Assembly (NCBI GenBank): GCA_029940535.1
Contig: JAPYUM010000009.1
Span: 13,607 to 77,606 of the forward strand
From: Vicinamibacterales bacterium
GTDB lineage: Bacteria > Acidobacteriota > Vicinamibacteria > Vicinamibacterales > UBA8438
Length of the DNA: 64,000 nucleotides
Direction: 5' to 3'
In this document: piece by piece, positions 1 to 64,000 of the stretch
Position numbering within the stretch: position 1 is the first letter of the stretch
Layout: each line of letters opens with the position of its first letter
Translations under genes and position numbers: made by a program
Notes under the pieces: model-generated
Told to the model about the DNA's origin: nothing
The model's database searches: none
What the model saw: the letters and a program-made list of their open reading frames with translations, nothing else

Positions 1-74
1 GTCGGCGCGACCCGCACCGGGTCGCTCTGCAGCACCGCGGTGACAGCGAGGAACAGCGCAACGATGAAGGTCAT
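1..74 (-). CDS. 5' end of a CDS that runs off the left edge (visible N-terminus MTFIVALFLAVTAVLQSDPVRVAP, hydrophobic)
   Basis: ATG at 72-74 (minus) with GAGGAG 6 nt upstream (complement of 81-86). Frame stays open to the window edge. Only 24 codons are visible. Confidence 0.35.
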   Translation of the reverse strand, partial: MTFIVALFLAVTAVLQSDPVRVAP

Positions 75-160
75 GGGGTTCTCCTCATGGTGTCTTGGCG
101 AGGAAAGTCTACCTGCGTCCTGCACGGAGCGGTCCGACGGATTAAGATCGCCATCGAACC

Positions 161-1708
161 ATGACAATACTGCCGTTGCGTTTGAGTCTCTTGCTCGGGT
201 GTGTGGTCGCACTCGCCGTGCCGGCCGCCGCGCAGACTGGCGTCGAGGTGGCGCGCGCCTACCGCGAGACGCACGCTTCGGCGATCGTCCGTGATTTTGC
301 CGAGATGCTGGCGTACCCCAATCGGGCGCGAGATCTCGACGACGTCGCGCGAGCCGCGGCATACATCCGAGACCAGATGCGCGACGCTGGGGTCGAGACG
401 CGGTTGCTCACCCTCGACGGCGTTCCGCCGATGGTCTTTGGCGAGCTGCGGAGGCCGGGCGCGACGCGCACGCTCGGCCTCTATGCCCACTACGACGGTC
501 AGCCGGTCGATCCGTCGAATTGGACCCACCCGCCGTTCGAGCCAACGCTCTACACCGCGGCGATGGACGCCGGTGGGCAGCCCCGCGATTTGCCCATGGA
601 CACCGAGGTGGTCGATCCCGAATGGCGTATCTACGCTCGGTCGGCCGGCGACGACAAGGCGCCGATCCAGGCATTCCTGTCCGTGTTGCGGGCGTTCCGA
701 GACGGCGGCATCGCTCCGACCTCCAATCTCATCTTCTTGTTCGATGGGCAGGAGGAGGCGGGGTCGCGTCGGCTCGGCGACTACATGGAACAGGTGCGTG
801 ATCGCGTCGACGATGTCGATGTGTGGCTGTTCTGTGACGGGCCGGCGCATCAGAGCGGCCGCCCGCTGCTGGCGTTTGGTGCGCGTGGATCGATGGGGAT
901 GGAAGTCACTGTCTACGGCGCCATCCGCAACCTGCACTCGGGACATTACGGGAACTGGGCGCCGGACACGGGGATGATTCTCGCGCGCTTGTTGTCGTCG
1001 ATGAAGGACGAGCGCGGGCGGGTCCTGGTCGACGGGTGGTATGACACGACCGAGCCGCTGGGGGCGGAAGCGGCGGCGGCGCTGCGGGCGATGCCCGACT
1101 GGGATGACGAGCTGAAACGGGAGCTGGGTCTCGTCCGCACGGAAGGCGAGCCCCAGACCCTGCCCGAGCGGCTCATGGTGCCGGCGTTGAATGTGCGGGG
1201 AATGACGAGCGGAAACACCGGGTCGCTGGCCCGCAATATCATTCCGAACACCGCGGTGGCGGCGTTGGGCATCCGGCTCGTCCAGGGCAACGACCCGGCT
1301 CAGCTGCGTCAGCTCATCGTCGACCACATCGAGCGACAGGGCTTTCGCGTGGTGGCCGACGATCCCGATGTCGACACCCGACTGCGCTATCCGCTCATTG
1401 CGAAGGTGACCGGTGGCGGTGGCTCGGTGGCCGCCCGCACGCCGATGTCAGACCCATTCGTCCAACAGGTCATCGCGGCCGCGACCGAGGCCGCTGACCG
1501 TGCGTTCGTGGAGGGCGCGTTGGTGCTGTCGCCCGGACTGGGTGGCACGCTCCCGATCGCGTTGTTCACCGACGTCTGGCGAAAGCCGGCTATCGTGGTG
1601 CCGGTCGCGAACCACGACAACAATCAGCACGCGCCGGACGAGAACCTGCGACTCGCCAACCTCTGGTATGGCATCGACCTGTTCTCCGAGATCATGACGA
1701 TGCCCTGA
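161..1708 (+). CDS. Secreted M20-family metallopeptidase (dipeptidase / ArgE-DapE-like)
   Basis: 515-aa ORF with a signal peptide ending AVPAAAQ. SAGDDKAPIQAF motif and length are typical of M20 dipeptidases. Confidence 0.85.
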   Translation: MTILPLRLSLLLGCVVALAVPAAAQTGVEVARAYRETHASAIVRDFAEMLAYPNRARDLDDVARAAAYIRDQMRDAGVETRLLTLDGVPPMVFGELRRPGATRTLGLYAHYDGQPVDPSNWTHPPFEPTLYTAAMDAGGQPRDLPMDTEVVDPEWRIYARSAGDDKAPIQAFLSVLRAFRDGGIAPTSNLIFLFDGQEEAGSRRLGDYMEQVRDRVDDVDVWLFCDGPAHQSGRPLLAFGARGSMGMEVTVYGAIRNLHSGHYGNWAPDTGMILARLLSSMKDERGRVLVDGWYDTTEPLGAEAAAALRAMPDWDDELKRELGLVRTEGEPQTLPERLMVPALNVRGMTSGNTGSLARNIIPNTAVAALGIRLVQGNDPAQLRQLIVDHIERQGFRVVADDPDVDTRLRYPLIAKVTGGGGSVAARTPMSDPFVQQVIAAATEAADRAFVEGALVLSPGLGGTLPIALFTDVWRKPAIVVPVANHDNNQHAPDENLRLANLWYGIDLFSEIMTMP

Positions 1709-1753
1709 GGGCGGCGCCGAGCCGCGCGGCGCGTTGCGATACCATGGGGCCGC

Positions 1754-2860
1754 ATGCAGCGGCAGTTTCAACCCGTGTCCAGGACACTTGGCGCCGTGTT
1801 CGCCCTGTTCTTGGTCGGGGCCACGCCGGCCTCGGCGCATCCGGCGCCGTTCAGTTTTGTCGATGTCCGCGTTGACGCGACCACCGTCGATCTGGAGGTG
1901 GTGCTGCATGTGTTCGACGTCGCCTACGAGTTGGGGGTCGAGCCGTCGGAGGTGTTCACCTCTGGCGTTCTCGAAACCGCGGGCACGCGTCTGGCCAATC
2001 TGCTGCGTGAGCGACTGCACTTCACCGTCGACGGGCGGCGGCTGGTGGTCGATGCGACGGCGTGGTCCGCGCCGGATCCGCTGGTGGAGCGACAGTCGGT
2101 GAGTCTGCGGGCGCGGGTAGCGCTCGAGCGGGGACCAGGCGTATTCGAGGTCGCGGCCGAAATGTTTCCATACGACCCGGCCCACCAGACGTTTATCAAT
2201 TTTTATGATGCCGGCGAGCTGACCTCGCAGGCGATTCTCGGTGGCGATGACACGAGCGCGGAGTACTTTGTCGGCAGCCGCCAGGGGACTCTGGCGGTCA
2301 TCCAGAAGTTCGTGCCGCAGGGCGTCTATCACATCCTCATCGGACCGGACCACCTCCTGTTTCTCGTCGGGTTGCTCCTGCTCGGCGGTCCGATTCGCCG
2401 CTTGCTTCTGGTTATCACTGGGTTTACGGTGGCCCACAGCGTCACCCTGGTGCTGGCGGTGCTCGGGCTGGTATCGCCGCCTGGCGGCGTGGTTGAGCCG
2501 ATCATCGCGCTCAGCATCGTGTATGTTGGAGCTGATAACCTGCTGGTGCGCGAAGGGCGGGACATGCGGGTCTGGATTGCCCTCGTGTTTGGCTTGATCC
2601 ACGGGTTCGGATTTGCCAGCGTGTTACGTGAAATGGGTTTGCCGAGCGGCGCTCTTGGCTGGTCGCTCTTTTCGTTCAATATTGGCGTAGAAATCGGGCA
2701 GGTGGCGGTCGCGGTGGTGGTCGCCTCGGCTCTGATGGCGCTCCGGCGGCGCAGCGACCTGGTCGGGCGCCGGGTGGCGGTCATCGGCTCCATCGCGGTG
2801 ATGGCGGCCGGGGCGTTCTGGTTCATTCAACGGGTCTTTTTTTCCGGAGGCATGGCATGA
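1754..2860 (+). CDS. HupE/UreJ-family membrane protein with an N-terminal exported domain
   Basis: Signal peptide (ATPASAHP). The C-terminal half is multi-TM with HILIGPDHLLFLVGLLLL, FTVAHSVTL and HGFGFASVL motifs. Confidence 0.8.
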   Translation: MQRQFQPVSRTLGAVFALFLVGATPASAHPAPFSFVDVRVDATTVDLEVVLHVFDVAYELGVEPSEVFTSGVLETAGTRLANLLRERLHFTVDGRRLVVDATAWSAPDPLVERQSVSLRARVALERGPGVFEVAAEMFPYDPAHQTFINFYDAGELTSQAILGGDDTSAEYFVGSRQGTLAVIQKFVPQGVYHILIGPDHLLFLVGLLLLGGPIRRLLLVITGFTVAHSVTLVLAVLGLVSPPGGVVEPIIALSIVYVGADNLLVREGRDMRVWIALVFGLIHGFGFASVLREMGLPSGALGWSLFSFNIGVEIGQVAVAVVVASALMALRRRSDLVGRRVAVIGSIAVMAAGAFWFIQRVFFSGGMA

Positions 2861-3825
2861 AAAGGGAAGTCGCGCTGGGAGTGTTGGTACTGGGCGGTGC
2901 GCTGGTGATGGCCTGCGCGGGTGGGCAGGAAGCTGAGCCGATGGCTGAGGCACCGGCTGAGGCACCGGCGGAGGCGCCGGCCGAGGCACCGCCTGAGAAC
3001 GTCGTCGAGGTCGAGCGCCTCGAGGACAACCTGTTCGTGCTCCGGGGCGGCGGCGGCAACTCGGCTGCGTTCATCACCGCCGATGGCGTCGTCCTGGTTG
3101 ACACGAAGCTGACGGGCTGGGGCCAACCGCTCATCGACGCCATCGGCGAGCTGACATCGAACCCGATCACGACCATCATCAACACCCACGCGCATTTTGA
3201 CCATGTGGACGGCAGCGTCGAATTTCCGGCGACGGTCGAGTTCGTGGCCCACGAGAACACGCAGCGGCTGATGCGGGAAAACAACGCGGTGCGCGGCATT
3301 CAGCCGGAGCCGCGGCCCAGTCCCTTTGATGGAGACGACGGCGTCGGGATCCCCGAGCGGACCTTTACGGACACGCTGACCCTCGGGAGCGACAGCGACA
3401 CCGTCGAGTTGCACTATTTCGGGCGCGCCCACACCGGTGGCGACATCTGGGTCGAGTTTCCCTCGCTGCGCACCGTGCACGCCGGTGACGCGTTCCCAAA
3501 CACCATGGTCCCGATCATGGACTCGAACAACGGTGGGAGCGGCGTCGACTATCCTGAGACGCTCCGGAGCGCGTCGGAGGGCCTCACGGACATCGATCGG
3601 GTGATTACGGGGCACGGCCCGGTCATGACATTCGACGGCCTGGGCGAGTACGCTGATTTTGTGGCCGGTTTCGTCTCGGCGGCACAGGCGGCGAAGGCGG
3701 CCGGCACGTCGGCCGCCGACTTCGTGGCCGGCTGGGAACCCTCGGGCGACTATGCCGACTACACCAAGGGGCCGGCCGAGCGTCTGACGGTGTATGTGCA
3801 GGACATCTACGACGCCACGGAGTAG
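2857..3825 (+). CDS. MBL-fold metallo-hydrolase, predicted lipoprotein
   Basis: ATGA start/stop overlap with the upstream gene. Lipobox LVMACAGG and an (AEAP)n linker. INTHAHFDHVDG is an HxHxDH-type metal motif. Confidence 0.85.
   Translation: MKREVALGVLVLGGALVMACAGGQEAEPMAEAPAEAPAEAPAEAPPENVVEVERLEDNLFVLRGGGGNSAAFITADGVVLVDTKLTGWGQPLIDAIGELTSNPITTIINTHAHFDHVDGSVEFPATVEFVAHENTQRLMRENNAVRGIQPEPRPSPFDGDDGVGIPERTFTDTLTLGSDSDTVELHYFGRAHTGGDIWVEFPSLRTVHAGDAFPNTMVPIMDSNNGGSGVDYPETLRSASEGLTDIDRVITGHGPVMTFDGLGEYADFVAGFVSAAQAAKAAGTSAADFVAGWEPSGDYADYTKGPAERLTVYVQDIYDATE
2944..2991 (+). repeat. 12-bp tandem repeat x4 (gctgaggcaccg and variants) encoding an AEAP linker
   Basis: Four consecutive in-frame 12-mers are read directly from the sequence, with flanking degenerate copies. 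Confidence 0.9.
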
Positions 3826-3942
3826 CGTCGGAGGCCCCGGCATCGACAATAAGGGGTGACCGGACATCGCCGGATCGGGATAATAGCGCCAGGACATGCA
3901 GCGGTTGCCTCCACACAACCGCTTGAGAAAGGGATCGACCAT

Positions 3943-5106
3943 ATGTCGAAGCAGACCACCCGTCGCGAAGTGCTCAAGGGGGGCGCGGCCATGGCCGGGC
4001 TCGGTGCGCTCGGTTTTCCTCAGTGGGGCCTCCCAGCGCTGGCCCAAGGCGAGACGCTCGTCGAGTTCACCGATCTGCCGGATGAGATCGTGTTGGAACG
4101 GACGCCTGACCGCCGGATCATCGAGGTCCGCGACATCGACGGACCGATCACACCGGCCAATAAATGGTTTACGACCCAGCACTACGGCCACCCGGCCGTC
4201 GACCGGGCGACCTATCGGTTGCGGGTCTCCGGAATGGTCGACTCCCCGCTTGAGCTCTCGCTGGCGGACCTTCGTGCGATGCCCAGCCGGGAACTCGTCT
4301 TCGGGTTCGAGTGCTCAGGCAATCGAGGCCCGCAGAATGGGCTCTCGAGCAACGGCCGGTGGAACGGCGTCTCGTTGCGCACCGTGCTCGATCGAGCCGG
4401 CATCCAGGATGCGGCCAGCGAGTTTGTTTTCTTCGGGGCGGACCGCGGGGAGGAAGAGGTCAATTTTCGTGGTCGCATGACGACCGTGGAGCAGCAGTAT
4501 GGGAGGAGCCTGCGCCGTCACGTCGCCCTGTCGGACGAGCCGATGCTGGCCTATGCCCTGAACGGCGATCCCTTGACCGTTCACCAGGGGAGCCCGCTGC
4601 GTCTCCTGGTGCCGGGATGGTACGGCGCCCCGAACGTCAAGTTCCTCTCCGAGATACATGTGCAAGAGGACCAGTATCTTGGCAAGTTCCAGACGCACTG
4701 GTATCGCACGCTGAAAGGCGAGAGGATCAACGGCGAGATGAAATGGGTGGAGACCGCCATCAGCAAGATGCGGCTGAAGTCCTACATCGCGCGGGTGACC
4801 AAGTTGGGGAACCAGCACAAGGTGTTCGGCGTGATCATGCACGACGGCACCCCGATCCAATCGGTCGAGGTCCGCATCGACGATGGTCCCTGGCAGGCGG
4901 CGACGCTCGACCCGTCGACCAGCGAGAAATACTCGTGGAAGTTCTTCAGCTACGACTGGATGGGCGCGACGCCGGGTGAGCACACCGTGACGTCACGGGC
5001 CACTGACACCAGCGGCTATGTGCAGCCGACGTCCGAAGAACTCGAGGTCAAGAAGACCTTCCTTGAGCAGAACAATCAGCATCCGCGGACGTTGATCATC
5101 ACGTAA
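3943..5106 (+). CDS. TAT-exported molybdopterin oxidoreductase of the sulfite-oxidase (SorA/SUOX) family
   Basis: Twin-arginine leader MSKQTTRREVLKGGAAMAGLGALG. FECSGNRGP resembles the Mo-ligand Cys motif. The C-terminal part looks like a Mo-co dimerisation domain. I prefer the ATG at 3943 over the ORF-track start at 3856. Confidence 0.85.
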   Translation: MSKQTTRREVLKGGAAMAGLGALGFPQWGLPALAQGETLVEFTDLPDEIVLERTPDRRIIEVRDIDGPITPANKWFTTQHYGHPAVDRATYRLRVSGMVDSPLELSLADLRAMPSRELVFGFECSGNRGPQNGLSSNGRWNGVSLRTVLDRAGIQDAASEFVFFGADRGEEEVNFRGRMTTVEQQYGRSLRRHVALSDEPMLAYALNGDPLTVHQGSPLRLLVPGWYGAPNVKFLSEIHVQEDQYLGKFQTHWYRTLKGERINGEMKWVETAISKMRLKSYIARVTKLGNQHKVFGVIMHDGTPIQSVEVRIDDGPWQAATLDPSTSEKYSWKFFSYDWMGATPGEHTVTSRATDTSGYVQPTSEELEVKKTFLEQNNQHPRTLIIT

Positions 5107-5170
5107 AGGAACGAAGCGGTGAGCCCAGGGCATCGGGCTTCAGGCTACGGTTCTCGGACAGACACGGCAG

Positions 5171-5201
5171 CGGCCCTCCGGATGTGAAATCTGGAGGGCC
5201 G
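5171..5201 (+). terminator. Putative intrinsic terminator hairpin
   Basis: cggccctccgga / tctggagggccg stem of about 12 bp with one G-U pair and a short loop, followed by tttgtcgtg. It lies between convergent genes. Confidence 0.5.
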
Positions 5202-5279
5202 TTTGTCGTGTACGCGCGAACAGTGTGAAGGCTCTTGGTACGGCGTCCTCGACGGGGACGATCCGCGTGCATCCTCAAC

Positions 5280-6041
5280 TCAGTCGATCGCAAAACAATA
5301 GAACAGTCCGGCGCCGCCGGTGGCCACCAAATCCTCCTGGCCGCAGCCGCGTGACGGGTGCTCCGAGTTCCACGAGTTGACGCCGTCACCACGGCCGATG
5401 CGGTCGTGATGGCCCAGCATGGCGCTGCCGTCATCGCTGGATGTCCAGTTGCCGCACGAGCGGTCCTCGCCGGCCGGAAACGCGGTGCCGTCCGCTTGCG
5501 ACCCGGTCAGGATATCGTGGCGATTGGGGTCGTCGCCGACGCCGTTCACCGGGTCCAGTCGCTCGGTGGTGGCGCGTTCCTTGTTCACGTTGTTGTCGTC
5601 GCTGTGCAGCGTGTCGACACTGGCCGCAATCAACAGCGCCTCGGCGTTGTACCAGGGACCCGTGCCGATCCGGTCGCGCGCGTGCACGGCGGGCCCCGTG
5701 TCCGTCGCCGAGGTGCTCAGATACGCGCGCCACGTGTGGTCACCGGCATACTCCGCCTGGGCCAGTGCCTGGCAGTGGGCGTCAGCCCCCTCCAGACCGC
5801 CAAGATCGCCGCCATTGCCTGGCCCGACACTGGTTATGAAGAAGGTCGTGACTGACTTGGCGCCGCCCATCTCGATCATGTCCGGCACGGCGGTTTCTGG
5901 CTCCGCCTCGGGCGGCGCGGTGGGCGCGGTTGCGGCCGACTCCGGCGCCGGGGCTTCGGCCGTATCACCGCAAGCGACGAGGCCGACCGACAAGAGGCAG
6001 GCCAGACTGGCGATACTGAGTGTGCGCGTGAGGTGCGTCAT
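5280..6041 (-). CDS. Lipoprotein of unknown function (possibly DUF1554-like)
   Basis: AGGAGA RBS and lipobox LVACGD. Pro/Ala-rich linker, then GNGGDLGGLEGADAHCQ and several conserved Cys. The family assignment is only a recollection. Confidence 0.7.
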   Translation of the reverse strand: MTHLTRTLSIASLACLLSVGLVACGDTAEAPAPESAATAPTAPPEAEPETAVPDMIEMGGAKSVTTFFITSVGPGNGGDLGGLEGADAHCQALAQAEYAGDHTWRAYLSTSATDTGPAVHARDRIGTGPWYNAEALLIAASVDTLHSDDNNVNKERATTERLDPVNGVGDDPNRHDILTGSQADGTAFPAGEDRSCGNWTSSDDGSAMLGHHDRIGRGDGVNSWNSEHPSRGCGQEDLVATGGAGLFYCFAID

Positions 6042-6222
6042 CTGAGTTCTCCTGTCCGGTATTCTCCCTCTTCTCGCTTCCTGAGGGAACGTGGGAGCCG
6101 GCGGTCTTCAGACCGGCCGGGGGCGGGCCTGAAGACCCGCGGCTACGAAAGACGAGACGCCGTCGGTATAATCGCTCCACTTCTCGTTACAACTGAACGG
6201 ACGTGTGAGGTATCACGACGGC

Positions 6223-6918
6223 ATGGAACCGAAACGATTCTTGATCACGGGGGGGAGCCAGGGGATCGGCGCCGCGCTGGTCCGATTGGCGCGAGCGGCT
6301 GGGCACACCGTGGTGTTCACCGGCCGGCACGACGAGACCCTCACCCAGGTAGCGACCGAGACCGGCGCATTCGGGCTCAAGGCCGACAGTGGCATCGACA
6401 CCGAGAACGAGATGACGGTCGACGTCTGCCGGCAGCGTATGGGTGGCATCGACGTGCTGGTCAACAACGCCGCGTCCTGGTATGACGCCGCCATCGGTGA
6501 GCTCGACCTCGGGGCGATGCGCCGGCTGTTCGACAGCAACGTCTTTGGCATGGTCGATCTGACGAATCGGGTGGTGCCCCTCATGAAAGCCCAGGAGCGC
6601 GGCGACATTGTCAACCTGTCTTCGACCTCCGGTACCAAGGGGCGCAAGCTCGGAACCGCCTACGCCGCCAGTAAGTGGGCCGTGCGCGGCATTACCCAGT
6701 GCTGGCAGGCCGAACTCCGTCCTCATAGCATTCGCGTGGTGAGCATCTGTCCATCCGAGGTCCAGACGCGGTGGGGCGGTCGGGAGGGGCGTGACAATCC
6801 GAACAAGCTGTACGCGGTCGATATTGCCGAGACGGTCATGGCCGCGCTGGCGATGCATCCGCGGGCATTCTGGCCGGAGCTGTCGGTGTTTGCCACGAAC
6901 CCGTGGAACGAAGAGTAA
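6223..6918 (+). CDS. Short-chain dehydrogenase/reductase (SDR)
   Basis: ITGGSQGIGAALV (TGxxxGIG motif), NNAA, and the YAASKWAV catalytic YxxxK. Confidence 0.9.
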   Translation: MEPKRFLITGGSQGIGAALVRLARAAGHTVVFTGRHDETLTQVATETGAFGLKADSGIDTENEMTVDVCRQRMGGIDVLVNNAASWYDAAIGELDLGAMRRLFDSNVFGMVDLTNRVVPLMKAQERGDIVNLSSTSGTKGRKLGTAYAASKWAVRGITQCWQAELRPHSIRVVSICPSEVQTRWGGREGRDNPNKLYAVDIAETVMAALAMHPRAFWPELSVFATNPWNEE

Positions 6919-8480
6919 TGAAGAGCGAGGGGGCTGCGATGACGGCGCGTGACGCATTCGGATATCGATGGAGGTGGGTCGGCGTCGTCGTGGTGGTGCT
7001 GTCGACCGCGGTCGCCGCAGCGGCTCAGCCGGCGCCGCTGGTGAATGCCGCCGGCGAGGTGCGTGAGGAAGCCTACGACCATTTGCGGCGGGCCCTGTCT
7101 GGGGCTGACCAGGCCTATGGTCGGATCGATGGACGCGAACTGAAGGGCTGGATGAACGACGTCGTGGCGATCTCCCGTCAGAGTCGTGACGACGGTCACC
7201 GGTATTGGGGCCGGATTGCCGGCACCGAGTATGAGGTCTTGGCGGCCGACTGGACCGAGCGGCACTTTCGCCGGCTGGGCATGGAAACCGTACATCGGGT
7301 CGACTTCGACCTGCGGCCGCAGTGGTTCCCGGTGGACTGGAGCCTGACCGCCAGCGGCGGCGGCCAGCAATTGACTTTCGCGTCGGCGAACCCGGCGACC
7401 GGGTCGCCGTCGTTCCCCCAGGGCATCGAGGCGGAGGCGGTGTGGGTCGGGCTCGGGACCGCGGCCGATTTCGCCGGGCGTGACGTGGCCGGCAAAGCGG
7501 TGATCATTCAGACGATCTTGGCGCCTGGGCAGATGGGGAACTCTGCCTCGTGGGAAGGCGCGACCATCCGGGCTGAGGCGGCCGGTGCGGCGCTGATTGT
7601 CGGCATCTGGGGCTACGGAGGCAATCTCGCCGTCTGGCAGAGCACGAACGCGTTTCAGATGGTGCGCAACGACGACGGGACCTCCCGCTACGTGAGCGAG
7701 AGTGTCGACACCCCTGGGTTCTTCATGGGGTTCGAGGACGGTCGCACGTTGCGAGACCTGGTGGCGACGGGGCAACCGGTCACCGTGTCGGCGCGGGCCG
7801 AGACCGAGACCCGCGAAGGGCTGTGGAGCCCGAGTATTTACGGAACCTTGCCCGGGACGACTGACGAGACCATCTACGTCATGGCGCACATGGATGGGTA
7901 CTACGACGCGGCCCTCGACAACGCGTCCGGCATGGCGGTCATGATCGGGCTGGCCGAGCAGTTCGCCCGGGTCCCCGACGCCCAACGTCGCCGGAACATC
8001 ACGTTCATCGGCACCGCCGGCCATCATGTCGGTTCGCCGAACGCGCCGTATCTCCGCGACCAGGGCATGCTCGAGAAGGCCGCGCTGATGCTGAACCTCG
8101 AGCACATCGCGCCCACGCAGTTCATCGCCTTCAACAATGAGCTGCGATTGACCAACACCGTGTCTCCGCGCCGATGGTGGGTGCATGGGAGCTCACGTCT
8201 GTTGGATATCACCCTGGACGCTTACCGCACGTTCGGGGTCACGCTCATCGGCGAGATGGATGGGCGGGCGACGGGAGAAATGATGGCCATCGACAAAGAC
8301 GCGCCGTCGGTGCAGTTGATCCGGTCGCCCGAGCACAAACACACCGACGGCGACATTCCGGCCCTGGTGCCGGCGGCCGGGCTCGAGGCGGTGGCCCGCG
8401 CGTTCGCGAAAATCATCGACCAGGTCAATACGTTGGATCTGGCCGAGCTGCAGCCGGCGCCGATGCGGTCGAGCCGGTAG
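6918..8480 (+). CDS. Secreted M28-family aminopeptidase with PA domain
   Basis: TAATG overlap with the SDR stop codon, and a signal peptide. HMDGYYDAALDNASGMAVMIGLAE is a typical M28 zinc site. Confidence 0.85.
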   Translation: MKSEGAAMTARDAFGYRWRWVGVVVVVLSTAVAAAAQPAPLVNAAGEVREEAYDHLRRALSGADQAYGRIDGRELKGWMNDVVAISRQSRDDGHRYWGRIAGTEYEVLAADWTERHFRRLGMETVHRVDFDLRPQWFPVDWSLTASGGGQQLTFASANPATGSPSFPQGIEAEAVWVGLGTAADFAGRDVAGKAVIIQTILAPGQMGNSASWEGATIRAEAAGAALIVGIWGYGGNLAVWQSTNAFQMVRNDDGTSRYVSESVDTPGFFMGFEDGRTLRDLVATGQPVTVSARAETETREGLWSPSIYGTLPGTTDETIYVMAHMDGYYDAALDNASGMAVMIGLAEQFARVPDAQRRRNITFIGTAGHHVGSPNAPYLRDQGMLEKAALMLNLEHIAPTQFIAFNNELRLTNTVSPRRWWVHGSSRLLDITLDAYRTFGVTLIGEMDGRATGEMMAIDKDAPSVQLIRSPEHKHTDGDIPALVPAAGLEAVARAFAKIIDQVNTLDLAELQPAPMRSSR

Positions 8481-8566
8481 GCGGTGCGTGCTCAACGTCA
8501 CACCCGCTCGGTCACGATAGATTCGTAGCCGCGGGTCATCAGACCCGCTCAGGGAGCCCCGACGCG

Positions 8567-9808
8567 ATGCGTGTAATTCTTTCTTCTCGGCGATGCCCGG
8601 GTTCGACCGCCGTGGTGGCGGCTATCACGCTGCTACTGGTCGGCGCCGTCGGCGCCACAGCTCAGCCGCCCGGGCTGCCGCCACTGCCCCTGCCGGATGG
8701 CCCACGAGTGTTCGACACGGCAGAGCATCCCCAGGTGCGCCTGGTTGTCGTGACGAAGGGCCTGTCACATCCATGGGGCCTGGCGTTTCTCCCGGACGGG
8801 CGTCTTCTCGTGACGGAGCGAGACGGTCGCCTCCGGGTCATTCGCGACGGTCTACTCGACCCCGAACCGGTGTCCGGCGTGCCGGCGGTCCACGCCCGGG
8901 GGCTCGCAGGGTTGATGGACGTTGCGATTCATCCACAGTTCTCTGAGAATGGACTGGTCTACCTCGCCTACTCCAAGCCGATGGGCCCCACCGAGAACGA
9001 TCGGGTGGAGGTGCGAGTGGCGCTCGCCCGGGGTCGGCTGGATGGGATGGCGCTGCGGGACGTGCGCGATCTGTTCGTGTCGGATCCGGTGGGTGGCGGT
9101 GGCACCGCGGCCTCGCGGGTGGTCTTCGGCCCCGACGGCACCGTATTTATGACCGTGGGAGGCGCGTTTGGCGCCAGCGCCGGAGGACAGCGCGCTCAGG
9201 ACCCCGCCAACACGATCGGCAAGCTGGTGCGGCTCACGGACGACGGTGGCATCCCGGCCGACAATCCGTTCGTGGGTCGAGACGGCCACCGGCCGGAAAT
9301 TTTTTCCTCAGGACATCGCAATCAGCTCGGTCTGACCATTCATCCCGAGACCGGGGCGGTCTGGGCGCACGAGAACGGGCCGCAGGGCGGAGACGAGGTG
9401 AACCTCATTCGCGCCGGGGCCAACTATGGGTGGCCGGTCGTCTCCCATAGTCGGGAGTACACCGGCGGTCGCGTAGCGGATCGTACCTGGCAGGAGGGGA
9501 TGACGCCGTCCGAGATCGTGTGGCTGCCGGCAATCGCCCCGTCCGGCATGGTCTTCTATGACGGCGACAGGTTTCCCGCGTGGCAGGGTAATCTCTTCGT
9601 CGGTTCCCTCAGAATCGGAAGCATCCGCAACACCGGGCATCTGCAACGGATTGTCTTCAACGAACGTGGCGAAGAGGCGCGCCGAGAATCACTCCTAATG
9701 GAACTCAGACAGCGGATCCGAGACGTGCGGCAAGGGCCTGATGGTCTGCTTTACGTTCTCACCGACGCCGATGAAGCGGCGCTCCTGAGGATCGAACCGG
9801 TCGATTAA
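8567..9808 (+). CDS. PQQ-dependent sugar dehydrogenase (soluble glucose/sorbosone dehydrogenase family)
   Basis: AGGGAG RBS and a signal peptide. LSHPWGLAFLPDGRLLVTERDGRLRVI and GHRNQLGL motifs. The N-terminal extension from 8174 is rejected. Confidence 0.9.
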   Translation: MRVILSSRRCPGSTAVVAAITLLLVGAVGATAQPPGLPPLPLPDGPRVFDTAEHPQVRLVVVTKGLSHPWGLAFLPDGRLLVTERDGRLRVIRDGLLDPEPVSGVPAVHARGLAGLMDVAIHPQFSENGLVYLAYSKPMGPTENDRVEVRVALARGRLDGMALRDVRDLFVSDPVGGGGTAASRVVFGPDGTVFMTVGGAFGASAGGQRAQDPANTIGKLVRLTDDGGIPADNPFVGRDGHRPEIFSSGHRNQLGLTIHPETGAVWAHENGPQGGDEVNLIRAGANYGWPVVSHSREYTGGRVADRTWQEGMTPSEIVWLPAIAPSGMVFYDGDRFPAWQGNLFVGSLRIGSIRNTGHLQRIVFNERGEEARRESLLMELRQRIRDVRQGPDGLLYVLTDADEAALLRIEPVD

Positions 9809-9907
9809 CGGGGCGCTGGCGAGTCGGTAGGGCGTGCCTGTCCGGTACTGCCGCGAGGGGTTGGAAAGAGGCGCTCGAGTGCGCGGCCATCGTAGTCGGT
9901 GCGAGAT

Positions 9908-9935
9908 TGTTTTAATGTGCTACAATGTAGCACAT
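9908..9935 (+). promoter_or_regulatory. Putative promoter/operator of the phd-vapC module
   Basis: TG-n-TTTAAT (9908-9916) and TACAAT (9921-9926) are -10-like boxes. A 21-bp perfect palindrome ATGTGCTACA-A-TGTAGCACAT (9915-9935) overlaps the ATG at 9934. Confidence 0.45.
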
Positions 9936-10209
9936 GTCCACGGTTGGAATCCGAGCCCTCAAACAAAACGCGTCGGCCGTTGTGGCGGAAGCGGCCAGTG
10001 GCGCACTCGTCACGATCACCGATCGTGGCCGCCCGGTCGCGCAATTGGTGCCGGTCACCGGGAGCCGGGTCAAGGCGCTTATCGCCGCGGACCGAGCGCG
10101 ACCGGCGCGACGCCCCCTGAGTGAGCTTGCGGCTCCACCACGACGACGACGAGGTCGTCGAGCGCTGTCGGCAGAACTGGAGCGGATGCGTCAGTCGGAG
10201 CGGTACTGA
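9934..10209 (+). CDS. Type II antitoxin, Phd/YefM family
   Basis: MSTVGIRALKQNASAVVAEAASGALVTITDRGRPVAQLVPV is a typical Phd/YefM N-terminus. It sits directly upstream of a PIN toxin. Confidence 0.85.
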   Translation: MSTVGIRALKQNASAVVAEAASGALVTITDRGRPVAQLVPVTGSRVKALIAADRARPARRPLSELAAPPRRRRGRRALSAELERMRQSERY

Positions 10210-10211
10210 GC

Positions 10212-10601
10212 GTGTTCTACCTGGACACATCGGCCGCCGTGAAGCTGGTCGTGGCCGAACCGGGTACGACGGCACTCCGGAGGTGGCTGACGCCGCGCGA
10301 CGGCCAGATTGCCTCGAGCGATCTTCTGCGCACCGAGCTCTTGAGAGCGACGCGACGGGTTGCCCCCGAGCAGATGGTGTTGGCTCGCGCCGTACTCGAT
10401 GCGCTCATCCTCGTGACGCTGCCATCGTCGGTGTTCGAGCGGGCGGCGATGCTCGAGCCCGATCTGCTTCGCAGTCTGGACTCGCTCCACCTGGCCGCGG
10501 CGCTCGAACTGGGTGATGAACTGGACGGAATCGTGACGTATGACCGTCGACTTGCGGCCGGAGCCCAAGCGGTCGGGATTCGAACGGTCGCTCCGAATTG
10601 A
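10212..10601 (+). CDS. vapC: Type II toxin, PIN-domain ribonuclease VapC
   Basis: GTG start 2 nt after the antitoxin stop codon. MFYLDTSAAVKL provides the first acidic residue, and LDSLHLAAA plus TYDRRL are PIN-like. Confidence 0.85.
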   Translation: MFYLDTSAAVKLVVAEPGTTALRRWLTPRDGQIASSDLLRTELLRATRRVAPEQMVLARAVLDALILVTLPSSVFERAAMLEPDLLRSLDSLHLAAALELGDELDGIVTYDRRLAAGAQAVGIRTVAPN

Positions 10602-10678
10602 GCCCGCCTTCGCCGAGGCTACGGCGGGCGGGCCCGCCAGGTGACGGTATGGTGTGGGGAGTCCGCTCCCGGTGACGC

Positions 10679-11674
10679 CTACTCGATCACCGTGACCGTG
10701 ACGTCCGAGTCGACACCCAGGGCGCCATCAGACGCGAGGCACCGCAGCACATATGTACCCGGCTCGTCAAAGGTCACTTCGGTTTCGAAGACGCCGTCCT
10801 CGGGGAGGGGCGGCGGATACCAGTAGTTGGCCCACGGCGAGTTCGCGTGTACCCGGGTGTCTTCCCAGACCTTGGTCTGCTCGGGGGCGAACGTGACCAG
10901 TCCCGAGCCTCGATACACATACCAGGACAGCCGTAGTCCGGTTGCGCTGCCGACCGTGATCTGTCGCGGCTTCATCCATCCGGTCGGCACATCCGACGCG
11001 GCGCGACCGAACGGGCTGGTGCTCCGGCGAGGTTCGGTGGTCTTGGGTACCCCGTCGTCGGTCGCTACCGCAGTGAGCGTGAGCGGTTCGCCGACCTGGA
11101 CCGTGTGTGCCCCGTCGCCACGGACGGTGAGTGTCGGGGCCACGTTGGCCCGGATCACGGGGTCCGTCGTGCCGGCACCGATCGCGCCCTGCTCCGACGC
11201 TTTGATCAAGCCGTCGACCCGGTAGTCGAGCCGGAGCGACGCGTAGGCGCTCACGGTCGTGCCATTCGCGGTGAGCGTCCAGACGACCTCGTCCTGTTCC
11301 CTGAATCCCTCCGGCACCGGCACCCGAAATACGAAACGGTTGCGCCGGGGGAGGAAGTGGGTCGGTTGTCCCTGGTCCGCCACCGCGGCGTCGAAAGTCG
11401 CAGACTCGGGGCTTCCGGTTCCCGCCTCGCCCAGGACGAAATAGTTGTCAGGACCGACCGGGATGTCCAGCTCCTGCTCCCAGTTCGAGTTCATGTAGCC
11501 GAAGAGAAAGTATCTGCTCCCATCCTCCTCGTCTTCCCAGCCCTCGAAGGCGGTCGACACCGGCTGTCCGGAGCGGTAGGTGAGCTGCGCCTCGGCGGCG
11601 GGTGCGACCAGCAGCATGGCGGCCAGGGCCGGGAGCGCGACTGCGGCGACGACACGTCGAAGTGTGACGATCAT
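10679..11674 (-). CDS. Secreted protein of unknown function with Ig/PKD-like C-terminal modules
   Basis: Signal peptide (LVAPAAEAQ). ATGA overlap with the upstream haem protein gene. TLTVRGDGAHTVQVGEPLTLTAVATDDG and GTYVLRCLASDG look like beta-sandwich modules. Confidence 0.7.
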   Translation of the reverse strand: MIVTLRRVVAAVALPALAAMLLVAPAAEAQLTYRSGQPVSTAFEGWEDEEDGSRYFLFGYMNSNWEQELDIPVGPDNYFVLGEAGTGSPESATFDAAVADQGQPTHFLPRRNRFVFRVPVPEGFREQDEVVWTLTANGTTVSAYASLRLDYRVDGLIKASEQGAIGAGTTDPVIRANVAPTLTVRGDGAHTVQVGEPLTLTAVATDDGVPKTTEPRRSTSPFGRAASDVPTGWMKPRQITVGSATGLRLSWYVYRGSGLVTFAPEQTKVWEDTRVHANSPWANYWYPPPLPEDGVFETEVTFDEPGTYVLRCLASDGALGVDSDVTVTVIE

Positions 11675-13200
11675 TGCTGCTGACCACCTGCCGCTTCCGC
11701 CGCGGCCTTGGCCGCCTCGGCCGCAGCCTCAGCCTCCTTGAGCGAGGTGCGTGCGTCTTCCACCTGCTTCTCGGCCCGTGCCAGCTCGTCAGCCGGGCTC
11801 ACCTCTTCGGGAATGACGAGGCACAGCGGGCACCCGATAACATGGTCATTCCGCGTCAGGTTGTGCTGATCGCGGCGCTCGCTCATCGCCGCCTGGAACT
11901 GGTCGTCGGTCAACGAGACGCCGTTGCCCAGGTCGATGAACATGTTCGAGACCGACCGGTTGCCAGAGCCCTGCCAGTTCCGCGGGTCCGGGATGTTCTT
12001 GTTGGACTGGGTGTTGTCCATCTCGCCGGTGATGTGCAGAATCGTGCCTTTCGGCAGCAGCGGCTCGTAGCCATGCGCGTATTGATACCCACGCACCCAG
12101 TTGTGGTCGTATCCCACGCAGGTGAGCGTCTCGACGTTGATGCCCCAGATCGCCTCCAGGCACATCCGTGCCCCCGGTGCGTGCAGATGCGGTTCGAACG
12201 TCGTGATCTTGGTGTTCTGCGGCAGGACGTAGTAGGCGTGGAGTTCCTGATTCTTCTGGTTCGGCAGGATGTCGATGTCTACCCCATTCCCGAGCGGACG
12301 AAGTGCCCACTGGAACTTCGGCTCGTAGTCTTTCGGCTGGAAGCGCCAGCCGATTTCCAGGTGCGACTTGGTGTCCTTGCCGTTGGAGTGCAGGTGGACC
12401 GAGTCCGACACCACCTTGCTGCCCGCGTGTAGCAACGGTGACCCGTCCGGGTCGAAGACATCGGCGTTGCGACCGACCTCGTGCACCGGCCAGAACGACC
12501 CGCCGGTTGGTTTGCCGTCCTCGCCCATCGCCTGCGTGCTCCAGATCATGTGGTGGAAGATGAACCGACCACCCACGGTCTCGCGCGAGTCCTCGGTATC
12601 CAGCACATCATTGATTTCGCGAATCTCGACCGAGGCCACATACCTGTCTTCCGTGATGCCCACGTCGACCGGGGTAATCTCGCCCCACCAGTCAGGGGCT
12701 TCACCGGCCAGGATGAGCTCGTCGGTGACGGTGATCAGGTCCGGTTCACCGGCCGTCCAGAGCCCGGCCCCACCGGTCGGCTTGGGCGGTGGCATGTCGG
12801 CCGGGTTCCCGCGGGGCGCGCCGGCGTCGGCCCAGGCGGCCACTTTCGCCACCTCCTCGTCGCTGAGCGAGGGGTCGAACTGATACTCCTGGATGCCGAT
12901 GTTCCTCTCGACATACCACGGCGGCATCACCCCGGCCACCGGTCCCATCCCGGTCCGCATCTTTATCGCGCGGGCCCAGGGACGTACTTCGTCGTAGGTG
13001 ATCAGTGACATCGGCGCCACGGACTCCGGCTGATGACAGTGCTGGCAGCTGCGTTGCAGAATCGGCGCGATGTCTTTGGTGAATGTCACCTCGTGGTCGG
13101 CCGGCGCCGACTGACCCACGGATACACCGGGAACCGCGAGGACGGCCACGAATGCCGCGCCCATGCCAAATTTCACGCTGCGAGTAAGATGCGAACTCAT
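11671..13200 (-). CDS. Secreted haem-c protein with copper-monooxygenase-like His motifs
   Basis: Signal peptide. KDIAPILQRSCQHCHQ gives a CxxCH haem site in a PSCyt-like context. FHHMIW, VHLHSNG and PHLHAPG are His motifs. The C-terminal tail is Ala/Glu-rich. Start taken at the ATG at 13200. Confidence 0.75.
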   Translation of the reverse strand: MSSHLTRSVKFGMGAAFVAVLAVPGVSVGQSAPADHEVTFTKDIAPILQRSCQHCHQPESVAPMSLITYDEVRPWARAIKMRTGMGPVAGVMPPWYVERNIGIQEYQFDPSLSDEEVAKVAAWADAGAPRGNPADMPPPKPTGGAGLWTAGEPDLITVTDELILAGEAPDWWGEITPVDVGITEDRYVASVEIREINDVLDTEDSRETVGGRFIFHHMIWSTQAMGEDGKPTGGSFWPVHEVGRNADVFDPDGSPLLHAGSKVVSDSVHLHSNGKDTKSHLEIGWRFQPKDYEPKFQWALRPLGNGVDIDILPNQKNQELHAYYVLPQNTKITTFEPHLHAPGARMCLEAIWGINVETLTCVGYDHNWVRGYQYAHGYEPLLPKGTILHITGEMDNTQSNKNIPDPRNWQGSGNRSVSNMFIDLGNGVSLTDDQFQAAMSERRDQHNLTRNDHVIGCPLCLVIPEEVSPADELARAEKQVEDARTSLKEAEAAAEAAKAAAEAAGGQQQ

Positions 13201-13368
13201 GAGGGACCCCTTGTTTGCGAGCGACACTCCGGTACCTGAATCAAGTACTTCCGCCAGAATACGCTGCCCGCCAGTCAATGTCTATTGGACTTAGGGCCCA
13301 GATCCACCGGTTGGGGGAAGCCTCAGTCGGCCACCAGGGCTGACTCAATCTGATACAGATACACCCGC

Positions 13369-13998
13369 ATGCCAAGACGTGCCGCCGCCTCGTCCCGACT
13401 CGAACTCCATGTGCGCGAGCTGCTCCGCTGCACCAGATGTCCCCAGATGCACCGGCCCGCCGTCAGCGGAGGCGCCGTGCTGAGCAAGGTGCTGCTCGTC
13501 GGTCAAGCGCCTGGAGACAAGGAGCCAAAGCTGGGGCGGCCGTTCGCCTGGACGGCCGGTCGGACGCTGTTTCGCTGGTTCGAGGAGAGTTGCGGGATCG
13601 ATGAAGCCTCGTTCCGTTCGTCCATCTACATGGCCGCGGTCTGTCGATGTTTCCCCGGCAAGAAAGCGTCAGGAGGCGATCGGGTGCCGTCGCGTGACGA
13701 AATTGCCAACTGTGCGGTGTGGCTGCAGGCGGAGTTTGACCTGCTCAAACCGGAACTGGTGATTCCGGTGGGCAAGCTGGCGATCGAGCAGTTTGTGCCA
13801 TGCCCGTCGTTGGTGGAGGTGGTTGGTCGGCGGCTGCGGGTCCGGTATGCGGGACACACAACCGACTTGATCCCGTTGCCGCATCCGTCCGGTGCCTCGC
13901 CGTGGCCTCGGATGGAACCGGGAAAAACGCTCTTGAGACGTGCGCTCGGGCTGATTTCGGCCCACCCGGCGATCGATGCGGGTGGAGGCGGAAGGTGA
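13369..13998 (+). CDS. Uracil-DNA glycosylase superfamily protein
   Basis: LLVGQAPG (motif 1) and LPHPSGASPW (motif 2). Cys residues may form an Fe-S site. Confidence 0.8.
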   Translation: MPRRAAASSRLELHVRELLRCTRCPQMHRPAVSGGAVLSKVLLVGQAPGDKEPKLGRPFAWTAGRTLFRWFEESCGIDEASFRSSIYMAAVCRCFPGKKASGGDRVPSRDEIANCAVWLQAEFDLLKPELVIPVGKLAIEQFVPCPSLVEVVGRRLRVRYAGHTTDLIPLPHPSGASPWPRMEPGKTLLRRALGLISAHPAIDAGGGGR

Positions 13999-14044
13999 GC
14001 ATCACGCCCCACGGCGCGACGCTCACCATCACTGATGCAGTTTG

Positions 14045-14479
14045 CTAGCGAGCCGGCGAGAAATTGGTGGGGTTGAGGAACATCGACTTGACCTCAGTCA
14101 CGATCGGTCCGTCGGCGACGGAGGCAGCACGCATTGGCGCCCACTCCGGGTTCTCGCCGAATCGCGTCCAGGAGGCCGCCGCCGCTTCCCGGCTCTCATG
14201 CGCGAGCATGTAGACCAAGGTGTTTTCCGACAGCTCGGGATCGTCCGGGACCCAGTAGCCCACGCTGTTCATGCCGGCGCGATGAAACAACGACACTTCA
14301 CCGCCGCTGAACCTGGCGAGCAGATTGGGCAGCCGGCCCTCGGCCGTCGTGTAGGTGCGAAGCTCGTACACCATATTGCTCTGCGCCTTGACGACGGAGT
14401 ACTGGTTCACGGCGATCCCGGCCGCGAACGCGAGGACCACCAGACCGATCGTTTTCGCGTGTCTACGGATCATTTTCAC
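14045..14479 (-). CDS. NIPSNAP-family protein with N-terminal signal/anchor
   Basis: VYELRTYTTAEGRLPNLLARF, VGYW and LVYMLAHESREAA are typical NIPSNAP features. The N-terminus is hydrophobic. Confidence 0.8.
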   Translation of the reverse strand: MKMIRRHAKTIGLVVLAFAAGIAVNQYSVVKAQSNMVYELRTYTTAEGRLPNLLARFSGGEVSLFHRAGMNSVGYWVPDDPELSENTLVYMLAHESREAAAASWTRFGENPEWAPMRAASVADGPIVTEVKSMFLNPTNFSPAR

Positions 14480-14499
14480 TCCTAGTTTCTATCTGGCGG

Positions 14500-14958
14500 C
14501 TACTTGAGGTTCGAGTAGTCCGTGGGACTCATGTAGTAGACCTCCGCGCTGATCGGCACCGGGTACTTGGCGAGAAGGGCGTCCCAGGCGGGATCGGCAC
14601 CGAACTTTTGCCAGACGTCCTGGCGATGCTCGAGATCGCGATACGCCAGCATCCACACCAGGGTGTTCGGATCATCGAGACGCTGCCAAACGGCGATCAC
14701 TTCCGCCCCATGCTTCTCGAAGATGGACACTTCTTCCTCACGGAAGCGCTGATGCAATGTGTTGATGTCGCCGCCTTCATCCGCATTCGCGGTATACATG
14801 CGAATTTCAAAACAGCGGGCGGTGGGCGCCACGTTCTTGGAGAAGTCGGCCGGAAGCTGGCTCTGGGGTCCGCACGGCGGCGGCCCGGGGCGCTGGGCCT
14901 GCGCCGTCCCAGTGAATGTGAAACCGAGGACAACGGCGGCGAGAATCGCTCTCTTCAT
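14500..14958 (-). CDS. NIPSNAP-family protein with signal peptide
   Basis: AGGGAGA RBS and MKRAILAAVVLGFTFTGTAQAQ leader. CFEIRMYTA and LVWMLAYRDLEHRQ motifs. The long N-terminal ORF extension is rejected. Confidence 0.8.
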   Translation of the reverse strand: MKRAILAAVVLGFTFTGTAQAQRPGPPPCGPQSQLPADFSKNVAPTARCFEIRMYTANADEGGDINTLHQRFREEEVSIFEKHGAEVIAVWQRLDDPNTLVWMLAYRDLEHRQDVWQKFGADPAWDALLAKYPVPISAEVYYMSPTDYSNLK

Positions 14959-15046
14959 GCTTTGTCTCCCTCTGAAATGGTTGGCGGTCCTCGCGACACA
15001 TCCTCCGTCGCGACAGAGACCGGTTCTAGATATACGTCGACACGGC

Positions 15047-15052
15047 ATTATA
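15047..15052 (-). promoter_or_regulatory. Perfect TATAAT -10 box (minus strand) upstream of the NIPSNAP gene
   Basis: attata on the plus strand reads TATAAT on the minus strand, about 90 nt upstream of the ATG at 14958. The -35 element is weak. Confidence 0.3.
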
Positions 15053-15236
15053 GGGAAGTTGTCGGCGTCTCGGAAGCGGGGGCTCGGGACGGTTCGGCTC
15101 GGATAACGATCGGGCGGGGCCCGTCGACGTCTCGGCAGACGTCGCCGCGAGACCCCGGTCCAAGCCACTCGAGTTCCTCGGCCGAGGCTCGACGACGGTG
15201 TGTCATGGGATGCAACCTGCATCGTAGTTGCCAGCC

Positions 15237-15359
15237 TCAACCGAACACGAGGTCGAGCCGGCCGGGGCAGTCCGCGACAGAGCAGGCGTCGCCCAACCGG
15301 TCGGCGGCCGACAAGGTCTGCGCGAAGGGTGTTCCGGCGACGACGGTCTCGCTGTCCAT
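15237..15359 (-). CDS. Candidate small protein (40 aa, MDSETVVAGTPFAQTLSAADRLGDACSVADCPGRLDLVFG)
   Basis: GGAGG lies 7 nt upstream of the ATG. I counted 35 of 39 codons ending in G or C. It is too short for the ORF track. Confidence 0.3.
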   Translation of the reverse strand: MDSETVVAGTPFAQTLSAADRLGDACSVADCPGRLDLVFG

Positions 15360-15391
15360 GTGCGCGCCTCCGATGTGGCCGAGTCACAGAA

Positions 15392-15847
15392 TCATAACGC
15401 GACCTGGCGGCGGGCCTGAAGCACGCGTCGGGCTCCGAGCTCCCTCAATCGTCCTGTCAATTCCTCGACCGCCTCGACCCTGGGGCAGGTCTCGGCTACA
15501 TACCCGGCCCAGTTCGCCGCATACCGTTCGAGCCAGCGCTCATATTCGTGCCGAGCGTCCGGAGTTGAGACGACTGCGAGGCCCCGCTCGGTCCAGATGT
15601 TAAAACGTTCCACCGCCAGATCGAACAACTGGGAGCGGTACACGGTGGGGTCGAGCGTGACCTGCGCCGTGGTCGCGATCCGAGCGTCCATGTCGCGCAG
15701 CCGGTTGCGGGCGGTTCGGGTGGCCGCCACCCACACTGAGTGCTGGGGCGAGTCTGGATCGAACGGATTGTCGCGCTCGATCGGATCGCGATGCGACCAG
15801 CGCGGCTGGGCAGAATCGAGCGCCGTGGATGGAAACTCTTCGGCCAC
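15392..15847 (-). CDS. Hypothetical protein (151 aa)
   Basis: Composition is protein-like with no signal peptide. I recognise no motif. Confidence 0.55.
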   Translation of the reverse strand: MAEEFPSTALDSAQPRWSHRDPIERDNPFDPDSPQHSVWVAATRTARNRLRDMDARIATTAQVTLDPTVYRSQLFDLAVERFNIWTERGLAVVSTPDARHEYERWLERYAANWAGYVAETCPRVEAVEELTGRLRELGARRVLQARRQVAL

Positions 15848-16014
15848 TCGAAGAGTATAACTGCCCGATTGTTTGACGAATGGTGAGTTCCGACGGACAG
15901 CGTCGGGAACCGACCCGGCCCGACGACCACAACATGTGGCGCACGTTTGGTTTACAATGTGCGCTCAGTAGTTGTGACCGGCGAAACGGGCGTGTCGAAT
16001 CGCCCTTGGTGCCT

Positions 16015-17520
16015 ATGAGAAACCTCGCGGTTCTGCTCGGGCTCGTATCGGCGCTTGCGTTTGTGCTCTCGTCGTCGCCCGCGTCGCTTCCCTTTGCCGC
16101 GGCGCGTGCCCAGACGCAACCCCCATTGCCGGCGGTGGAGGCTCCACCCCGGTCGGCGCTGCTCCCGGCCCAGGAGCATGTGCATGCGCGGTATCAGGCC
16201 GATATCGCCGCCGTGCAACGCTTCCGGCCCACCCACCACTTCTGGCGTCACATCTTCACCATTCCTGACGGCAGCATCATTTTCGGGAGCGCCGAGGACG
16301 GGCGGCTGCTAGCGACGTTCCCCACCCAGGGCAACTGGGCCCGCGAGGGCGTCTGGGAGGATGCGGCGCTCGAAGACACGCTCGAAGGGATCCGACTGCA
16401 GTCGCGGTTGACCCGGCGGCGCGACCAGGTGGAGGCGCTGCTGACGCCGATCGTCGGCGAGGTCGTCCACAACCCGACCCGGGGACGGTTCCTGTCGCCG
16501 CACGCCGCGCGCTACGGTGGGTTCCTGGACCAGTGGGGGCTGATTTATGAGCGGTTCGGGGTGCCAGCCGAGATTGGACTGGCGCAGGCGGTCGTCGAGT
16601 CCGGCTTGAACGGGCGAGCCCGGTCTGGGGCGGATGCCCGGGGTTTCTGCCAGTTTCTCCGCCGGAACTGGAATCATCTGGACCGCCTGGCACCCAACGT
16701 GATCGAGGTCTACAACCAGACCACGCAAGCACCCTACTGCGCCGCGTATCTCAGTATTCTGGCGACGATGTACGGCAGCTTCATTCCCGCGTTGTCAGAG
16801 CACCACGCGGGGGGCGTCAACGTCGGGCGCACCGTCATCAATGGTGAGCGGCTCGGTGGGGCTGACACTCGCGAACAGTATCTGATGGGGTCGGAGTTTG
16901 TGCGCGACCTGCGCAATATCTCGATCCGCCGATACCGAGAGCTGTTTCGAACCTACGGTCCACGGTCGTTCCTGTATTCCGAGATGGTGTTCGGCAACAC
17001 CGTCAACGTACAGCAGCTGAGGGTTGGGGCGGTGCAAACCCCAATTTTCGCCATGCGAACAACGCGCAACCTGCCCTTGAGCGAATTGCGGCGAAAGACC
17101 GGGTTGTCGACCACCGAACTGAAACGCTTTAATCCGGCCTTGGTCAAGCAGGTGCCGGCTCGGGCGAACGTCTACCTGCCAGAGTATGTGGAGGAATTCG
17201 GTGAAGACGTGTCGTTCTGGCACCGTCCGGCGACACCATCTTTCGCCGCCGCCCTCAACGATTTTGTACGCCTGGAAGCGGGCGTGGAACGCTGGCACGA
17301 GGCGTCGTTCGAAGCGACGCTGCGCGAGTTTCAGGAGCGGTTTCAGGAGACCGGCACCGAAGAGGGCACGGTGATGGCCACCACCCTGCGCTATGTCATC
17401 GGTGACCTTCGCACGAGTCGGCGTGCCGCGATTCTGTCGGAGTTCCGGACCAACGGACGTATCCTGGACCTGTTTCGACGCGGACTTCAGGAACTACGGG
17501 CGGGGGCGTCCGACGACTGA
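16015..17520 (+). CDS. Secreted lytic transglycosylase (SLT domain) with a LysM-like segment
   Basis: MRNLAVLLGLVSALAFVL signal peptide. GLAQAVVESGLNGRARSGADARGFCQFL resembles an SLT catalytic ES..G.Q motif. LSELRRKTGLSTTELKRFNPAL is LysM-like. Confidence 0.8.
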   Translation: MRNLAVLLGLVSALAFVLSSSPASLPFAAARAQTQPPLPAVEAPPRSALLPAQEHVHARYQADIAAVQRFRPTHHFWRHIFTIPDGSIIFGSAEDGRLLATFPTQGNWAREGVWEDAALEDTLEGIRLQSRLTRRRDQVEALLTPIVGEVVHNPTRGRFLSPHAARYGGFLDQWGLIYERFGVPAEIGLAQAVVESGLNGRARSGADARGFCQFLRRNWNHLDRLAPNVIEVYNQTTQAPYCAAYLSILATMYGSFIPALSEHHAGGVNVGRTVINGERLGGADTREQYLMGSEFVRDLRNISIRRYRELFRTYGPRSFLYSEMVFGNTVNVQQLRVGAVQTPIFAMRTTRNLPLSELRRKTGLSTTELKRFNPALVKQVPARANVYLPEYVEEFGEDVSFWHRPATPSFAAALNDFVRLEAGVERWHEASFEATLREFQERFQETGTEEGTVMATTLRYVIGDLRTSRRAAILSEFRTNGRILDLFRRGLQELRAGASDD

Positions 17521-17574
17521 AACAGATTCCGTGGGGAGCAGCGGACCAGACCAGATAGCTTGATGGAGAAAGTC

Positions 17575-18726
17575 ATGCCCAATCGAATGCAGACGGTGCT
17601 CAGGGTTCTCGGCGTGTGTGCCGGTGTCCTGGTTGCCCACTCGAGCACCTTTGCCCAGGGTGGCGCGGAGATACCTCGCACGTCGTCCGGTCATCCCGAT
17701 CTCTCCGGCTCGTATGACACCGCTACGGTGACCCCGCTGCAGCGGCCGCGTGCCTTCGGCGATCGGCTCACGTTGACGGCGGAAGAGGCGGCCATCGTCG
17801 CGTCCGATCCGGACGGGTTGGCCAGTACGTTCAATCTCGCTCCGGCGGGGTCGGATGAGCGACAGGCGGCACGTGAGGAGGCCCAGATCGCCGGGTTCGA
17901 AACTGGTGACGGCAACCGGGAAGCGCCACCGGCTGGGGGCGATGGGTCCGGCGGCGCCGCCGGCAACGTGGGTGGTTACAATACCTTCTGGATCGACCGT
18001 GGCGACGACGCCTTCCAGATCAATGGCGAGATTCGCACGTCCATCATCACGGACCCGCCGAACGGCCGACAGCCGCCTCGTACGGAGGCGAACCGGGCCG
18101 CGATGGCCGCCCGCGCCGGTTCCTTCCGTTCCAACAGCGGTACTGCGTGGTGGCTCGAAGACGATTTGAACGCGACCGGACCCTACGACCACCCCGAACA
18201 GCGCCCGCACGCTGAGCGGTGCCTGATGGGGTTCGGGTCGACGGCCGGTCCGCCGATGTTGTCGGTGCTGTACAACAACATGAAACGGATCGTGCAGACC
18301 GACGACACGGTCATGATTCTGGTGGAGATGGTGCACGACGCCCGCATCGTTCGGATGAACGCCGACCACAATCCGCCGGAGATTCGCAGTTGGTTGGGTG
18401 ACTCGGTTGGGCACTGGGAGGGCGACACGCTCATCGTCGACACCACGAACTTCACTGACAACCCCTCGCTGAGCGGCGCGTCACGCAATCTGCACGTGGT
18501 GGAGCGCTTCTCCCGGCTTGACGCTGACACGCTGCTGTACGGGTTCACGGTCGATGACCCGACCGTCTGGACTGCGCCGTGGAGCGGCGAGTATCCCTGG
18601 CCGTCTTCAGACAACAGGGTGTACGAGTACGCCTGCCACGAGGCGAACTACTCGTTTGGCGGAATTCTTCGGGGCGCGCGAGTGCTCGAGCAAGATGCTC
18701 GAGACGCGGCCGGCGCCCGCGACTGA
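17575..18726 (+). CDS. Secreted protein of an uncharacterised conserved family (paralog 1 of 4)
   Basis: GGAG RBS and a signal peptide. Shares HPDLSGSY, TSIITDPPNGRQPPR, ERC, GPPM, HWEGDTLIVDTTNF, VVERF and YEYACHEANY with the other three copies. It carries an extra Gly-rich insert. Confidence 0.85.
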   Translation: MPNRMQTVLRVLGVCAGVLVAHSSTFAQGGAEIPRTSSGHPDLSGSYDTATVTPLQRPRAFGDRLTLTAEEAAIVASDPDGLASTFNLAPAGSDERQAAREEAQIAGFETGDGNREAPPAGGDGSGGAAGNVGGYNTFWIDRGDDAFQINGEIRTSIITDPPNGRQPPRTEANRAAMAARAGSFRSNSGTAWWLEDDLNATGPYDHPEQRPHAERCLMGFGSTAGPPMLSVLYNNMKRIVQTDDTVMILVEMVHDARIVRMNADHNPPEIRSWLGDSVGHWEGDTLIVDTTNFTDNPSLSGASRNLHVVERFSRLDADTLLYGFTVDDPTVWTAPWSGEYPWPSSDNRVYEYACHEANYSFGGILRGARVLEQDARDAAGARD

Positions 18727-19201
18727 GTCCGTCGGACAAGACGTCCTTACGCACGTAGACGACGCCGGGTTCCCGGAGCGCTGCCACCGACTCCTCCTCG
18801 GTCATATCGTCACGCACGGCCGACTCAAACGGGTCGCCGTGAAACAGCTTGCCGTTCAGCGTCTCCATCGCCGTGTTGACGCGCATGTAGACGTGGGCCG
18901 GTGCCCGGTCCACGATGACTGTGATGCGTGTGTCGCGGACGAGAATGGCCCGCACGTTGGGCAGACTCCGCATACGTCGCACAAAACGTTTGAGTTGCCG
19001 GCGACGACGGTTTCTCACCCAGCGAAAGAGCAGGAGACCGACCACCGCCAACCCCAGCATCACTCCGACGTTGTTGACAGCAACGATCACCCACACCAGC
19101 ACTCCGACCACCAGGGCCGTGACCACCAAGCCGGTGGGCGCGGTCGGTAGGGTATCGCGCACCCAGTCCAGACCCCTCCGTACCCGCTCGTTGCCGGGCA
19201 A
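18545..19201 (-). CDS. Two-TM membrane protein of unknown function (start and C-terminus uncertain)
   Basis: The first canonical start is TTG. Two hydrophobic helices, an RRRR stop-transfer segment and a small soluble domain. The last ~60 codons overlap the convergent gene and look non-coding. Confidence 0.5.
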   Translation of the reverse strand: MPGNERVRRGLDWVRDTLPTAPTGLVVTALVVGVLVWVIVAVNNVGVMLGLAVVGLLLFRWVRNRRRRQLKRFVRRMRSLPNVRAILVRDTRITVIVDRAPAHVYMRVNTAMETLNGKLFHGDPFESAVRDDMTEEESVAALREPGVVYVRKDVLSDGLSRGRRPRLEHLARALARPEEFRQTSSSPRGRRTRTPCCLKTARDTRRSTAQSRRSGHRP

Positions 19202-19303
19202 CGCGCGCTGGACCCCGGAATCCAGGTCGTGCTTGAGCCGGCGCAGATCGTCGGCGAGCGCGGTGACCTGATTGAGCCGGTCCTGAGTCGGTCGTTCACG
19301 TTG

Positions 19304-20257
19304 TCAGTCTGATGACGAGATGACGACCCGAAACCCCATGAACGGTCGTCTCACACCAGGGTCGGCACCGCCTCTGACGGCGGCGCGCACGTTGCGTTCG
19401 GTGTCCGAGAACGAACCGCCCCGTATGACCCACAGCGCGTCGTCACCCAGTCGGTCGCGATCGTCAGCCGCGGAAAACGGATACGGCTGATAGGGGCTCC
19501 GGGTCCACTCCCAGACGTTCCCGCTCATGTCGAACAACCCGAACGGGCACTCAGGGCATGGAAACGTGCCGACCGGTGCGGTGCCCTCGCCGCCGTAGTT
19601 GGCGTGGGCGCGGCCTGGGGGCCCGTTCCAGGGGAACACACGGCCGTCCGTGCCCCGGGCGGCCTTCTCCCACTGGGCTTCGGTCGGGAGCGTGACTCGC
19701 CAGCCCGCGTCGAGGAGCCGGGTGAGCTCTGACGGGGTCTCGGACGACTGGCGGAGGACCCGGTCGAGCCAGCGGCAGTAGGCCAGGGCGTCGGGCCAGG
19801 AGACCGACGACACGGGGTGGTCGGGCGGACCCTGCAGCGTGTCGACGCCGACATCGACGCCGGCGTCTGCGGCGAACGCACCGAACTGGGCCACGGTCAC
19901 CTCGTAGCGACCGATATAGAACGAGACCAGGTCCAGACGACCCTGCGCCTGTCCAGCGGACCACCGCTCGTTGTCGAACGCCATCGGGTCAGTCCGCGCG
20001 TCGTTTCCCATCAGGAACGTGCCGGCCGGGACCTCCACGAACCCGAGGCGCACGTCGTCAGGAAGAAACCAGGCGCCGGCACGGAATCCCGCCAGTGCAG
20101 CCGGCAGGGCGACGACCGACGACTGGGTGTCGCCGGTCGCGGCCTGGTCCGGCCGCTCTGCCCACAACCACCCCGCCACCCCCACGACAAGCAACGCCAA
20201 CACGGACAACCCCACGACCGGGGTCGCCGGGGCCTGGGCGTTCGATTCCTTCGTCAT
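19304..20257 (-). CDS. Formylglycine-generating-enzyme (SUMF1/FGE-sulfatase) domain protein, membrane anchored
   Basis: N-terminal TM segment. YIGRYEVTVAQF, HPVSSVSWPDALAYCRWL, LPTEAQWEKAARG, GNVWEWT, IRGGSF and GFRVV motifs. Confidence 0.85.
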   Translation of the reverse strand: MTKESNAQAPATPVVGLSVLALLVVGVAGWLWAERPDQAATGDTQSSVVALPAALAGFRAGAWFLPDDVRLGFVEVPAGTFLMGNDARTDPMAFDNERWSAGQAQGRLDLVSFYIGRYEVTVAQFGAFAADAGVDVGVDTLQGPPDHPVSSVSWPDALAYCRWLDRVLRQSSETPSELTRLLDAGWRVTLPTEAQWEKAARGTDGRVFPWNGPPGRAHANYGGEGTAPVGTFPCPECPFGLFDMSGNVWEWTRSPYQPYPFSAADDRDRLGDDALWVIRGGSFSDTERNVRAAVRGGADPGVRRPFMGFRVVISSSD

Positions 20258-20360
20258 GGCCAGACCCCCGAGGCATCCAGCCCCGCACACGCCGGCGTAC
20301 GTAGGCGCTGGTCTTCTGATCGGCCAGCCTTGGCACCACACGAAACGTCCGAACGCGGCT

Positions 20361-21965
20361 TCAACATGCGAAGCTCCATCCGTGGTCGCACGCCCGTGCG
20401 AAGAGCGCTGGCTCCGGCATGTCGAGGAGGTTCGGCCCAGCCTCTCGCAGCAGCAGACGGAGATCCAGGGAGCGCGGGTCGGCTGAGAGCGTGTCCCCGT
20501 CCCGGAGGTTCAAGCACGCGGCCTGGAAACGGAGTTCGCAGGCCTTCCCGAAGTACGCGAGGGCCTGCTCGGTGTCGGCGGCCACGAGCGCACCGTCCGT
20601 GAAATGTCGGCCCAGTTCGTTGCAGGCCCAGCCCGCATTGTCGCCGCAATAGTTGGTCTCGATCTGGAGGAGACGCTGGCACGCCAGGGGCCGATCCTCG
20701 GCGCAGGCCTGCTCCCAGAAGGGAACTGTGTCGCCCCGGTGTTGGCCATCGGTGGCGCCAAGCGCCGTCATGGCGCCAAAAAACAGGATCCACGCGGTGA
20801 TGTGCACCAGGTTGGCTCGCGCCGGGCTCCAATTCGCGCCCCACTTCGCCCAGACGGCAGCCCCGCTCGTGCCAAGAGACGCCGCCAGGCGGTCGATCCA
20901 CTGTACGCTGAGATTGAGCAATGGCACACACAGCAATTTGTCATAGAAGGTCGGGATACCCAGTGCCCCGAGCACCGCGTAGAGCACGAACACACCCATG
21001 CCATACAGCATCCCGAACAGCGCTTTCCCGAGTGGTGTCCGGGGCGACGTGGAGGGATCGGTGACCAGCAGATGGAGCCCGAGGAACACCGCGCTCGGAA
21101 TTTCAGAGTCGATGAAGTACGGCACCCCGGTGACGGCGGAGTACAGCGCGCTCGAGCCGAACAACACGATCGCCGCGGACCCGGCGACCAACGTGATCGA
21201 GAAAAAATACATCACCACCAACCCGATCGCGAACAGGAACAGGTAGATGCGCGGCGCGAGCGTGAGTGTCGACGCGATGTCCTGGCCCCAGGTCAGGTCG
21301 GTGGTGCCGGTGACGATCAGAATCAGGGAGAACAACCCGAGCGAGAACGCGGACGGGTTGAAGATGTGCGCGCGGCGTCCGTCGCGTCGCCACTGGACCA
21401 GCTCTTTCCCCAGGAAGCCGGCCGCGATCATCAGGAATTGGAGGTAGAACCAGTCGTCTCGGAACCAGAGGAACAGATTGGTGCTGAAGATGATGGGAAA
21501 CGGTCCGAAGCCCAACGTATAGCGTTCGCGGCGCGACCAGGCCAGTAGCATGTCGAACCCGTAGGCGAAGAGCAGTTGGGCTACCAGCAGCCAGGCATGG
21601 TCATAGACCGGCCGCCAGAAATAGCCCCAGTAGATGAACACCGCGATTTGCACACCCGCCTGGAGGTAGTGCTGGGGACGTAGCACCAGGTGCACGGTGC
21701 GTCCGGCCGTGTCTCGACGGAGTCTGACCAGCAGCAGACCAAGCCACGCCAGCAATCCGGCCCCCGCGGCCCAGACCGAGCTGACGAGGGTGAGGTTGCC
21801 GGATACGCGGGGCATGAGCGACACCGCCAGCAGAGCCGATGCCAAGATGGCGGGGATCCAGAGCGGACGGAGCGAGACCGCGGGCGTGATCGCGGCGCGG
21901 GTCTGTGCCTCGCGGGGGTCGTGTTGGCGTCCCGTCTGGGGGCGCCGTCGTCGTGCGGCTGACAT
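20361..21965 (-). CDS. Polytopic membrane protein with NqrB/RnfD-like motif and a C-terminal Cys-rich Sel1-like domain
   Basis: At least 10 hydrophobic segments. HLLVTDPSTSPRTPLGKALFG resembles the (A)TDP.T.P..GK motif of NqrB/RnfD. The C-terminal ~140 aa contain paired Cys and NELG/AYFGKAC repeats. Confidence 0.8.
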   Translation of the reverse strand: MSAARRRRPQTGRQHDPREAQTRAAITPAVSLRPLWIPAILASALLAVSLMPRVSGNLTLVSSVWAAGAGLLAWLGLLLVRLRRDTAGRTVHLVLRPQHYLQAGVQIAVFIYWGYFWRPVYDHAWLLVAQLLFAYGFDMLLAWSRRERYTLGFGPFPIIFSTNLFLWFRDDWFYLQFLMIAAGFLGKELVQWRRDGRRAHIFNPSAFSLGLFSLILIVTGTTDLTWGQDIASTLTLAPRIYLFLFAIGLVVMYFFSITLVAGSAAIVLFGSSALYSAVTGVPYFIDSEIPSAVFLGLHLLVTDPSTSPRTPLGKALFGMLYGMGVFVLYAVLGALGIPTFYDKLLCVPLLNLSVQWIDRLAASLGTSGAAVWAKWGANWSPARANLVHITAWILFFGAMTALGATDGQHRGDTVPFWEQACAEDRPLACQRLLQIETNYCGDNAGWACNELGRHFTDGALVAADTEQALAYFGKACELRFQAACLNLRDGDTLSADPRSLDLRLLLREAGPNLLDMPEPALFARACDHGWSFAC

Positions 21966-22043
21966 CGGATAGGTCTGCTGCTTGTACCGCACCGGTCGGC
22001 CGGGCGCAAGCCGACACATCAGTCAAGGCGCGCCGGAGCGGCG

Positions 22044-22049
22044 TATAAT
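22044..22049 (+). promoter_or_regulatory. Perfect TATAAT box in the divergent intergenic region upstream of the decarboxylase cluster
   Basis: gcgTATAATgct is read directly from the sequence. I found no convincing -35 element. Confidence 0.3.
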
Positions 22050-22096
22050 GCTGGCACGTCCGGCGCGAACAGGACTCCCCGGCACGTGTAATTTCC

Positions 22097-22243
22097 GTGG
22101 TCACCGCATTCAGCGTCTTCATCAACGGCATCAGCGGCGTGTTCACCGGTATCGCGGTGCTCTATGTGCTGATGAAACTGCTGGCGATCGCCGCACCGCG
22201 TTCGACCGCCGACTCGACCCCGCCCAAACCAACGACCCGCTAG
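22097..22243 (+). CDS. OadG-like small membrane subunit of a Na+-translocating decarboxylase (48 aa)
   Basis: GTG start. VVTAFSVFINGISGVFTGIAVLYVLMKLLAIAA followed by a Pro/Thr tail matches the OAD_gamma pattern. It lies immediately upstream of the beta subunit. No obvious SD, and it is below the ORF-track size cutoff. Confidence 0.5.
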   Translation: MVTAFSVFINGISGVFTGIAVLYVLMKLLAIAAPRSTADSTPPKPTTR

Positions 22244-22253
22244 CAGCCCGTGG
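22241..22253 (+). repeat. Copy 1 of exact 13-mer TAGCAGCCCGTGG (stop of the OadG-like ORF, 6 nt, GTG start of the beta subunit)
   Basis: Read directly from the sequence and identical to 26553-26565 and 62366-62378. Confidence 0.95.
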
Positions 22254-23353
22254 CCTTCTTCGAGCAACTCGGCATTCTGGCCGTCACCCCGGGCATGGTG
22301 GTGATGTGGCTGGTCGCCTTGACGTTGATCTATCTCGCGATCGGCCGGGAGTACGAGCCGCTCCTGCTGCTGCCGATCGGGTTCGGCGTCCTGGTCGCGA
22401 ATCTGCCACTCACTGGGTTGATGACCCCGGGCGAGGGGCTGATCTGGCGGTTCTATCACTACGGCGTGGAGTGGGAAGTCATTCCGCCGCTCATCTTTCT
22501 CGGGCTTGGCGCCCACACCGACTTCGGCCCGCTGCTGTCACAGCCACGGCTGATCTTTCTCGGCGCGGCCGCCCAGGGCGGTGTGTACGCGACGTTCTTC
22601 GCGGCGCAGGCATTCGGCTTCACGCTGCAGGAATCGGCGACGATCGGGATCATCGGCGGCGCCGACGGCCCCACCACCATTTTTCTGGCGGCCCAACTCG
22701 CGCCGCATCTCTTGGGTGCCTGCGCGGTCGCGGCGTATTCCTACATGGCGTTGGTGCCGATCATTCAACCGCCGATCATGCGACTGCTGACCACCGAGCA
22801 GGAACGCAAGATTCGCATGAAGAAGGCGCGCAAGGTGACGGCGCGAGAGAAGCTCTGGTTTCCGGTCACGGCCACCATCGTCATCCTGCTCCTGGTTCCG
22901 GCCTCGGCGCCGCTGATGGCGATGTTCATGCTGGGCAATCTGTTTCGCGAGTCGAAGGTGGTGGAGCGGTTGACCGACACGGCGCAGAACGCGCTGATGA
23001 ACATCACCACCATCTTTCTGGGAGTGGCCGTGGGCGCCACGATGAGCGCCGACGCCTTCCTGCGGGGCGACGTCATTTTTATCTTCGGGCTGGGGTTGGC
23101 GGCGTTTTGCGTCAGTACCGCGTGCGGGCTGCTGCTCGCCAAACTGATGAACCTGTTCACGAACGATAAGATCAACCCGCTGGTCGGTGCCGCCGGAGTT
23201 TCCGCCGTTCCGATGGCGGCACGGGTCGCCCACAAGGTGGGAGCCGAGGCGGACAAGAAGAACTATCTTCTGATGTTTGCGATGGGTCCCAACGTGTCCG
23301 GCGTCATCGGCACGGTGGTCGCGGCCGGTATTTTCTTGACGATGTTGGGGTAG
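22250..23353 (+). CDS. Na+-translocating decarboxylase beta subunit (OadB/GcdB/MmdB family)
   Basis: MAFFEQLGILAVTPGMVVMWLVALTLIYLAIGREYEPLLLLPIGFGVLVANLP aligns by eye with OadB N-termini. The protein is multi-TM throughout. Confidence 0.9.
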   Translation: MAFFEQLGILAVTPGMVVMWLVALTLIYLAIGREYEPLLLLPIGFGVLVANLPLTGLMTPGEGLIWRFYHYGVEWEVIPPLIFLGLGAHTDFGPLLSQPRLIFLGAAAQGGVYATFFAAQAFGFTLQESATIGIIGGADGPTTIFLAAQLAPHLLGACAVAAYSYMALVPIIQPPIMRLLTTEQERKIRMKKARKVTAREKLWFPVTATIVILLLVPASAPLMAMFMLGNLFRESKVVERLTDTAQNALMNITTIFLGVAVGATMSADAFLRGDVIFIFGLGLAAFCVSTACGLLLAKLMNLFTNDKINPLVGAAGVSAVPMAARVAHKVGAEADKKNYLLMFAMGPNVSGVIGTVVAAGIFLTMLG

Positions 23354-23405
23354 CTCGACAGGGTGACACGGGCCGCACCCGGTCTGCCCAGCGGGGGGAA
23401 GCGAC

Positions 23406-23621
23406 ATGGCAGAGGATGTATTGGCGCCGCTGGCCGGCAAAGTGCTGTCGGTGACCGTCGGCGTCGGGGACGTCGTCGAAGAGGACGATGAACTGCTGGT
23501 CCTCGAAGCGATGAAGATGGAGACCGTGGTGTACGCCCCGGCCGATGGCACGGTCAGCACAATCATGGCGCAGGTGGGTCAACAGGTCGAGGAAGACGAT
23601 CCTCTGATGACGCTGGGGTGA
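23406..23621 (+). CDS. Minimal biotinyl carrier domain protein (71 aa)
   Basis: LVLEAMKMETVV contains the E-A-M-K-M biotinylation motif. GGGGAAG RBS. Confidence 0.85.
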   Translation: MAEDVLAPLAGKVLSVTVGVGDVVEEDDELLVLEAMKMETVVYAPADGTVSTIMAQVGQQVEEDDPLMTLG

Positions 23622-23628
23622 GGAGACC

Positions 23629-24786
23629 ATGAATTTCGAGCTGACCGACGAACAGAGGCTGGTGCAGGAGACGGCCCGGGAGTTCGCGCGGAACGACATC
23701 GCGCCGACCCTGGCGGACGAAGAGAAGCGCCACGAATTCCGACTGGACCGGGTGGCCAGGATGGGCGACTTGGGCTTCTTTTCCTGCGGAGTGCCGGAAG
23801 AGTACGGGGGCACCGGATTCGGGTTCATGGAGTCGGTGCTGATGGCCGAACAAGTGGCCAAAGTGTCGGCGTCGTGGCGTTTGCCGTTCAACATGCAGAA
23901 CCTCGGCCCCGCCCTGACGGTGGCGAGATTCGGTAGCGACGAACAGAAGCAACGGTTCATCCCCGGGTGGGTGGACGGCACCCAGATTGGCTTTTTCGGC
24001 ATGACCGAGCCAGACAGTGGCTCTGACGTGGCCAGCATGAAGACCGTGGCTCGCGACATGGGCGACCACTGGGAGGTGACCGGTAGCAAGATCTGGGTCT
24101 CGAACGCGACGCAGGGCGACGCCGGACTTCTGTATGTGATGACAAATCCGGAGAAAAAGCACCGCGGCATGAGCGCGTTCATCCTGCAGCCGAAGGTCGT
24201 CGACGATTTCGTGGCCACTGACATCGAGACCAAACTCGGGTTGCACTGTGCGCCGACCGGTGAGATGGCGTTTCACGGGACAAAACTGCCCAAGGACGCG
24301 TTGCTTGGTCAGGCGGGCGATGGCTTCAAGATCTGCATGTGGCAACTGAACAACACGCGTATCGGCTGTGCGGCCGGGGCGCTGGGCGTGGCCGGGGCGG
24401 CGCTCGACGCGGCCGTCGAGTACGCCAATGAACGTACCCAGTTCGGGAAGCCCATCTCGCAGCACCAGATGGTGCAGGCGCAGATCGCCGAGATGGCGGT
24501 GGAGCACCACGCGGCGCAGTTGCTCGTGTATCGCGCCGCCTGGCTCAAGGACCACGGCAAGCCGAATCAGTACGAAACTTCCATGGCGAAGTTGCAGGCC
24601 TCCGAGGCCGCGGTGCACGCCGCCAACGAGTGCATGAAAATCTTCGGGTCGTACGGGTATTCCACGGAGTATCCGGCCGAGCGCTTGTATCGTGACGCCA
24701 AGTCTCTGCAAGTGGTCGAGGGCACCTCCAACGTGCAGAAGCTGATCATCGCGGGTATCGCGAGCGGTCACGTAGCCAATCGCTGA
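23629..24786 (+). CDS. Acyl-CoA dehydrogenase (FAD)
   Basis: The whole 385 aa look ACAD-like: TDEQRLVQETAREFARNDIAP, GMTEPDSGSD, YEGTSNVQ-like VEGTSNVQKLIIA. Confidence 0.9.
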   Translation: MNFELTDEQRLVQETAREFARNDIAPTLADEEKRHEFRLDRVARMGDLGFFSCGVPEEYGGTGFGFMESVLMAEQVAKVSASWRLPFNMQNLGPALTVARFGSDEQKQRFIPGWVDGTQIGFFGMTEPDSGSDVASMKTVARDMGDHWEVTGSKIWVSNATQGDAGLLYVMTNPEKKHRGMSAFILQPKVVDDFVATDIETKLGLHCAPTGEMAFHGTKLPKDALLGQAGDGFKICMWQLNNTRIGCAAGALGVAGAALDAAVEYANERTQFGKPISQHQMVQAQIAEMAVEHHAAQLLVYRAAWLKDHGKPNQYETSMAKLQASEAAVHAANECMKIFGSYGYSTEYPAERLYRDAKSLQVVEGTSNVQKLIIAGIASGHVANR

Positions 24787-24821
24787 CTGGTCCGCCGCCA
24801 CCTCACTCAAGGATCGACGCC

Positions 24822-26555
24822 GTGAAACCCTATTTCGACACGATGGACCCGTTCGGGAAGGCGCTGAAACCAGGACGCATCAAGCGCGCCGCCTCGAGCG
24901 CCGACGCGCTCCGTGAGGTCGAGGCCGGTATCGGCGAGGCGGTCACGGCCGCCCACGAGGTCGGGTTTCCCACCGAGAAGATCAACAAACGCGGGTGGAT
25001 GACCGTCTACCAGCGACTCGAGTATCTCGTGGACGCCGGTACCTGGTGTCCATTGCATACGCTCTACAACCCCCTGGAGAACGCAGAGGGCACCACCAAC
25101 GTCGTCGATGGCCTGGGACAGATCGACGGTCGGTGGGCGGTTGTCATCGGGTTCGACAACAAGGTGATGGCGGGTGCCTGGCTGCCCGGACAGTCGGAGA
25201 ACATCCTGCGAGCCACCGATCTGGCCGCGCGGTTGCACATCCCGCTGGTCTGGTTGGTCAACTGCAGCGGCGCCAAGCTGCCCGAGCAAGAAAAGTTCTA
25301 CGCCAATCGCCGCGGAGCCGGTACCCCGTTTTACCGCCACGCCGAGTTGGAGCAAGCGGGTATTCCGGTGCTGGCCGGGATCTATGGCACGAATCCGGCC
25401 GGCGGGGGATATCAGTCCATCAGTCCGACCATCCTGCTGGCTCACAAAGATGCCAACATGGCGGTCGGCGGCGTCGGCATCGTGTCCGGGATGGCGCCCA
25501 AAGGCGGATTCGACACGGCCATGGTCGAAGAGCTGATCGCGAAGGCGAATGCGTTCACCGGGCGTCCTCCCGGTGACGTGGCCACCCACCACGACGCCAC
25601 GGGGTTCTTCACGCGGGTCTACGACGAGGAGACCGGTGTCCTCGACGGGCTCAAGGACTACATGCGGGCCATGCCTGCCTACGGCGCGACGTTCTTTCAA
25701 GCGGCTGACCCGAAGGACCCGGCGTTTCCGATCGACGACCTGTACCACCTGCTGCCGGCGAATCCGAAGGAGGTCTACGACTTCGACGAGATCCTGGCCC
25801 GGCTGGTCGACGGCAGCGAGCGACTCGAATTTCGGCCCGACTACGGTCCCGAAGTGTTCACCGGCGTGTGCAAGATCGACGGACGACTCGTTGGGTGTAT
25901 CGGGAATCGTCAGGGGTACTTGGGGAAGGGCTATCCCGAATACGCCGACTATCCCGGCATGGGGGGCAAGCTCTATCGCCAGGGTCTCATCAAGATGAAC
26001 GAGTTCGTGGCTCTGTGCGGGCGCGACCGACTCCCGATCATCTGGTTTCAGGACACTTCAGGCATCGACGTCGGCGAGCTCGCTGAGAAAGCCGAAGTGC
26101 TGGGATTGGGGCAGGGTCTGATCTACTCGATTCAGCAGACCGATGTGCCGATGATGCTCGTCGTGCTGCGCAAGGGAACCGCCGCCGCCCACTACGTCAT
26201 GGGTGGCCCCACCGCCAATCGTCACAACGCCTTCAGCCTCGGCACCCCGGCCACCGAGATCGAGGTCATGCATGGCGAAACGGCGGCCGTGGCGACCTAC
26301 GCCCGACGCGCGGCCAAGGAGCAGGCGGCCGGTCGCTCGCTGGATCCGGTCATCGAGAAGATGAACGAACTCGTTGAGCGCTATCACGAGACCTCGCGAC
26401 CCGCGTATTGCGCGCAGCAGGGGTTCGTAGACGAAGTCGTCAAGCTCACCGAGCTCCGACGCTACCTACAGGCGTTCACCGGCGCCGTCTATCAGAACCC
26501 CACGTCAATCTGTCCCCGTCACCACATGCTGCTACCACGCGTGATACGGGGCTAG
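24822..26555 (+). CDS. Carboxyltransferase subunit (acyl-CoA carboxylase/decarboxylase family, GcdA/MmdA-like)
   Basis: 577 aa with two crotonase-like halves. GGAWLPG, GGGYQS and GPTANRHNAF-type motifs. Confidence 0.9.
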   Translation: MKPYFDTMDPFGKALKPGRIKRAASSADALREVEAGIGEAVTAAHEVGFPTEKINKRGWMTVYQRLEYLVDAGTWCPLHTLYNPLENAEGTTNVVDGLGQIDGRWAVVIGFDNKVMAGAWLPGQSENILRATDLAARLHIPLVWLVNCSGAKLPEQEKFYANRRGAGTPFYRHAELEQAGIPVLAGIYGTNPAGGGYQSISPTILLAHKDANMAVGGVGIVSGMAPKGGFDTAMVEELIAKANAFTGRPPGDVATHHDATGFFTRVYDEETGVLDGLKDYMRAMPAYGATFFQAADPKDPAFPIDDLYHLLPANPKEVYDFDEILARLVDGSERLEFRPDYGPEVFTGVCKIDGRLVGCIGNRQGYLGKGYPEYADYPGMGGKLYRQGLIKMNEFVALCGRDRLPIIWFQDTSGIDVGELAEKAEVLGLGQGLIYSIQQTDVPMMLVVLRKGTAAAHYVMGGPTANRHNAFSLGTPATEIEVMHGETAAVATYARRAAKEQAAGRSLDPVIEKMNELVERYHETSRPAYCAQQGFVDEVVKLTELRRYLQAFTGAVYQNPTSICPRHHMLLPRVIRG

Positions 26556-26565
26556 CAGCCCGTGG
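26553..26565 (+). repeat. Copy 2 of exact 13-mer TAGCAGCCCGTGG (stop of the carboxyltransferase gene)
   Basis: Read directly from the sequence. With its flank it matches copy 1 at 17 of 18 nt. Confidence 0.95.
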
Positions 26566-26636
26566 CGTTCACGGCCGCTTGCTCTCGCTGATTCCAGCGC
26601 TCACGCCACCGCTGGCGACCTCCCCATCCGGTCGGG

Positions 26637-27146
26637 TCAGGCCCGTCCTCGAATGACTTTCAGTGTCGTCCGGATCTGTCCGACGTGCATGGTGGTGTGT
26701 TCAGCCGCGTGAAGAAACAACCCACGGACGGTGGACGGCAGCTCGCCGCGACCGACCGGACGGGGCTCTGGCAGCACGTGGTCCGGTGTCTCTTTCAGCG
26801 TCGTCAGGCAGACGTCGATGCGCGCCAGCGTTGCCTCGAACAGGGCGTCTTTGGAGCGTTGCGCCGCGAATTCCGCCTCGCGCCGAAGATACTCGAGCTG
26901 GGCCGGGTCGAGCGACTCACATCGGGCATAGGTAAACAGGCGGTCCAGGCTGCCGGCGATATGCGCGAGGTGGAACCCGATCGGCGCCGCCCCGCCCGGA
27001 GCGGCACGAATCTCCAGGGCTGAAGTGTCGCGGGCCAGCGCGGTCAGCTCGTGCCGTGCTTGCACGAGTGCATGCGCGACCGGCATGAGGGCGTCCGTAT
27101 GGCCGTCGATGTTGCCAAGGAGCCACGCTTCCGGTTCGGTCACCAC
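26637..27146 (-). CDS. DinB-family (DinB_2) metalloenzyme-like protein
   Basis: Four-helix pattern with HLAHIAGSLDRL and HAAEHTTMHVGQI. The GTG start lies 4 nt after the TAG stop of the upstream PQQ dehydrogenase. Confidence 0.8.
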   Translation of the reverse strand: MVTEPEAWLLGNIDGHTDALMPVAHALVQARHELTALARDTSALEIRAAPGGAAPIGFHLAHIAGSLDRLFTYARCESLDPAQLEYLRREAEFAAQRSKDALFEATLARIDVCLTTLKETPDHVLPEPRPVGRGELPSTVRGLFLHAAEHTTMHVGQIRTTLKVIRGRA

Positions 27147-27150
27147 GAGG

Positions 27151-29208
27151 CTACGACTCGTCGATGGGGAGCGTGAGCGCGATCAATCCGGGGACCTCGC
27201 CGCCAACCGTCAGGGCGATGTACTGCTGCCGACCCAGCATGTAGGTCATGGGCGAACCGAGCGCCCCGCCGGGGAGATCGAGCGAGGCCACTTCCTCGCC
27301 CGTGGTCTTGTCATAGGCGACCAGCCGGGGGCCTCCGTTCGTGCCGCCGGCGACCAGGGCCTGAATCAACAGGGTCTTGGTGAGCAGCGGCCCGGTTCGA
27401 CCCCAGTCGCCCCCAAGCGGTGGCAGGTCGAGGTCACGCAGCATCGGGTGATTGCGGATCCGCTCGCCGGTCCCCATCGGGGTCATCCAGGCGTGGTCGC
27501 CGGTGTTCATGTCGATGGCCGTCATGCGCGAATAGGGCGGCTTCCACAGTGGGAGTCCGCGCGGCATTACCGGACCGGCGGACAGGGACCGGCGGAGATA
27601 GCCGAGCGTTGACTGTTCTTCGCCCGGGCCTGGCGGGCTGAGCCCGATGGTGGAATGTGCATTGACCGATGGCACATAGAGATAGCCGGTGTCGGGGTCG
27701 ACCGCGGCTCCCGACCAACTGGCGCCGCCGCCGACCGACGGTCGCATGATGGTTCCGTTGGTCATCTGAGGGGTGAACAGCGGCCCCAGACGGAAGCCGT
27801 CGACCGCCGCGACTGCGAGCTCTCGAATCTCTGGCGTGAAGTCAACGAGGTCGTCGGCGGAGGTCCCCTGGTATTCGAACGGTAACGGTCGGGTGGGGAA
27901 TGGCTGGGTCGGGGCGGGCTGCTCGCCCTCCAGATCGGTATCGGTCGGCACTTCCCGTTCCTCGATCGGCCAGATCGGCTCTCCCGTCACGCGATCGAAG
28001 GCGTAGACAAACCCCTGTTTACTGACCTGGGCCACCGCCTTGACCTGTCGGCCGTTCACCGTGATGTCGAGCAGATTGGGTGCGGCCGGCAGGTCGTAGT
28101 CCCACAGACCATGGTGGACCATCTGGAAGTGCCACTCACGCCGGCCGGTCTCGGCGTCGACCGCCACCAGGCTCTCGGCAAACAGGTTGTCGCCGAGCCG
28201 GGCCCCGCCGTAGTAGTCGTTGGTCGCGGTGCCGATCGGGAGGTAGACGAGGCCAAGCTCGTCGTCGGCGCTCATGAGCGACCAGACGTTCGTATTCCCC
28301 GAGTAGCGCCACGACTCATTGAGCCACGTGTCGGCCCCGAACTGGTCGGGGCTCTGGGGTACGGTATGAAAATCCCACTTGTGTCGTCCAGTGCGGGCGT
28401 CGTAGGCACGGACCCAGCCCGGCGGCGCCTCCTTTGTCAGCGCGCGGTCGTTGATGCTCGACCCGATCACGACGGTGTCGCCGACCACCATCGGTGGCGA
28501 TTGCGAGCTGATCGGCAGCAGGTTCAACACGTCGAGCTCGCCGCGCGTGGCCCGGGGCAGCCCGTCCATCAGATCGACCCGTCCTTCGTTCCCGAATCCT
28601 TCCGCCGGTAGACCGGTCCTGGCGTCGAGGCCGATGAGAAAGCCGTCGCCCGTGCCCCAGAACACCCGCGCCGCATCGCCACTCTCCCAGTAGGCCAGCC
28701 CCCGGTGACGCCAGGGGAGTGGCGGGGGAGAACCGGACTCGTAGGCCTTCGGGTCGTGAACCCAGAGCGTCTCGCCGGTGTGCGCATCGATCGCGGCGGC
28801 TCGATACAACGCGGTGCTCAGATACAAAACTTCGTCGACCATCAGCGGCGTGCCAACCAGGGCCCGGATGGACGGGCGCGTGAGCGACCGTTGCTTGCCG
28901 TCCCAGTCTGCCCAGCGCTCCGGATTCTCCTCCGCCAACAGGTCGAAGACCGTCTCCGCGGCCAGCAGTGACGAACCCGTCTCGGTCGACCACGGCAGAT
29001 GGGTGTCCACCGTGTCCCAGCGCCAGGCGATCTCGAGGTTGGCGAAATTGTCCGCCGTGATCTGGGCGATCGGCGCGTACTTGGTGGCCCCGTTGTCGCC
29101 CGAGTGGCTCCGCCAGTCGTCGAACGCACCATACTGCGCGGCGGCCGGTAGGGCCGAGAGGCACAGCACGGCCAGCGTTCCTGCTATCAGTCGGTAGTTC
29201 GGTCGCAT
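27151..29208 (-). CDS. Secreted PQQ-dependent dehydrogenase (glucose/quinate/shikimate family beta-propeller)
   Basis: Signal peptide MRPNYRLIAGTLAVLCLSALPAAAQ. Repeated A.D..TG...W motifs, and VHHGLWDYD is typical of quinoprotein glucose dehydrogenases. Confidence 0.85.
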   Translation of the reverse strand: MRPNYRLIAGTLAVLCLSALPAAAQYGAFDDWRSHSGDNGATKYAPIAQITADNFANLEIAWRWDTVDTHLPWSTETGSSLLAAETVFDLLAEENPERWADWDGKQRSLTRPSIRALVGTPLMVDEVLYLSTALYRAAAIDAHTGETLWVHDPKAYESGSPPPLPWRHRGLAYWESGDAARVFWGTGDGFLIGLDARTGLPAEGFGNEGRVDLMDGLPRATRGELDVLNLLPISSQSPPMVVGDTVVIGSSINDRALTKEAPPGWVRAYDARTGRHKWDFHTVPQSPDQFGADTWLNESWRYSGNTNVWSLMSADDELGLVYLPIGTATNDYYGGARLGDNLFAESLVAVDAETGRREWHFQMVHHGLWDYDLPAAPNLLDITVNGRQVKAVAQVSKQGFVYAFDRVTGEPIWPIEEREVPTDTDLEGEQPAPTQPFPTRPLPFEYQGTSADDLVDFTPEIRELAVAAVDGFRLGPLFTPQMTNGTIMRPSVGGGASWSGAAVDPDTGYLYVPSVNAHSTIGLSPPGPGEEQSTLGYLRRSLSAGPVMPRGLPLWKPPYSRMTAIDMNTGDHAWMTPMGTGERIRNHPMLRDLDLPPLGGDWGRTGPLLTKTLLIQALVAGGTNGGPRLVAYDKTTGEEVASLDLPGGALGSPMTYMLGRQQYIALTVGGEVPGLIALTLPIDES

Positions 29209-29255
29209 GATGTCTCGTTCTGCCTCTTGCGCCCACTGCTGGCAGTGGCGCGTGG

Positions 29256-30413
29256 TCACTCCACCCGGTCGAATTTTTGCACTCGTTGGCCCACGTTGAC
29301 CTCTGTCGTGTAGAGGTTGCCCCGGGAGTCGATGGCCAGATTGTGCAGCCGGTAGAACTGTCCCGCGTTCTTCCCAAGGCGTCCGAAATAGTCGCGCACT
29401 TCGAGTGAGGCGCGGTCGAGAATCCACACGACGTTGTTGGTGCCGTCCGGAACGAACAACCATCGCTGCTCCGGGTCTTCGGAGAGGGTGACCCCTGACG
29501 CCGAACCGCTTCCCAGCGTGTCCGGTCGAATGAACGTCTCGGTGACGAACGTGCCGTCCTTTTGAAACACTTGCACCCGGTTGTTGGTGCGGTCGGCGAC
29601 ATAGACCAGGCCATCGTCGGCGATCGCGACGTCGTGCACCGGGCTCCGGTAGCTACGAATCGGAGCCGCGCCCGGGTCGTACGGCGGGAGCGGCGCGTCG
29701 TCCGGCGTGTCGCCATATGCGCCCCAGTGCCGACGGTACTCGCCAGTCTCGGAATCAAACACGATGACCCGCCGGTTACCGTAGCCGTCGGCGATATAGA
29801 CCTCGTTGGCCTCCGGGTCGACCCGGATACCGGCGGGGCGCCCGAGGTCTTCGGTGTCGTTGCTGCCGTCGCTTTGGCCCGCATGTCCGATCTGCAGGAG
29901 GAACTCGCCGTCAGCGGTGAACTTCAGGACATGTGCGTCCTCGGCGGCGTTCCCACCGATCCAGACGTACCCCTCATGGTCAACATGGATGCCGTGTTCA
30001 CTGGACGGCCACTCGTACCCGTCGCCCGGGCCACCCCAGGAGCGTAGGACAGTTCCGTCGAGATCGAGCTCGATGACCGGCGGGGCGGGCACGCAGCACA
30101 TGCCTTCTTCGCCGCGTTGTCTGGCGTCGAGGGTCGCTGGTCGGTGCAGGACCCAGACGTGATCACGGTCGTCGACCGCGACTCCCGACACCTGACCCAG
30201 CATCCAGTTGTTCGGGAGCTCGCGGGCCCAGAACGGATCCACCCGAAACCGCGGGACGTCAGACCCGCTTGACGAGACGGCTGTGGTCGTGGCGCCGGCC
30301 GGGGCGGTGGTGTCCGCGGCTTCCTCAGGTTGTGGCTCGTCAGCGCAGGCCACGACGAACAGTGGGACAAGGAGGCCAACCAAGAACCGGAGGTGCGCTG
30401 ATCGCGTCGCCAT
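29256..30413 (-). CDS. NHL-repeat six-bladed beta-propeller lipoprotein, peptidyl-alpha-hydroxyglycine lyase (PAL)-like
   Basis: Lipobox FVVACAD. VAVDDRDHVWVLHR, HGIHVDHEGYVWIGGN, VYIADGYGNRRVIVFD and VYVADRTNNRVQVF repeats. Confidence 0.75.
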   Translation of the reverse strand: MATRSAHLRFLVGLLVPLFVVACADEPQPEEAADTTAPAGATTTAVSSSGSDVPRFRVDPFWARELPNNWMLGQVSGVAVDDRDHVWVLHRPATLDARQRGEEGMCCVPAPPVIELDLDGTVLRSWGGPGDGYEWPSSEHGIHVDHEGYVWIGGNAAEDAHVLKFTADGEFLLQIGHAGQSDGSNDTEDLGRPAGIRVDPEANEVYIADGYGNRRVIVFDSETGEYRRHWGAYGDTPDDAPLPPYDPGAAPIRSYRSPVHDVAIADDGLVYVADRTNNRVQVFQKDGTFVTETFIRPDTLGSGSASGVTLSEDPEQRWLFVPDGTNNVVWILDRASLEVRDYFGRLGKNAGQFYRLHNLAIDSRGNLYTTEVNVGQRVQKFDRVE

Positions 30414-30505
30414 GGCGGCACGATACACTACAATTCCAGACAACGAACACCATCGAACGCGGGACGTCGCGCGGTTGCGCGCCTCGCGCACCAGGAGATT
30501 GCAAA

Positions 30506-31306
30506 ATGAGGCTGTTCCTGACCGTCGTTGCCCTGGCCGCGCTCGTTTCGCCGGCCTCCGCTCAACTCGCGGTGCCCGACGAGGCGGGGCTGGTCTACGG
30601 GCACGTGCACCTGAACGTTTCCGACATCGACGAACACGAGCGGATCTGGGTCGAGCACTTCGGGGGGGTCGCGTTCCAGAAGGGTCGCCTGCGGGGCGTC
30701 TGGCTTCCGGGCACCCTGATCGCGTTCACCGAGCGAACGCCCACCGGAGGGTCGCAGGGGTCGGTGATGGATCACTTCGGGGTCAAGGTGCGTGACACCG
30801 GCAAGTGGCTCGAGAAGTGGAAGGCGGCCGGCTACACGGTTGACTCCGAGTTCACCGGGGCCGAGGGACAGCATAACGGGTATGTGACATTGCCAGATGG
30901 CGTGCGGGTCGAGCTACAGGAAGACCAGATGCTTCCGGTGGAGGTCGTGGGATACCACGTTCACTATTTCACGCCGGAGTTCGAGTCGCTGCTCGATTGG
31001 TACGTGGACGTGTTCGGTCTCGAGAAGCTGCCCCGCGGCCGGATCGAGACCACCACGAACGTCCCCGGCATGAACATGAGCTTCGGGGGCACCCAGGGCG
31101 GCCACGTGCCCAGCGCGGGCCGCGCGATCGACCACGTTGGCTTCGAGGTGGATGACCTGCAGGCGCTCGTCGCGCGGCTCGAGGCGAAGGGCATCGAGTT
31201 CGACCGCGGCTATAGCGAACTGCCCGATCTGGAACTCAAAGTCGCGTTCCTCACCGACCCGGCCGGTACCCGGATCGAACTGACCGAGGGCCTGGATCAG
31301 TACTGA
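30506..31306 (+). CDS. Secreted two-domain VOC/glyoxalase-family protein
   Basis: CAGGAG RBS and a signal peptide. Two HVHLNV / GYHVHYF and IDHVGFEVDD glyoxalase-like modules. Confidence 0.8.
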   Translation: MRLFLTVVALAALVSPASAQLAVPDEAGLVYGHVHLNVSDIDEHERIWVEHFGGVAFQKGRLRGVWLPGTLIAFTERTPTGGSQGSVMDHFGVKVRDTGKWLEKWKAAGYTVDSEFTGAEGQHNGYVTLPDGVRVELQEDQMLPVEVVGYHVHYFTPEFESLLDWYVDVFGLEKLPRGRIETTTNVPGMNMSFGGTQGGHVPSAGRAIDHVGFEVDDLQALVARLEAKGIEFDRGYSELPDLELKVAFLTDPAGTRIELTEGLDQY

Positions 31307-31375
31307 GACGGGGGCTTCGCCCCCGCCCCCCCACGGCCGCTCCGCGGGGACCCCGAGTGCCCCACTCCGCGGCCG
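31303..31375. repeat. Direct repeat copy A (~73 nt, GC-rich, contains the GGGGGC-TTC-GCCCCC hairpin)
   Basis: Aligns with 32324-32397 at roughly 85 percent identity by eye, with two 1-2 nt indels. It starts at the stop codon of the VOC gene. Confidence 0.85.
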
Positions 31376-31627
31376 CTGGGCGTACATTGTCGCGCGCCCG
31401 GGGGTGGCGCTGCCGCCCTGCTTCCGCGGGGGTGCGCCGCTAACCCCCACACGGACGCTCCGCGGCTCCTACGAGACGACGCATTAACCGTCGTCTACAC
31501 CGGGACAATGGAACGTATTCAGGGCGTATTTAGGGTCGTACCAACGGTCCGGCTCCTCTGAACCGTCGCGCCTTCAGGACCGCGACCGATCCGCCTGGAA
31601 TGTCGCCAGGGCGCGACAGGAGTCAGA

Positions 31628-31640
31628 TATACTACCTATA
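31628..31640 (+). promoter_or_regulatory. TATACT -10-like box 6 nt upstream of the vapB ATG (possible leaderless transcript)
   Basis: gaTATACTacctatATG is read directly from the sequence. No SD sits at functional spacing. Confidence 0.3.
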
Positions 31641-31885
31641 TGAGTACGAGGCTTCAGGTGGTCATGGACGAGGCTGAGGTCGGGGAGTACCGCCGACTCG
31701 CGAAGCGCGATGGGGTCACGCTGGCCGAGTGGGTCCGACAGAGGCTTCGCCGCGCCCGGCGGGAGGAGCCGTCTCGTGACGTCGAACGGAAGCTCGGCGC
31801 GGTGCGTGCCGCGACGAGCCATGAGTTTCCGACGGGCGACATCGAGCAGATGCTGGGTGAGATCGAATCGGGCTACCGGTCGTGA
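31640..31885 (+). CDS. vapB: Ribbon-helix-helix (CopG/VapB-type) antitoxin
   Basis: [38 protein letters not shown] fits an RHH fold pattern. Its stop overlaps the PIN gene start (GTGA). Confidence 0.8.
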
Positions 31886-32280
31886 TCCTGGTCGACTCGA
31901 ACATCCCGATGTATCTGGTCGGGGAGCCGCACCCGCACAAGACCGACGCGCAGCGATTGCTCGAACGGCTGGTGCTCGAGCACCAGCGTCTGGTGAGCGA
32001 CGCGGAGGTGCTGCAGGAGATTCTGCACCGCTACACCGCGATCGACAGACGCGACGCGATCCAGCCGGCGTTCGAGGCGCTGTACGGCGTGGTGGATGAG
32101 GTGTTCCCGGTGACCGCCGAGGTCGTGGGGCGGGCCCGGGAGGTTGTGCTCGCGACACGCGGTCTGTCGGCGCGAGACGCGGTGCATGTCGCGGTCATGC
32201 AGCAGCACGACGTCGCGGAGATACTCTCGTTCGATCGTGGCTTCGACGCGGTCGCCGGTATCAACCGCGTTTCGGCCTGA
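31882..32280 (+). CDS. vapC: PIN-domain toxin VapC
   Basis: [23 protein letters not shown] and ILSFDRGFD provide PIN acidic residues. Confidence 0.85.
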
Positions 32281-32323
32281 GCCGACCGCCCATCTGCCGG
32301 GTTACGGGATTATTCGGTCCTGA

Positions 32324-32397
32324 CTGAGACGGGGGCTTCGCCCCCGAACCCTCCGCGACCGCTCCGCGGGGGTCCCGAGTGCCCCACTCCGGGGCCC
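32324..32397. repeat. Direct repeat copy B (~73 nt)
   Basis: See copy A. It lies about 40 nt after the vapC stop codon. Confidence 0.85.
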
Positions 32398-32839
32398 CCT
32401 GCCACCGCGAAGGGGAGAAGCGACGCAACAAAGAGCGGCTGAAGAACCTGAAGGAAATGCAGAAGCAGAAGATGAAAGATGCGAAGCCCCACGGGGATGA
32501 TGACGGAGAGGAACGGGGCGCGTGAGAACACTACCGCTACTCGATCCGCAGCGAGCGACACACTAGGTCCGTGCTGAGGAGCAACCCAGCGCCAGTCCGC
32601 CGAGCACCGGGCCGCCGGCAACGAGACCGAGTAGTTCACCGGTGCTCGCACCCGACGCCATCCGCACGGCCCGGTTCACGGGTACGCGGTCGCACCCCGA
32701 AGGCCACGACACTGAAGAGACCGACGGTGGCCATGACCACGGTCACCGCCCGCGAAAACACTGAACGCGACTCCAAACAACGAAAGGCCAGGTCGTGACG
32801 ATGACCGCCTGGCGCTCACTCTCACCGATGGCGGGGCGG

Positions 32840-34129
32840 TTACGGCCCAACCCAGGCGGCGCTCAAGCCCGCGCGGTCGACGGCCTCGCCGCGGAGATAG
32901 ACGTTGGCGATGCGCCGGGTGTTGGTGATGTCGTCCAGCGGGTTGGCCTCCAGCACGACGAAATCGGCGCTCTTACCGGCCGCCAGCGTCCCCAGATCGG
33001 CAAGCGCCAACATCTCCGCCGAGTTACCGGTAGCCGCCACCAGTACGTCGGCCGGGCTCATGCCGGCGAGCACCATGTCTTCCATTTCGGTGTGGGGACT
33101 CCAACCCGCGCCGCCGTCGGTACCGAAGGCGATGGTGACCCCTTCGGCACTCAGTCGCGCGAGGTTACGGGCCTGGATGCCGAAGGCCTCCTGGGCGGCG
33201 GGACGGTCGACCGACCGCTCCTGCATCTGCTCGAGTTGGCCCGCCGGGATGGTACCGCTGAGCCAGCTCAGGTCGGCGGCCACACCGCTGCCGGGCAGAT
33301 TCGGCACCAGCACGACGTTCGGACGTTCCTTGAACAGCTCGACCACTTCGTCGTCGACGTCCATGTCGCGGATGCCGTGCGCGAAGGCGTCGAGGCCGGC
33401 ACGTAGCAGGCCCTTGGCATCTTCCAGCGTGTAGACATGCGCGGTGACCCTCAGGCCATTCTGGTGGGCCTCGTCGATGACCGCGCTGTAGAGCTCGGGT
33501 GAGAGTTTGCCGAACTGGCCGCCGCGGTCGTCGACCCAGATCTTCACCATATCGACATTCTGCGGCACGAGTTCCTGGACGGCGGCGCGGGCTTCTTCCT
33601 CCGTCGTGATCCAGGACGGCACTTCGGTCCGGCCTGGTTCCGGCGCCGTGATGCCTCGGCCGACGGTGCGATAGCGGGCCGCGTTCGGGAGGATCTCGTC
33701 CCGGAGCTGGAACGCCATTTCGCTTACGCCACGCCCCAGGCTCAGCACGACGCCGACACCGTAGTAGGCCTTCCGTTGCAAATCTTCGACCCGTTCGTCA
33801 CGCGTCTCTCTGAGGTGCACGTGGGTGTCGATGATGGCCGGCATCACCGTCCGGCCGGTGAGATCGACGCGAGCCGCCCCGGCGGGCACCTCCACGGCGT
33901 CGCCGCTGCCCACGGCGACGAGGCGGTCGTATTCGACCAGCAAGGTGCCGTTCTCGATGACCTGACCGTCTCCGATGATCAAGCGCGCCCCCTCATAGGC
34001 GATGGCGTCGGTGGCAGGGGTCTCTGGCTCGCTGGGAGGCGCGCCACACGCCGACACGAGTACGAGCGTGGACAGCAGGAGAGCCGGCGCGGCGATTGTG
34101 GGATGCGACGGGATGAGCAGACGACGCAT
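32840..34129 (-). CDS. Amidohydrolase-family metallohydrolase, lipoprotein
   Basis: GAGGAGG RBS and lipobox LVSACG. AIIDTHVHLRE HxH motif and a C-terminal GKSADFVVL...P pattern. Confidence 0.85.
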   Translation of the reverse strand: MRRLLIPSHPTIAAPALLLSTLVLVSACGAPPSEPETPATDAIAYEGARLIIGDGQVIENGTLLVEYDRLVAVGSGDAVEVPAGAARVDLTGRTVMPAIIDTHVHLRETRDERVEDLQRKAYYGVGVVLSLGRGVSEMAFQLRDEILPNAARYRTVGRGITAPEPGRTEVPSWITTEEEARAAVQELVPQNVDMVKIWVDDRGGQFGKLSPELYSAVIDEAHQNGLRVTAHVYTLEDAKGLLRAGLDAFAHGIRDMDVDDEVVELFKERPNVVLVPNLPGSGVAADLSWLSGTIPAGQLEQMQERSVDRPAAQEAFGIQARNLARLSAEGVTIAFGTDGGAGWSPHTEMEDMVLAGMSPADVLVAATGNSAEMLALADLGTLAAGKSADFVVLEANPLDDITNTRRIANVYLRGEAVDRAGLSAAWVGP

Positions 34130-34227
34130 GGCAGCCTCCTCGGGACAGTACCTAGAGATACAAAACGGGCCGACGCTGGAGGTCTTGCCAGCATCGGCCC
34201 GTGCCAACGACGGAATTCGGTCTAAGG

Positions 34228-35229
34228 CTACGGACGCAACTTACGACCCTGTCTCTCGAGTTCACGCGCGCCGGCCAGAATGCCGTGCATGCCGATGTTG
34301 CCTTCGTGACAGGCATACTCGAACAGGGGGCCGTCCGTGCGCCGGAACGGCATCATCACCGTGAACGGAGCGGTGTAGACCGTCGGGTCCGTCACGGTGT
34401 ACTCGTAGACCACTCTGTCCGCATTGACCCGGGTGAACCGCTCGACCAGATGCTTGTTGGGGCTGGTGCCGCGGCTTTCGCCCCCACGGAACTGGTCGGT
34501 CTCGACAACCATCGTGTCGCCTTCCCAGTGACCACGCGAGACGCCGGAGAACTGCTTGAACGGCGGTTTGGCGACATCGTCAATCGGGATGACCCGCGCG
34601 TTGTGCACCATCTCGTTGAGAATCACGAGGTGGTCTGGCGTCTGAAAGATCATGACGTTGTTGTTGTAGGCGCCCGACGACATCGGCGGGCCGGCGTTGA
34701 ACCCCATGATGCAGCGGTCCATCATGCTGCGGCTGGTATACGAGTCGTACCGGGCCGCGTTGCGCTCGTCCTCGGCTTCTTCGCTCTGTTCCCTCGGCGC
34801 CCTCACCCCGGGCACGCGTGGTGGCAGCCGTCCATTCGGCGGATCGACGACGAGCGAGGTCCGCTTGTCGTCGGTCAAGTCGATTCCGCGCTCGTACCAA
34901 AATTCGTTGTAGGAGAGCACGCCGCCCTCGGATCGAGGCTGATATCCAGCGCTTCGTGCGCCCGATTCGGGATCGAACAGGTCGCGATTCTGACGAGTGC
35001 GCTCCGACGCCTCGAATGCGGCCGCCGCCTCGGCCGACAGCGTTTCCTGGTCCTCGAACTGCCGAGGGCGCTGGTATGGCGTCAGTGTGCGAAACGTAAA
35101 AATCCCGGAGATGTCCGGCTGGCCATCTGGCCGGCGCATCGGCGCGTCGCTCTGGGCGTCGGCCGCGATCGGTGCCAGGGTCACGACAAGGGCCACCATG
35201 AACACGAGCGCGACGAATTTCTTGATCAT
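34228..35229 (-). CDS. Secreted protein of the uncharacterised family (paralog 2 of 4)
   Basis: GAGGAA RBS and a signal peptide. QPDISGIF, RTSLVVDPPNGRLPPR, DRC, GPPM, HWEGDTMVVETDQF, LVERF and FEYACHEGNIGM motifs. Confidence 0.85.
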   Translation of the reverse strand: MIKKFVALVFMVALVVTLAPIAADAQSDAPMRRPDGQPDISGIFTFRTLTPYQRPRQFEDQETLSAEAAAAFEASERTRQNRDLFDPESGARSAGYQPRSEGGVLSYNEFWYERGIDLTDDKRTSLVVDPPNGRLPPRVPGVRAPREQSEEAEDERNAARYDSYTSRSMMDRCIMGFNAGPPMSSGAYNNNVMIFQTPDHLVILNEMVHNARVIPIDDVAKPPFKQFSGVSRGHWEGDTMVVETDQFRGGESRGTSPNKHLVERFTRVNADRVVYEYTVTDPTVYTAPFTVMMPFRRTDGPLFEYACHEGNIGMHGILAGARELERQGRKLRP

Positions 35230-35392
35230 CTGTGTTCCTCTCAAGGGGCGTCGATGCCAAGCGCACCGAACCCGATCGCACCGCGACGTGAGCGACCGGC
35301 CCGCCATCCTGTCAGATAAATCTACACAAAATATTAAACGGTGGGCGTCTTGTATGCAAGCTGCGGGTCAGAGGTGAAACCTGATCGGGTCC

Positions 35393-36643
35393 TCACTCCG
35401 GTTCTAGGGTCGGGCTCCACTCGCGGGCGCGTTGCTCCGCGACGGCGAGCTGGTCCGGGGGCAGTTGTTGGGCGACGGTGTCTCGCCCCTGGCGCGCGCC
35501 CTCGCGGGCCGATCCGGTGCTGCCGGCGGCGGCCAGGCTCAGCCACACGTGGGCCGAGACGAAGTCCCGAGGGACGCCTTCGCCGTTGGCGTACATGATC
35601 CCGATATTCTGCTGGGCGGACGTTTCTCCCTGTTGGGCGGCCCGTTCGAACCAGCGTGCCGCCTCTGCGGCGTTCCGCTCGACACCGGTTCCGGCGTCGT
35701 AACTCATACCGAGATTGAACTGCGCTCGCGCGAAGCCGTGGTCCGCCGCGAGGTGCATCCACCGTATCGCTTCGCCCGGGTCCCGGGTCACACCCCGTCC
35801 ACTCATATACATGTTACCCAGGGCGAACTCGCCCTCCGCCGTGCCCTGGTCGGCCGCTCGTCTGATCCAGCGGACCGCCTCGGCGTCGTCTTCAGCCACC
35901 CCGGTACCCGCGTCATACAGATAGCCCAGGGTGACCTGCGCCGACGGGTCTCCCTGGACCGCGGCGAGCCGATACCACCGGAAGGCGAGCGAGGCGTCCG
36001 CGGGGACGCCGGCCCCCGTCTCGTACATGCTGGCCAACGTGATCTGGGCGGTGGCGTGGCCCTGCGCCGCCGCGCGCTCGACCCAGCGCGCCGCCTCGGC
36101 GCGATCCGCCTCGACCCCACGGCCATTGAAATACAGTTGTCCCAGGCCATATTGGGCTTCGGCATGGCCCTGGTCGGCCGCAAGCCGGTACCACCGTACC
36201 GCCTCGGCGTCGTCGCTGGTCCGCGTCGCACGCTCGGTTCCTTCCGCGTCCCGTGACAGGTCGGCGCCCTCGGCGTACAGACGTCCCAGCCTGAACTGCG
36301 CCTCCCAATGTCCCTGGTCTGCCGCCAGCCGATACCACCGCGCCGCGTCGGCGTCATCCTCACCGACGCCGGACCCCGTGTCATAGCGCACGCCAAGACT
36401 GTGCTGCGCGCCGGCGTGGCCCTGCTCCGCCGCCAGCCGATACCACCGCGCCGCTTCCTGGTCATCGCGCGGAACACCGGTCCCCGTCACGTATTGGCGC
36501 GCAAGGTTGTACTGGGCGGATGGATTCCCTTGCTCCGCTCGTTCCTGTAGCTCGGTGAGATCCCGCTGAGCGCGCAGCGGCGCGGTGGCTGCGGGTAACG
36601 TCAGGCAGGCCACGAGCCACGCGGTAACGGACCGAAAGGTCAC
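35393..36643 (-). CDS. Sel1-repeat (SLR/TPR-like) secreted protein, about 9-10 repeats
   Basis: Reiterated A.RWYRLAA.QG...AQ..LG..Y..G.GV..D units. The GTG start directly abuts the TAA stop of the upstream gene. Confidence 0.9.
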   Translation of the reverse strand: MTFRSVTAWLVACLTLPAATAPLRAQRDLTELQERAEQGNPSAQYNLARQYVTGTGVPRDDQEAARWYRLAAEQGHAGAQHSLGVRYDTGSGVGEDDADAARWYRLAADQGHWEAQFRLGRLYAEGADLSRDAEGTERATRTSDDAEAVRWYRLAADQGHAEAQYGLGQLYFNGRGVEADRAEAARWVERAAAQGHATAQITLASMYETGAGVPADASLAFRWYRLAAVQGDPSAQVTLGYLYDAGTGVAEDDAEAVRWIRRAADQGTAEGEFALGNMYMSGRGVTRDPGEAIRWMHLAADHGFARAQFNLGMSYDAGTGVERNAAEAARWFERAAQQGETSAQQNIGIMYANGEGVPRDFVSAHVWLSLAAAGSTGSAREGARQGRDTVAQQLPPDQLAVAEQRAREWSPTLEPE

Positions 36644-38329
36644 TTATCGTGCTCGGGTAATCGGGCTTGCGTCCGACAGACCCTCGCCCTCGGTGATCGT
36701 TATGATCTGGTCGGCCTCCACGGGGCCGATTTCGTCAATCTGATCGCCGGGCCAGACGACCTTGATGGCACTCACGGTCGTCGCCTCTCCAAGCCCGAAG
36801 GTCACGGGCAGCTCGCTTTGCGACAGGTAGCTGGACCCGGTCTTGACCAGCTGCCAACGTGTGTCGCCTGCGGCGGTGATCTCCACGCGGGCCCCGATGC
36901 CGTTTCGGTTCGCGGTGGTGCCGGTGAGGCGCACGCGAAGCAGGTGATTGGCATTGCCTCCATCGTTGCGCAGGATGCGGGCCGACCCGCCGTTGGCCGT
37001 CACGACCACGTCGAGGTCGCCATCGTTGTCGATATCGGCGTATGCGGCGCCGCGCCCGACCAGCGGTGTGGCCAGCGCGTTGCCATCGTCGCCCGCCACT
37101 TCTTCGAACCCGCCCTGCGCGTCGTTGCGGAACAGTTGCGGGCGCTGGGCGTGGGTCACTCGGTTTTGGACACGTTCGACCAGATCGTTGACATGGCCGT
37201 TGACGGCAAAGATGTCTGGCCAGCCGTCCAGGTCCACATCGAAGAAGAAGCAGCCGAACGTCAAACTCAGCAGCGAGGCACGACCAACCGCGGTCCGGGG
37301 CCCTTCGTCGATGAACAGGCCGCTGCCTTCGTTGTGATAAAGCGCCATCATCTCGGACGAAAAGTGTCCAATGATGAGGTCGGGTCGTCCAGAACGGTCG
37401 TAGTCGATGGCATCGACCCCCATGCCGGCCCGGGCCACACCAGCGTTACTGAACGCCACACCAGCCAGTACGCCGATATCCTCAAATGTGCCGTCGCCTC
37501 CGTTCTTGAACAGCATGTCCGGTTGCAGGTCGTTGGCCACGAACAGGTCCATCCAGCCATCGCTGTCGAAGTCGAGCATCGTCACACCCAGGGTCTTGGC
37601 GGATGGCGCTCGGAGGCCCGCGGCGGTGGTGACGTCCTGGAAGGTGCCGTTGCCCACGTTTCGATATAGCGTCGGGCTCTGGCCCTGGTACGACTCGGGG
37701 GTGCAGTACGACTTGGCGTCGTCGACAAACGGGCAAAAGAGGTCGGTCTCGGCCGACCACTCGACATAGTTGCCGACGAACAGATCGAGGTGGCCATCCT
37801 CGTCGTAGTCCAGCCACAGCGCGCTGGTTGAGAAGCCGGGGTCCCCGACGCCGGCTTCGGTCGTCACGTCCACAAAGTGCCCGTCACCCTGTCCTTTGAA
37901 CAGCCGATTCGGGCCCAGCGCCGTGACATACACATCGACGAAGCCGTCGTTGTCGAAGTCGGCTGCGGTGCCGCCCAGACCGTAGAGCGGCGTGTCGAGG
38001 CCAGACCCGGCGGTGATGTCCGTGAACGTGCCGTCGCCGGCATTGCGATACAGCGCAGCTGAGGTCGGTGGCCCCTGTTGTTCGGGCCAGGTCGTTCCGT
38101 TGACTAGTAGCAGGTCCTGCCAGCCGTCGGCGTCGACATCGAGCCAGACCGCGCCAGAGCCGAACGTTTCCGGCAAGTACTTCTCGCCGAACGCGCCGTT
38201 GTTGTGTGTGAAGCGGACACCCACCGACTCGGTGATGTCGGTCAAGACCACCGGACCTGCGGCCCGGACGGTCGCGAGTGCGGCGGCAGCGACAGCGGCG
38301 GCGATGGCAACGATCGGAGTCGGTTTCAT
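36644..38329 (-). CDS. FG-GAP/VCBS-repeat protein with ASPIC/UnbV C-terminal domain (CRTAC1-like)
   Basis: Signal peptide. Repeated DxDxDGxxD(L/V)(F/L)V motifs. C-terminal GIGARVEITAAGDTRWQLVKTGSSYLSQSE. Confidence 0.9.
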   Translation of the reverse strand: MKPTPIVAIAAAVAAAALATVRAAGPVVLTDITESVGVRFTHNNGAFGEKYLPETFGSGAVWLDVDADGWQDLLLVNGTTWPEQQGPPTSAALYRNAGDGTFTDITAGSGLDTPLYGLGGTAADFDNDGFVDVYVTALGPNRLFKGQGDGHFVDVTTEAGVGDPGFSTSALWLDYDEDGHLDLFVGNYVEWSAETDLFCPFVDDAKSYCTPESYQGQSPTLYRNVGNGTFQDVTTAAGLRAPSAKTLGVTMLDFDSDGWMDLFVANDLQPDMLFKNGGDGTFEDIGVLAGVAFSNAGVARAGMGVDAIDYDRSGRPDLIIGHFSSEMMALYHNEGSGLFIDEGPRTAVGRASLLSLTFGCFFFDVDLDGWPDIFAVNGHVNDLVERVQNRVTHAQRPQLFRNDAQGGFEEVAGDDGNALATPLVGRGAAYADIDNDGDLDVVVTANGGSARILRNDGGNANHLLRVRLTGTTANRNGIGARVEITAAGDTRWQLVKTGSSYLSQSELPVTFGLGEATTVSAIKVVWPGDQIDEIGPVEADQIITITEGEGLSDASPITRAR

Positions 38330-38456
38330 GGCGATACGCGGGTCGCGACGTGCGGTCAGAGCCCTGAGCGGGTCCTAACATTGTAGTGCCGCGGCTGATT
38401 TCGGAGACCGTCGGGTCGCAGCCGGTATAATTAGGCCGTTTTCCAGGAGGGTACAC

Positions 38457-39470
38457 ATGCGTAGCATCGTGCTCGTCGCCGCGGTCCTGTTTCTGGCCGT
38501 TCCCACCGTCGCGCGGTCCCAGGCTCCCGAGTCGTGGACCATACCGCGCACCCCGGATGGTCGACCCGATCTGCAGGGCCTTTGGACGACGCAGACATTT
38601 ACGCCGCTCCAGCGTCCCCCGCAGTTTGCCGGCCAGGAGTTCTTGACAGAGGATGAGGCCGCGTCACTGGCCGACGTGTTGACCGCCCCGGGTGTCGATC
38701 CGCTGCGCGGCCGAGCGTTCGCCGACGCGTTGGGCGATGACGCTGGGGCGCGAGACGGGGCCACGGTCCAGACGGATCCGACGCACTACGACAACTCGGT
38801 CTGGCTGCGGACACTGGACCCCAAAGGGCTGACGAGTCGGCGCACGTCGCTGATCGTCGATCCCCCGGATGGCCGGCTCCCGGCCCGGACCGAGGACGCC
38901 GCGGTACTGGCCGCCATGCGACGCGAGGCGCGGGGATTCGACAGCTACGAGAACCGGCCCGCCCAGGAGCGGTGTCTGGCCTGGAGCCACGAGGGTCCGC
39001 CGATGATGCCGCCACCCTACAACGACCTGTATCAAATTTTTCAGACCCCCGGCTATGTCGTCCTGTTCCCTGAAATGGCGAACAACCCGGCGCGCATCAT
39101 CTCCACCGACAATCGCGCCCACGTGTCGGACCGGATCCGTCAGTGGCCGGGGCACTCGGTGGGTCGATGGGACGGTGATACCCTCGTGGTCGACACCACG
39201 AACTTCACCATGAAGACTGGTTTCCAAGGCTCTGGCGACGGGTTGCATGTGGTCGAGCGATTCACCCGGGTCGCCGACGACCAGATTCGCTACGAGTTCA
39301 CGGTCGACGATGCGACAACGTGGACCCGGCCGTGGACCGTCGAGATGCCGATGATGCAGTCGGAAGGCCCCCTGTACGAATACACGTGTCACGAAGGGAA
39401 CTACGGCATGAGGAACACCATGCGAGGGGCACGCCTGGCCGACCGGCAGGCGGCCGACGGCCAGCGGTGA
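38457..39470 (+). CDS. Secreted protein of the uncharacterised family (paralog 3 of 4)
   Basis: AGGAGGG RBS and a signal peptide. RPDLQGLW, RTSLIVDPPDGRLPAR, ERC, GPPMM, RWDGDTLVVDTTNF, VVERF and YEYTCHEGNYGM motifs. Confidence 0.9.
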   Translation: MRSIVLVAAVLFLAVPTVARSQAPESWTIPRTPDGRPDLQGLWTTQTFTPLQRPPQFAGQEFLTEDEAASLADVLTAPGVDPLRGRAFADALGDDAGARDGATVQTDPTHYDNSVWLRTLDPKGLTSRRTSLIVDPPDGRLPARTEDAAVLAAMRREARGFDSYENRPAQERCLAWSHEGPPMMPPPYNDLYQIFQTPGYVVLFPEMANNPARIISTDNRAHVSDRIRQWPGHSVGRWDGDTLVVDTTNFTMKTGFQGSGDGLHVVERFTRVADDQIRYEFTVDDATTWTRPWTVEMPMMQSEGPLYEYTCHEGNYGMRNTMRGARLADRQAADGQR

Positions 39471-40927
39471 GCCGCCGACATCTCGCCTGGTCGTTGGTCG
39501 TGGTGGCGGCGCTCAGCACCGCGCTGTGCGCCCCGACGACGGATCGTGCCTGGCTGCCGGGCGACTCGCACATCCATAGTCATTGGAGCGCCGGTGCCGA
39601 CCGACGCCGGACACCGCCGACCCCCATCAAGGGACAGGACGCGCTGTATTCCACGCCGCGTAACGCGGTCATGGCACGCCAGTTCGGATTGCGCTGGATG
39701 GTGACCACGGACCATGGCGGCCCCGACCACGCGAAGCTGAATTTCATGCAGGCGCATCGGGAGCTCACGCTCTCTCGCGAGCTTGTGCCGGACCTGTTGC
39801 AGTTCTACGGCATGGAGCTGAACATGCCCGGCATGGATCACCACACCCTGATCATTCCCAACGCCGACGACGAAGCGACGGTGCTGCGCGAGATCGAGAG
39901 CCGGTTCGACGCGAACCAGGACTGGGCCCTGCCGCCCGATCCGGGGCGGCGGTCCGCCGAAGCGCGCCGGCGGGCACTGGCACATCTGCAATCGCTGGAG
40001 CGACTCCCGGTGCTGTTTGCCAATCATCCATCTCGGTCGGCGACCGGGATCGGGAAGTACGGCCTCGACGAGCCGTGGGAAATCCGCGAGAACAACGATC
40101 TGGCGTCTGATGTGTATAGGGGGATGGAGGGGGCACCGGGGCATCAAGCGTCGACACTGTCAGCCGACGGTAGCCGGCGGCCCGATCCACCAAGGGGACC
40201 ACCGCCAGGCCGAGGCGCCTATCGGAACCCCAACGCCCCGACCTTCGGCGGATTCGATCAAATGACAGCCAAGGTTGGCGGGTTCTGGGACTCGTTGTTG
40301 GGTGAGGGCCGCCGGTTCTGGGTCGTCGCCTCGTCCGACTCGCACGTGCACTACACGGACCCCGTGCGGCGGGGATCGGACTTCTGGCCGGGCGAGTTCC
40401 ACAAGACCTATGTGCTGGCCCGGCCCACATATGACGATGTCCTCGATGGATTGCGCCAAGGACGCGTCTTCGCGGCGGCGGGTGGCCTGGTGACCACGCT
40501 CGACGTCTCCGCCGCCGCTGGAGGGCGGCAGACCGGGGTTGGCGGTACGCTAGACGCGGCCGCGTCCGATTCTGTAGACGTGACCATACGGTTCACCGAT
40601 CCCGAGATAGAGAACGCCGCTGGTGAGGACCCGACGGTCCGACGAGTCGACCTGATCGTGGGCGAGACGCGCGGCCCGGCGTCGGCCCCACACCGTGATT
40701 GGAACTGGACCACGAAAGTCGTCGCACGATTCGGCCCGGCGGACTGGACGCGTGACGGCGACCGCTACACCGTGACCACCTCGTTGCCGGCCTCTGACGA
40801 GGACCGCTACCTTCGCGTGCGGGGCACCAGCACCGAGGCCCTCGAGCCAGCCCCTGATGAGCCGGGCGAGAACCCCTGGCACGACCTCTGGTTCTACTCG
40901 AACCCGATCTTCATCGAGGTCGAGTAG
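39467..40927 (+). CDS. PHP-domain / CehA-McbA-like metallohydrolase, exported
   Basis: The GTG start overlaps the stop of paralog 3 (GTGA). Hydrophobic leader. GDSHIHSHWS and VTTDHGG look like PHP-type metal ligands. The fold assignment is tentative. Confidence 0.7.
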   Translation: MSRRHLAWSLVVVAALSTALCAPTTDRAWLPGDSHIHSHWSAGADRRRTPPTPIKGQDALYSTPRNAVMARQFGLRWMVTTDHGGPDHAKLNFMQAHRELTLSRELVPDLLQFYGMELNMPGMDHHTLIIPNADDEATVLREIESRFDANQDWALPPDPGRRSAEARRRALAHLQSLERLPVLFANHPSRSATGIGKYGLDEPWEIRENNDLASDVYRGMEGAPGHQASTLSADGSRRPDPPRGPPPGRGAYRNPNAPTFGGFDQMTAKVGGFWDSLLGEGRRFWVVASSDSHVHYTDPVRRGSDFWPGEFHKTYVLARPTYDDVLDGLRQGRVFAAAGGLVTTLDVSAAAGGRQTGVGGTLDAAASDSVDVTIRFTDPEIENAAGEDPTVRRVDLIVGETRGPASAPHRDWNWTTKVVARFGPADWTRDGDRYTVTTSLPASDEDRYLRVRGTSTEALEPAPDEPGENPWHDLWFYSNPIFIEVE

Positions 40928-40942
40928 CGGACCGATGCCGCC

Positions 40943-41689
40943 TTGATTCTCGATCCCTGGTTCTATCTCGCGGCCTCGGTCGCCGTCCTGATCGCCGGCA
41001 TCGCCAAGGGCGGGTTGGGCGGTGGCATCGCGGTGGTCGGCGTGCCGCTGATGGCCATGGTCGTGAGCCCGGCGCAGGCCGCCGCGGTGCTCCTCCCCAT
41101 CTTGATGGTCATGGACGTGCTCGCCCTACATGCATACTGGGGCCGATGGGACCGCGGCAATCTGCGTGTCTTGTTGCCAGGTGCGTTGCTAGGCACGACC
41201 CTGGGGTTCCTGACGTTCGGCTATCTGTCGGACGACGGTCTCCGCGTGCTGGTGGCGGCGGTGGCGTTGACCTACGCGGTTCGATACTTCGCGGCGGCGG
41301 GGCCGACCGGGAAGCGACCGGCGTGGGCCCCGGCGGGGCTCTTCTGGGGGGCGTTGTCCGGTTTTACCAGTTTCTCGGTCCACGCGGGAGGGCCGCCGCT
41401 GCAGGCCTACCTGCTACCGCAGCAGATGCACCGGACGCTGTTTCAGGGCACCAGCGTCGTGTTCTTCTTCGTGGTGAACTGGTCCAAGGTGGTGCCGTAT
41501 GCGTGGCTTGGGCAGTGGACGCCGGACAATCTCCAGACCTCGCTCGTGTTGATGCCGTTGGCGCCGCTTGGTATCTGGATCGGTCGCCGCATCCATCTAC
41601 GGGTCAACGACGAGCTGTTCTTCCGCGTCGTGCATGCCTCGCTGTTTGTGATCGGGGTCAAGCTGCTGTACGACGTGGCGCCGTTGTAA
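40943..41689 (+). CDS. TauE/SafE (DUF81) family anion exporter
   Basis: TTG start. AGIAKGGLGGGIAVVGVPLM motif and 7-8 TM segments. Confidence 0.85.
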   Translation: MILDPWFYLAASVAVLIAGIAKGGLGGGIAVVGVPLMAMVVSPAQAAAVLLPILMVMDVLALHAYWGRWDRGNLRVLLPGALLGTTLGFLTFGYLSDDGLRVLVAAVALTYAVRYFAAAGPTGKRPAWAPAGLFWGALSGFTSFSVHAGGPPLQAYLLPQQMHRTLFQGTSVVFFFVVNWSKVVPYAWLGQWTPDNLQTSLVLMPLAPLGIWIGRRIHLRVNDELFFRVVHASLFVIGVKLLYDVAPL

Positions 41690-41792
41690 ACGCGCCTCCC
41701 ATGCGTGAGTCTTGACGGTCCGGGCCGAGGAGACGTGGCTGGACCTCTTGCGTGGTAGGGGCGGGCATCTTAACATTCACTAGGGAGATGCT

Positions 41793-44700
41793 ATGCGGAT
41801 GAGTCTTCGACGGTGTTCGGCGTTGCTGGCGGTGCTGGTGCTCGGTGGCGGCGCTCAGTCCGGCGGCGTGGGTGTCGCATGGGCGCAGGGGCCGGACTCG
41901 ACGGTCACGTTCAATCGTGATGTTCGGCCGATCCTCGCGGAGGGTTGTTACAACTGTCACGGGCCGAACGCCCCCACGCGGCAGGACGGGCTGCGGTTGG
42001 ATATTCCCGAAGGACCGCTCGCCGATCGTGGACGCTACGGTGGGCCGGTCATCGTGCCGGGCAACGCTGACGAGAGCCTGCTGATGCAGCGGGTCACCCA
42101 TGAGAGTGACAGCGCCCGGATGCCGCGAGGGCGCGCCGCGCTGCCGGACGACCAGATCGAGACGCTGCGTCGATGGATCGACCAAGGGGCGGAGTATCAG
42201 CCCCACTGGGCGTTCATCGCGCCCGAGCGCGTGGCGCCGCCGGCTGTGTCAGATGCCGAATGGCCTCGGAACTCCATCGATAATTTTCTGCTCGCCCGGC
42301 TCGAACAGGAAGGGCTGGCGCCGGCAGACGAGGCTGATCGCGCGACGCTGCTCCGTCGGGTGACCCTCGACCTCAGCGGCGTGCCGCCGACCCCGGCCGA
42401 ACTGACCGAGTTTCTGAACACGGACGCGGCTGACGCTTACGAGCAAGTGGTCGACCGGTTGTTGGACTCACCGCGCTACGGCGAGCGGATGGCGGCCGAG
42501 TGGCTCGATGCCGCACGCTATGCCGACACCAATGGGTATCAGACCGACGGGGAACGGCAGATGTGGCGATGGCGCGACTGGGTCATCGACGCCTACAACC
42601 ACAACATGCCGTTCGACCAGTTCACGATCGAGCAACTCGCGGGCGACATGCTGCCGGACGGGACCCTCGAGCAGAAAATCGCCACCGCCTTCAACCGGAA
42701 TCACAGCCAGAACGGCGAGGGAGGTATCGTCTCGGACGAATTCCTGCTCGAGTATGCGGTCGATCGGGTCGCCACGACCGGGACGGTGTGGATGGGACTC
42801 ACGCTGGGGTGTGCGCGTTGCCACGACCACAAGTTCGACCCGATCACGCAAAAAGAGTTCTACGAGGTCCTGGCCAACTTCAACAACATTCCGGAGCGCG
42901 GGAAGGCCTTCAAGTATGTCAATTCGCCGCCGCTGGTGACCGCCCCGACCCTCGAACAGCAGGCGGAGATCGGCGAACTGGATGCGGAGTTGATCGAAGC
43001 GCGCGCGGCGCTGACAGCGCTCGATGCGGACGCCGCCGCAGCCCGAGCGGAGTGGGAGGCGTCGCTCGCCTCTGCGGGTCGCGTCGACTGGTCGCTCCGA
43101 GACGGGTTGCTCGCCTATCACGCGTTTGAAGGCGACCTGGCGGGCACGCAGACGACGGTCGATATTCCGGCGGTCCTCGAAGACGGGCAGCCATCTTTCG
43201 TGCCGGGTCGGGTCGGCACCGCGGCCAGCTTTGACGGCGAGCGATTCGTCAACGCCGGGACCAGCCCCGACCTCGGCTATGACGACGCGTTCAGCCTGGC
43301 GGCGTGGATTTACCCGACCGCGTCCGACGGCGTCATCGTCTCGCGCGCGAGCGCCGGAGACCAGGGCGAGGTCGGGTGGGGTCTCTACCTCGAGGATGGC
43401 AAGGTTCGACTGAGTCTGTCCACGCGGGTGCTCGACGATGGCGTCGCGGCGGAGACGACCGTCGACGTCGTGCTGAATCAGTGGCAGCACGTGGTGGCGA
43501 CCTACGACGGGTCGAAGACGCCGGGTGGTATGCGGGTCTATTTCGATGGCGTGGCGCAAGCGTTGACGCCGCTCCTGGACCTGGTCGGCAACCGCCTGCC
43601 GATGCGTTATCCGCTCCGCATCGGGGCCAGCGGCTCGGACAAGCCACGCTTCCAGGGGCACATCGACGACCTGCGTATCTACGACCGCGTGTTGCCGGCG
43701 CTCCACGCCGCCGTGGTTGCGACCCCGGAGCCGATCAGCGACATTGCGGCAATGGCTCCGGCCCAGCGCGACGCCGCGCAGGCCGAGAAGTTGCGGCTGG
43801 CCTTTTTTACGCAGTACGCGCCGACCGAGATCCTGGCCGCATCGCGCGCCGTCAGCGAGCTCGAGCGTCAGCGCGAGGCCCTGTGGGCCACCTATCCGAC
43901 CGTCATGGTGATGGAAGAGATGGCGGAGCGTCGTCCGACGTTCCGGCTCAATCGTGGCGCCTACGATAGCCCGGCCGAGGAGGTCTTCCCGGGGGTGCCC
44001 GCGGCGTTGCCGCCCTTGCCGGCGGGGACCGAGGCCAACCGACTCTCGTTCGCGAAGTGGCTCGTCGACCCGGCGCATCCGTTGACCGCGCGGGTGACCG
44101 TGAATCGGTTTTGGCAGATGTACTTCGGCACCGGCATCGTCAAGACCGCCGAGAACTTCGGGACCCAGGGTGAGTTTCCGACCCACCCGGCGTTGCTGGA
44201 CTGGCTGGCGACTTCGTTCATCGACTCCGGGTGGGACGTCAAGGCCCTGCAACGGGCGATTGTCAACAGTGCCGCTTACCGGCAGGCCTCGAACATGACG
44301 CCGGCGGAGTTCGAGCGCGACCCGGAGAACCGTCTTGTGGCGCGAGGCCCGCGTCTTCGACTCGACGCGGAGATCATTCGAGACCAGGCCCTGTCGCTGT
44401 CCGGCCTCCTCGTCGAGGAGGTGGGGGGGCCGTCCGTGAAGCCATACCAGCCTGAGGGGCTGTGGACCGACATGGTGGAAGGCGGCTACGGCGACTATGT
44501 CGAGGCCGAGGGGGATGATCTTTATCGTCGCAGTCTGTACACCTTCTGGAAGCGGACCCTGGGCCCGCCCACGATGATGACCTTCGACTCGTCCACGCGC
44601 GAAGTCTGTATCGTGCGGACCGGCGTCACGAACACGCCGATGCAGGCGCTCAGCCTGATGAACGACGTGACCTACGTCGAGGCGGCACGCCGACTGGCGG

Positions 44701-44981
44701 AGCGGATGATGACCGAGGGGGGTGAGACGCCGGACGAGCGCATCGCGTACGCCTACCTGCTGGCGACGGCACACCGGCCCCCGCCACGGGCGGCGGACAT
44801 TCTCGTCCAAGGCTACGGCCGTCATTTCGAGCGCTACCAGGCCGACCGGGCGGCGGCGCTGGCGCTGGTGACCCAGGGACAGTCCGTCCGCGATCAGACC
44901 CTGGACGTCGCGGAGCTGGCGTCCTACACGATGGTGGCCAATCTCATTCTGAATTTCGACGGAACCATTACAAAGGAATAG
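41793..44981 (+). CDS. PSCyt1 haem-c + DUF1549 + LamG-like + DUF1553 giant secreted protein
   Basis: FNRDVRPILAEGCYNCHGPN provides a CxxCH haem site. DNFLLARLE is DUF1549-like. The central block (WQHVVATYDG...IDDLRIYDRVL) is concanavalin/LamG-like. The C-terminal part (TNTPMQAL) is DUF1553-like. Confidence 0.9.
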   Translation: MRMSLRRCSALLAVLVLGGGAQSGGVGVAWAQGPDSTVTFNRDVRPILAEGCYNCHGPNAPTRQDGLRLDIPEGPLADRGRYGGPVIVPGNADESLLMQRVTHESDSARMPRGRAALPDDQIETLRRWIDQGAEYQPHWAFIAPERVAPPAVSDAEWPRNSIDNFLLARLEQEGLAPADEADRATLLRRVTLDLSGVPPTPAELTEFLNTDAADAYEQVVDRLLDSPRYGERMAAEWLDAARYADTNGYQTDGERQMWRWRDWVIDAYNHNMPFDQFTIEQLAGDMLPDGTLEQKIATAFNRNHSQNGEGGIVSDEFLLEYAVDRVATTGTVWMGLTLGCARCHDHKFDPITQKEFYEVLANFNNIPERGKAFKYVNSPPLVTAPTLEQQAEIGELDAELIEARAALTALDADAAAARAEWEASLASAGRVDWSLRDGLLAYHAFEGDLAGTQTTVDIPAVLEDGQPSFVPGRVGTAASFDGERFVNAGTSPDLGYDDAFSLAAWIYPTASDGVIVSRASAGDQGEVGWGLYLEDGKVRLSLSTRVLDDGVAAETTVDVVLNQWQHVVATYDGSKTPGGMRVYFDGVAQALTPLLDLVGNRLPMRYPLRIGASGSDKPRFQGHIDDLRIYDRVLPALHAAVVATPEPISDIAAMAPAQRDAAQAEKLRLAFFTQYAPTEILAASRAVSELERQREALWATYPTVMVMEEMAERRPTFRLNRGAYDSPAEEVFPGVPAALPPLPAGTEANRLSFAKWLVDPAHPLTARVTVNRFWQMYFGTGIVKTAENFGTQGEFPTHPALLDWLATSFIDSGWDVKALQRAIVNSAAYRQASNMTPAEFERDPENRLVARGPRLRLDAEIIRDQALSLSGLLVEEVGGPSVKPYQPEGLWTDMVEGGYGDYVEAEGDDLYRRSLYTFWKRTLGPPTMMTFDSSTREVCIVRTGVTNTPMQALSLMNDVTYVEAARRLAERMMTEGGETPDERIAYAYLLATAHRPPPRAADILVQGYGRHFERYQADRAAALALVTQGQSVRDQTLDVAELASYTMVANLILNFDGTITKE

Positions 44982-44983
44982 CG

Positions 44984-46441
44984 ATGGAATCGCGCCTCGA
45001 CCAGTTGCTCGCCCGTCGACGCTTCCTCGAGTTGGCCGGTACCGGCATCGGCTCAGCCGCGCTGGCCTCGCTGTTCGGCCAGGACCTGCTGGCGCAGACG
45101 TCAGGCGCGACATCGGCCGCCGTTGGTGCGTTGCCCGGGTTGCCGCACCATGCCCCGAAGGCGAAGCGGATCATCTATCTGTTTCAGTCGGGGGCGCCGT
45201 CACAGCACGAGCTCTGGGACTACAAGCCGACGCTGCGGGAGCGGATGGGCGAAGATCTGCCGCCATCGGTACGTGGCGATCAGCGTGTGACCACCATGAC
45301 GGCGGGCCAAGAGCGCTTTCCGCTGGTGCCGTCAAAGTTCAGGTTCGCGCAGCACGGTCAGTCGCGGGCCTGGGTCAGCGACCTGATGCCGCACACCGCC
45401 AAGATCGTCGATGAACTGTGCTTCATCAAGTCGATGCACACCGAGGCGATCAACCACGACCCCGGTATTACCTTCTTTCAGACCGGAGCGCAGTTGGCCG
45501 GCCGCCCCAGCATGGGCGCCTGGCTGTCCTACGGCCTCGGGAGTCTGAACTCCGACCTGCCGACCTTCGTGGCGCTGGTCTCGAAGGGGTCGGCGCAAAC
45601 CGGTCAGCCGCTCTACGACCGACTCTGGGGCAGCGGGTTTCTCCCCTCGCGGTATCAGGGCGTGAAGTTTCTTTCGACCGGCGACCCGGTCCTCTATCTG
45701 TCGAATCCGCCAGGGGTCGATCAGGACACGCGCCGCCGTTTTCTCGACGACCTGGGCGCCCTCAACGGTCTGAAAGAGGAGGAGTTCGGCGACCCCGAGA
45801 CGAGCACGCGTATCTCCCAGTACGAGATGGCGTATCGCATGCAGACCTCCGTGCCTGAACTGGCCGACCTGTCGGATGAACCGGAGAGCACCTTCGAGCT
45901 CTACGGACCCGATGCGCGTGAGCCCGGCACCTTCGCTCGCAATTGTCTCCTGGCCCGACGACTGGCCGAGCGCGACGTGCGTTTTGTGCAGTGCTTTCAC
46001 CGTGGGTGGGATCAGCACACCCGGCTGCCTCAGGGCATCGAGCGGCAGGCGCAGGACGTTGATCAGGCCCAGGCGGCGCTCGTGCAGGACCTGAAGAATC
46101 GCGGGATGCTGGATGACACCCTTGTCGTCTGGGGTGGCGAGTTCGGTCGCAGCGCCTACAGCCAGGGGGTCCTGACCGAGGAGACCTACGGGCGCGACCA
46201 TCACCCCCGCGCGTTCACCATCTGGATGGCGGGTGGGGGGGTCAAGCCGGGCATCACTTACGGCGAGACCGATGAGTTCTCCTACAACATCACCAGCAAT
46301 CCGGTGCATATCCATGACCTGCACGCCACCATGCTGCACCTGCTCGGTATCGACCACACCAAGCTGACCTATCCGTTCCAGGGACGTAACTTCCGACTGA
46401 CCGATGTGTCCGGACGTGTCGTGCAGGACGTCCTAGCCTAG
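44984..46441 (+). CDS. DUF1501 (sulfatase/phosphatase-fold) protein with TAT leader
   Basis: LLARRRFLELAGTGIGSAALASL twin-arginine leader. GGEFGR, GRDHHP and HIHDLHATMLHLLGIDH motifs. Starts 2 nt after the upstream gene. Confidence 0.9.
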   Translation: MESRLDQLLARRRFLELAGTGIGSAALASLFGQDLLAQTSGATSAAVGALPGLPHHAPKAKRIIYLFQSGAPSQHELWDYKPTLRERMGEDLPPSVRGDQRVTTMTAGQERFPLVPSKFRFAQHGQSRAWVSDLMPHTAKIVDELCFIKSMHTEAINHDPGITFFQTGAQLAGRPSMGAWLSYGLGSLNSDLPTFVALVSKGSAQTGQPLYDRLWGSGFLPSRYQGVKFLSTGDPVLYLSNPPGVDQDTRRRFLDDLGALNGLKEEEFGDPETSTRISQYEMAYRMQTSVPELADLSDEPESTFELYGPDAREPGTFARNCLLARRLAERDVRFVQCFHRGWDQHTRLPQGIERQAQDVDQAQAALVQDLKNRGMLDDTLVVWGGEFGRSAYSQGVLTEETYGRDHHPRAFTIWMAGGGVKPGITYGETDEFSYNITSNPVHIHDLHATMLHLLGIDHTKLTYPFQGRNFRLTDVSGRVVQDVLA

Positions 46442-46535
46442 GTTTCCTGCCGATCCGTCCGCCTGACGGCGTTGCTTCCTCGGTCACATGCCACCTGCAT
46501 GCTCCCTGGTCAGTGTCCTAAGCGCGAGCCGGGGG

Positions 46536-47345
46536 CTACAGATAGCGCCAGGCGAGCAGTCGTCGCTCGAGTCGCTCGGCCACGGCGAAGAGCACCAGTA
46601 CGAAGGTCATGATGATGAGGATCAGCGCGATCGTCAGGGCGGCGTTGTAGGTGCTCTGGGCAAATTGCAGCAGATAGCCGAGGCCTCGGCTCGACGCCAC
46701 GAACTCGCCCACGACGGCGCCGGTGAAGGCGAAGCCCACGGCGACCTTGAAGTTGCCCATGACCCAGGCGGTGACCGAGGGCACGTAGACCTCACGCACC
46801 AGGACGCTCCGCCCGCCGCCCAGGGTCTGGATCCGTTCCACCAAGCGTCGGTCTACTTCTTTGATGCCGTTGTAAACGGCAAAGAAGATGAGCACCGTGA
46901 CGAGGATCGTAGCGAGTGCAAGCTTCGACGCCAATCCGATACCGAGCCAGATGACAAACAGTGGAGCCAGGATGACGCGCGGAATGGCGTTGAGCAGGAT
47001 CATGACCGGCTCGAGCAGATCGGCCACCAGGGGGGACAGCGCCGCTGCGAAGCCAAGGCCGATCCCCAGAACCACTCCGAGGAGAAGACCGGCAAATGCC
47101 GCCGTGGCGGTGGCGCCGAGATGGGGCCAGAGCTGGCCGGTGGTCACGAGGTCCACGATCACCCGACCGACACTCGACGGCGGAGGCACGTAGAACGGGT
47201 CCAGCCAGCCGATACGTGACAGCGTCTCCCAGACGGCGAGCAATACCAGCAGGGCCAACGCCCGGCGGATTGCACGTGTCCGACCGGGTCTCGGACTGGC
47301 CGCCGTCGACACCCGAGAGCCACTCCTCTGTGTCTCGGCGGTCAC
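46536..47345 (-). CDS. ABC transporter permease (nitrate/sulfonate/taurine NitT/TauT family)
   Basis: Six TM segments and a binding-protein-dependent signature region (LATILVTVLIFFAVYNG...). 4-nt overlap with the ATPase gene. Confidence 0.9.
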   Translation of the reverse strand: MTAETQRSGSRVSTAASPRPGRTRAIRRALALLVLLAVWETLSRIGWLDPFYVPPPSSVGRVIVDLVTTGQLWPHLGATATAAFAGLLLGVVLGIGLGFAAALSPLVADLLEPVMILLNAIPRVILAPLFVIWLGIGLASKLALATILVTVLIFFAVYNGIKEVDRRLVERIQTLGGGRSVLVREVYVPSVTAWVMGNFKVAVGFAFTGAVVGEFVASSRGLGYLLQFAQSTYNAALTIALILIIMTFVLVLFAVAERLERRLLAWRYL

Positions 47346-48094
47346 GTTGCAATGCCCTCCTCCGCTACCTCGCCGGCCAGCTCGTCCCAGAGAGTCTGCA
47401 GCAGCGGTCCGAAGTCGGGATGCCGCCGCACTTTCAGCACGTTGCGCGGGCGGGGAATGTCGATGGTATGACGGGCGCGGATCGTGGCGCGTGGGCCCTG
47501 ACTCAGCACATGGACTTCGTCAGAGACGCTGATGGCTTCCTCGAGGTCGTGCGTGACCAGCAGCACGGTGAGCTGTTCGCGCTCAACCCAGTCGAGCAGG
47601 TCCTGGGTAATTCTGGTCCGGACGATCGCGTCCAACGCCGCGAACGGCTCGTCCATCAGCAGCAGCTTGGGGCTCAAGGCCAGCACCTGGGCAATCGCCA
47701 CCCGTTTCCGCTGGCCGCCCGAGAGTTGCCCCGGATAGCGGTCGCCAAAGCCCTCGAGCCCGAGTCGTGTCAACCAGTCGTCGGCCTGCGTGTCAGCGTC
47801 GCCGAACGCGACGTCTCGGATTTTGAGACCCAGGGTCACGTTCTGGCGGACCGTCCGCCAGGGCAGGAGTGCGTCGTCCTGGAAGAGGAATCCGATGTCG
47901 CGCGCGTCCAGGTCGAGCTCGACGGAGCCGTGTAGGGGCTGCATCAAACTGGTCACCACGCGGAGAATGCTGGTCTTCCCGGAGCCGGAGGGGCCAATCA
48001 GGCTGGCAAAGCGGCCAGCCTCGAGGTCGAGGTCGACCCCGTCGATGACTGGCTCGCCACCGTAACCGACCGTCAGCCCGCGAACCCGAAGCAT
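47342..48094 (-). CDS. ABC transporter ATP-binding protein
   Basis: Walker A GPSGSGKTS, signature LSGGQRKRV and Walker B LLLMDEPF. Start taken at MLRVRGL, so the ORF-track N-terminal extension is rejected. Confidence 0.9.
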   Translation of the reverse strand: MLRVRGLTVGYGGEPVIDGVDLDLEAGRFASLIGPSGSGKTSILRVVTSLMQPLHGSVELDLDARDIGFLFQDDALLPWRTVRQNVTLGLKIRDVAFGDADTQADDWLTRLGLEGFGDRYPGQLSGGQRKRVAIAQVLALSPKLLLMDEPFAALDAIVRTRITQDLLDWVEREQLTVLLVTHDLEEAISVSDEVHVLSQGPRATIRARHTIDIPRPRNVLKVRRHPDFGPLLQTLWDELAGEVAEEGIAT

Positions 48095-48131
48095 CGTGTC
48101 TGTCAGTGGGTCGTTGCCGTTGTGCCGCGGG

Positions 48132-49238
48132 CTATCCCTGGAGTGCGGCGGTGTCCAGGAGCGTGCCGAGATCGACCTGGCCCGGCTCGAGCAGGCCGGC
48201 GACTTCCTGGGCTCGTACGACCCGCGCCGCGGCGGCGACATCGATGGTGACCGTTTCCGGGTAGAGCGAGAGCCGATATCGGTCGATGATCTGCTCGAGT
48301 TGGGCCACGTCACCGCCGGCGACCAGCTCGCTCGGCAGCGAGGCCACGATCTCGGCTGGCGGCAGGGTCCTGGTCTCGGCCAGCCCGGCTGCGAGTGCCG
48401 CGCCGAGACGCTGGATCTCTTCGTGCCGCTGGTCGCGCTCCGCCGTCCGGACCGACACACCCATGAACTCGTAGGCCCCGCCGAGGTGGGTGCGCGCCTC
48501 ATCGAGCTCCATGAAGTTCACGAGCTCACGGCCGCCATCGGCCGTGATGAGCGACAGTGCGGGTTCCTGCAGCATGGCCGCGTCGACTTGCCCGATGCGC
48601 AGGGCGTCGAAGAGGTTGGTGCCGATGGTAGCGAACTGGATGCCGCTGGTGTCGGCGCCGGCCTGGTCGAGCAGGAAGAGCAGCAGCGCATGGTCCGCGT
48701 TGCCGAGCCCGGAAATACCGACCGTCCGGCCCTCGAGGTCCTTGACCGAGCTGATGGCACCGGCCTGCGCGGGCGCGACCGCGAGGGCGAAGAGCGGCAG
48801 TCGGCCGGTCGACGCGACCCGCCGGATCGGCGCCCCGTGGGCGACGGCCTGCAGGGCGACGTCGAACGACGTGCCGGCGTAATCGACCGCGCCCCCGACG
48901 AGGGCCTGCATCGCGGCGCTGCCGCCGCGGGTATAGACGAGCTCCGCGTCCAGGCCCTGGTCGGCGAAGTGTCCCCGCACCCGGGCCACCTCGTAGGGCA
49001 CGACGCAGAGCAACTGACCGCAGAAGGCCAGACTGACCGGCGTCGCACCAGTGTCCGGGGTCGAGCGACAGCCGCTGACGGCGATGACCCCGGCCGCACC
49101 CAGCAGGCTCTTGAGCGCCGTGCGCCGGTCCCATGTCGCGCCCGGCTCGGGTCGGGGCGGATGTCGGCCTGAACTCGCGTCGGCCGTGTCCGACACGACG
49201 CCAAGCAGCTCCGGATTCGTCGCCTCGCAGCAGCCCAT
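48132..49238 (-). CDS. ABC substrate-binding protein (NMT1/SsuA/TauA-like), TAT/lipoprotein leader
   Basis: WDRRTALKSLLGAAGVIAVSGC leader and a periplasmic binding fold. The exact start is uncertain. Confidence 0.85.
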   Translation of the reverse strand: MGCCEATNPELLGVVSDTADASSGRHPPRPEPGATWDRRTALKSLLGAAGVIAVSGCRSTPDTGATPVSLAFCGQLLCVVPYEVARVRGHFADQGLDAELVYTRGGSAAMQALVGGAVDYAGTSFDVALQAVAHGAPIRRVASTGRLPLFALAVAPAQAGAISSVKDLEGRTVGISGLGNADHALLLFLLDQAGADTSGIQFATIGTNLFDALRIGQVDAAMLQEPALSLITADGGRELVNFMELDEARTHLGGAYEFMGVSVRTAERDQRHEEIQRLGAALAAGLAETRTLPPAEIVASLPSELVAGGDVAQLEQIIDRYRLSLYPETVTIDVAAAARVVRAQEVAGLLEPGQVDLGTLLDTAALQG

Positions 49239-49263
49239 GGCCCGTCTCGTGCGTAGCGTCGTT

Positions 49264-49806
49264 TTAGGGGGTGACGTAGCCGACGGCGAATTCCTTCAGC
49301 CGTTCGCTCCGGAGACCGATGCCTTCGGCCTCCGCCATGGCGCGGTCCTGGGCCCAGCCGTCTTGCTTGACCCGCTTGATGAACCACATGGCGCCCACGC
49401 GGTTCGCCGAGGCGCAGTGAATGTAGGCCGGCTGGTTCGCGCTGTCGGCGATGGCGGACAGGAACTCTTCGGTCGTCTCGTCGGTCGGCGCCCGAAACGG
49501 GATGTGGATGTAGTTCAGTCCCGCCGCGGTCGCCGCGCTCTGACTGGCCCCGATATTGGCGCCTTCCTCCTCGGCGGTGCGGAAGTTGATGACCGACGCG
49601 AAGCCGAGCGCCTTGATGGCCGGCATCGCCTCGGCCGGGGTCGCCCCGGCGCACGCCACGGTGGCGTCGACCCGCGTGTAGTTCACAACGCCTTCGGGGG
49701 CCTCGTCCTGGGCGCCAACGACGATGGGACCGACGGTGAATGCCAGCAGGGCCGCGAAGAGACAGCCACTCAGGGCCGGTCGCGAGTTCTGGGGAAGGCG
49801 TGACAT
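49264..49806 (-). CDS. DUF442 / PTP-like (beta-lactamase hydrolase-like) protein, exported
   Basis: Signal peptide. GFASVINFR, and IHCASANRVG fits the CX5R phosphatase/sulfur-transferase-like loop. Confidence 0.75.
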   Translation of the reverse strand: MSRLPQNSRPALSGCLFAALLAFTVGPIVVGAQDEAPEGVVNYTRVDATVACAGATPAEAMPAIKALGFASVINFRTAEEEGANIGASQSAATAAGLNYIHIPFRAPTDETTEEFLSAIADSANQPAYIHCASANRVGAMWFIKRVKQDGWAQDRAMAEAEGIGLRSERLKEFAVGYVTP

Positions 49807-49992
49807 GGCAACTCTCCTCGAATGCGGGTTAAGGGTGCGGGCCGCCCAGTGACGGCCAATATGATTCCTGTCACGATATCATTTTCACTTGAGACGACGC
49901 CTCCAGGGTGACGCCGGTCGCGCTCAGCGGCGCCTGGACGTGAGAGAATTGTGTCGAGATCTCGGCATGCGATCTGTTTCAGGGAGAGACAC

Positions 49993-50964
49993 ATGAGGAC
50001 GCGGACTGACGGCGCGCGATCGGTGGTGCGGATGGTGTCCGGTTTGATTGCGGGACCGGTGCTAGCCGCGGTGGCGGCGGTATTGATTGCGCCGGACGTG
50101 GCGGTCGGTCAAACTGGCCCCCGAGACCTGCAGGGCGTCTGGGATTTTCGAAGCGTGGTGCCATTCGAACGACCTGACGAGCTGGTCGGGAAAGACACCT
50201 TGACCCCGGAAGAGGCGGCCGCGTTCGCCCAGGAGCGTGTGGACGCGCTGAACGTCGATTTGCGGCGTGACGAGAATGGCCGGGTGCCACTGTCGGGGGG
50301 CTACAACAATTTCTGGTACGACCGCGGGAACTCGCTCGGTGATGAGCGTCGCACCTCATTGGTGGTGGATCCGCCCGATGGGAAGCTGCCAGCCCGGACC
50401 GAGGCGGCGCGGGCCAGAGGCGCCGCGCGAGGCGCGCTCCTGGGTCGTGACGCGTTTGGTCCGGAAGACCGAGGCGCGTTCGAGCGCTGTATTCTCGGGT
50501 TCAACTCCGGTCCGCCCATGAATCCCAGCGCCTACAACAACAACATGCAGCTGTTTCAGACCGACAATCACATCGTCATCCTGAACGAGATGGTCCACGA
50601 CTCGCGCATCATCCCGCTCGATGGGTCAGCGCATCTCCCAGGCGATGTCCGTCAATGGATGGGCGACTCTCGCGGCCGCTGGGACGGCGACACGCTGGTG
50701 GTGGAGACTCGTAACTTCACCGGGAAGACCAGTGTCCGTGGGTCGGGCCCGGAGATGCGGCTGGTCGAGCGATTCACCCGGGCCGACGCCGACACGCTCG
50801 TCTACGAATACACCGTCAGCGACCCCGCGTCATTCGCGCAACCGTGGTCGGTCAGGACCGCCATGCGCAAGTCGGACGCGCAGGTCTACGAGTACGCATG
50901 CCACGAAGGCAACTACGGCATGCAGAACCTGCTGGTTGCCGCCCGCGGCGCCGAGCAGCCGTAG
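49993..50964 (+). CDS. Secreted protein of the uncharacterised family (paralog 4 of 4)
   Basis: AGGGAGAG RBS and a signal/anchor segment. PRDLQGVW, RTSLVVDPPDGKLPAR, ERC, GPPM, RWDGDTLVVETRNF, LVERF and YEYACHEGNYGM motifs. Confidence 0.9.
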   Translation: MRTRTDGARSVVRMVSGLIAGPVLAAVAAVLIAPDVAVGQTGPRDLQGVWDFRSVVPFERPDELVGKDTLTPEEAAAFAQERVDALNVDLRRDENGRVPLSGGYNNFWYDRGNSLGDERRTSLVVDPPDGKLPARTEAARARGAARGALLGRDAFGPEDRGAFERCILGFNSGPPMNPSAYNNNMQLFQTDNHIVILNEMVHDSRIIPLDGSAHLPGDVRQWMGDSRGRWDGDTLVVETRNFTGKTSVRGSGPEMRLVERFTRADADTLVYEYTVSDPASFAQPWSVRTAMRKSDAQVYEYACHEGNYGMQNLLVAARGAEQP

Positions 50965-50979
50965 AAGCTGGAGCGCCTG

Positions 50980-53001
50980 ATGCAGCGACCACCCACCTCC
51001 GTGCCTCGGTTCGCCGGCCTGATCGGGATGCTGGCGATGGCGGTCGTCGGCGCGTCCGCCTCGGCTCAGACGCCCGCCGACCCGCACGAGATCGCCCCAC
51101 TCGTCGAGGAATATTGTTACCGGTGCCATGGGCCGCAAACGCAGACGGCCGGTATCGATCTCTCGACGTTGGTCGAGCAACGTCCGCTGGTGAAGAACCG
51201 CGAGACCTGGACCCGGGTGACCGATGTGCTGGAAGAGGGGAAGATGCCTCCCGCCAGTGCCCCGCAGCCGGCCGACGATGTGCGGCAGCAGATGGTGGGA
51301 CTGCTGAACCGGGACATCGAGCAGTTCGACTACTCGACCATCGATGACCCTGGCTTCGAGTTGATGCGGCGGCTCACCCACGCCGAGTACGACAACACCG
51401 TGCGTGACCTGTTCGGAGTCGAGTTGAACGTCACCGACCGGTTTCCGAGCGAGTTGACGGGGTCGAGTGGGTTCGAGAACTCCGCGAACACGCTCTTCCT
51501 GCAGCCGTCCCTGATGGAACGGTATATCGCGGTGGCCGAGCGGGTGGTGGATGTGGCGCTTCCCACCGCCCCGACGAGCGCCGTCCATCGTGCTTCTCGT
51601 GATTTGATTTTCGTGGCCACGCCCGACGCCCAGACCAGCGACACCGACGCGGCCGACACCGTGTTGCGCCGGTTCCTGACCCGCGCCTATCGCCGTCCGC
51701 CAAGCGAGGAAGAAGTCGTCAAGGCCGCCACCCACTACGCCACGGGGCGCGCGGCAGGCATTGGCTATGAAGACGCCGTCAAGCAGGCGCTCCAGGCGAT
51801 CCTGATTTCGCCGAAGTTCCTGCTGCGAGTGGAGGCGGGCACCGAGACCGACGTCCCGTTTGCGGTCAGCGACTGGGAGCTCGCGTCCAGGCTGTCCTAT
51901 TTCCTCTGGGCGTCGATGCCCGACCAGGAACTGTTCGATCTCGCCGGTCGCGGAGCGTTGAGCGATCCGGACACCCTGGCTGCCCAGGTGTCACGGATGC
52001 TGGCCGACGAGAAAGCGGACACGCTGGGCGACATCTTTGCCGCACAGTGGCTGGGGTTCCAGCACGTCGGCACCCGGATCTGGCTCGACCCGATCGACAA
52101 CCCGTGGTGCACCGACTCGCTGATGACCGCTATGCGCGACGAGTCATCGCTCTTCTTCTTGTCGCTGCTTCGTGAGAATCGACCGATCCGGACGCTCATC
52201 GACGCCGACTACACCTACGTCAACGAAGAACTGGCGACGACGCTCTACGAGATGGAGGGGATCACCGGCGACCACATGCGTCGCGTCAGTCTGACCGATC
52301 CCAATCGTGGCGGGGTCATCGGCCAAGCCAGCATTCTCGCGCTGACGTCGAACTACAAGGATACGAGTCCGGTGAAGCGAGGCTACTACGTGCTCGACAC
52401 GCTGCTGGGCACGCCCCCGCCCCCTCCGCCCCCGAACGCCGGCGTGCTGAGCGAAGAGGTGGCTGACATGCGCGGACTCAGCTTCCGCGAGAAGCTGGAG
52501 ATGCACTCGCAGAACGAGGTCTGCCGGGTGTGTCACAGCAAGATCGACCCCATCGGCTTCAGTCTCGAGAACTTCGATTACTTCGGGAAATGGCGCGCAA
52601 CCTACGATTTCCGCCAGCGGGTCGAAGACCCCGCCGACGCCGACGAGACCATCGAGTTCCAGACCGAGACCAGCCCAGACCCGGTGGTCCGGCACTTCAA
52701 GACCACCCGACGCGCGATCCCGGCCGACGGGGGACTGCCGGACGGCACCACGTTCAGCGGCCCGGCCGGGCTCAAACGGGCGCTGCTCGAGACACGACAT
52801 GACGACCTGGTCCGTCAGGTGGTCTCGAAGATGCTCGCCTACGCGCTGGGTCGGCAGCTCGAGTACTACGACGAGCCGGCGGTTCGCACGGTAATCGCCA
52901 CGCTCGAGACGGACGGCTATCGTTTCCAGACGCTGTTACGGGAGATCGTGACCAGCTATCCGTTCCGATACAAGAAGAACCCCACACGGGAGACCAACTG
53001 A
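50980..53001 (+). CDS. Haem-c protein of the DUF1587/DUF1592/DUF1595/DUF1588/DUF1585 family
   Basis: Signal peptide. VEEYCYRCHGPQ CxxCH haem site. LASRLSYFLWASMPD and C..CH..IDP.GF motifs. Confidence 0.9.
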   Translation: MQRPPTSVPRFAGLIGMLAMAVVGASASAQTPADPHEIAPLVEEYCYRCHGPQTQTAGIDLSTLVEQRPLVKNRETWTRVTDVLEEGKMPPASAPQPADDVRQQMVGLLNRDIEQFDYSTIDDPGFELMRRLTHAEYDNTVRDLFGVELNVTDRFPSELTGSSGFENSANTLFLQPSLMERYIAVAERVVDVALPTAPTSAVHRASRDLIFVATPDAQTSDTDAADTVLRRFLTRAYRRPPSEEEVVKAATHYATGRAAGIGYEDAVKQALQAILISPKFLLRVEAGTETDVPFAVSDWELASRLSYFLWASMPDQELFDLAGRGALSDPDTLAAQVSRMLADEKADTLGDIFAAQWLGFQHVGTRIWLDPIDNPWCTDSLMTAMRDESSLFFLSLLRENRPIRTLIDADYTYVNEELATTLYEMEGITGDHMRRVSLTDPNRGGVIGQASILALTSNYKDTSPVKRGYYVLDTLLGTPPPPPPPNAGVLSEEVADMRGLSFREKLEMHSQNEVCRVCHSKIDPIGFSLENFDYFGKWRATYDFRQRVEDPADADETIEFQTETSPDPVVRHFKTTRRAIPADGGLPDGTTFSGPAGLKRALLETRHDDLVRQVVSKMLAYALGRQLEYYDEPAVRTVIATLETDGYRFQTLLREIVTSYPFRYKKNPTRETN

Positions 53002-54359
53002 TGCGTGCACGCGGTCTGTCACGACGCACGGTGCTTCAGGGGCTTGGCGCCACGGTGGCCTTGCCGCTGCTCGACGTGATGCCGGCGTTCGCCACCGGGC
53101 GGGCCGGCGCGCCGGCCGCGACCGGGGTGAATCGGTTGGCGTATCTGTACTTCCCGAACGGCATCCCACGCGGCATCTGGTATCCGGAAGAGACGGGGCC
53201 GGCCGGTCAGCTGCTGAGACTCAACGAGTGGATGAGCCCGCTGGAGCCCTACAAGGACAACCTCCTCATCCCGAGCAACATCTGGACCCCGGAGGGTAAC
53301 GGCCACGTCAATGGGCCGCCCACATGGCTGACCGGACACAGCTACAACTCGCGCGGCGTCAACGCCGGCGGCGTGTCGGCCGACCAGTTGGCCGCGGCGC
53401 ATGTGCGCGAAGACACCCTGCTGCCGTCGCTGGAGTTGTCGGTGCAGGGCGAGGGGTATTTTTCGAACTCGTTGCCCCGAAACGCGATCTCCTGGTCCGC
53501 TCCCGATCGGCCGATGACGCGTGAGATCGAGCCACGCGCCATCTTCGATCGCATGTTCCGCCCACCCTCGGGCGGCGCGACCAATCGTTCGGTCATGGAT
53601 GCGGTGCTGGCCGACGCCACGGCCCTGGCCGGGTATGTGAGCGCGGCCGACCGCAGCCGGTTGGACGAATACTTCGAATCGATTCGAGCCCTAGAGCGGC
53701 GCATCGAGTTCGCCGAGAGCCGGTCGACCGAGATGCGTGACGATGGCGCGTTGACCGACACCCTGACCACGCCGACCCCTGGTATTCCGGCTGACCACGA
53801 CTCGTACATGCGACTCATGATGGATCTGATGGTCGCCGCGTTTCAGTCGGATGCCACTCGAGTCTGCACGTTCATGCTCGACCATGGGCAGTCGAACCGG
53901 TATTTCAATTTCATCCCGGACGTCACCGGCACCTGGCACGCGTTGTCGCACTACAAGAACGCCTCGGGCAAGACGGAGGATGACGACGGCGTCACGTCAT
54001 GGGAGTCGGTGGAGCAGAAGCGAGCGATGTATGCCGAGGTCATCCGCTGGCACCACGGCCAGGTCGCCTACCTGCTCGACCGGATGCGCTCGGTGGTGGA
54101 GCCCAACGGCGGGACGCTGCTGGACAACAGCATGATCGTCTACGGGGCCAGCCTTGGCGATGGGAACGAGCACGACGCGCAGCACCTGCCGACTCTGATC
54201 GCCGGCGGCGGGGCTGGCACCATCAAGACCGGACGCTTCCTCGAACACGCGGAACCCACGGACCTGTCCGCCGTGCATCTTGGACTGTTGCAGCGCATGG
54301 GACTGCCGATCGATGCGTTCGGCACCGCCGACGGGCCGCTCCCGGGCTTGGCCGGCTAG
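53001..54359 (+). CDS. DUF1552 protein with TAT leader
   Basis: TGATG overlap with the upstream gene. MRARGLSRRTVLQGLGATVALPLL leader and LIAGGGAG near the C-terminus. Confidence 0.9.
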   Translation: MRARGLSRRTVLQGLGATVALPLLDVMPAFATGRAGAPAATGVNRLAYLYFPNGIPRGIWYPEETGPAGQLLRLNEWMSPLEPYKDNLLIPSNIWTPEGNGHVNGPPTWLTGHSYNSRGVNAGGVSADQLAAAHVREDTLLPSLELSVQGEGYFSNSLPRNAISWSAPDRPMTREIEPRAIFDRMFRPPSGGATNRSVMDAVLADATALAGYVSAADRSRLDEYFESIRALERRIEFAESRSTEMRDDGALTDTLTTPTPGIPADHDSYMRLMMDLMVAAFQSDATRVCTFMLDHGQSNRYFNFIPDVTGTWHALSHYKNASGKTEDDDGVTSWESVEQKRAMYAEVIRWHHGQVAYLLDRMRSVVEPNGGTLLDNSMIVYGASLGDGNEHDAQHLPTLIAGGGAGTIKTGRFLEHAEPTDLSAVHLGLLQRMGLPIDAFGTADGPLPGLAG

Positions 54360-54526
54360 CCGGCCTCCGTTGGGCCCGGAAGGATGGAGATGGCAACGTG
54401 GCACCTCCGACACTCCGGCCGATGGGCAGGCCCGGCTGATCGAGGTGCCTTCAGTCCGCAACTGCTACAATCGTCCATCCAGCGACCGCGTCACGAAGGT
54501 GCCGCTTGCTACCAGGGAGACTCGCC

Positions 54527-55309
54527 ATGCGTGTACTCAGTTGCCTTGCCGTCCTGATGCTCGGTGCCACGTCGGTGTCGGCGCAGTCGAGCCGGATCCC
54601 GGCCGAGGACGGCGATATTGTCATCACCCCGATCATTCACTCGAGCGCGCAGGTCGAGCATGCCGGCATGGTGGTCCAGGTCGATCCGTGGAGCGTTGGC
54701 GACCTGTCCTCGGCGAAGCCAGCCGACCTCATTCTGATTACCGATGATCCGGGCCATCATCTCGACCCGGAGGCCATCGCTCAATTACGCAAGCCCGGGG
54801 CGCCGGTCGTGCTGACCGCGACCGCGCACGCGCGATTTGCCGATGGCACCGTACTCTCCAACGGTGAGAGCGGACTGTTTGCGGACATTCATGTGGAAGC
54901 GGTGGGCGCTTACGACATGACACCGGGACGCCCGTTCCACCCCCGTGGGGAAGCGAACGGATATGTGGTAACGCTGGGAGGGAAACGTCTGTTTTTCTCC
55001 GGGGTGGGGCAGTGCGTGCCGGAAATTCAGGCGCTCCAAAGCATCGATGTGGCCTTCATGCCGATGAATCTCCCGGTGGATCGGATGCGGCCGATTCCTC
55101 TGGCCGAATGTGTCAAGACGTTCAAGCCGAAGGTCGTCTATCTCAACCACTACGACCAGACCTACACGCGGTGGCTCTCCAATCCCCAGGGCGCACCGCC
55201 GCCAGACGCGCAGGACACGCCGGCCACGATCCGCGCGTTCCAGGCCGCCATCGACGGCGAGGGTATCGAATTCCGAGACGCCGCGTGGTACCCGCCACGA
55301 GCGCGGTAG
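54527..55309 (+). CDS. Secreted MBL-fold hydrolase (Lactamase_B_3-like)
   Basis: AGGGAGA RBS and a signal peptide. LILITDDPGHHLD motif. Confidence 0.8.
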   Translation: MRVLSCLAVLMLGATSVSAQSSRIPAEDGDIVITPIIHSSAQVEHAGMVVQVDPWSVGDLSSAKPADLILITDDPGHHLDPEAIAQLRKPGAPVVLTATAHARFADGTVLSNGESGLFADIHVEAVGAYDMTPGRPFHPRGEANGYVVTLGGKRLFFSGVGQCVPEIQALQSIDVAFMPMNLPVDRMRPIPLAECVKTFKPKVVYLNHYDQTYTRWLSNPQGAPPPDAQDTPATIRAFQAAIDGEGIEFRDAAWYPPRAR

Positions 55310-55340
55310 CACGGAAGGCCGAGAGACGCGCCGCTCACGT

Positions 55341-58300
55341 CTATGGGGTTGCGAACTGTCGGTCCGTGGTTTGCGGCCGGCGAGTCAGCAGCCGCCGTAG
55401 GTCTTCGACGATCACGTAGCCGGCCGGTACGAGGACGAGGGTGATGACGGTGGCGAACACCACCCCGAAGGCCAGTGAGATCGCCATCGGCACCAGACTC
55501 CGCGCCTGGATGTCGTTGTCGAGAATGATCGGCAACAGACCGGCAAAGGTGGTGAGCGAGGTGAGCAGGATCGGCCGGAACCTCGCCACGCCGGCCTCCC
55601 GGGCGGCTGCCGTCACGTCGGCGTGAGCCAGTCGCTTTCGGTTGATGAAATCGATCATCAGGAGGCTGTCGTTGACCACCACGCCGGCCAAGGCAACCAG
55701 TCCGAACAGCGAAATAAGGGTGAGGGGCACCCCCATGATGACGTGTCCCCAGAAGGCCCCGACCAGACCGAATGGGATCGCCGCCATGATGATCAACGGC
55801 TGTATGTAGGATTTGAGCGGAATCGCCAGCAACGTGTAGATGAGGAGCAGCGCGAACAGGAAGCCCTGCGCCAGCCCTTCCATGCTATCCGCCTGCTCGG
55901 CCAGCATGCCCGCCAGGCTATAGGCAACGCCGGGATGGGTGGCCAGGATCTCCGGCAGCACGGCCGCTTCCAGGTCGCTCACTACGCTACCGGTAGACGT
56001 GTCGGCCCCGACGGCCGCGGTCACGTTGACCGCGCGTTGTCTGTCCACCCGTCGAATAATCGAGAACCCTCGCCCCGTCTCCACCTCGGCCACCGAGGTG
56101 AACGGGACGTCGGCTCCGTCGGGGGTGCGGATACGCATGCGGTCCACGTCGCCGATCGATTGCCGCCCCTCCCGTGGGTACCGCACCATGACCCGCACAT
56201 CATGCCGCCCGCGCTGAATGCGTTGAACCTCTTCGCCATAGAACGCTTGTCGCACCTGCCGGCCGAGGTCTCGCTGTGACAGGCCCAGCAGGGTGGCGGC
56301 CGGCTTGATCCGCATGCGCAGTTCCTGCTTGCCTGGTCGAGCCGAGTCGTTGACGTCATACACGCCAGGATACCGTTCGAGGTGGTTTTGCACCTCGACC
56401 GCGGCCGATTCCAAGGTGGGCAGGTCCGACCCGGTGAGCTGGATGTCGAGGTCCATCCCCGGGCTGAACGAGGAAGCGAGGAACGACAGATCCTCGACGC
56501 CTGGGAGTGGTCCAATGAGGTCGCGCCACTGCGCGGCAATCTCGTCGCCAGAGAGGGTGCGGTTCGGTCCTGACTCGATCTCGATGGTCACTTCACCGAC
56601 ATGGCTTGCTCCCACCGCGATCCCACCGGACATCATGGCTTCGGCCTGCGCGCTGCCGAACGGCTGCTCGCCGACGGCGGCGTACACATGACGCACGCGA
56701 GCCCCACTTGAGCGTTCCCGATACTGGGTGGCGAGCTGGTTGGCGCCGGCCTCGATCCGGGCGACGACGTCCTGGGTCATCTGAATCGGCGCCCCCGGAG
56801 CCAGCGCGACGTCGGCCGTCACATAGTCGCTTTCCGGTGCCGCGAAGAACTCGAATGGCACCCGCCCCGACAGCAGCGCGCCCACCGTGAGCAACAGGAT
56901 GGCGGTGCCGCCGGCCACGGTCAGATAGCGCCATCTGATGCTGGCGTCCAGGACGCGCCCGTAGACCGTATTCGTGAACCACCGCATCCGGCGTCCGGAC
57001 CCGGACTTCGCACCCGACCGGCGCGCCGCGTGTCGACGTCCAGAGTGCGCCAGGTGGGCGGGGAGGATGAGCGTTGATTCGACCAGTGAAAAGCCCAGGC
57101 AGCACATCACGACCATCGGCACCGCCGCGAAGAACTTGCCCATCATCCCCTGCACGAGCATGATCGGGAGAAAGGCGGCGACGGTGGTGAGCACCCCGAA
57201 CGTGACGGGGACGACCACCTCCTGCGCGCCTTCGATTGCCCCGCGCAGCCGATCGCCGTGGCGTTCCTGATGGGTATAGATGTTTTCGCCGACGATAATC
57301 GCGTCGTCCACCACGATGCCCAGCACAACCAGGAAGCCGAACAAGGTCATCATGTTCAGCGACAGGTCGAGGCTCGGCATGAGCATCAACGCGCCGAGGA
57401 ACGAGATCGGGATCCCGAGACCGACCCAGAAGGCGAGTCGGGGCCGGAGGAAGACCGCGAGAAAGACGAAGACCAGCGCGGAGCCAGTCAGTCCGTTACG
57501 GACCATCAGACCGAGGCGGTGTTCGAGTAGGGTCGCCTGGTCTTGCCAGACGGTGAGCGAGACGCCCGGAGGCAGGAAGGTGGGGGCCCGCTCGACATAT
57601 TCATTGACGTTGGCGGCCACCTCCGGGGCGTTCACCTGGTTTGACCGGAACACCTGCAGGACGATCGCGGGGACCCCGTTGAATCGGGCTGCCTGGTCGG
57701 TCTCGGCAAAGCCGTCGACGACCGTCGCGACGTCACCGAGTCTGACGTAGGTGCCATCGGCGCTCGTGAGCAGGGCCAGCGATTCGAATTCCGTGCCCTC
57801 ATACACCTGACCGACGGTGCGGAGCAGGATTTCCCCGGCGTCCGTTCTTACCGATCCACCTGGCAGGTCCAGCGACGCGCCGCGCACCGCGTCGGCCACG
57901 CGGTCGAAGGTCAGACCGTGGCGTCGAAGCGCCGTCTCCGACACTTCGATCGAGATCTCGTACGGCCGAGCGCCCAGCAACTCGACCTGACTCACACCCG
58001 GCAGCGACGAGAGTTCGTCCCGCACGGTGTCCGCCCAGCGGCGCAGCGACAGCTCGTCGACGTCGCCCCACACCGCTACGTGCGTCACCTGGAACTTGGT
58101 GGTGATTTCGCGAATGATGGGCCGCTCGACCTCGGCGGGGAACGTGTCGATCGCATCGACGCCGCCCTTGATGTCATCGACCGCTTTGCGGAGGTCGGCA
58201 CCCAACTCCAATTCGACGACCAGCGACGCCACCCCTTCCGACGCCGTTGACGTCACCTGTTTGATGCCGTCGAGCCCTTGAATCGCCTCCTCGAGGCGCA

Positions 58301-58496
58301 CGCTCACCGCTTCTTCCACCTCGGTCGGGCTGGCCCCGAGATAGGTCACGTTGACCGTGACCATGTCGAGCGCCATCTCCGGGAAGATCTCCTGGCCGAT
58401 CGACGCGGTGGCAAGAAAGCCACTGACGACAATCATCAGCATCGTCAAGTTGGCGGCGACCGGATTGCGGGCAAACCACGCGATGACGCCGTTCAC
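55341..58496 (-). CDS. RND efflux transporter permease (AcrB/HAE family)
   Basis: 1051 aa with 12-TM RND topology. The N-terminus MNGVIAWFARNPVAANL and the repeated halves are typical. Confidence 0.95.
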   Translation of the reverse strand: MNGVIAWFARNPVAANLTMLMIVVSGFLATASIGQEIFPEMALDMVTVNVTYLGASPTEVEEAVSVRLEEAIQGLDGIKQVTSTASEGVASLVVELELGADLRKAVDDIKGGVDAIDTFPAEVERPIIREITTKFQVTHVAVWGDVDELSLRRWADTVRDELSSLPGVSQVELLGARPYEISIEVSETALRRHGLTFDRVADAVRGASLDLPGGSVRTDAGEILLRTVGQVYEGTEFESLALLTSADGTYVRLGDVATVVDGFAETDQAARFNGVPAIVLQVFRSNQVNAPEVAANVNEYVERAPTFLPPGVSLTVWQDQATLLEHRLGLMVRNGLTGSALVFVFLAVFLRPRLAFWVGLGIPISFLGALMLMPSLDLSLNMMTLFGFLVVLGIVVDDAIIVGENIYTHQERHGDRLRGAIEGAQEVVVPVTFGVLTTVAAFLPIMLVQGMMGKFFAAVPMVVMCCLGFSLVESTLILPAHLAHSGRRHAARRSGAKSGSGRRMRWFTNTVYGRVLDASIRWRYLTVAGGTAILLLTVGALLSGRVPFEFFAAPESDYVTADVALAPGAPIQMTQDVVARIEAGANQLATQYRERSSGARVRHVYAAVGEQPFGSAQAEAMMSGGIAVGASHVGEVTIEIESGPNRTLSGDEIAAQWRDLIGPLPGVEDLSFLASSFSPGMDLDIQLTGSDLPTLESAAVEVQNHLERYPGVYDVNDSARPGKQELRMRIKPAATLLGLSQRDLGRQVRQAFYGEEVQRIQRGRHDVRVMVRYPREGRQSIGDVDRMRIRTPDGADVPFTSVAEVETGRGFSIIRRVDRQRAVNVTAAVGADTSTGSVVSDLEAAVLPEILATHPGVAYSLAGMLAEQADSMEGLAQGFLFALLLIYTLLAIPLKSYIQPLIIMAAIPFGLVGAFWGHVIMGVPLTLISLFGLVALAGVVVNDSLLMIDFINRKRLAHADVTAAAREAGVARFRPILLTSLTTFAGLLPIILDNDIQARSLVPMAISLAFGVVFATVITLVLVPAGYVIVEDLRRLLTRRPQTTDRQFATP

Positions 58497-58624
58497 AATA
58501 CGTCCTCGCCGAGTCCTCGTTCATTGGTCATGCTGGATTTAAAAAAAGGCCGATTCAACCCCATTGTAGTTGGCTTCGCGCTACGATCAGGGTTTCCCCG
58601 CGTGGAAAGGGCTCGCACTGGCAC

Positions 58625-59344
58625 ATGGAGACCGTCTTTCTCATCGTGGTCTCCTTTGTGGCCTCGACCCTCACCGCCACCGTCGGTCTCGGTGGCGGCA
58701 TCCTGCTGATTTCGGTGATGCCCGGCCTCATCCCGGCCGCCGCCATCGTCCCGGTGCACGGGGCCGTCCAGCTGGCATCCAATTCGAGCCGGGTCCTGCT
58801 GGGGATGCGACACATCGACTGGCGCGTAGTGTGGCCGTTCGTCGGCGGATCGATTGTGGGCGCCGCCGCCGGGGTTGGCATGGTGGCCCGTTTCAGCTTC
58901 GAACAGCTCCCGCTCTATCTAGGACTCTTCGTGCTCGTGGTGACGTGGATGCCGATCCCGTCGCGCGTGATGGCGTTCCCCGGTCAGTTCGCGGTCCTGG
59001 GCGCGATTCAGACGTATGTGTCGCTGTTCATGGGCGCCACCGGCCCGCTGGCCAGCCCGTTCCTCCTTCGCCGCGGCCTGTCCCAGGACCAACTCGTCAT
59101 CACGCTTGGCACCGTGATGATGGCCATTCACGTGCTCAAGCTTGTGGTCTTCGCGGTGGCCGGGTTCGTGTTCGCGCCCTACCTCTCTTTGGTCGCCGGC
59201 ATGGTGACAGCGGTGGTCCTCGGGTCCTGGGTCGGGACGAAGCTGCGGGGGCGACTGCCGGAACGCGCGCTTCGTCGCAGCCTGAAAGGCCTGATCACGG
59301 TCCTCGCCCTCCGAATGATCGTGGCGGCGGTGCTCGTGCGCTGA
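58625..59344 (+). CDS. TauE/SafE (DUF81) family anion exporter (second copy)
   Basis: TATVGLGGGILLISVMPGL motif and multiple TM segments. Confidence 0.85.
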   Translation: METVFLIVVSFVASTLTATVGLGGGILLISVMPGLIPAAAIVPVHGAVQLASNSSRVLLGMRHIDWRVVWPFVGGSIVGAAAGVGMVARFSFEQLPLYLGLFVLVVTWMPIPSRVMAFPGQFAVLGAIQTYVSLFMGATGPLASPFLLRRGLSQDQLVITLGTVMMAIHVLKLVVFAVAGFVFAPYLSLVAGMVTAVVLGSWVGTKLRGRLPERALRRSLKGLITVLALRMIVAAVLVR

Positions 59345-59533
59345 CGCCGCCCGCCGTCCCGTCCGCATGGCGCACCAAGACCGAATAAAATCACCGGTCA
59401 GGCGTAGGCGTGGGTATGTGGAACAGGTGGTGGAAATTTTCAGAGGTTCGATTGTTGTCTATGCCCGCCGTGGCCCTGGGTCCGCCGTCGGCGTCGCAGG
59501 GCCGCACGGTGCTGATCATGCTGCCAACAGTGA

Positions 59534-59803
59534 TCACGCTGGTGATCCTGACCGGCGCGGAGGTGCTTGGGCTGGCATCCCCGCCCAGAGCAGTATGAAG
59601 ACGGCGGCGAGCAGCGTCCCCGCCCCGACGACCACTGCGACTGTCCGCGTCCACAGGCGCCGCTGAGGCTCCGGGGTCGGCGGACTCCTGGGCGCCGGCA
59701 CGTCCTCGTCGACCACACCGATGACGCAGTTCGGGCAGAAGCCCGTTGGCCCGTCGGATGGCAGCACGGCTCCGCATTGATTACAGCGACGACCTTCGTC
59801 CAT
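59534..59803 (-). CDS. Zinc-ribbon + Pro-rich linker + single-TM protein (anti-sigma-like architecture)
   Basis: GAGGAG RBS. MDEGRRCNQCGAVLPSDGPTGFCPNC gives CxxC...CxxC. TM segment TVAVVVGAGTLLAAVFILLWAG. It lies immediately downstream of the ECF sigma gene. Confidence 0.6.
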   Translation of the reverse strand: MDEGRRCNQCGAVLPSDGPTGFCPNCVIGVVDEDVPAPRSPPTPEPQRRLWTRTVAVVVGAGTLLAAVFILLWAGMPAQAPPRRSGSPA

Positions 59804-59870
59804 GGAGACTCCTCGGGATACTTGTCGTTGCATCCCGTTTGCCTGGGCTACACGGAACGGGGTGCGGAGG

Positions 59871-60524
59871 TTACATCCCGCCGGACAGAATCAGCGTGCG
59901 CCAGCGGCGGAGTTCGCCGTCGACATCGGCGGGGTCGGCGACCGTCTGGGCATCTCCCCCCAGAAAGCCCTTGAGGTGAGCGAAGAGGGTGTCGTGACCG
60001 GCCTCCCGATACTCTCGACCCAGGGTCTCGACCACCTGCACCTGCTCGAGGAGGGTGAAGGCCCAGCGTCGCTCGACAACCTCCTCCGGGGTCGCCGCGG
60101 GCGCGAGTTCCCGTGCGTAGCGGCCCTCAGCGTGCTGGATTCCAGGAAGTCCACCGACGTCGGCGTACGGCCCGCGCCGCGTTTCACCGCGCGCCTCTCG
60201 CTCGTGATTCGAGACAAAGTGTTTGAGCGCCGTCAGCAAAAACGAACGAAACTTGCCACGGCCTGGGTCGGCGACCCCGATGGTGCCTTCCTCCAGGAGC
60301 TTGACGAAGAACGCCTGGATGAGGTCGCGGGCATCTTCGCGAGCGTGTCCCTGGCGGCGCAGGTATGCATACAGGGGGTACCAGTAGGATCGGCACAGCG
60401 TCGCCAGCGCTTGTTCGGCGTCCGGTGACGCCGGGTCAGCGGCCGCGCGCACCACGTGCCATCGCGTAGCCTCGAAGCGGCGGGGGCCGCCAATTCCGGA
60501 GGAAGGGAGGTCGTGGGATGACAT
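59871..60524 (-). CDS. ECF-type sigma-70 family protein, apparently lacking region 4 (possible truncation)
   Basis: TRWHVVRAAAD...LCRSYWYPLYAYLRRQGHAREDARDLIQAFF is a region-2 pattern typical of kinase-associated ECF groups. The ORF stops about where the region 4.2 HTH should begin. Confidence 0.7.
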   Translation of the reverse strand: MSSHDLPSSGIGGPRRFEATRWHVVRAAADPASPDAEQALATLCRSYWYPLYAYLRRQGHAREDARDLIQAFFVKLLEEGTIGVADPGRGKFRSFLLTALKHFVSNHEREARGETRRGPYADVGGLPGIQHAEGRYARELAPAATPEEVVERRWAFTLLEQVQVVETLGREYREAGHDTLFAHLKGFLGGDAQTVADPADVDGELRRWRTLILSGGM

Positions 60525-60670
60525 GTGTCGACCAGACTTCCTCGAACCCATCGGAGCCGGTGCCGGTAGGGACCAATCGGCCGCGGGTGATAGTCTCCCT
60601 GTGCCGGTTGTTCCTCGATGCCTCCGCGTCGTTGAACGACGACCGTCCTGACGCGACCTGGGGGTTACAG

Positions 60671-62368
60671 TTGAAGACTCGTCTGACACACACGTTGCTC
60701 GTTGTCGCACTCGTTGGTCTGGCCCCGGCGGCGCCCGGATTGGCGCAAACGCCGAACATTAGGCCTGTCACCGACGCCACGTTACAGAACCCCGACCCGA
60801 GCGACTGGCTGAGCTGGCGCCGCACGCTCGATGGGTCTGGCTTCAGCCCGCTTGAACAGATCAACACCGACAACGTTGGAGACCTGCGCCTGGCCTGGTC
60901 CTGGGGGCTTGAGCCGGGGGTGTCGCAGACCACGCCGATCGTGCGGGATGGCGTGATGTTCATTGTCAACCCGGGCAACGTGGTGCATGCGCTCGATGCC
61001 CGTACTGGCGAGCTGATCTGGGAGTATCGCTACGAGCTCGAAGAGCGACGCCGTGCCGGCGCGCAGATGCGCAGCCTGGCGATCTATCAAGATCTCATTC
61101 TGCTCAACACCGTCGACGCCCATATGGTTGGGATTGACGCCCGTACCGGCGAGGAGCGCTGGAATACCACCGTCGGCACCGCCGAAGGCTACACCTTCAC
61201 GAGCGGACCGATTGTCGCCAACGGCACGATCGTCACCGGGTTGACCGGGTGCGGCCGGTACCGCGAAGAGACCTGCTACGTCGTCGGTCTCGATGGCCGC
61301 ACCGGCCGCGAGCTCTGGCGCACGTCGACGGTGGCGCTTCCCGGGGAGCCTGGCGGCGACTCATGGAGCGACCTCCCCGTGATGTTCCGGGCCGGCGGGG
61401 ACGCCTGGATTCCGGGGAGCTTTGACCCCGGCACGGGGCTCCTCTTCTGGGGGACGGCGCAGGCGAAGCCGTGGGCGCGCGCCGTGCGGGGCACGGCCGG
61501 CGATGCGCTGTATACCAACTCGACGCTGGCGCTCGACCCGGCCACGGGCGAGCTCCAGTGGTATTTCCAACACATTCCCGGTGACTCACACGATATGGAC
61601 GAGACGTTCGAGCGTATTCTCGTCGACTACGACGGCCGGCAGTCGGTCTTCACCATGGGCAAACTCGCGATCTTGTGGGAGAACGACAGGGAGACGGGGG
61701 AGTTGGTGCGGGCCACCGATCTCGGCTATCAGAATCTGTTCGATATCGACAGTGGGCAGGCGATCTACAAAGACGGCATGGTGCAGGAAATCGGTGACGT
61801 GGTCGACTTTTGTCCGAGCACCGGTGGGTTCAAGAGCCTGCGGGCGATGGCCTACCACCCGGGTATCGAGGCGTTCTACGTACCGCTCAACCTCAACTGC
61901 GAGTCCGCCGCGTTTCTCCCGGTCGAGCGACGTCCCGGGAGCGGGGGCACCGGCGGCGTCCGCGACAAGGTCTATCACTTCCATCCGAAGAGTCCGGATC
62001 ACATCGGCGAGTTCCAGTCGCTGGACCTGCGCACGGGCGCCACCCGGTGGCGGCAGCGTCGGCGGACCCCCTTCAACACCGCGGCGCTCGCGACCGGCGG
62101 CGGACTCGTCTTTGTCGGGGACTGGGAGCGCTATGTCATGGCCTATGACGCCGACAGCGGTGAGGAACTCTGGCAGACCCGCCTGCCACAGATGACCAAC
62201 GGCTTCCCGATTACCTACGCCGTCGACGGTGTGCAGTATGTCGCCATCGGGACCGGCCCATCGATCAGCGCGAGCTGGGCCACGCTGATTCCAGCCGAAC
62301 TGCTCCCCGAGAAGAAGAACCCGCGCACCACCGGCGGCATCTTCGTGTTCGCGTTGCCCTCACAGTAG
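60671..62368 (+). CDS. Secreted PQQ-binding beta-propeller dehydrogenase (quinoprotein alcohol dehydrogenase-like)
   Basis: TTG start giving MKTRLTHTLLVVALVGLAPAAPGLAQ. LSWRRTLDGSGFSPL..IN..NV..L..AW, and repeated DA.TGE..W motifs. Confidence 0.85.
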   Translation: MKTRLTHTLLVVALVGLAPAAPGLAQTPNIRPVTDATLQNPDPSDWLSWRRTLDGSGFSPLEQINTDNVGDLRLAWSWGLEPGVSQTTPIVRDGVMFIVNPGNVVHALDARTGELIWEYRYELEERRRAGAQMRSLAIYQDLILLNTVDAHMVGIDARTGEERWNTTVGTAEGYTFTSGPIVANGTIVTGLTGCGRYREETCYVVGLDGRTGRELWRTSTVALPGEPGGDSWSDLPVMFRAGGDAWIPGSFDPGTGLLFWGTAQAKPWARAVRGTAGDALYTNSTLALDPATGELQWYFQHIPGDSHDMDETFERILVDYDGRQSVFTMGKLAILWENDRETGELVRATDLGYQNLFDIDSGQAIYKDGMVQEIGDVVDFCPSTGGFKSLRAMAYHPGIEAFYVPLNLNCESAAFLPVERRPGSGGTGGVRDKVYHFHPKSPDHIGEFQSLDLRTGATRWRQRRRTPFNTAALATGGGLVFVGDWERYVMAYDADSGEELWQTRLPQMTNGFPITYAVDGVQYVAIGTGPSISASWATLIPAELLPEKKNPRTTGGIFVFALPSQ

Positions 62369-62378
62369 CAGCCCGTGG
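62366..62378 (+). repeat. Copy 3 of exact 13-mer TAGCAGCCCGTGG (stop of the PQQ dehydrogenase gene)
   Basis: Read directly from the sequence. Confidence 0.95.
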
Positions 62379-62393
62379 TGCACCGGGTGACGG

Positions 62394-62825
62394 CTACAGC
62401 ACGCCAGCCTTGATCCGTGTGTCGCCGTCGACACGCTCTCGATACTCGTCGTGGCAGGACTGGCAGGTGGCGGCGAGCGCGTCCCGGGCCGGCGCGATCT
62501 CCTGAAACGCCTGGGCCTCGAGTGCCGCTCTGATCTCGTTCGCGGCCGCGGCCGCCTCGGTCGCAATCGCGGCGGCGGCCGGCACATTGCGGGTCGCCCA
62601 GAACGCCTCGACCTGCTCGAAGATTTCTACCAGCTTGGCGGTGCCGGAGAGGACGGTGTCTCCATCACGCGCGTCCATGGCGCTGTTGAGCGCTCCGAAG
62701 GTGGTGCGGACCTCCTTCATCGTCGCGTCATAATCCTCCACCGAACCGATTTCGTCCGACTGTGCGACAACGATGGCGCTCGCAACGAGGACACTGGCGA
62801 ACGCGACCAGTAACTGCTTATGCAT
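62394..62825 (-). CDS. Class II cytochrome c (cytochrome c-prime / c556-like four-helix bundle)
   Basis: AAGGGGGA RBS and a signal peptide. The protein looks helical with a single C-terminal CQSCHDEYR haem site. Confidence 0.75.
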   Translation of the reverse strand: MHKQLLVAFASVLVASAIVVAQSDEIGSVEDYDATMKEVRTTFGALNSAMDARDGDTVLSGTAKLVEIFEQVEAFWATRNVPAAAAIATEAAAAANEIRAALEAQAFQEIAPARDALAATCQSCHDEYRERVDGDTRIKAGVL

Positions 62826-62883
62826 GGGCTCCCCCTTTTGACGGGCCACTAGTATGCGATCTCTGCACGGCATAAGCGAGGCA

Positions 62884-63291
62884 CTACCGCCTGGTCCGGA
62901 ACTGCGTGTCGGTGCAGCTACTGAAATCGATCACCTCGGCGATCTTCCGCTGGATCGCCTCGAAGTCGTCGTCACCCAGGAGGATCGCGGTGAACGCGTC
63001 TCGGCTCTCCGGATCCGGATGCTGTTCGGTGAAACGGATCTGATTGACCGGCACCGCGAGCGATTGGAACCCGGTCATCCATCGCCCCGTGCGGGCCGTC
63101 ATCTCGGCGCCTGGATACCGCGTGTTGACCAGCGCCACCATCTCCTCGGCCAGGGCTTCGGCGTCTGGCTCTCGGCCCGCTTCGATGTTGCACACGCGTG
63201 AGAACACGACGGGGCGCTCCGATTGCGTCGCCGGCGCCGGCGTCATGGACCAGCCGATGACCAACAAGACGATGACACTCAGGATGTGCAT
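62884..63291 (-). CDS. Hypothetical exported protein (135 aa)
   Basis: Hydrophobic N-terminus MHILSVIVLLVIGW. I recognise no motif. Confidence 0.6.
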   Translation of the reverse strand: MHILSVIVLLVIGWSMTPAPATQSERPVVFSRVCNIEAGREPDAEALAEEMVALVNTRYPGAEMTARTGRWMTGFQSLAVPVNQIRFTEQHPDPESRDAFTAILLGDDDFEAIQRKIAEVIDFSSCTDTQFRTRR

Positions 63292-63368
63292 GGCGTGCTT
63301 CCGACGGCGCCCGTTCGCTGGCCTGTCGACCGCAGCGTGTCGTGGCTGACATGAGATAATAGCGGACT

Positions 63369-64000
63369 GTGTCGAGCAAGAAGAGGGGTCGGCGCACTCG
63401 GGGATCCGCAGTCGGCCTCGCCGCCGCACTGGGCGTGGCCTGCGTGGTCAGTGGCGTGGTCTTGCTGGCCTCGTCTCACCAGGAGCGGCTTGACAGCGCG
63501 GAACCGGGTATCCCGGTGCTTGTGGAGCTGTTTACCTCGGAGGGATGCTCGAGCTGCCCACCGGCCGATGCTCTGTTGATGCGGCTTGACGCCGACCCAC
63601 CGGTGCCGGGCGCTCAGGTCATCGTGTTGAGCGAGCATGTCGACTACTGGGACCGGCTCGGCTGGCGCGATCCGTTCTCGGCGAGGGTGTTCACCGAGCG
63701 ACAGGAGACCTACCGCCAGGCGTTAGGGGCGGAAGCGAGCTATACCCCGCAGATGGTGGTGGATGGCCGGGTCGCGTTCGTCGGGAGCCTGGAGTCCGAC
63801 GCTCGGAGAACGATCGCGCAGGCGACGGCATCACCGAAGGCCGGGATGCATATGCACCAGACCGGTGTGATGGCGTCGAACGCCGTGGCGCTCCAGATAC
63901 GGATTACCAACCTGCCTCGGCTGGCGCACGGCGAGAGGGCTGAGTTGTGGCTTGCGGTGACCGAGACGGGGCTCGTCACCAACGTCCTGCGCGGAGAGAA
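63369..64000 (+). CDS. DUF1223 (thioredoxin-like) protein, 3' end beyond the window
   Basis: GTG start and a TM anchor. VLVELFTSEGCSSCPPAD, LSEHVDYWDRLGWRDPFS and YTPQMVVDG motifs. The frame is open to the window edge, and the ORF is absent from the ORF track because it is incomplete. Confidence 0.8.
   Translation, partial: MSSKKRGRRTRGSAVGLAAALGVACVVSGVVLLASSHQERLDSAEPGIPVLVELFTSEGCSSCPPADALLMRLDADPPVPGAQVIVLSEHVDYWDRLGWRDPFSARVFTERQETYRQALGAEASYTPQMVVDGRVAFVGSLESDARRTIAQATASPKAGMHMHQTGVMASNAVALQIRITNLPRLAHGERAELWLAVTETGLVTNVLRGE

Follow-up and report, generated by a model that had tools for sequence, protein, structure and literature searches.

Four anciently diverged copies of a large, un-named family of exported proteins in a Vicinamibacterales contig

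Four exported paralogs in one window

The window, a 64,000-nucleotide stretch of a Vicinamibacterales contig, carries four related genes, here called paralogs A to D. The original prediction had reported four open reading frames, and all of them exist at its coordinates, each closed by a stop codon. Paralog A (17575-18726, plus strand, 383 aa) is the longest copy and begins with the signal peptide MPNRMQTVLRVLGVCAGVLVAHSSTFAQ. Its conserved cysteines are Cys216 (18220-18222) and Cys354 (18634-18636), the second followed by His355, and additional loops are inserted behind its first helix and ahead of its ERC motif. Paralog B (34228-35229, minus strand, 333 aa, signal peptide MIKKFVALVFMVALVVTLAPIAADAQ) has the corresponding residues at Cys173 (34711-34713), Cys307 (34309-34311) and His308, and an amidohydrolase gene (32840-34207, minus strand) lies downstream of it after a 20-nt gap. 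In paralog C (38457-39470, plus strand, 337 aa, signal peptide MRSIVLVAAVLFLAVPTVARSQ) these residues are Cys173 (38973-38975), Cys311 (39387-39389) and His312, and the stop codon is overlapped by 4 nt by the start of a gene for a 486-aa CehA/McbA-type metallohydrolase (39467-40927), which was not found as a recurrent neighbour at the other compared loci. Paralog D (49993-50964, plus strand, 323 aa) has a signal peptide, MRTRTDGARSVVRMVSGLIAGPVLAAVAAVLIAPDVAVGQ, with a long N-region ahead of the hydrophobic core, and carries Cys166 (50488-50490) and Cys303 (50899-50901), the latter again followed by His. It is succeeded after 15 nt by a PSCyt1/PSD (DUF1592/DUF1588...) gene (50980-53001) and then by a DUF1552 gene (53001-54359). 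A gene with an SLT lytic-transglycosylase domain immediately precedes paralog A. The neighbours of A, B, C and D thus differ from one copy to another, and the context therefore yields no specific pathway.

The mechanical list of open reading frames offers upstream starts for three copies (TTG 17560 for A, ATG 35307 for B and GTG 49951 for D). For B and C, the lengths in public gene calls on identical contigs (333 aa and 337 aa, respectively) match the starts first chosen. A family HMM searched against the six-frame translation of the window recovered exactly four copies, A to D, with no further copy and no short-form copy; all four are stand-alone long forms. Their N-termini each combine basic initial residues with a hydrophobic stretch and a cleavage-type site of the small-x-small pattern, and are consistent with the export that had been proposed. 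The signal peptides were judged Sec-type by visual inspection and by the N-terminal helix of the AlphaFold models; export of this type implies folding in an oxidising compartment, a point in favour of the disulfide discussed below.

Pairwise BLASTP bears out the paralogy of the four proteins (E = 1e-64 to 4e-85, 37-45% identity, nearly full length), and their four-way alignment contains 68 invariant columns, with indels located in loop regions. At the DNA level, similarity is confined to partial stretches of 66-71% identity (one 75-nt stretch at 76% and one 34-nt stretch at 85%), and the longest exact word common to paralogs is 21 nt. The best identity to relatives in other genomes is 59% for A (in locus L012), 79% for B (an ortholog on the Vicinamibacterales chromosome OY282382.1), 93% for C, whose orthologs range from 70 to 93%, and 60% for D, whose nearest relatives are 56-60% identical. 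Because each window copy has closer orthologs elsewhere (59-93%) than among its 37-45% identical paralogs, the duplications are ancient, as had been anticipated. Paralogs A to D diverged long ago within a single, very large and un-named family whose proteins are Sec-exported, whether periplasmic or secreted. From their divergence we infer that the four copies have probably diversified in function.

The family comprises 23,965 clusters at 50% identity (E<=1e-3), 11,943 of them with E<=1e-10, and its members come chiefly from Acidobacteriota (Vicinamibacterales, Bryobacterales) and Gammaproteobacteria. Abundant bacteria of soil, sediment and the sea (Vicinamibacterales, Bryobacterales and Pseudohongiella/Porticoccaceae relatives) carry it in multiple copies, and copy numbers per genome are high: 120 family genes were called across 79 loci, one of which (L053) has 9 copies in a 21-kb stretch. 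All source names seen for family members, including those from NCBI, are 'hypothetical protein'. The inability to assign a named domain was confirmed by sequence searches of Pfam-A, NCBIfam and the PDB. Pfam-A gave nothing at E<0.1 for A to D, and among 71 diverse members searched at E<=10 no Pfam family recurred in more than two (best E 0.01). None of 240 listed homologs carries a precomputed Pfam domain, the sole NCBIfam match to A to D is spurious (E 0.13, 12.6 bits against a cut-off of 80), and hmmsearch of PDB sequences with family profiles returned one chance match (E 0.42). The profiles used in the database searches were built from 4 and 142 sequences. A confident match to a characterised enzyme family was searched for and did not occur. 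A literature search for the motif string 'CHEGN' matched author names only. Fusions are sporadic, namely P0159 (a squalene-cyclase-like repeat with a CVSCH motif), P0197 (a C-terminal Lipocalin_5 domain) and P0271 (a tandem double family domain), too much so to be interpreted as Rosetta stones.

Conserved motifs and a probable disulfide

The ordered motif set by which the four proteins were originally grouped is positionally conserved in A to D, but several of its regular expressions were slightly too strict. Paralog A has the variants RTSIITDPPNGRQP, YNNMKRIVQT and HWEGDTLIVDT, paralog C has YNDLYQIFQT and EMANNPARII, and paralog D has the PDL motif without its Pro. Two cysteines and the His adjacent to the second had also been called invariant. 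All three are present in A to D, and in a sample of 478 full-length family members both cysteines are found in 478/478, but the His is conserved in 97%. The two cysteines lie about 135 residues apart in the window copies. The mature protein contains exactly two cysteines in 454 of the 478 members (95%) and four in 23, and all but one of the counts are even. Moreover, a divergent subfamily of about 270 aa keeps both cysteines with Val or Pro in place of the His, which argues for a structural disulfide and not a Cys/His metal site. Cysteine conservation, even cysteine counts and loss of the His together narrow the earlier alternative of 'disulfide or metal/cofactor site' to its first part. The two invariant cysteines thus very probably form one disulfide, which would staple the ERC loop before the barrel described below to the start of the C-terminal helix.

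The other part of that alternative holds that the two cysteines and the adjacent His, plus a Glu or Met, ligate Cu, Zn or heme, so that the protein would serve in the periplasm as a metallochaperone or in redox reactions, perhaps as a partner of the small exported protein DUF6152, which has a His-His mature N-terminus. The invariance of Cys, Cys and His in the long form is compatible with such a site, as are the tight operon partnership with DUF6152 elsewhere (invariant residues H1, H2, D9 and an N-P-H motif) and the Cu2_monoox_C-like genes in 8-9 of the 79 loci. However, beyond the predominance of two-cysteine proteins, in which additional cysteines come paired, and the short subfamily that dispenses with the His, the Met of the GPPM motif is only 70% conserved, neither CXXCH nor CXXC occurs in the mature family proteins, and the signal peptides are of the Sec and not the Tat type. 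Scans of the window with an HMM and with motifs, including a search for a remnant downstream of paralog A, found no DUF6152. We consider a metal or cofactor site decidedly unlikely. Among its specific versions, heme c and CXXC redox readings were rejected on the spacing of about 135 residues between the cysteines, and a type-1 copper reading (cupredoxin-like Cys/His/Met) on the 70% conservation of the Met and the loss of the His in the short subfamily.

Predicted fold and a proposed ligand-processing role

AlphaFold models of paralog B (m9a2ab2cd4b04, pLDDT 81.5) and paralog C (m4cd525308da9, pLDDT 74.9), which are different paralogs modelled from different alignments, have the same order of secondary structure. 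Both models show three parts, an extended N-terminal wrap of about 150 residues, a predicted eight-strand antiparallel beta-barrel and a 24-residue C-terminal helix that starts at the CHEGN motif. In the N-terminal part, variable loops separate highly conserved segments (PDLxGxW, TPLERP, RTSLIVDPPDGRxP). The barrel is predicted as eight consecutive strands in both models (residues 191-297 in B), as expected of a calycin barrel. Foldseek searches of the PDB with both models returned calycin-type barrels only (best E 1.4e-3, range to 1e-2, probability up to 1.0), including CRABP2, CRBP, FABP, SAHS and streptavidin. These superpositions are weak, with TM scores over 114-139 columns of 0.43-0.49 (target) and 0.2 (query) and no match at E<=1e-3. 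A Foldseek search of BFVD likewise recovered nothing beyond weak barrels of the calycin or avidin type, and neither database gave a whole-protein match. Kinship to Lipocalin_5 (PF13924) was rejected, as hhalign of A4 against the Lipocalin_5 domain of P0197 gave a probability of 0.2%.

The family also retains a near-invariant polar set, in B numbering R54, R172, Q196, E206, R212, W235, E263, R264, Y275, D281, E304, H308, E309 and N311, which is more than 97% conserved among members that are 35-45% identical to each other. This set may constitute a constant site, for binding or for acid-base catalysis, located at the barrel or inside it, and its charged residues could equally be structural salt bridges. 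The ligand would be a small organic molecule, probably anionic or polar, and the length-variable loops (about residues 80-120 and 140-170) may give each paralog its own specificity. A fixed polar site combined with paralog-specific loops weakly suggests, and with low confidence, a cofactor-independent periplasmic enzyme or other module that processes or binds a ligand. Such a module might act before or after the exported oxidoreductases and hydrolases that cluster with it and work on organic matter outside the cytoplasm, namely PQQ dehydrogenases, NHL-type propellers, amidohydrolases and beta-lactamase-fold esterases; elsewhere many members would act jointly with DUF6152, and the window copies would act without this partner. 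Taken as a whole, an ancient exported barrel family with one disulfide, a fixed polar site, paralog-specific loops and a ligand-processing role is the best explanation of our data, at a probability of roughly 40%.

The same barrel could instead act as a passive carrier. It would then bind a small ligand of hydrophobic or amphipathic character, or else a scavenged cofactor such as PQQ, and ferry it across the periplasm in the manner of FABP, lipocalins or avidin, without catalysis. The only structural relatives recovered are ligand carriers, several of the conserved Arg residues and the Trp could hold a planar ligand bearing a carboxylate, and PQQ dehydrogenases are frequent neighbours. P0197 bears an additional lipocalin domain, but that domain has no profile similarity to the family. 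In addition, conservation above 97% of some 14 polar and charged residues in such strongly diverged paralogs would be more usual for catalytic machinery than for carriers whose cargo differs, and a single shared cargo is hard to square with up to 9 copies per locus. A carrier function is thus possible but on the unlikely side. A non-catalytic role in the cell envelope, as a structural protein, inhibitor or chaperone akin to small periplasmic barrels such as lysozyme inhibitors, would likewise fit an exported barrel with a disulfide, and would suit the position of paralog A directly after the lytic-transglycosylase-domain gene. However, the SLT context is limited to A in the window, no SLT-type cluster appeared among the recurrent neighbour clusters scanned, the family proteins are three times the size of known barrel inhibitors, and the conserved polar constellation is left unexplained, making this reading very improbable.

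Genomic partners and related systems

The surroundings of family genes fit the proposed ligand-processing module, with PQQ dehydrogenases within 10 kb of family genes in 22-26 of the 79 loci. NHL propellers adjoin family genes in Acidobacteriota and Gammaproteobacteria alike, and both gene families are also represented in the window. An alternative reading casts the family protein as an accessory subunit dedicated to PQQ-dependent dehydrogenases, or to others of the beta-propeller type, which it might serve as electron acceptor, assembly factor or lanthanide/PQQ loader. Tight co-directional pairs occur in both gene orders (L079, L062, L065, L074 and L032), with gaps of 1 nt in L079, 9 nt in L062 and 26 nt in L065, and the PQQ dehydrogenase of L062 exceeds the NCBIfam cut-off for the methanol/ethanol family. 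Two independent locus sets each show about one PQQ dehydrogenase per 50 kb around family genes, and further neighbours are also propellers (NHL, GSDH, Vgb_lyase/SGL, FG-GAP/ASPIC). However, a within-locus shuffle of gene slots puts adjacency barely above expectation (12 observed versus 8.4 expected), and we therefore keep the linkage only as suggestive. No window copy adjoins a PQQ dehydrogenase, the nearest being about 4.8 kb from B, the neighbours of most family genes are unrelated, a redox cofactor motif is absent, and published surveys of XoxF/PQQ clusters in Acidobacteria include no such protein. We accordingly give an accessory subunit little credence. A neighbour cluster labelled 'unk408' was discarded as an antisense shadow of PQQ genes.

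A further association is with DUF6152 (PF19649). In other genomes the family is a regular operon partner of this orphan Pfam family, a relationship that is new here. Among informative DUF6152 genes from metagenomes, 60/72 (83%) directly follow a family gene on the same strand, and a DUF6152 gene adjoins a family gene in 8 of 9 cases against 2.8 expected from the within-locus slot shuffle. Such a cassette is defined by a DUF6152 gene directly downstream of the family gene in the same orientation, often with a short-form family gene upstream. No fusion of the two was seen. An initial 'DUF6152' neighbour cluster (21 loci) was rejected, as it consisted mostly of same-strand, out-of-frame shadow ORFs over family genes plus one real DUF6152; the real neighbour cluster is cluster 10. 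The literature search found no paper that mentions DUF6152. It is tempting to picture the long form, the short form of about 270 aa and DUF6152 as subunits of a previously unrecognised periplasmic enzyme system, in which DUF6152 would contribute a metal centre built on its N-terminal histidine (one like a copper 'histidine-brace', for example) and the barrels substrate-specific pockets. The window copies would then be the products of a radiation in which the barrel subunit, whether catalytic or carrier, came to serve different organic substrates in Acidobacteriota of soil and sediment. We regard this as a long shot.

Once the family has an assigned function, tens of thousands of genes would gain an annotation together, and the work could expose new periplasmic chemistry or a new carrier system in poorly cultured phyla. 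The family is a well-defined 'dark' family and a good target for characterisation, and not a demonstrated new mechanism.

Among known systems, DUF6152 resembles the family in being Sec-exported and uncharacterised, but is a different, small protein (about 110 aa mature) and has an N-terminal HH[SA]F.AEFD and an NPH motif. The PSCyt/PSD proteins (DUF1549/DUF1553, DUF1592/DUF1588), their DUF1501/DUF1552 partners and the 'acido-empty-quinoprotein' homologs of PQQ dehydrogenases (TIGR04528; no match to that name in the literature search) are all encoded in the window. The PSCyt/PSD and TIGR04528 families likewise form large exported paralogous sets of unknown role in the same taxa, often clustered with this family, but they are unrelated to it in sequence and fold and have Pfam or NCBIfam models. 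The calycins (FABP/CRABP/CRBP, tardigrade SAHS, avidin/streptavidin and lipocalins) come closest in architecture through the antiparallel up-and-down barrel of about 115-140 residues that both models predict for the family, and the G-x-W (G233-x-W235) and an Arg/Tyr pair on the barrel strands of the family may echo calycin signatures. No sequence or profile similarity to calycins was found. In contrast to calycins, which are 2-3 times smaller, the family proteins add an N-terminal wrap of 150 residues and a long helix at the C-terminus, possess an invariant cysteine pair and probable disulfide that calycins lack, and are rich in polar and charged residues at their conserved positions.

Four ancient copies of an exported family

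A family HMM run against the six-frame translation of the window recovers exactly four copies: paralogs A (17575-18726, plus strand), B (34228-35229, minus), C (38457-39470, plus) and D (49993-50964, plus). Open reading frames are found at all four predicted positions, and their translations align over the full length with 37-45% identity to each other (BLASTP E = 1e-64 to 4e-85). The four-way MAFFT alignment has 68 invariant columns, including Cys216, Cys354 and His355 (paralog A numbering); the motifs of the original prediction hold in position, but their wording is slightly too strict for paralogs A and C. Nucleotide similarity between the copies is confined to partial stretches of 66-71% identity, with two short stretches reaching 76% and 85% and a longest common exact word of 21 nt, and the G+C content of the window is uniform (63-67%). 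Several NCBI metagenome assemblies contain identical contigs with the same gene order, and the public start calls on them (B, 333 aa; C, 337 aa) agree with the starts used originally. The proposal of export is supported by all four N-termini, which have a basic N-region ahead of a hydrophobic core and a cleavage-type site of small residues, and contain neither a twin-arginine motif nor a lipobox. Recent duplication had been argued against, and every copy is indeed closer to relatives in other genomes (59%, 79%, 93% and 60% identity for A, B, C and D) than to its paralogs in the window. Because each has these closer relatives elsewhere, the four copies predate the divergence of these genomes. 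Our data thus directly support an exported, ancient, multi-copy family, whose sequence divergence suggests that A-D may also differ in function.

In keeping with the earlier failure to assign a named domain, Pfam-A and NCBIfam searches gave no match for any of the four proteins, a batch scan of 71 diverse members (E<=10) gave no recurrent weak Pfam match, and profiles of 4 and 142 sequences found no PDB chain. The homologs listed carry no precomputed Pfam domain and are all named 'hypothetical protein', no name for the family occurs in the databases and literature searched, and among the small hypothetical proteins that surveys of Acidobacteria PQQ/XoxF clusters describe, none has its size or motif. 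Every sequence-based family-membership test that could be run came out negative. The family is very large: when 1.84 billion representatives were searched exhaustively with a profile, 23,965 clusters (50% identity) matched at E<=1e-3 and 11,943 at E<=1e-10, and word-indexed searches each scored more than 8,000 90%-clusters. The best 80 genomic loci are all MAGs, in majority from Vicinamibacterales, together with other Acidobacteriota (Bryobacterales, Terriglobia, Thermoanaerobaculia) and Gammaproteobacteria (Pseudohongiella, Porticoccaceae, 'Ca. Multivorans', 'Ca. Rariloculaceae'). One locus labelled 'MAG: Klebsiella pneumoniae' (L046, CAMCRC010000007.1) carries two family copies of the Acidobacteriota/environmental-Gammaproteobacteria type, and its label is probably wrong or its bin contaminated. 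Rare fusions, which may be real or gene-call artefacts, include a tandem double family domain (P0271, 643 aa), an N-terminal extension with a CVSCH heme-c-type motif and squalene-cyclase-like repeats (P0159), and a C-terminal Lipocalin_5 domain (P0197).

Conserved residues and predicted architecture

An alignment of 478 full-length members from all searches and loci confirms that both cysteines are invariant (478/478). The neighboring His, also claimed to be invariant, is so in A-D but is present in 465 of the 478 members across the family (97%). R54, G133 and G229 (paralog B numbering) are likewise invariant, and R172, E206, R212, E263, E309 and N311 are more than 99% conserved. Disulfides in exported proteins are expected to leave an even number of cysteines, and the mature region contains exactly two in 454 members, four in 23 and five in one. 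A divergent short form of about 270 aa (L149 4001-4810, L115 4098-4907, L104 4222-5037, L103 3632-4447, L106 3184-3996 and L163 5102-5920, from the cassettes described below) is missing the first helix region as well as the RTSLIVDPPDGR block, and its one scanned member (L149 4001-4810) has no Pfam match. The short form retains both cysteines and most of the barrel residues, as well as E263, R264, W235, R212, Y275, D281, E304 and E309, but has Val or Pro at the His position, so that CHEGN becomes C[VP]EF.

These observations separate the two readings originally offered for the Cys/Cys/His set, a disulfide or a metal/cofactor site. We interpret the cysteine pair as a probable structural disulfide because it is invariant, the cysteine counts are even, the short form keeps it without the His, conservation of the GPPM Met reaches only 70%, and no CXXC or CXXCH motif occurs in the family. 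A Cys/His metal or cofactor site, suggested by the adjacency of His and Cys in A-D, is improbable given the short form. The His would instead be part of a polar cluster found only in the long form, the type represented by A-D.

AlphaFold2 models of paralog C (50-sequence alignment; pLDDT 74.9, pTM 0.75) and paralog B (142-sequence alignment; pLDDT 81.5, pTM 0.78) have an identical architecture that starts with the signal helix. This is followed by extended N-terminal segments (B residues about 31-80 and 120-140) predicted at pLDDT 93-98, which contain the PDLxGxW, TPLERP and RTSLIVDPPDGRxP motifs and are separated by variable, low-confidence loops. Residues 191-297 of B form eight consecutive beta-strands, and a C-terminal helix of 24 residues starts at the His of CHEGN; the disulfide would connect the beginning of this helix with the loop ahead of the barrel. 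Foldseek found no PDB match with E<=1e-3 for either model and no solved counterpart of the whole architecture. The best PDB matches (CRABP2, CRBP, FABP, tardigrade SAHS and streptavidin) cover the barrel alone, with E = 1.4e-3 to 1e-2 and TM 0.43-0.49 on the target over 114-139 columns, and BFVD gave nothing better, an avidin-family protein again being present. The models point to a calycin-like barrel core, with superfamily membership not established. The barrel matches, several of them to binding proteins, could fit a passive carrier, which is unlikely beside the invariant polar constellation. A predicted barrel core, this constellation, the variable loops, the invariant Cys pair and the rule of even Cys numbers are directly supported. 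An envelope inhibitor or structural protein, for which export and a disulfide would also be suitable, is very improbable.

Genomic neighbors and the DUF6152 cassette

The gene neighbors of A-D are unlike from copy to copy. A gene with an SLT lytic-transglycosylase domain lies upstream of A. On the other side, about 580 bp downstream of A, is an FGE-sulfatase-domain gene of opposite orientation; the minus-strand ORF 18545-19201 falls between the two. B is preceded by Sel1-repeat and FG-GAP/ASPIC genes and followed by an amidohydrolase gene. The gene after C (39467-40927, plus, 486 aa) starts 4 nt before its stop in an ATGA-type overlap, and its product carries the motif DSHIHSH near its N-terminus, matches the NCBIfam CehA/McbA metallohydrolase domain below the cut-off and has no Pfam match; this gene does not recur beside the family in the other loci compared. 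Beyond it lie TauE and a 'planctomycete-type' pair (41793-46441, plus; PSCyt1/PSCyt2/PSD1 with DUF1549/DUF1553 and a Laminin_G_3 insert, plus DUF1501), and a second such pair (50980-54359, plus; PSCyt1/PSD2-5/PSCyt3 with DUF1592/DUF1588..., plus DUF1552) follows D after 15 nt. The window also holds a six-blade NHL propeller, a glyoxalase-fold gene, metallo-beta-lactamase-fold genes and two PQQ-dehydrogenase homologs (27151-29463, minus; 60518-62368, plus), one of which scores below cut-off on TIGR04528 'acido-empty-quinoprotein'. These homologs and the genes at 29256-30491 (minus) and 36644-38329 (minus) provide exported beta-propellers of the PQQ, NHL and FG-GAP/ASPIC types in the window; such propellers are common near the family here and elsewhere (GSDH and Vgb-lyase/SGL types in other loci), which could simply reflect how abundant they are in these taxa. 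An 82-aa ORF overlaps a 133-aa ORF by 4 nt (31640-32280, plus), with the glyoxalase-fold gene on one side and an amidohydrolase-B block on the other; this pair is a probable toxin-antitoxin module because the 133-aa product is a PIN-domain protein on the identical contigs. A cluster at 22250-26555 (plus), with an oxaloacetate-decarboxylase beta-subunit-type Na+ pump gene, a small ORF, an acyl-CoA dehydrogenase and a carboxyltransferase, resembles a membrane decarboxylase operon (glutaconyl/methylmalonyl-CoA type) unrelated to the family.

To compare contexts across genomes, all ORFs within 10 kb on either side at 80 genome loci were clustered; two neighbor clusters were discarded as artefacts made of frame-shadow ORFs. 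The commonest co-directional neighbor of a family gene is another family gene: the 79 loci contain 120 called copies. Of the local expansions seen, the most extreme is that of L053 (MAG 'Ca. Rariloculaceae', OZ245000.1), where nine copies and four DUF6152 genes occupy about 21 kb (1049-21179). Recurrent neighbors among the 79 loci are PQQ dehydrogenases (22-26), NHL propellers (10-11), Cu2_monoox_C-like proteins (8-9) and PSD + DUF1552 pairs within 10 kb (9-11), along with metallo-beta-lactamase folds, serine beta-lactamase folds and amidohydrolases. This clustering with exported oxidoreductases and hydrolases is directly observed. Certain family and PQQ-dehydrogenase genes form tight co-directional pairs, with either gene first, as a dedicated partner of PQQ or propeller dehydrogenases might. 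Adjacent PQQ genes number 12 against 8.4 expected from a within-locus slot shuffle, a link that is only suggestive; PQQ-dehydrogenase density is about 1 gene per 50 kb, the same in an independent metagenome locus set. Dedicated partnership is distinctly improbable.

The one neighbor passing the shuffle test is DUF6152 (PF19649), a small exported Pfam family, which adjoins a family gene in 8 of 9 cases against 2.8 expected, 7 of the 8 being co-directional. In the reverse direction, a metagenome scan with a DUF6152 alignment gave 80 loci and 72 DUF6152 genes with informative upstream sequence, and a family gene ends just upstream on the same strand in 60 of these (83%; 47 long form, 13 short form). 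Among the other 12 are several that represent a second DUF6152 copy within one cassette or that lie just upstream of a family gene. This metagenome set is biased to one clade, at 60-94% identity to the query; the earlier genome set includes Vicinamibacterales, Bryobacterales and a gammaproteobacterium. The operon link elsewhere is thus directly supported, and a cassette recurs in the order short form, long form, DUF6152 (L090-L169, e.g. L115 4098-6387, L149 4001-6399 and L104 4222-6405; also L053, L061, L085, L086 and L088), followed by varying genes (NHL/Vgb-lyase-type propellers, tannase, luciferase-like monooxygenase, ABC transporter). Mature DUF6152 begins HH[SA]F.AEFD right at the predicted signal-peptide cleavage site, and this His-His start, with an invariant N-P-H, Trp and Glu, suggests a likeness to N-terminal-histidine metal sites. 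We found no solved relative of DUF6152, no mention of it in the literature searched and no gene fusion with the family; by similarity, family members that have the link do not separate from those that lack it. Neither DUF6152 nor the short form occurs in the window, where A-D are stand-alone long forms.

A candidate ligand-processing module

Our preferred reading is that the family protein would act in the periplasm as a ligand-processing module that needs no cofactor. It would be an enzyme, or at the least would bind a polar or anionic small molecule specifically, with one fixed polar site and paralog-specific loops. We give the full statement, description included, a probability of roughly 0.4, carried mainly by the descriptive part. 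The interest of the family lies in its size, its conservation pattern, its total lack of annotation and the new family/DUF6152 cassette. The models are consistent with an exported calycin-like barrel protein, one that would at most work 'like' a calycin.

Follow-up and report, generated by a model that had tools for sequence, protein, structure and literature searches.

The cluster lies on a 64,000-nucleotide stretch of DNA (hereafter the window) from a Vicinamibacterales bacterium (GCA_029940535.1 JAPYUM010000009.1:13607-77606), a marine Vicinamibacteria metagenome-assembled genome of an acidobacterium that respires oxygen, judged by its gene content. It consists of five intact ORFs, all on the plus strand: gcdD (22097–22243), for a miniature OadG/GcdD-like subunit of 48 residues with one transmembrane helix; gcdB (22250–23353), for an OadB-family membrane subunit of 367 residues; gcdC (23406–23621), for a 71-residue biotin carrier made of the biotinyl domain alone; acd (23629–24786), for a 385-residue acyl-CoA dehydrogenase (ACAD); and gcdA (24822–26555), for a 577-residue carboxyltransferase. 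The gaps between consecutive genes are 6, 52, 7 and 35 nt. Gene order, coordinates and the 6 to 52 nt spacing are as given in the initial annotation, and so are the PQQ dehydrogenase neighbours, which surround the cluster together with DinB genes. A perfect TATAAT hexamer, read from the sequence at positions 22044–22049 of the same strand, lies 47 nt ahead of the gcdD start in a divergent intergenic region of 77 nt and may serve as a −10 box; a consensus promoter scan returned no full sigma-70 site.

The carboxyltransferase is best described as a glutaconyl-CoA decarboxylase alpha subunit. In Pfam/NCBIfam profile searches GcdA contains a Carboxyl_trans domain (317 bits), and it aligns over its full length with PDB entries 1pix (717 bits) and 3gf3 (716 bits), the solved alpha subunits of biochemically characterised glutaconyl-CoA decarboxylases. 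The next PDB match, the ATP-dependent carboxylase subunit AccD1, scores 137 bits. In a tree that took in three other carboxyltransferases from the same genome, 80 GcdA sequences form one clade with a support of 100, apart from those three, and relatives of GcdA are named glutaconyl-CoA decarboxylase subunit alpha in public sources. Score and tree both group the protein with GcdA and separate it from ATP-dependent carboxylase beta subunits. Its predicted role is to move CO2 from glutaconyl-CoA onto biotin, leaving crotonyl-CoA.

A biotin carboxylase encoded elsewhere could have been the true partner of this carboxyltransferase, and the genome does contain three Biotin_carb_C loci. None is on the contig of the window or near the cluster; two of them, on contigs C120 and C157, adjoin other carboxyltransferases, and C15, a separate contig, carries the third. 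The cluster therefore seems to have no ATP-dependent biotin carboxylase partner. A genome-wide search recovered the biotin ligase BirA (TIGR00121, 177 bits).

The membrane subunit retains the sites expected of a sodium pump. GcdB matches OAD_beta (PF03977, 515 bits; TIGR01109, 493 bits) and the OadB chain of PDB entry 6iva (399 bits). With Salmonella OadB (StOadB) as the reference, its E36, D139, Y165, R240, N247, N309, G313, S318 and N348 correspond to the essential or sodium-site residues E40, D203, Y229, R304, N311, N373, G377, S382 and N412, and R325 belongs to the same set; T355 stands where StOadB has S419. All mutationally essential OadB residues are thus kept, as the Na+-pumping assignment in the initial annotation presupposed, and the listed positions are invariant in 16 orthologs. 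Identity of GcdB across phyla is 77–88%. These features point to a predicted role of GcdB in carboxybiotin decarboxylation coupled to Na+ translocation. The cluster differs from the OadABG pumps of Salmonella, Klebsiella and Vibrio in that its carboxyltransferase is an acyl-CoA enzyme of the crotonase fold rather than the TIM-barrel OadA, and its carrier is a separate protein.

GcdC and GcdD are the most reduced parts of the system. GcdC matches Biotin_lipoyl (PF00364, 67 bits), with a predicted biotinyl-lysine at K37 within an A-M-K-M motif, and has neither an N-terminal anchor nor an Ala/Pro linker. The carrier is indeed a bare biotinyl domain, since the ORF already uses the earliest start codon that follows a stop, which rules out any extension upstream. 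No profile recognises the 48-residue GcdD under default settings. With the threshold relaxed, OAD_gamma (PF04277; gathering score 27) aligns to it with a sub-threshold 19.4 bits across profile positions 2–46 of 76. This is the N-terminal half only, and the short, Pro/Thr-rich tail of GcdD lacks the C-terminal alpha-binding region of OadG. Of 19 GcdD orthologs, 18 match PF04277 at E ≤ 1 (best 2.7e-05). The orthologs, found in three phyla, are 41–48 residues long and 41–63% identical across phyla, with G11, G14, V15, G18 and Y23 invariant and the gene position also conserved.

The four Gcd subunits, including a separate biotin carrier, are also those of GcdABCD from Acidaminococcus fermentans and Clostridium symbiosum (1pix, 3gf3), which serve glutamate fermentation. 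There, however, GcdD has ∼95–107 residues, and the Firmicute GcdC carries a 30-residue anchor and a 39–48-residue AP linker before a 70-residue domain (PMC7145394). The 71-residue GcdC and 48-residue GcdD of the window are too short for that anchor, the AP linker or the C-terminal region of GcdD, and the segments believed to connect the soluble head of the Clostridium enzyme with its membrane base are missing from the cluster. The small carrier and anchor occur clade-wide: GcdC orthologs have 71–73 residues, and in Desulfobacterales GcdC has 71–78 and GcdD 42–44. The reduction of the carrier singled out by the initial annotation is thus real, but the clade as a whole shares it, and it is not peculiar to this locus. 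The bridging elements belong to the architecture of a single branch rather than to the reaction as such.

Acd contains three ACAD domains in Pfam/NCBIfam, and its top NCBIfam family is NF045552 (GlutCoADH_Des), at 430.1 bits against 348 bits for the second-best family. Since this score is under the curated equivalog cut-off of 470, Acd is classed as a GDH_Des-like sister lineage and not as an equivalog. Its best PDB match is 3mpi (348 bits), the glutaconyl-CoA-bound structure of the non-decarboxylating glutaryl-CoA dehydrogenase of Desulfococcus; solved decarboxylating glutaryl-CoA dehydrogenases score 159–194 bits. Inspection of the active site showed that R84 and V363-E364 of Acd align with Arg87 and Val366-Glu367 of 3mpi, where Arg87 binds the carboxylate and the catalytic Glu367 is preceded by Val instead of Tyr. 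This exchange of Val for Tyr is said to have a functional meaning, reportedly set out by Wischgoll and colleagues in 2010. The Arg and the Val-Glu pair are invariant in 59 of 59 aligned cluster-linked ACADs (that of the window and 58 from other loci), and eight ACAD paralogs in the genome lack the set, having Y-E, G-E, F-E or no Glu instead. The tests run on the other ACADs of the genome revealed none resembling a decarboxylating glutaryl-CoA dehydrogenase, and no GcdH-like ACAD was found in the host genome or in five related genomes. GcdH, known from human (GCDH) and from aerobes and facultative anaerobes such as Pseudomonas and Burkholderia (3d6b), performs both steps in one soluble enzyme without ion pumping. 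These results support the prediction that Acd is a glutaryl-CoA dehydrogenase of the non-decarboxylating type. With a Gcd-type GcdA, a GcdB with its sodium site and a GDH_Des-like Acd, the cluster bears out its earlier description as glutaconyl-CoA decarboxylase-like with a linked ACAD. Its carboxyltransferase, pump and carrier subunits fit the Na+-translocating glutaconyl-CoA decarboxylases of the biotin-dependent decarboxylase family (TC 3.B.1).

The substrate or product of Acd could nevertheless differ, because of the sub-threshold NF045552 score and because Acd is only ∼44% identical to the Desulfobacterales enzyme, even though GcdA is ∼74% identical between the same groups. The same machinery might then act on another dicarboxylyl-CoA, for example 3-methylglutaryl-/3-methylglutaconyl-CoA or another 2-enoyl-dicarboxylyl-CoA, and a supply route for glutaryl-CoA was not found near the cluster. 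This is unlikely, given that GcdA aligns end to end with two characterised GcdA enzymes and that Acd retains two features of 3mpi, the Arg that binds the carboxylate and the Val-Glu pair. For glutaryl-CoA itself, lysine, tryptophan, glutarate or odd-chain dicarboxylates would be the likely sources.

Synteny of the five genes, with acd directly following gcdC, extends to ∼55 loci in three phyla, including Acidobacteriota and Gammaproteobacteria, which argues that the arrangement did not arise by chance. Across phyla these five genes are the only ones conserved together. The block is patchy in the order of the host (5 of 120 genomes) and common in marine Gammaproteobacteria; it looks like a self-contained module that is shared laterally and adds glutaryl-CoA catabolism. 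The two-enzyme logic is that of Acd (GDH_Des; 3mpi/3mpj) and Gcd in Desulfococcus multivorans and Syntrophus aciditrophicus. Desulfobacterales loci likewise have a small GcdC and GcdD, and their GcdA is 73–75% identical to that of the window, but their acd is upstream or on the other strand, whereas here it is inside the pump operon.

Textbooks and recent papers place Acd together with a sodium-pumping Gcd in obligate anaerobes such as these, which have to live on small increments of energy, and the host of the window differs in respiring oxygen. Its genome encodes haem-copper oxidases, ETF and ETF-quinone oxidoreductase (ETF-QO), Na+-NQR (NqrA, 517 bits) and a second, Mmd-like sodium decarboxylase, so that a sodium pump is in keeping with the rest of its energy metabolism. 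In the host family, Na+-NQR is present in 11 of 12 sampled genera and an OadB-type pump in 10 of 12. The initial annotation had called such a decarboxylase unexpected in a respiratory organism; textbook accounts justify the surprise, but the genomes, those of marine Gammaproteobacteria included, do not. The chemistry is already known from strict anaerobes, and the same gene block is common in marine aerobes. Markers of the anaerobic routes were not found in the host genome, neither the benzoyl-CoA ring-cleavage hydrolase (best score 65 bits against a cut-off of 464), a difference from the Desulfococcus/Syntrophus system, nor 2-hydroxyglutaryl-CoA dehydratase. The latter result suggests that glutaconyl-CoA comes from the ACAD and not from glutamate fermentation as in Acidaminococcus and Clostridium.

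The protein families, catalytic and sodium-site residues, synteny and genome context observed here point to a substrate, a reaction direction, sodium pumping and an electron route as follows. We consider it probable, at roughly 80%, that the five genes constitute a single operon whose products turn glutaryl-CoA into crotonyl-CoA in two steps and conserve the energy of the decarboxylation as a Na+ gradient. Acd would oxidise glutaryl-CoA to glutaconyl-CoA without release of CO2, and its electrons would pass through the single ETF pair of the genome and ETF-QO to the aerobic respiratory chain. GcdA would then transfer the carboxyl group of glutaconyl-CoA onto the biotin at K37 of GcdC, freeing crotonyl-CoA for ordinary β-oxidation. 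Finally, GcdB would decarboxylate carboxybiotin and thereby drive Na+ export, with the helix of the miniature GcdD stabilising GcdB. Such a pump would add to an existing sodium economy of Na+-NQR and the Mmd-like decarboxylase.

The system might instead run in reverse, the sodium gradient driving carboxylation of crotonyl-CoA to glutaconyl-CoA and Acd reducing the latter to glutaryl-CoA. A reverse route of this kind has been put forward for Syntrophus aciditrophicus during growth on crotonate. In principle the Gcd reaction can go both ways, Na+-NQR could build the gradient, and Gcd has been described in a 'benzoate oxidizer/synthesizer' (PMC7145394). Reversal is nonetheless very improbable in this host, where the oxidases and ETF-QO favour oxidation, a biosynthetic sink for glutaryl-CoA is not evident, and the ring-cleavage hydrolase and 2-hydroxyglutaryl-CoA dehydratase were not found. 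Equally improbable is decarboxylation uncoupled from pumping, with GcdA soluble and unmoored and GcdB left with little role: the missing Clostridium-type bridging elements and a Geobacter genome in which acd-gcdA reportedly occurs without pump subunits (PMC2996986) speak for it, but none of gcdB, gcdC and gcdD is disrupted, the three are tightly linked, and the conservation of GcdB and GcdD across phyla, with invariant sodium-site residues in GcdB, is not a pattern expected of idle genes.

Forward, sodium-coupled operation of the cluster would have consequences beyond this locus. A full Acd and Gcd set is present in a genome with oxidases and Na+-NQR, and dozens of Acidobacteriota and Gammaproteobacteria from marine settings share the block. 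Should it work in the presence of oxygen, energy from decarboxylation would feed the sodium motive force of abundant heterotrophs of ocean and sediment, and genome-based metabolic models would be wrong to take gcd genes as the sign of an 'anaerobe'. With its linker-less carrier and truncated anchor, the system is a minimal natural version of the pump family, which could help structural studies of carboxybiotin movement between the soluble and the membrane active site. We tentatively suggest that decarboxylation-driven Na+ pumping may extend beyond anaerobes and could be a routine auxiliary source of energy in marine heterotrophs that respire oxygen (Vicinamibacteria, Woeseiaceae and other Gammaproteobacteria) by way of the laterally shared five-gene block, its stripped-down, free 71-residue biotinyl domain and 41–48-residue helix working without the tethers of current Gcd and Oad models. 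If so, the carrier would be a free shuttle or would dock by a mode not described so far.

The genes gcdD, gcdB, gcdC, acd and gcdA form an operon on the plus strand (22097–26555), with intact open reading frames of 48, 367, 71, 385 and 577 aa and intergenic gaps of 6, 52, 7 and 35 nt. Protein families, key residues, gene linkage and genome context suggest, with a probability of about 0.8, that Acd and Gcd together convert glutaryl-CoA to crotonyl-CoA with export of Na+. GcdB matches OAD_beta in Pfam (515 bits) and TIGR01109 in NCBIfam (493 bits), GcdC carries a Biotin_lipoyl domain, Acd contains three ACAD domains, and GcdA matches Carboxyl_trans. Pfam and NCBIfam searches at default thresholds gave no match for GcdD; at a relaxed threshold it matches positions 2–46 of the 76 in OAD_gamma with 19.4 bits (gathering score 27), a family also matched by 18 of 19 gcdD orthologs.

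A perfect TATAAT (22044–22049) is located inside the 77-nt divergent intergenic region upstream of the operon; a promoter and terminator scan of 21800–26900 yielded no sigma-70 site, and its terminator-like hairpins are all weak and intragenic. Three exact copies of the 13-mer TAGCAGCCCGTGG lie in the window (22241–22253, 26553–26565 and 62366–62378; none expected in shuffles). Each copy begins at a stop codon, belonging to gcdD, gcdA and one distant gene, respectively, and the GTG at 22250 within the first is the start of gcdB. The divergent upstream neighbour, a 552-aa polytopic membrane protein with a Cys-rich tail, adjoins an FGE-sulfatase-like gene (both within 19304–22019, minus strand) and weakly matches NQR2/RnfD/RnfE (22.5 bits, below the gathering score). 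Both genes are syntenic with the operon in 24–26 Vicinamibacterales loci and not in other phyla.

The initial annotation read the cluster as glutaconyl-CoA decarboxylase-like, a reading to be given up if the carboxyltransferase grouped with the beta subunits of ATP-dependent carboxylases; scores, paralog neighbours and phylogeny all set GcdA apart. Its alignment with solved GcdA proteins runs over the full length, at 717 bits for 1pix from Acidaminococcus fermentans and 716 bits for 3gf3 from Clostridium symbiosum, whereas the highest score for a subunit of an ATP-dependent carboxylase is 137 bits and TIGR01117 (mmdA) gives only 128 bits. Four other sequences in the host genome match GcdA: two, on contigs C120 and C157, adjoin biotin carboxylase genes; an mmdA-like one (707 bits) on C159 has a second OAD_beta gene beside it; and the last is a weak, partial match of 24 bits. 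In the tree, a single clade (support 100) unites the 80 GcdA sequences and excludes three of these host paralogs. The host's other carboxyltransferases could not serve to root this tree, their branches being about 10 changes per site long. The question of birA and other biotin enzymes, also raised initially, is answered by the presence of BirA and three biotin carboxylase genes, the third on contig C15.

The dehydrogenase most resembles the non-decarboxylating type. Among NCBIfam models, Acd scores highest, with 430 bits, against that of the Desulfococcus-type glutaryl-CoA dehydrogenase (NF045552; cut-off 470; next family 348), and the top PDB match is 3mpi, the Desulfococcus enzyme, with 348 bits, as against 159–194 bits for decarboxylating glutaryl-CoA dehydrogenases. 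Inspection of the active site, which the initial annotation had proposed, favours the same type: R84 and V363-E364 occupy the positions of R87 and V366-E367 in 3mpi, where Bcd/SCAD-type enzymes have Tyr-Glu in place of Val-Glu. According to what Wischgoll et al. reportedly found in 2010, valine instead of tyrosine prevents decarboxylation. When Acd is aligned with 58 ACADs that are linked to such clusters in four phyla, neither the Arg nor the Val-Glu pair varies; both are missing from the eight other ACADs of the host. That the same machinery acts on a related but different substrate is unlikely. Across phyla, no conserved neighbours that could supply glutaryl-CoA were found; in the host genome, neither 2-hydroxyglutaryl-CoA dehydratase nor benzoyl-CoA ring hydrolase (best 65 bits, cut-off 464) was found.

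The only solved relative of GcdB is Salmonella OadB (6iva, 399 bits), whose essential or sodium-binding residues were established in an eLife 2020 study (PMC7274780). Hand-counting on the GcdB/6iva alignment maps E40, D203, Y229, R304, N311, N373, G377, S382, R389, N412 and S419 of the Salmonella protein to E36, D139, Y165, R240, N247, N309, G313, S318, R325, N348 and T355 of GcdB. All 11 positions are invariant among 16 orthologs; the Na+-binding residues that a genuine pump would have to keep are thus retained. Complex prediction for GcdB and GcdA, each with its alignment, scored 0.00 in two runs, performed without controls, and tells neither for nor against a complex. Soluble decarboxylation uncoupled from Na+ export appears very improbable.

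In the favoured coupled route, Acd would oxidise glutaryl-CoA to glutaconyl-CoA and pass the electrons through ETF and ETF-QO to the respiratory chain. GcdA would then carboxylate the biotin on K37 of GcdC, releasing crotonyl-CoA, and GcdB would decarboxylate carboxybiotin and export Na+. Operation of this system in reverse is hardly to be expected.

The carrier and the anchor are small. In Clostridium symbiosum, GcdC comprises a 30-aa anchor, a 39–48-aa Ala/Pro linker and a 70-aa domain, and GcdD has about 95 aa including a C-terminal region; the GcdC anchor and linker and the GcdD C-terminal region have been proposed to connect GcdA, the head, with GcdB, the base (PMC7145394). In contrast, the GcdC and GcdD of the window possess none of these segments. 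GcdC of 71–73 aa and GcdD of 41–48 aa recur in most loci of the clade, Desulfobacterales included, where some carriers look longer (76–92 aa) when the frames are measured from the first start codon. This minimal, clade-wide architecture merits structural attention.

With each species represented by one genome, a pattern scan retrieved 485 stretches encoding GcdA relatives. Among the best 80 of these loci, the order D-B-C-acd-A is found in about 33 from Vicinamibacterales and Marinacidobacterales and a few from Woeseia-like Gammaproteobacteria, a rotated order A-D-B-C-acd in about 20 from other Gammaproteobacteria, and B-C-A in Desulfobacterales, with acd upstream or on the opposite strand. Only the five operon genes are common to the phyla; flanking synteny is confined to Vicinamibacterales. 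Of 120 other genomes sampled evenly across the order, 5 contain GcdA: 4 of the 9 from the host's family, and 1 of 9 from a single further family. Together with the 75–80% identity between phyla, this patchiness points to lateral spread of the block; the GcdA tree is unrooted, and donor and direction are not assigned. Two related loci carry short extra copies of the last 20–49 gcdA codons just downstream of the intact gene (L019:7779–7945 and L070:6945–7091), which may have been left behind when the end of the operon was rearranged. The gcdA match of one complete Vicinamibacterales genome (G043, L058:6001–7732) is split into two frames at residue 521–523, by a frameshift or by an error in long-read assembly.

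Replacement of a canonical GcdH by the block was considered. With Acd as query, five family genomes devoid of a Gcd-type pump revealed two ACAD groups absent from the host, one Bcd/AcrC-like (PDB and NCBIfam) and one AcrC-like (NCBIfam only). Since neither group is GDH-like, as judged with libraries that contain no curated GcdH model, their distribution gives the replacement no support. No sequence named GcdH was found among the matches listed for annotated plasmids.

The host assembly (4.83 Mb, 96.9% complete) has its nearest relatives among Vicinamibacteria/Vicinamibacterales MAGs, whose isolate labels indicate marine, partly polar, water samples; for the nearest of them, the labels suggest Arctic and Fram Strait sites. 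It encodes NqrA (517 bits), one ETF pair adjoining ETF-QO, and two haem-copper oxidase loci (contigs C54, C191, C91 and C209); together these point to an acidobacterium that respires aerobically through a sodium-based chain. A second sodium-decarboxylase cluster (C159; L099:5511–9796, minus strand) contains the mmdA-like carboxyltransferase (TIGR01117), a linker-bearing biotin carrier of 170 aa, and an OAD_beta protein that scores 486 bits and shares 52% identity with GcdB. Directly beside the cluster lies a PQQ alcohol dehydrogenase; the Mmd-type beta subunit is present in most of the family's sampled genera.

Published work places the two-enzyme route through Acd and Gcd in obligate anaerobes; facultative anaerobes and aerobes are credited with a single decarboxylating dehydrogenase (PMC5852087). 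A literature search turned up no paper on Gcd in Acidobacteria, in Woeseia or in aerobes; the alpha subunit is already named in the public annotation of these MAGs. The initial view that an energy-conserving decarboxylase is unexpected in a respiring organism holds against the literature but not against the genomes. Among 12 sampled genera of the family, NqrA is present in 11 and an OadB-type pump in 10, the Mmd-like type being almost universal and the Gcd type confined to a subset, so that a sodium pump is in character for the lineage. The ecological setting of the block is of some interest.

What the first reader, a model, noticed from the sequence alone, without database searches (positions are those of the whole stretch)
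38457..46441. Operon: family paralog, PHP-like hydrolase, TauE exporter, PSCyt/DUF1549/LamG/DUF1553 giant protein, DUF1501
Five same-strand genes have tight junctions: a GTGA overlap at 39467, a 15-nt gap to the TauE gene, about 100 nt to the giant haem-c protein, and 2 nt to DUF1501. The DUF1549/DUF1553 plus DUF1501 pair is widespread in Planctomycetes-like genomes and has no established function. Here it is preceded by a member of the uncharacterised family and a metallohydrolase. The locus at 49993-55309 has the same logic, which argues for a functional module rather than chance adjacency.
Basis: partly seen in the sequence, partly recalled or inferred. Interest (0 to 1): 0.7.

Follow-up and report, generated by a model that had tools for sequence, protein, structure and literature searches.

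The report
Two adjacent periplasmic gene units, not one operon
The five genes are real and tightly packed, but they look like two separate units placed side by side in one lineage of Acidobacteria: a known cytochrome/DUF1501 pair of unknown function, and a trio led by a member of a very large secreted protein family that no database describes.

Summary
All five genes, their domains and their junctions are as described (GTGA overlap, then gaps of 15, 103 and 2 nt).

The claimed functional module of family paralog plus DUF1553/DUF1501 is only partly supported:
- The five-gene order holds in relatives whose family protein is 70-93% identical. It is lost in the 61-64% identical relatives examined.
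- None of 80 diverse loci carrying the family has a DUF1501 gene within 10 kb.
- None of 4 orthologous DUF1553/DUF1501 pairs in other genomes has the family, the hydrolase or TauE upstream.
- A promoter-like element (TTGCnn-N17-TAnnAT) lies just upstream of the cytochrome gene whatever gene precedes it, including at window 41748-41776.
- A separate conserved GGTATAAT box precedes the family gene.

The best reading is two units:
1. Family protein, CehA-like PHP metallohydrolase and TauE permease.
2. The already described autonomous pair of a PSCyt/DUF1549/LamG/DUF1553 cytochrome and a TAT-exported DUF1501 protein.

All the soluble products carry export signals.

The more novel object is the family itself. 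It has about 27,000 clusters at 50% identity, no Pfam or NCBIfam model and no significant match to any solved structure. Copies sit in arrays of up to seven. Its commonest neighbour is DUF6152, followed by assorted enzymes, mostly hydrolases. Its function is unknown.

The parts
38426..38431 (+). TATAAT box within a conserved CCGGTATAAT motif, 25 nt upstream of the family gene. Candidate promoter of unit 1.
   Evidence: Sequence read. GGTATAAT (GATATAAT in L166, TATATAAT in L087/L088) is conserved upstream of the family orthologs in L095, L081, L098, L100, L086, L166, L115, L101 and L116. Function is inferred, not shown.
38457..39470 (+). Paralog C of a large unannotated secreted family: 337 aa, Sec signal peptide, two invariant Cys, C-H-E-x-N motif.
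   Evidence: No Pfam or NCBIfam hit. 27,443 clusters at 50% identity. AlphaFold2 model pLDDT 80.2 with no PDB match at E<1e-3.
39467..40927 (+). Secreted metallohydrolase, PHP-type and distantly CehA/McbA-like (486 aa).
   Evidence: NF038032 at 66 bits, below the 80-bit cut-off. Invariant HxH...DxH histidine/aspartate set. Signal peptide. No PDB relative by sequence.
40943..41689 (+). TauE/SafE (TSUP) family membrane permease.
   Evidence: Pfam PF01925, 121.9 bits. Directly downstream of CehA-like genes in 11/15 loci where CehA is >=64% identical.
41748..41776 (+). Promoter-like element TTGCGT-N17-TAACAT, ending 16 nt before the cytochrome gene.
   Evidence: The same TTGCnn-N17-TAnnAT element lies upstream of orthologous cytochrome genes in 9 other loci whose upstream genes differ. 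The hexamers are conserved and the spacer varies. Only 2 matches occur in the 64-kb window against 0.5 expected. Activity not shown.
41793..44981 (+). Secreted protein with two CxxCH haem-c motifs: PSCyt1, DUF1549 (PSCyt2), Laminin_G_3, DUF1553 (PSD1).
   Evidence: Pfam. CxxCH at C52 and C340, and a signal peptide.
44984..46441 (+). DUF1501 protein with a twin-arginine (TAT) signal. Faint similarity to alkaline-phosphatase/sulfatase-superfamily enzymes.
   Evidence: Pfam 520 bits. RRRFLE motif. Weak PDB sequence hits to LtaS and arylsulfatase, E 0.05-0.9. One source names a relative 'sulfatase'.
32840..38329 (-). Divergent minus-strand block conserved with the locus: FG-GAP/ASPIC-UnbV (36644-38329), Sel1 repeats (35393-36643), family paralog B (34228-35307), amidohydrolase (32840-34207).
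   Evidence: Pfam. The block is conserved in L081-L086, L095, L100, L115 and L116. L082, L083 and L100 lack the amidohydrolase.
49951..55309 (+). Analogous second locus: family paralog D (49951 or 49993 to 50964), PSCyt1 + DUF1587/1595/1592/1588/1585 cytochrome (50980-53001), TAT-DUF1552 (53001-54359), metallo-beta-lactamase-fold protein (54506-55309).
   Evidence: Pfam. TAT motif SRRTVLQ. It follows the DUF1501 gene closely in L084, L085, L089 and L108, with no gene or a single small gene between them.
17560..18726 (+). Family paralog A (388 aa, with an insertion).
   Evidence: tblastn and HMM hits.

Best explanation
The five genes are two juxtaposed units rather than one dedicated module.

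**Unit 1 (38457-41689)**
- It encodes a secreted member of a very large unannotated family, a secreted PHP-type (CehA-like) metallohydrolase and a TauE/TSUP inner-membrane permease.
- It is preceded by a conserved TATAAT box.
- The trio stays together only in one clade, which appears to be mostly marine Vicinamibacteria-like Acidobacteriota.

**Unit 2 (41748-46441)**
- This is the widespread two-gene pair already described in the literature: a PSCyt1/DUF1549/LamG/DUF1553 protein with two haem-c motifs and a TAT-exported DUF1501 protein.
- It carries its own conserved promoter-like element.
- The same pair, with 76-83% identical DUF1501, occurs in unrelated gene contexts in other genomes.

**Inferred mechanism (not shown)**
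- Every soluble product is exported, so the chemistry takes place in the periplasm.
- In unit 1 the family protein has a calycin-like barrel with an invariant polar pocket. It acts with the metal-dependent hydrolase on some ester-type organic substrate.
- TauE then moves a small anion, either product or substrate, across the inner membrane.
- Unit 2 is an independent periplasmic system. A LamG module binds the substrate, two haems carry electrons, and a cofactor-bearing, sulfatase-like DUF1501 enzyme does the catalysis.
- The units lie together because this lineage gathers periplasmic scavenging genes in one region, not because the family protein is a subunit of the DUF1553/DUF1501 system.
For: **Architecture**
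- Domains and export signals were determined.

**Clade-limited synteny**
- For CehA at >=64% identity, the family gene is directly upstream in 12/15 loci, TauE is directly downstream in 11/15, and DUF1549/1553 lies within 3 kb downstream in only 3/7.
- Below 64% identity the counts are 1/34, 0/37 and 0/27.
- Family orthologs at 70-83% identity keep the block. Those at 61-64% do not.

**Unit 2 is dispensable**
- L116, L115 and L109 lack it.
- L084 has an extra family gene inserted exactly at the TauE/cytochrome junction.

**Unit 2 is autonomous**
- Four orthologous pairs (L175-L178) always have the cytochrome gene directly upstream of DUF1501. None has the family, CehA or TauE adjacent.
- The literature already defines this pair as a module (PMC3542564, PMC5615132).

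**Separate promoters**
- TTGCnn-N17-TAnnAT is conserved upstream of the cytochrome gene in 10 loci with different upstream genes.
- GGTATAAT is conserved upstream of the family gene.

**The family is not tied to DUF1501**
- 0 of 80 loci have a DUF1501 gene within 10 kb.
- Its commonest close same-strand neighbour is DUF6152 (14/61), followed by assorted enzymes, mostly hydrolases.

**Family plus metal-hydrolase pairing recurs**
- In the window, paralog B is followed by an amidohydrolase and paralog C by the CehA-like gene. Paralog D shares its locus with a metallo-beta-lactamase-fold protein.
- Elsewhere: L020 (family, amidohydrolase), L045 and L116 (family, metallo-beta-lactamase fold), and L112/L113 and L135 (other family subgroups next to CehA).
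Against: - No terminator or stable hairpin lies in the 103-nt gap, so read-through from TauE into the cytochrome gene cannot be excluded.
- Promoter activity is inferred from conservation only.
- The full five-gene order persists down to about 70% identity in marine lineages (L089/L090).
- L135 shows an independent, differently ordered tight cluster of DUF1553, DUF1501, a family-like gene and a CehA-like gene.
- In L084, and at window 49951-53001, a family gene sits directly upstream of a PSCyt-type gene.
- 12-15 of 80 family loci have a DUF1592-type/DUF1552 pair within 10 kb. I could not test this against a genome-wide background.
- The biochemical roles are inference. No substrate is known for any component.
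Confidence: 0.6

Rival explanations
1. All five genes form one operon encoding a single periplasmic machine, in which the family protein and the hydrolase are dedicated accessories of the DUF1553/DUF1501 pair. The second locus is a parallel machine.
For: - Gaps are tight and there is no terminator.
- The order is conserved in relatives with 70-93% identical family proteins.
- L135 independently clusters all four families.
- Family genes lie directly upstream of PSCyt-type genes in L084 and at window 49951.
Against: - 0 of 80 family loci have DUF1501 within 10 kb.
- 0 of 4 orthologous pairs have these neighbours.
- The pair is absent from L116, L115 and L109, which keep the trio or duo.
- A conserved internal promoter-like element lies in the 103-nt gap.
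- The second locus uses a different cytochrome/partner pair.
Confidence: 0.15
2. There is no functional link at all. The order simply reflects shared ancestry among close relatives in genomes that hold very many copies of the family, so even family-CehA-TauE is neutral synteny.
For: - The family is highly multicopy: a mean of 2.1 and up to 7 copies per 20 kb around a member, and 4 copies in this window.
- All the associations disappear outside one clade.
- The neighbours of the family are very heterogeneous.
Against: - The trio survives rearrangements that remove flanking genes. L089 lacks the FG-GAP and Sel1 genes, and L116 lacks the pair.
- Overlapping or near-overlapping stop and start codons link the family and hydrolase genes.
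- Three different family subgroups lie next to CehA-like genes: the main clade, L112/L113 and L135.
Confidence: 0.15
3. The region is an organosulfur island for scavenging sulfonates or sulfate esters. The sulfatase-like DUF1501 releases sulfate or sulfite from a bound substrate. TauE exports sulfite or a sulfonate. The adjacent SsuA/TauABC-like transporter and the sulfurtransferase-like gene complete the pathway.
For: - TauE family genes occur twice, at 40943 and 58625.
- An SsuA/TauC/TauB-like ABC transporter and a TIGR01244-like sulfurtransferase domain lie at 46536-49806(-).
- An FGE-sulfatase domain gene lies at 19304-20341.
- DUF1501 has weak arylsulfatase and LtaS similarity.
Against: - All the NCBIfam sulfur-related hits are far below their curated cut-offs.
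- The ABC block is on the opposite strand. It is absent from L084, L089 and L108, where the two PSCyt pairs are contiguous.
- TSUP permeases have varied substrates (general knowledge).
- The FGE-domain protein's best matches are to GldK/EgtB-type proteins, not to a sulfatase maturase.
Confidence: 0.1

Closest known systems
DUF1501 + PSCyt1/PSCyt2(DUF1549)/PSD1(DUF1553) module of Planctomycetes and Verrucomicrobia (Kamneva et al. 2012, PMC3542564; He et al. 2017, PMC5615132)
   Same: Same domain order, including the optional Laminin_G_3. CxxCH motifs are present. A DUF1501 gene with a twin-arginine signal lies immediately downstream.
   Different: Here the pair is in Acidobacteriota. It lies downstream of a family/hydrolase/TauE trio in one clade. 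It has a conserved promoter-like element that the papers read here do not mention. Function is unknown in every case.
PSCyt3-type (DUF1587/1595/1592/1588/1585) + DUF1552 pair (He et al. 2017)
   Same: The second locus (50980-54359) has exactly this pairing, with a TAT signal on DUF1552.
   Different: This is not the pair named in the finding. In the window a family paralog sits 15 nt upstream of it, which is not a general feature: direct same-strand adjacency was seen in 0 of about 15 loci that have the pair.
CehA/McbA carbamate (carbaryl/carbofuran) hydrolases, NCBIfam NF038032
   Same: A secreted enzyme with a PHP-like histidine-rich metal site. The C-terminal half aligns to the model.
   Different: The score is below the curated cut-off (66 against 80 bits). 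The N-terminal half does not match. No Pfam PHP hit. The substrate is unknown. The gene is chromosomal rather than on a transposon.
TauE/SafE sulfite/sulfoacetate exporters (TSUP family, PF01925)
   Same: A clear Pfam member. It is about 250 aa long, as expected for this membrane-protein family.
   Different: No taurine or sulfoacetate pathway genes lie beside it. Its partner here is a periplasmic hydrolase.
Calycin-type beta-barrels (fatty-acid-binding proteins, lipocalins)
   Same: The C-terminal ~117 residues of the family model superpose on FABP barrels at TM about 0.5. One family member is fused to a Lipocalin_5 domain.
   Different: No significant match (best E 2e-3). There is a ~190-residue N-terminal region with no counterpart. 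An invariant polar set and the C...CHExN motif are absent from FABPs.

Membership tests
PSCyt/DUF1549/DUF1553 + DUF1501 module (Kamneva 2012) | One protein carrying PSCyt1, PSCyt2 (DUF1549) and PSD1 (DUF1553). | tested here: met
   Pfam E-values 1e-11, 5e-86 and 2e-96.
PSCyt/DUF1549/DUF1553 + DUF1501 module (Kamneva 2012) | A DUF1501 gene immediately adjacent on the same strand. | tested here: met
   2-nt gap. The same adjacency is seen in L175-L178.
PSCyt/DUF1549/DUF1553 + DUF1501 module (Kamneva 2012) | Haem-c binding motifs in the cytochrome, and a twin-arginine signal on DUF1501. | tested here: met
   CYNCH at residue 52 and CARCH at residue 340. LLARRRFLELAG in DUF1501. Haem attachment itself cannot be tested here.
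CehA/McbA family metallohydrolase (NF038032) | Whole-protein score at or above NCBI's curated cut-off of 80 bits. | tested here: not met
   66 bits. Only residues 272-484 align, to model positions 158-315.
PHP-type metal-dependent hydrolase | A conserved His/Asp/Glu metal-ligand set: HxH, H, E, H, H, DxH. | tested here: inconclusive
   H35/H37, D82-H83, E117, H125, H187, H226 and D291-x-H293 are invariant in 34 homologs. There is no Pfam PHP hit and no structure was predicted for this protein.
TauE/SafE (PF01925) | Pfam gathering score met over the full model length. | tested here: met
   121.9 bits against 32.6, model positions 3-237 of 237. Substrate not testable.
Single operon of five genes | Same strand, short gaps and no internal terminator. 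| tested here: met
   Gaps of -4, 15, 103 and 2 nt. No terminator-like site in the gaps.
Single operon of five genes | A single promoter and co-transcription. | tested here: inconclusive
   A conserved promoter-like element at 41748-41776 argues for a second start. Transcription cannot be measured with these tools.
Conserved functional module of family protein + DUF1553/DUF1501 | Co-occurrence across the families beyond close relatives. | tested here: not met
   0/80 family loci have DUF1501. 0/4 orthologous pairs have the family adjacent. The one independent exception is L135.
Calycin/FABP-like fold (family protein) | A significant structural match to a solved barrel. | tested here: inconclusive
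   Foldseek best E 2e-3, target-normalised TM 0.46-0.54, over about 117 residues only.

The most novel reading that the evidence does not exclude
The unannotated secreted family is a new class of periplasmic enzyme or cofactor-binding barrel protein that works with neighbouring exported enzymes. These include the CehA-like hydrolase, amidohydrolase and metallo-beta-lactamase-fold proteins, the N-terminal-His protein DUF6152 and, in some lineages, the PSCyt/DUF1501 and PSCyt/DUF1552 systems. If so, this locus would give the first experimental handle on what the long-unexplained PSCyt modules act on.
Probability: 0.12. Interest if true: 0.75.

Novelty: new variant of a known kind. Interest (0 to 1): 0.4.

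Why it matters
**The PSCyt pairs.** The PSCyt/DUF1501 and PSCyt/DUF1552 pairs are among the most abundant unexplained gene pairs in Planctomycetes, Verrucomicrobia and Acidobacteria. Showing that this pair is autonomous and has its own promoter warns against inferring its function from these particular neighbours. It also narrows what an experiment should target.

**The family.** The family protein belongs to a very large group: about 27,000 clusters at 50% identity, in arrays of up to seven copies. The group is missing from Pfam and NCBIfam and has no significant match among solved structures. That is a sizeable gap in the annotation of soil and marine Acidobacteriota, which are major degraders of organic matter.

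**Testable pairings.** Its recurrent pairing with DUF6152 and with exported hydrolases gives concrete hypotheses to test.

Tried and rejected
**Searches that found nothing useful**
- PDB sequence searches with single proteins and with profiles found nothing for the family or the hydrolase. For DUF1501 and the cytochrome they gave only noise-level hits.
- Two AlphaFold2 models of the family protein (pLDDT 66.9, then 80.2) gave no Foldseek PDB match at E<1e-3.
- Pfam at E<=10 found nothing for the four paralogs or the hydrolase.
- Rfam found nothing in the whole window.
- The repeat search over 38000-47000 found only chance-level short repeats.
- The consensus promoter/terminator scan found nothing in the intergenic gaps. 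Folding the TauE-cytochrome gap gave z = -0.9.
- The literature search found no paper containing both DUF1553 and DUF1501, and none mentioning DUF6152.

**Method correction**
- Plain tblastn with the window DUF1501 missed a divergent DUF1501 in L091. I repeated the census with jackhmmer, which does find it.

**Not established**
- Whether the 12-15/80 co-occurrence with DUF1552 pairs exceeds background. Whole genomes could not be scanned.
- The distances are spread evenly from 0.7 to 9 kb, which suggests regional clustering rather than operon linkage.

**Rejected**
- The 881-aa antisense ORF at 42468-45113 is not a gene. It lies wholly opposite the cytochrome gene and did not pass the third-codon-position G+C filter.

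Full report
**1. What is there**

The window is 65% G+C. Five plus-strand ORFs lie at 38457-39470, 39467-40927, 40943-41689, 41793-44981 and 44984-46441. The junctions are a 4-nt GTGA overlap, then gaps of 15, 103 and 2 nt, read directly from the sequence.

- Pfam confirms TauE, PSCyt1 + DUF1549 + Laminin_G_3 + DUF1553, and DUF1501.
- The first gene has no Pfam or NCBIfam match.
- The second gene has only a partial, sub-threshold match to NCBIfam CehA/McbA metallohydrolase, 66 bits against a cut-off of 80. An HxH...DxH set of His/Asp/Glu residues is invariant in 34 homologs. CehA and McbA are carbamate ester hydrolases with signal peptides (McbA is shown to be periplasmic), and essential histidines lie in McbA's PHP-like domain (PMC8292978).
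- The family protein, the hydrolase and the 1062-aa protein have Sec-type signal peptides.
- DUF1501 has a twin-arginine motif (RRRFLE).
- The 1062-aa protein has two CxxCH motifs.

So every soluble product is exported, and TauE is the only integral membrane component. No Rfam family, notable repeat or terminator lies in the region.

**2. The paralog family**

Four copies at 39-44% identity lie in the window.

A profile search of 1.84 billion cluster representatives finds 27,443 at E<=1e-3 and 3,419 at E<=1e-30.
- Hosts: mainly Vicinamibacterales, Bryobacterales and other Acidobacteriota, plus a few gammaproteobacterial MAGs.
- Copy number: copies are often in tandem, with a mean of 2.1 and up to 7 per 20-kb locus.
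- Invariant residues across 149 sequences include R53, N113, W116, R172-C173, Y188-N189, E206, R213, W238, E267, Y279, D285 and C311-x-E313-x-N315, with H312 nearly invariant.
- Structure: an AlphaFold2 model from that alignment has pLDDT 80.2 and pTM 0.79. It shows an N-terminal region with several short helices, an eight-strand antiparallel sheet and a long C-terminal helix. Foldseek finds nothing in the PDB at E<1e-3. Only about 117 C-terminal residues resemble fatty-acid-binding-protein barrels, at TM about 0.5.
- Variants: stand-alone homologs of the barrel half exist. One member is fused to a Lipocalin_5 domain.

I infer a calycin-like barrel with a conserved polar pocket, which fits an enzyme or cofactor binder better than a carrier of variable ligands. 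This is inference.

**3. Test from the family side**

In 80 diverse family loci with 10-kb flanks, a jackhmmer search sensitive enough to detect a divergent DUF1501 gave the counts below.

| Neighbour within 10 kb | Loci out of 80 |
|---|---|
| DUF1501 | 0 |
| TauE | 0 |
| CehA-like | 0 |
| DUF1552 | 12 |
| DUF1592-type cytochrome | 15 |
| Amidohydrolase | 17 |

- The DUF1552 pairs are rarely adjacent, and their distances are spread evenly over 0.7-9 kb. I could not compare this with a genome-wide background.
- Among 61 same-strand neighbours within 150 nt, the commonest is Pfam DUF6152 (14). Next come PQQ dehydrogenases, esterases, lipases, tannase, amidase, beta-lactamase, epoxide hydrolase and peptidases.

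**4. Test among orthologs**

- Family orthologs at 70-83% identity (P0002, P0003, P0004, P0024) keep family, CehA, TauE and the cytochrome in that order. DUF1501 follows wherever the contig reaches that far. The divergent block of FG-GAP, Sel1, paralog B and amidohydrolase is wholly or partly kept, and a DUF1592-type gene often follows DUF1501.
- P0022 (70%) is rearranged beside a transposase. P0071 (64%) and P0112 (61%) have none of these neighbours.

**5. Test from the hydrolase side**

Eighty metagenome loci were examined.

| CehA identity | Family directly upstream | TauE directly downstream | DUF1549/1553 within 3 kb downstream |
|---|---|---|---|
| >=64% | 12/15 | 11/15 | 3/7 |
| 55-64% | 1/27 | 0/29 | 0/22 |
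| <55% | 0/7 | 0/8 | 0/5 |

- L116 has family, CehA, TauE, family and a metallo-beta-lactamase-fold gene, with no cytochrome pair. L115 and L109 also lack the pair.
- L084 has an extra family gene inserted exactly at the TauE/cytochrome junction.

The stable core is therefore the trio, and the pair is a facultative neighbour.

**6. Test from the DUF1501 side**

- DUF1501 is very conserved, at 76-94% identity, including in a MAG labelled Gemmatimonadetes.
- In four contexts (L175-L178) the PSCyt1/PSCyt2/LamG/PSD1 gene is always directly upstream of DUF1501. The flanks are unrelated (MerR, a K+ channel, acetyl-CoA synthetase, a divergent DUF1552 pair), and none has the family, CehA or TauE adjacent.
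- Only L176 has family genes nearby, 4.6 kb away on the other strand.
- This matches the published description of the pair as a self-contained module of unknown function.

**7. Promoter evidence**

- A TTGCnn-N17-TAnnAT element (often cTTGCgt...GCCTACCAT) ends 16-50 nt upstream of the cytochrome start codon in the window (41748-41776) and in L081, L084, L089, L095, L096, L108, L176, L177 and L178.
- In the alignment the hexamers are conserved and the spacer varies.
- The pattern occurs only twice in the 64-kb window, against 0.5 expected. The other copy lies just upstream of paralog B.
- Upstream of the family gene, a different motif, GGTATAAT, is conserved among orthologs (window 38426-31).
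- No terminator follows TauE, so read-through remains possible.

**8. Counter-evidence**

L135 (freshwater metagenome contig) carries DUF1553, DUF1501, a divergent 260-aa family member and a CehA-like gene (59% identical). The last three junctions are only 2-5 nt wide and the order is different. Its DUF1501 is only 41% identical to the window's. This is one independent recurrence, and it keeps the module idea alive at low probability. Family-CehA adjacency involves three different family subgroups: the main clade, L112/L113 and L135. That supports a family-hydrolase link more than a family-DUF1501 link.

**9. Verdict**

- The locus is best read as two units lying next to each other.
- The pair is already known, and the arrangement is a lineage-specific variant.
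- The most interesting by-products are the size and anonymity of the family, its pairing with DUF6152, and the conserved promoter-like element of the cytochrome pair.

Noticed in passing
L001-L080 (e.g. L012:10873-11268, L047:1261-1698, L079:10970-11395): Pfam DUF6152 is the commonest gene directly downstream of family members. There are 31 copies in the 80 loci and none in the window. After signal-peptide cleavage its mature N-terminus would be HHAF(S/A)AEFD, and it has a W(I/V)NPH motif, which looks like a metal site using an N-terminal histidine. No paper mentions DUF6152.
   Followed up: partly
L014:10001-10381, L016:10001-10378, L057:580-969 and others: Short genes of about 130-170 aa are homologous to residues ~190-313 of the family protein, that is the barrel half up to the CHE motif. 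They often lie just upstream of a full-length copy.
   Followed up: partly
window 35331-35359 (-): This is the only other TTGCnn-N17-TAnnAT match in the window. It lies between the Sel1 gene and paralog B, suggesting that paralog B and the amidohydrolase also have their own promoter.
   Followed up: no
window 46536-49806 (-): An ABC transporter with SsuA/TauC/TauB-like components and a DUF442/TIGR01244-like sulfurtransferase domain gene, all below curated cut-offs. The block separates the two PSCyt loci here and probably in L096, but is absent from L084, L089 and L108, where DUF1501 is followed closely by the DUF1592-type gene.
   Followed up: partly
L175-L178; proteins P0391-P0510: Relatives of this DUF1501 in the search are 76-94% identical, including one in a MAG labelled Gemmatimonadetes. 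The DUF1553/DUF1501 pair often lies near a DUF1592-type/DUF1552 pair (window, L084, L089, L108, L177, L178). This points to very strong constraint or to transfer between phyla.
   Followed up: no
L135:2-4301: An independent tight cluster of DUF1553, DUF1501, a divergent 260-aa family member and a CehA-like gene, in a different order from the window.
   Followed up: yes
proteins P0326, P0253, P0121, P0122: Fusions of the family domain: one with a C-terminal Lipocalin_5 domain, one with an N-terminal squalene-hopene-cyclase-like repeat domain, and two proteins of about 640 aa that score nearly twice the bits of single-copy members and so probably hold two copies.
   Followed up: partly
window 10212-10601 (+) and 31640-32280 (+): Two PIN-domain genes. 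The second overlaps a small upstream ORF by 4 nt, which is the layout of a VapBC-type toxin-antitoxin pair.
   Followed up: no
window 19304-20341 (-), 55341-58496 (-), 58625-59344 (+): An FGE-sulfatase-domain protein near paralog A, whose best NCBIfam hits are GldK/EgtB-like and far below cut-off. Also an AcrB-type efflux pump and a second TauE-family permease.
   Followed up: no
window 42468-45113 (-): An 881-aa antisense ORF lies wholly opposite the cytochrome gene. It did not pass the third-codon-position G+C filter and is probably a shadow ORF typical of high-G+C DNA.
   Followed up: partly
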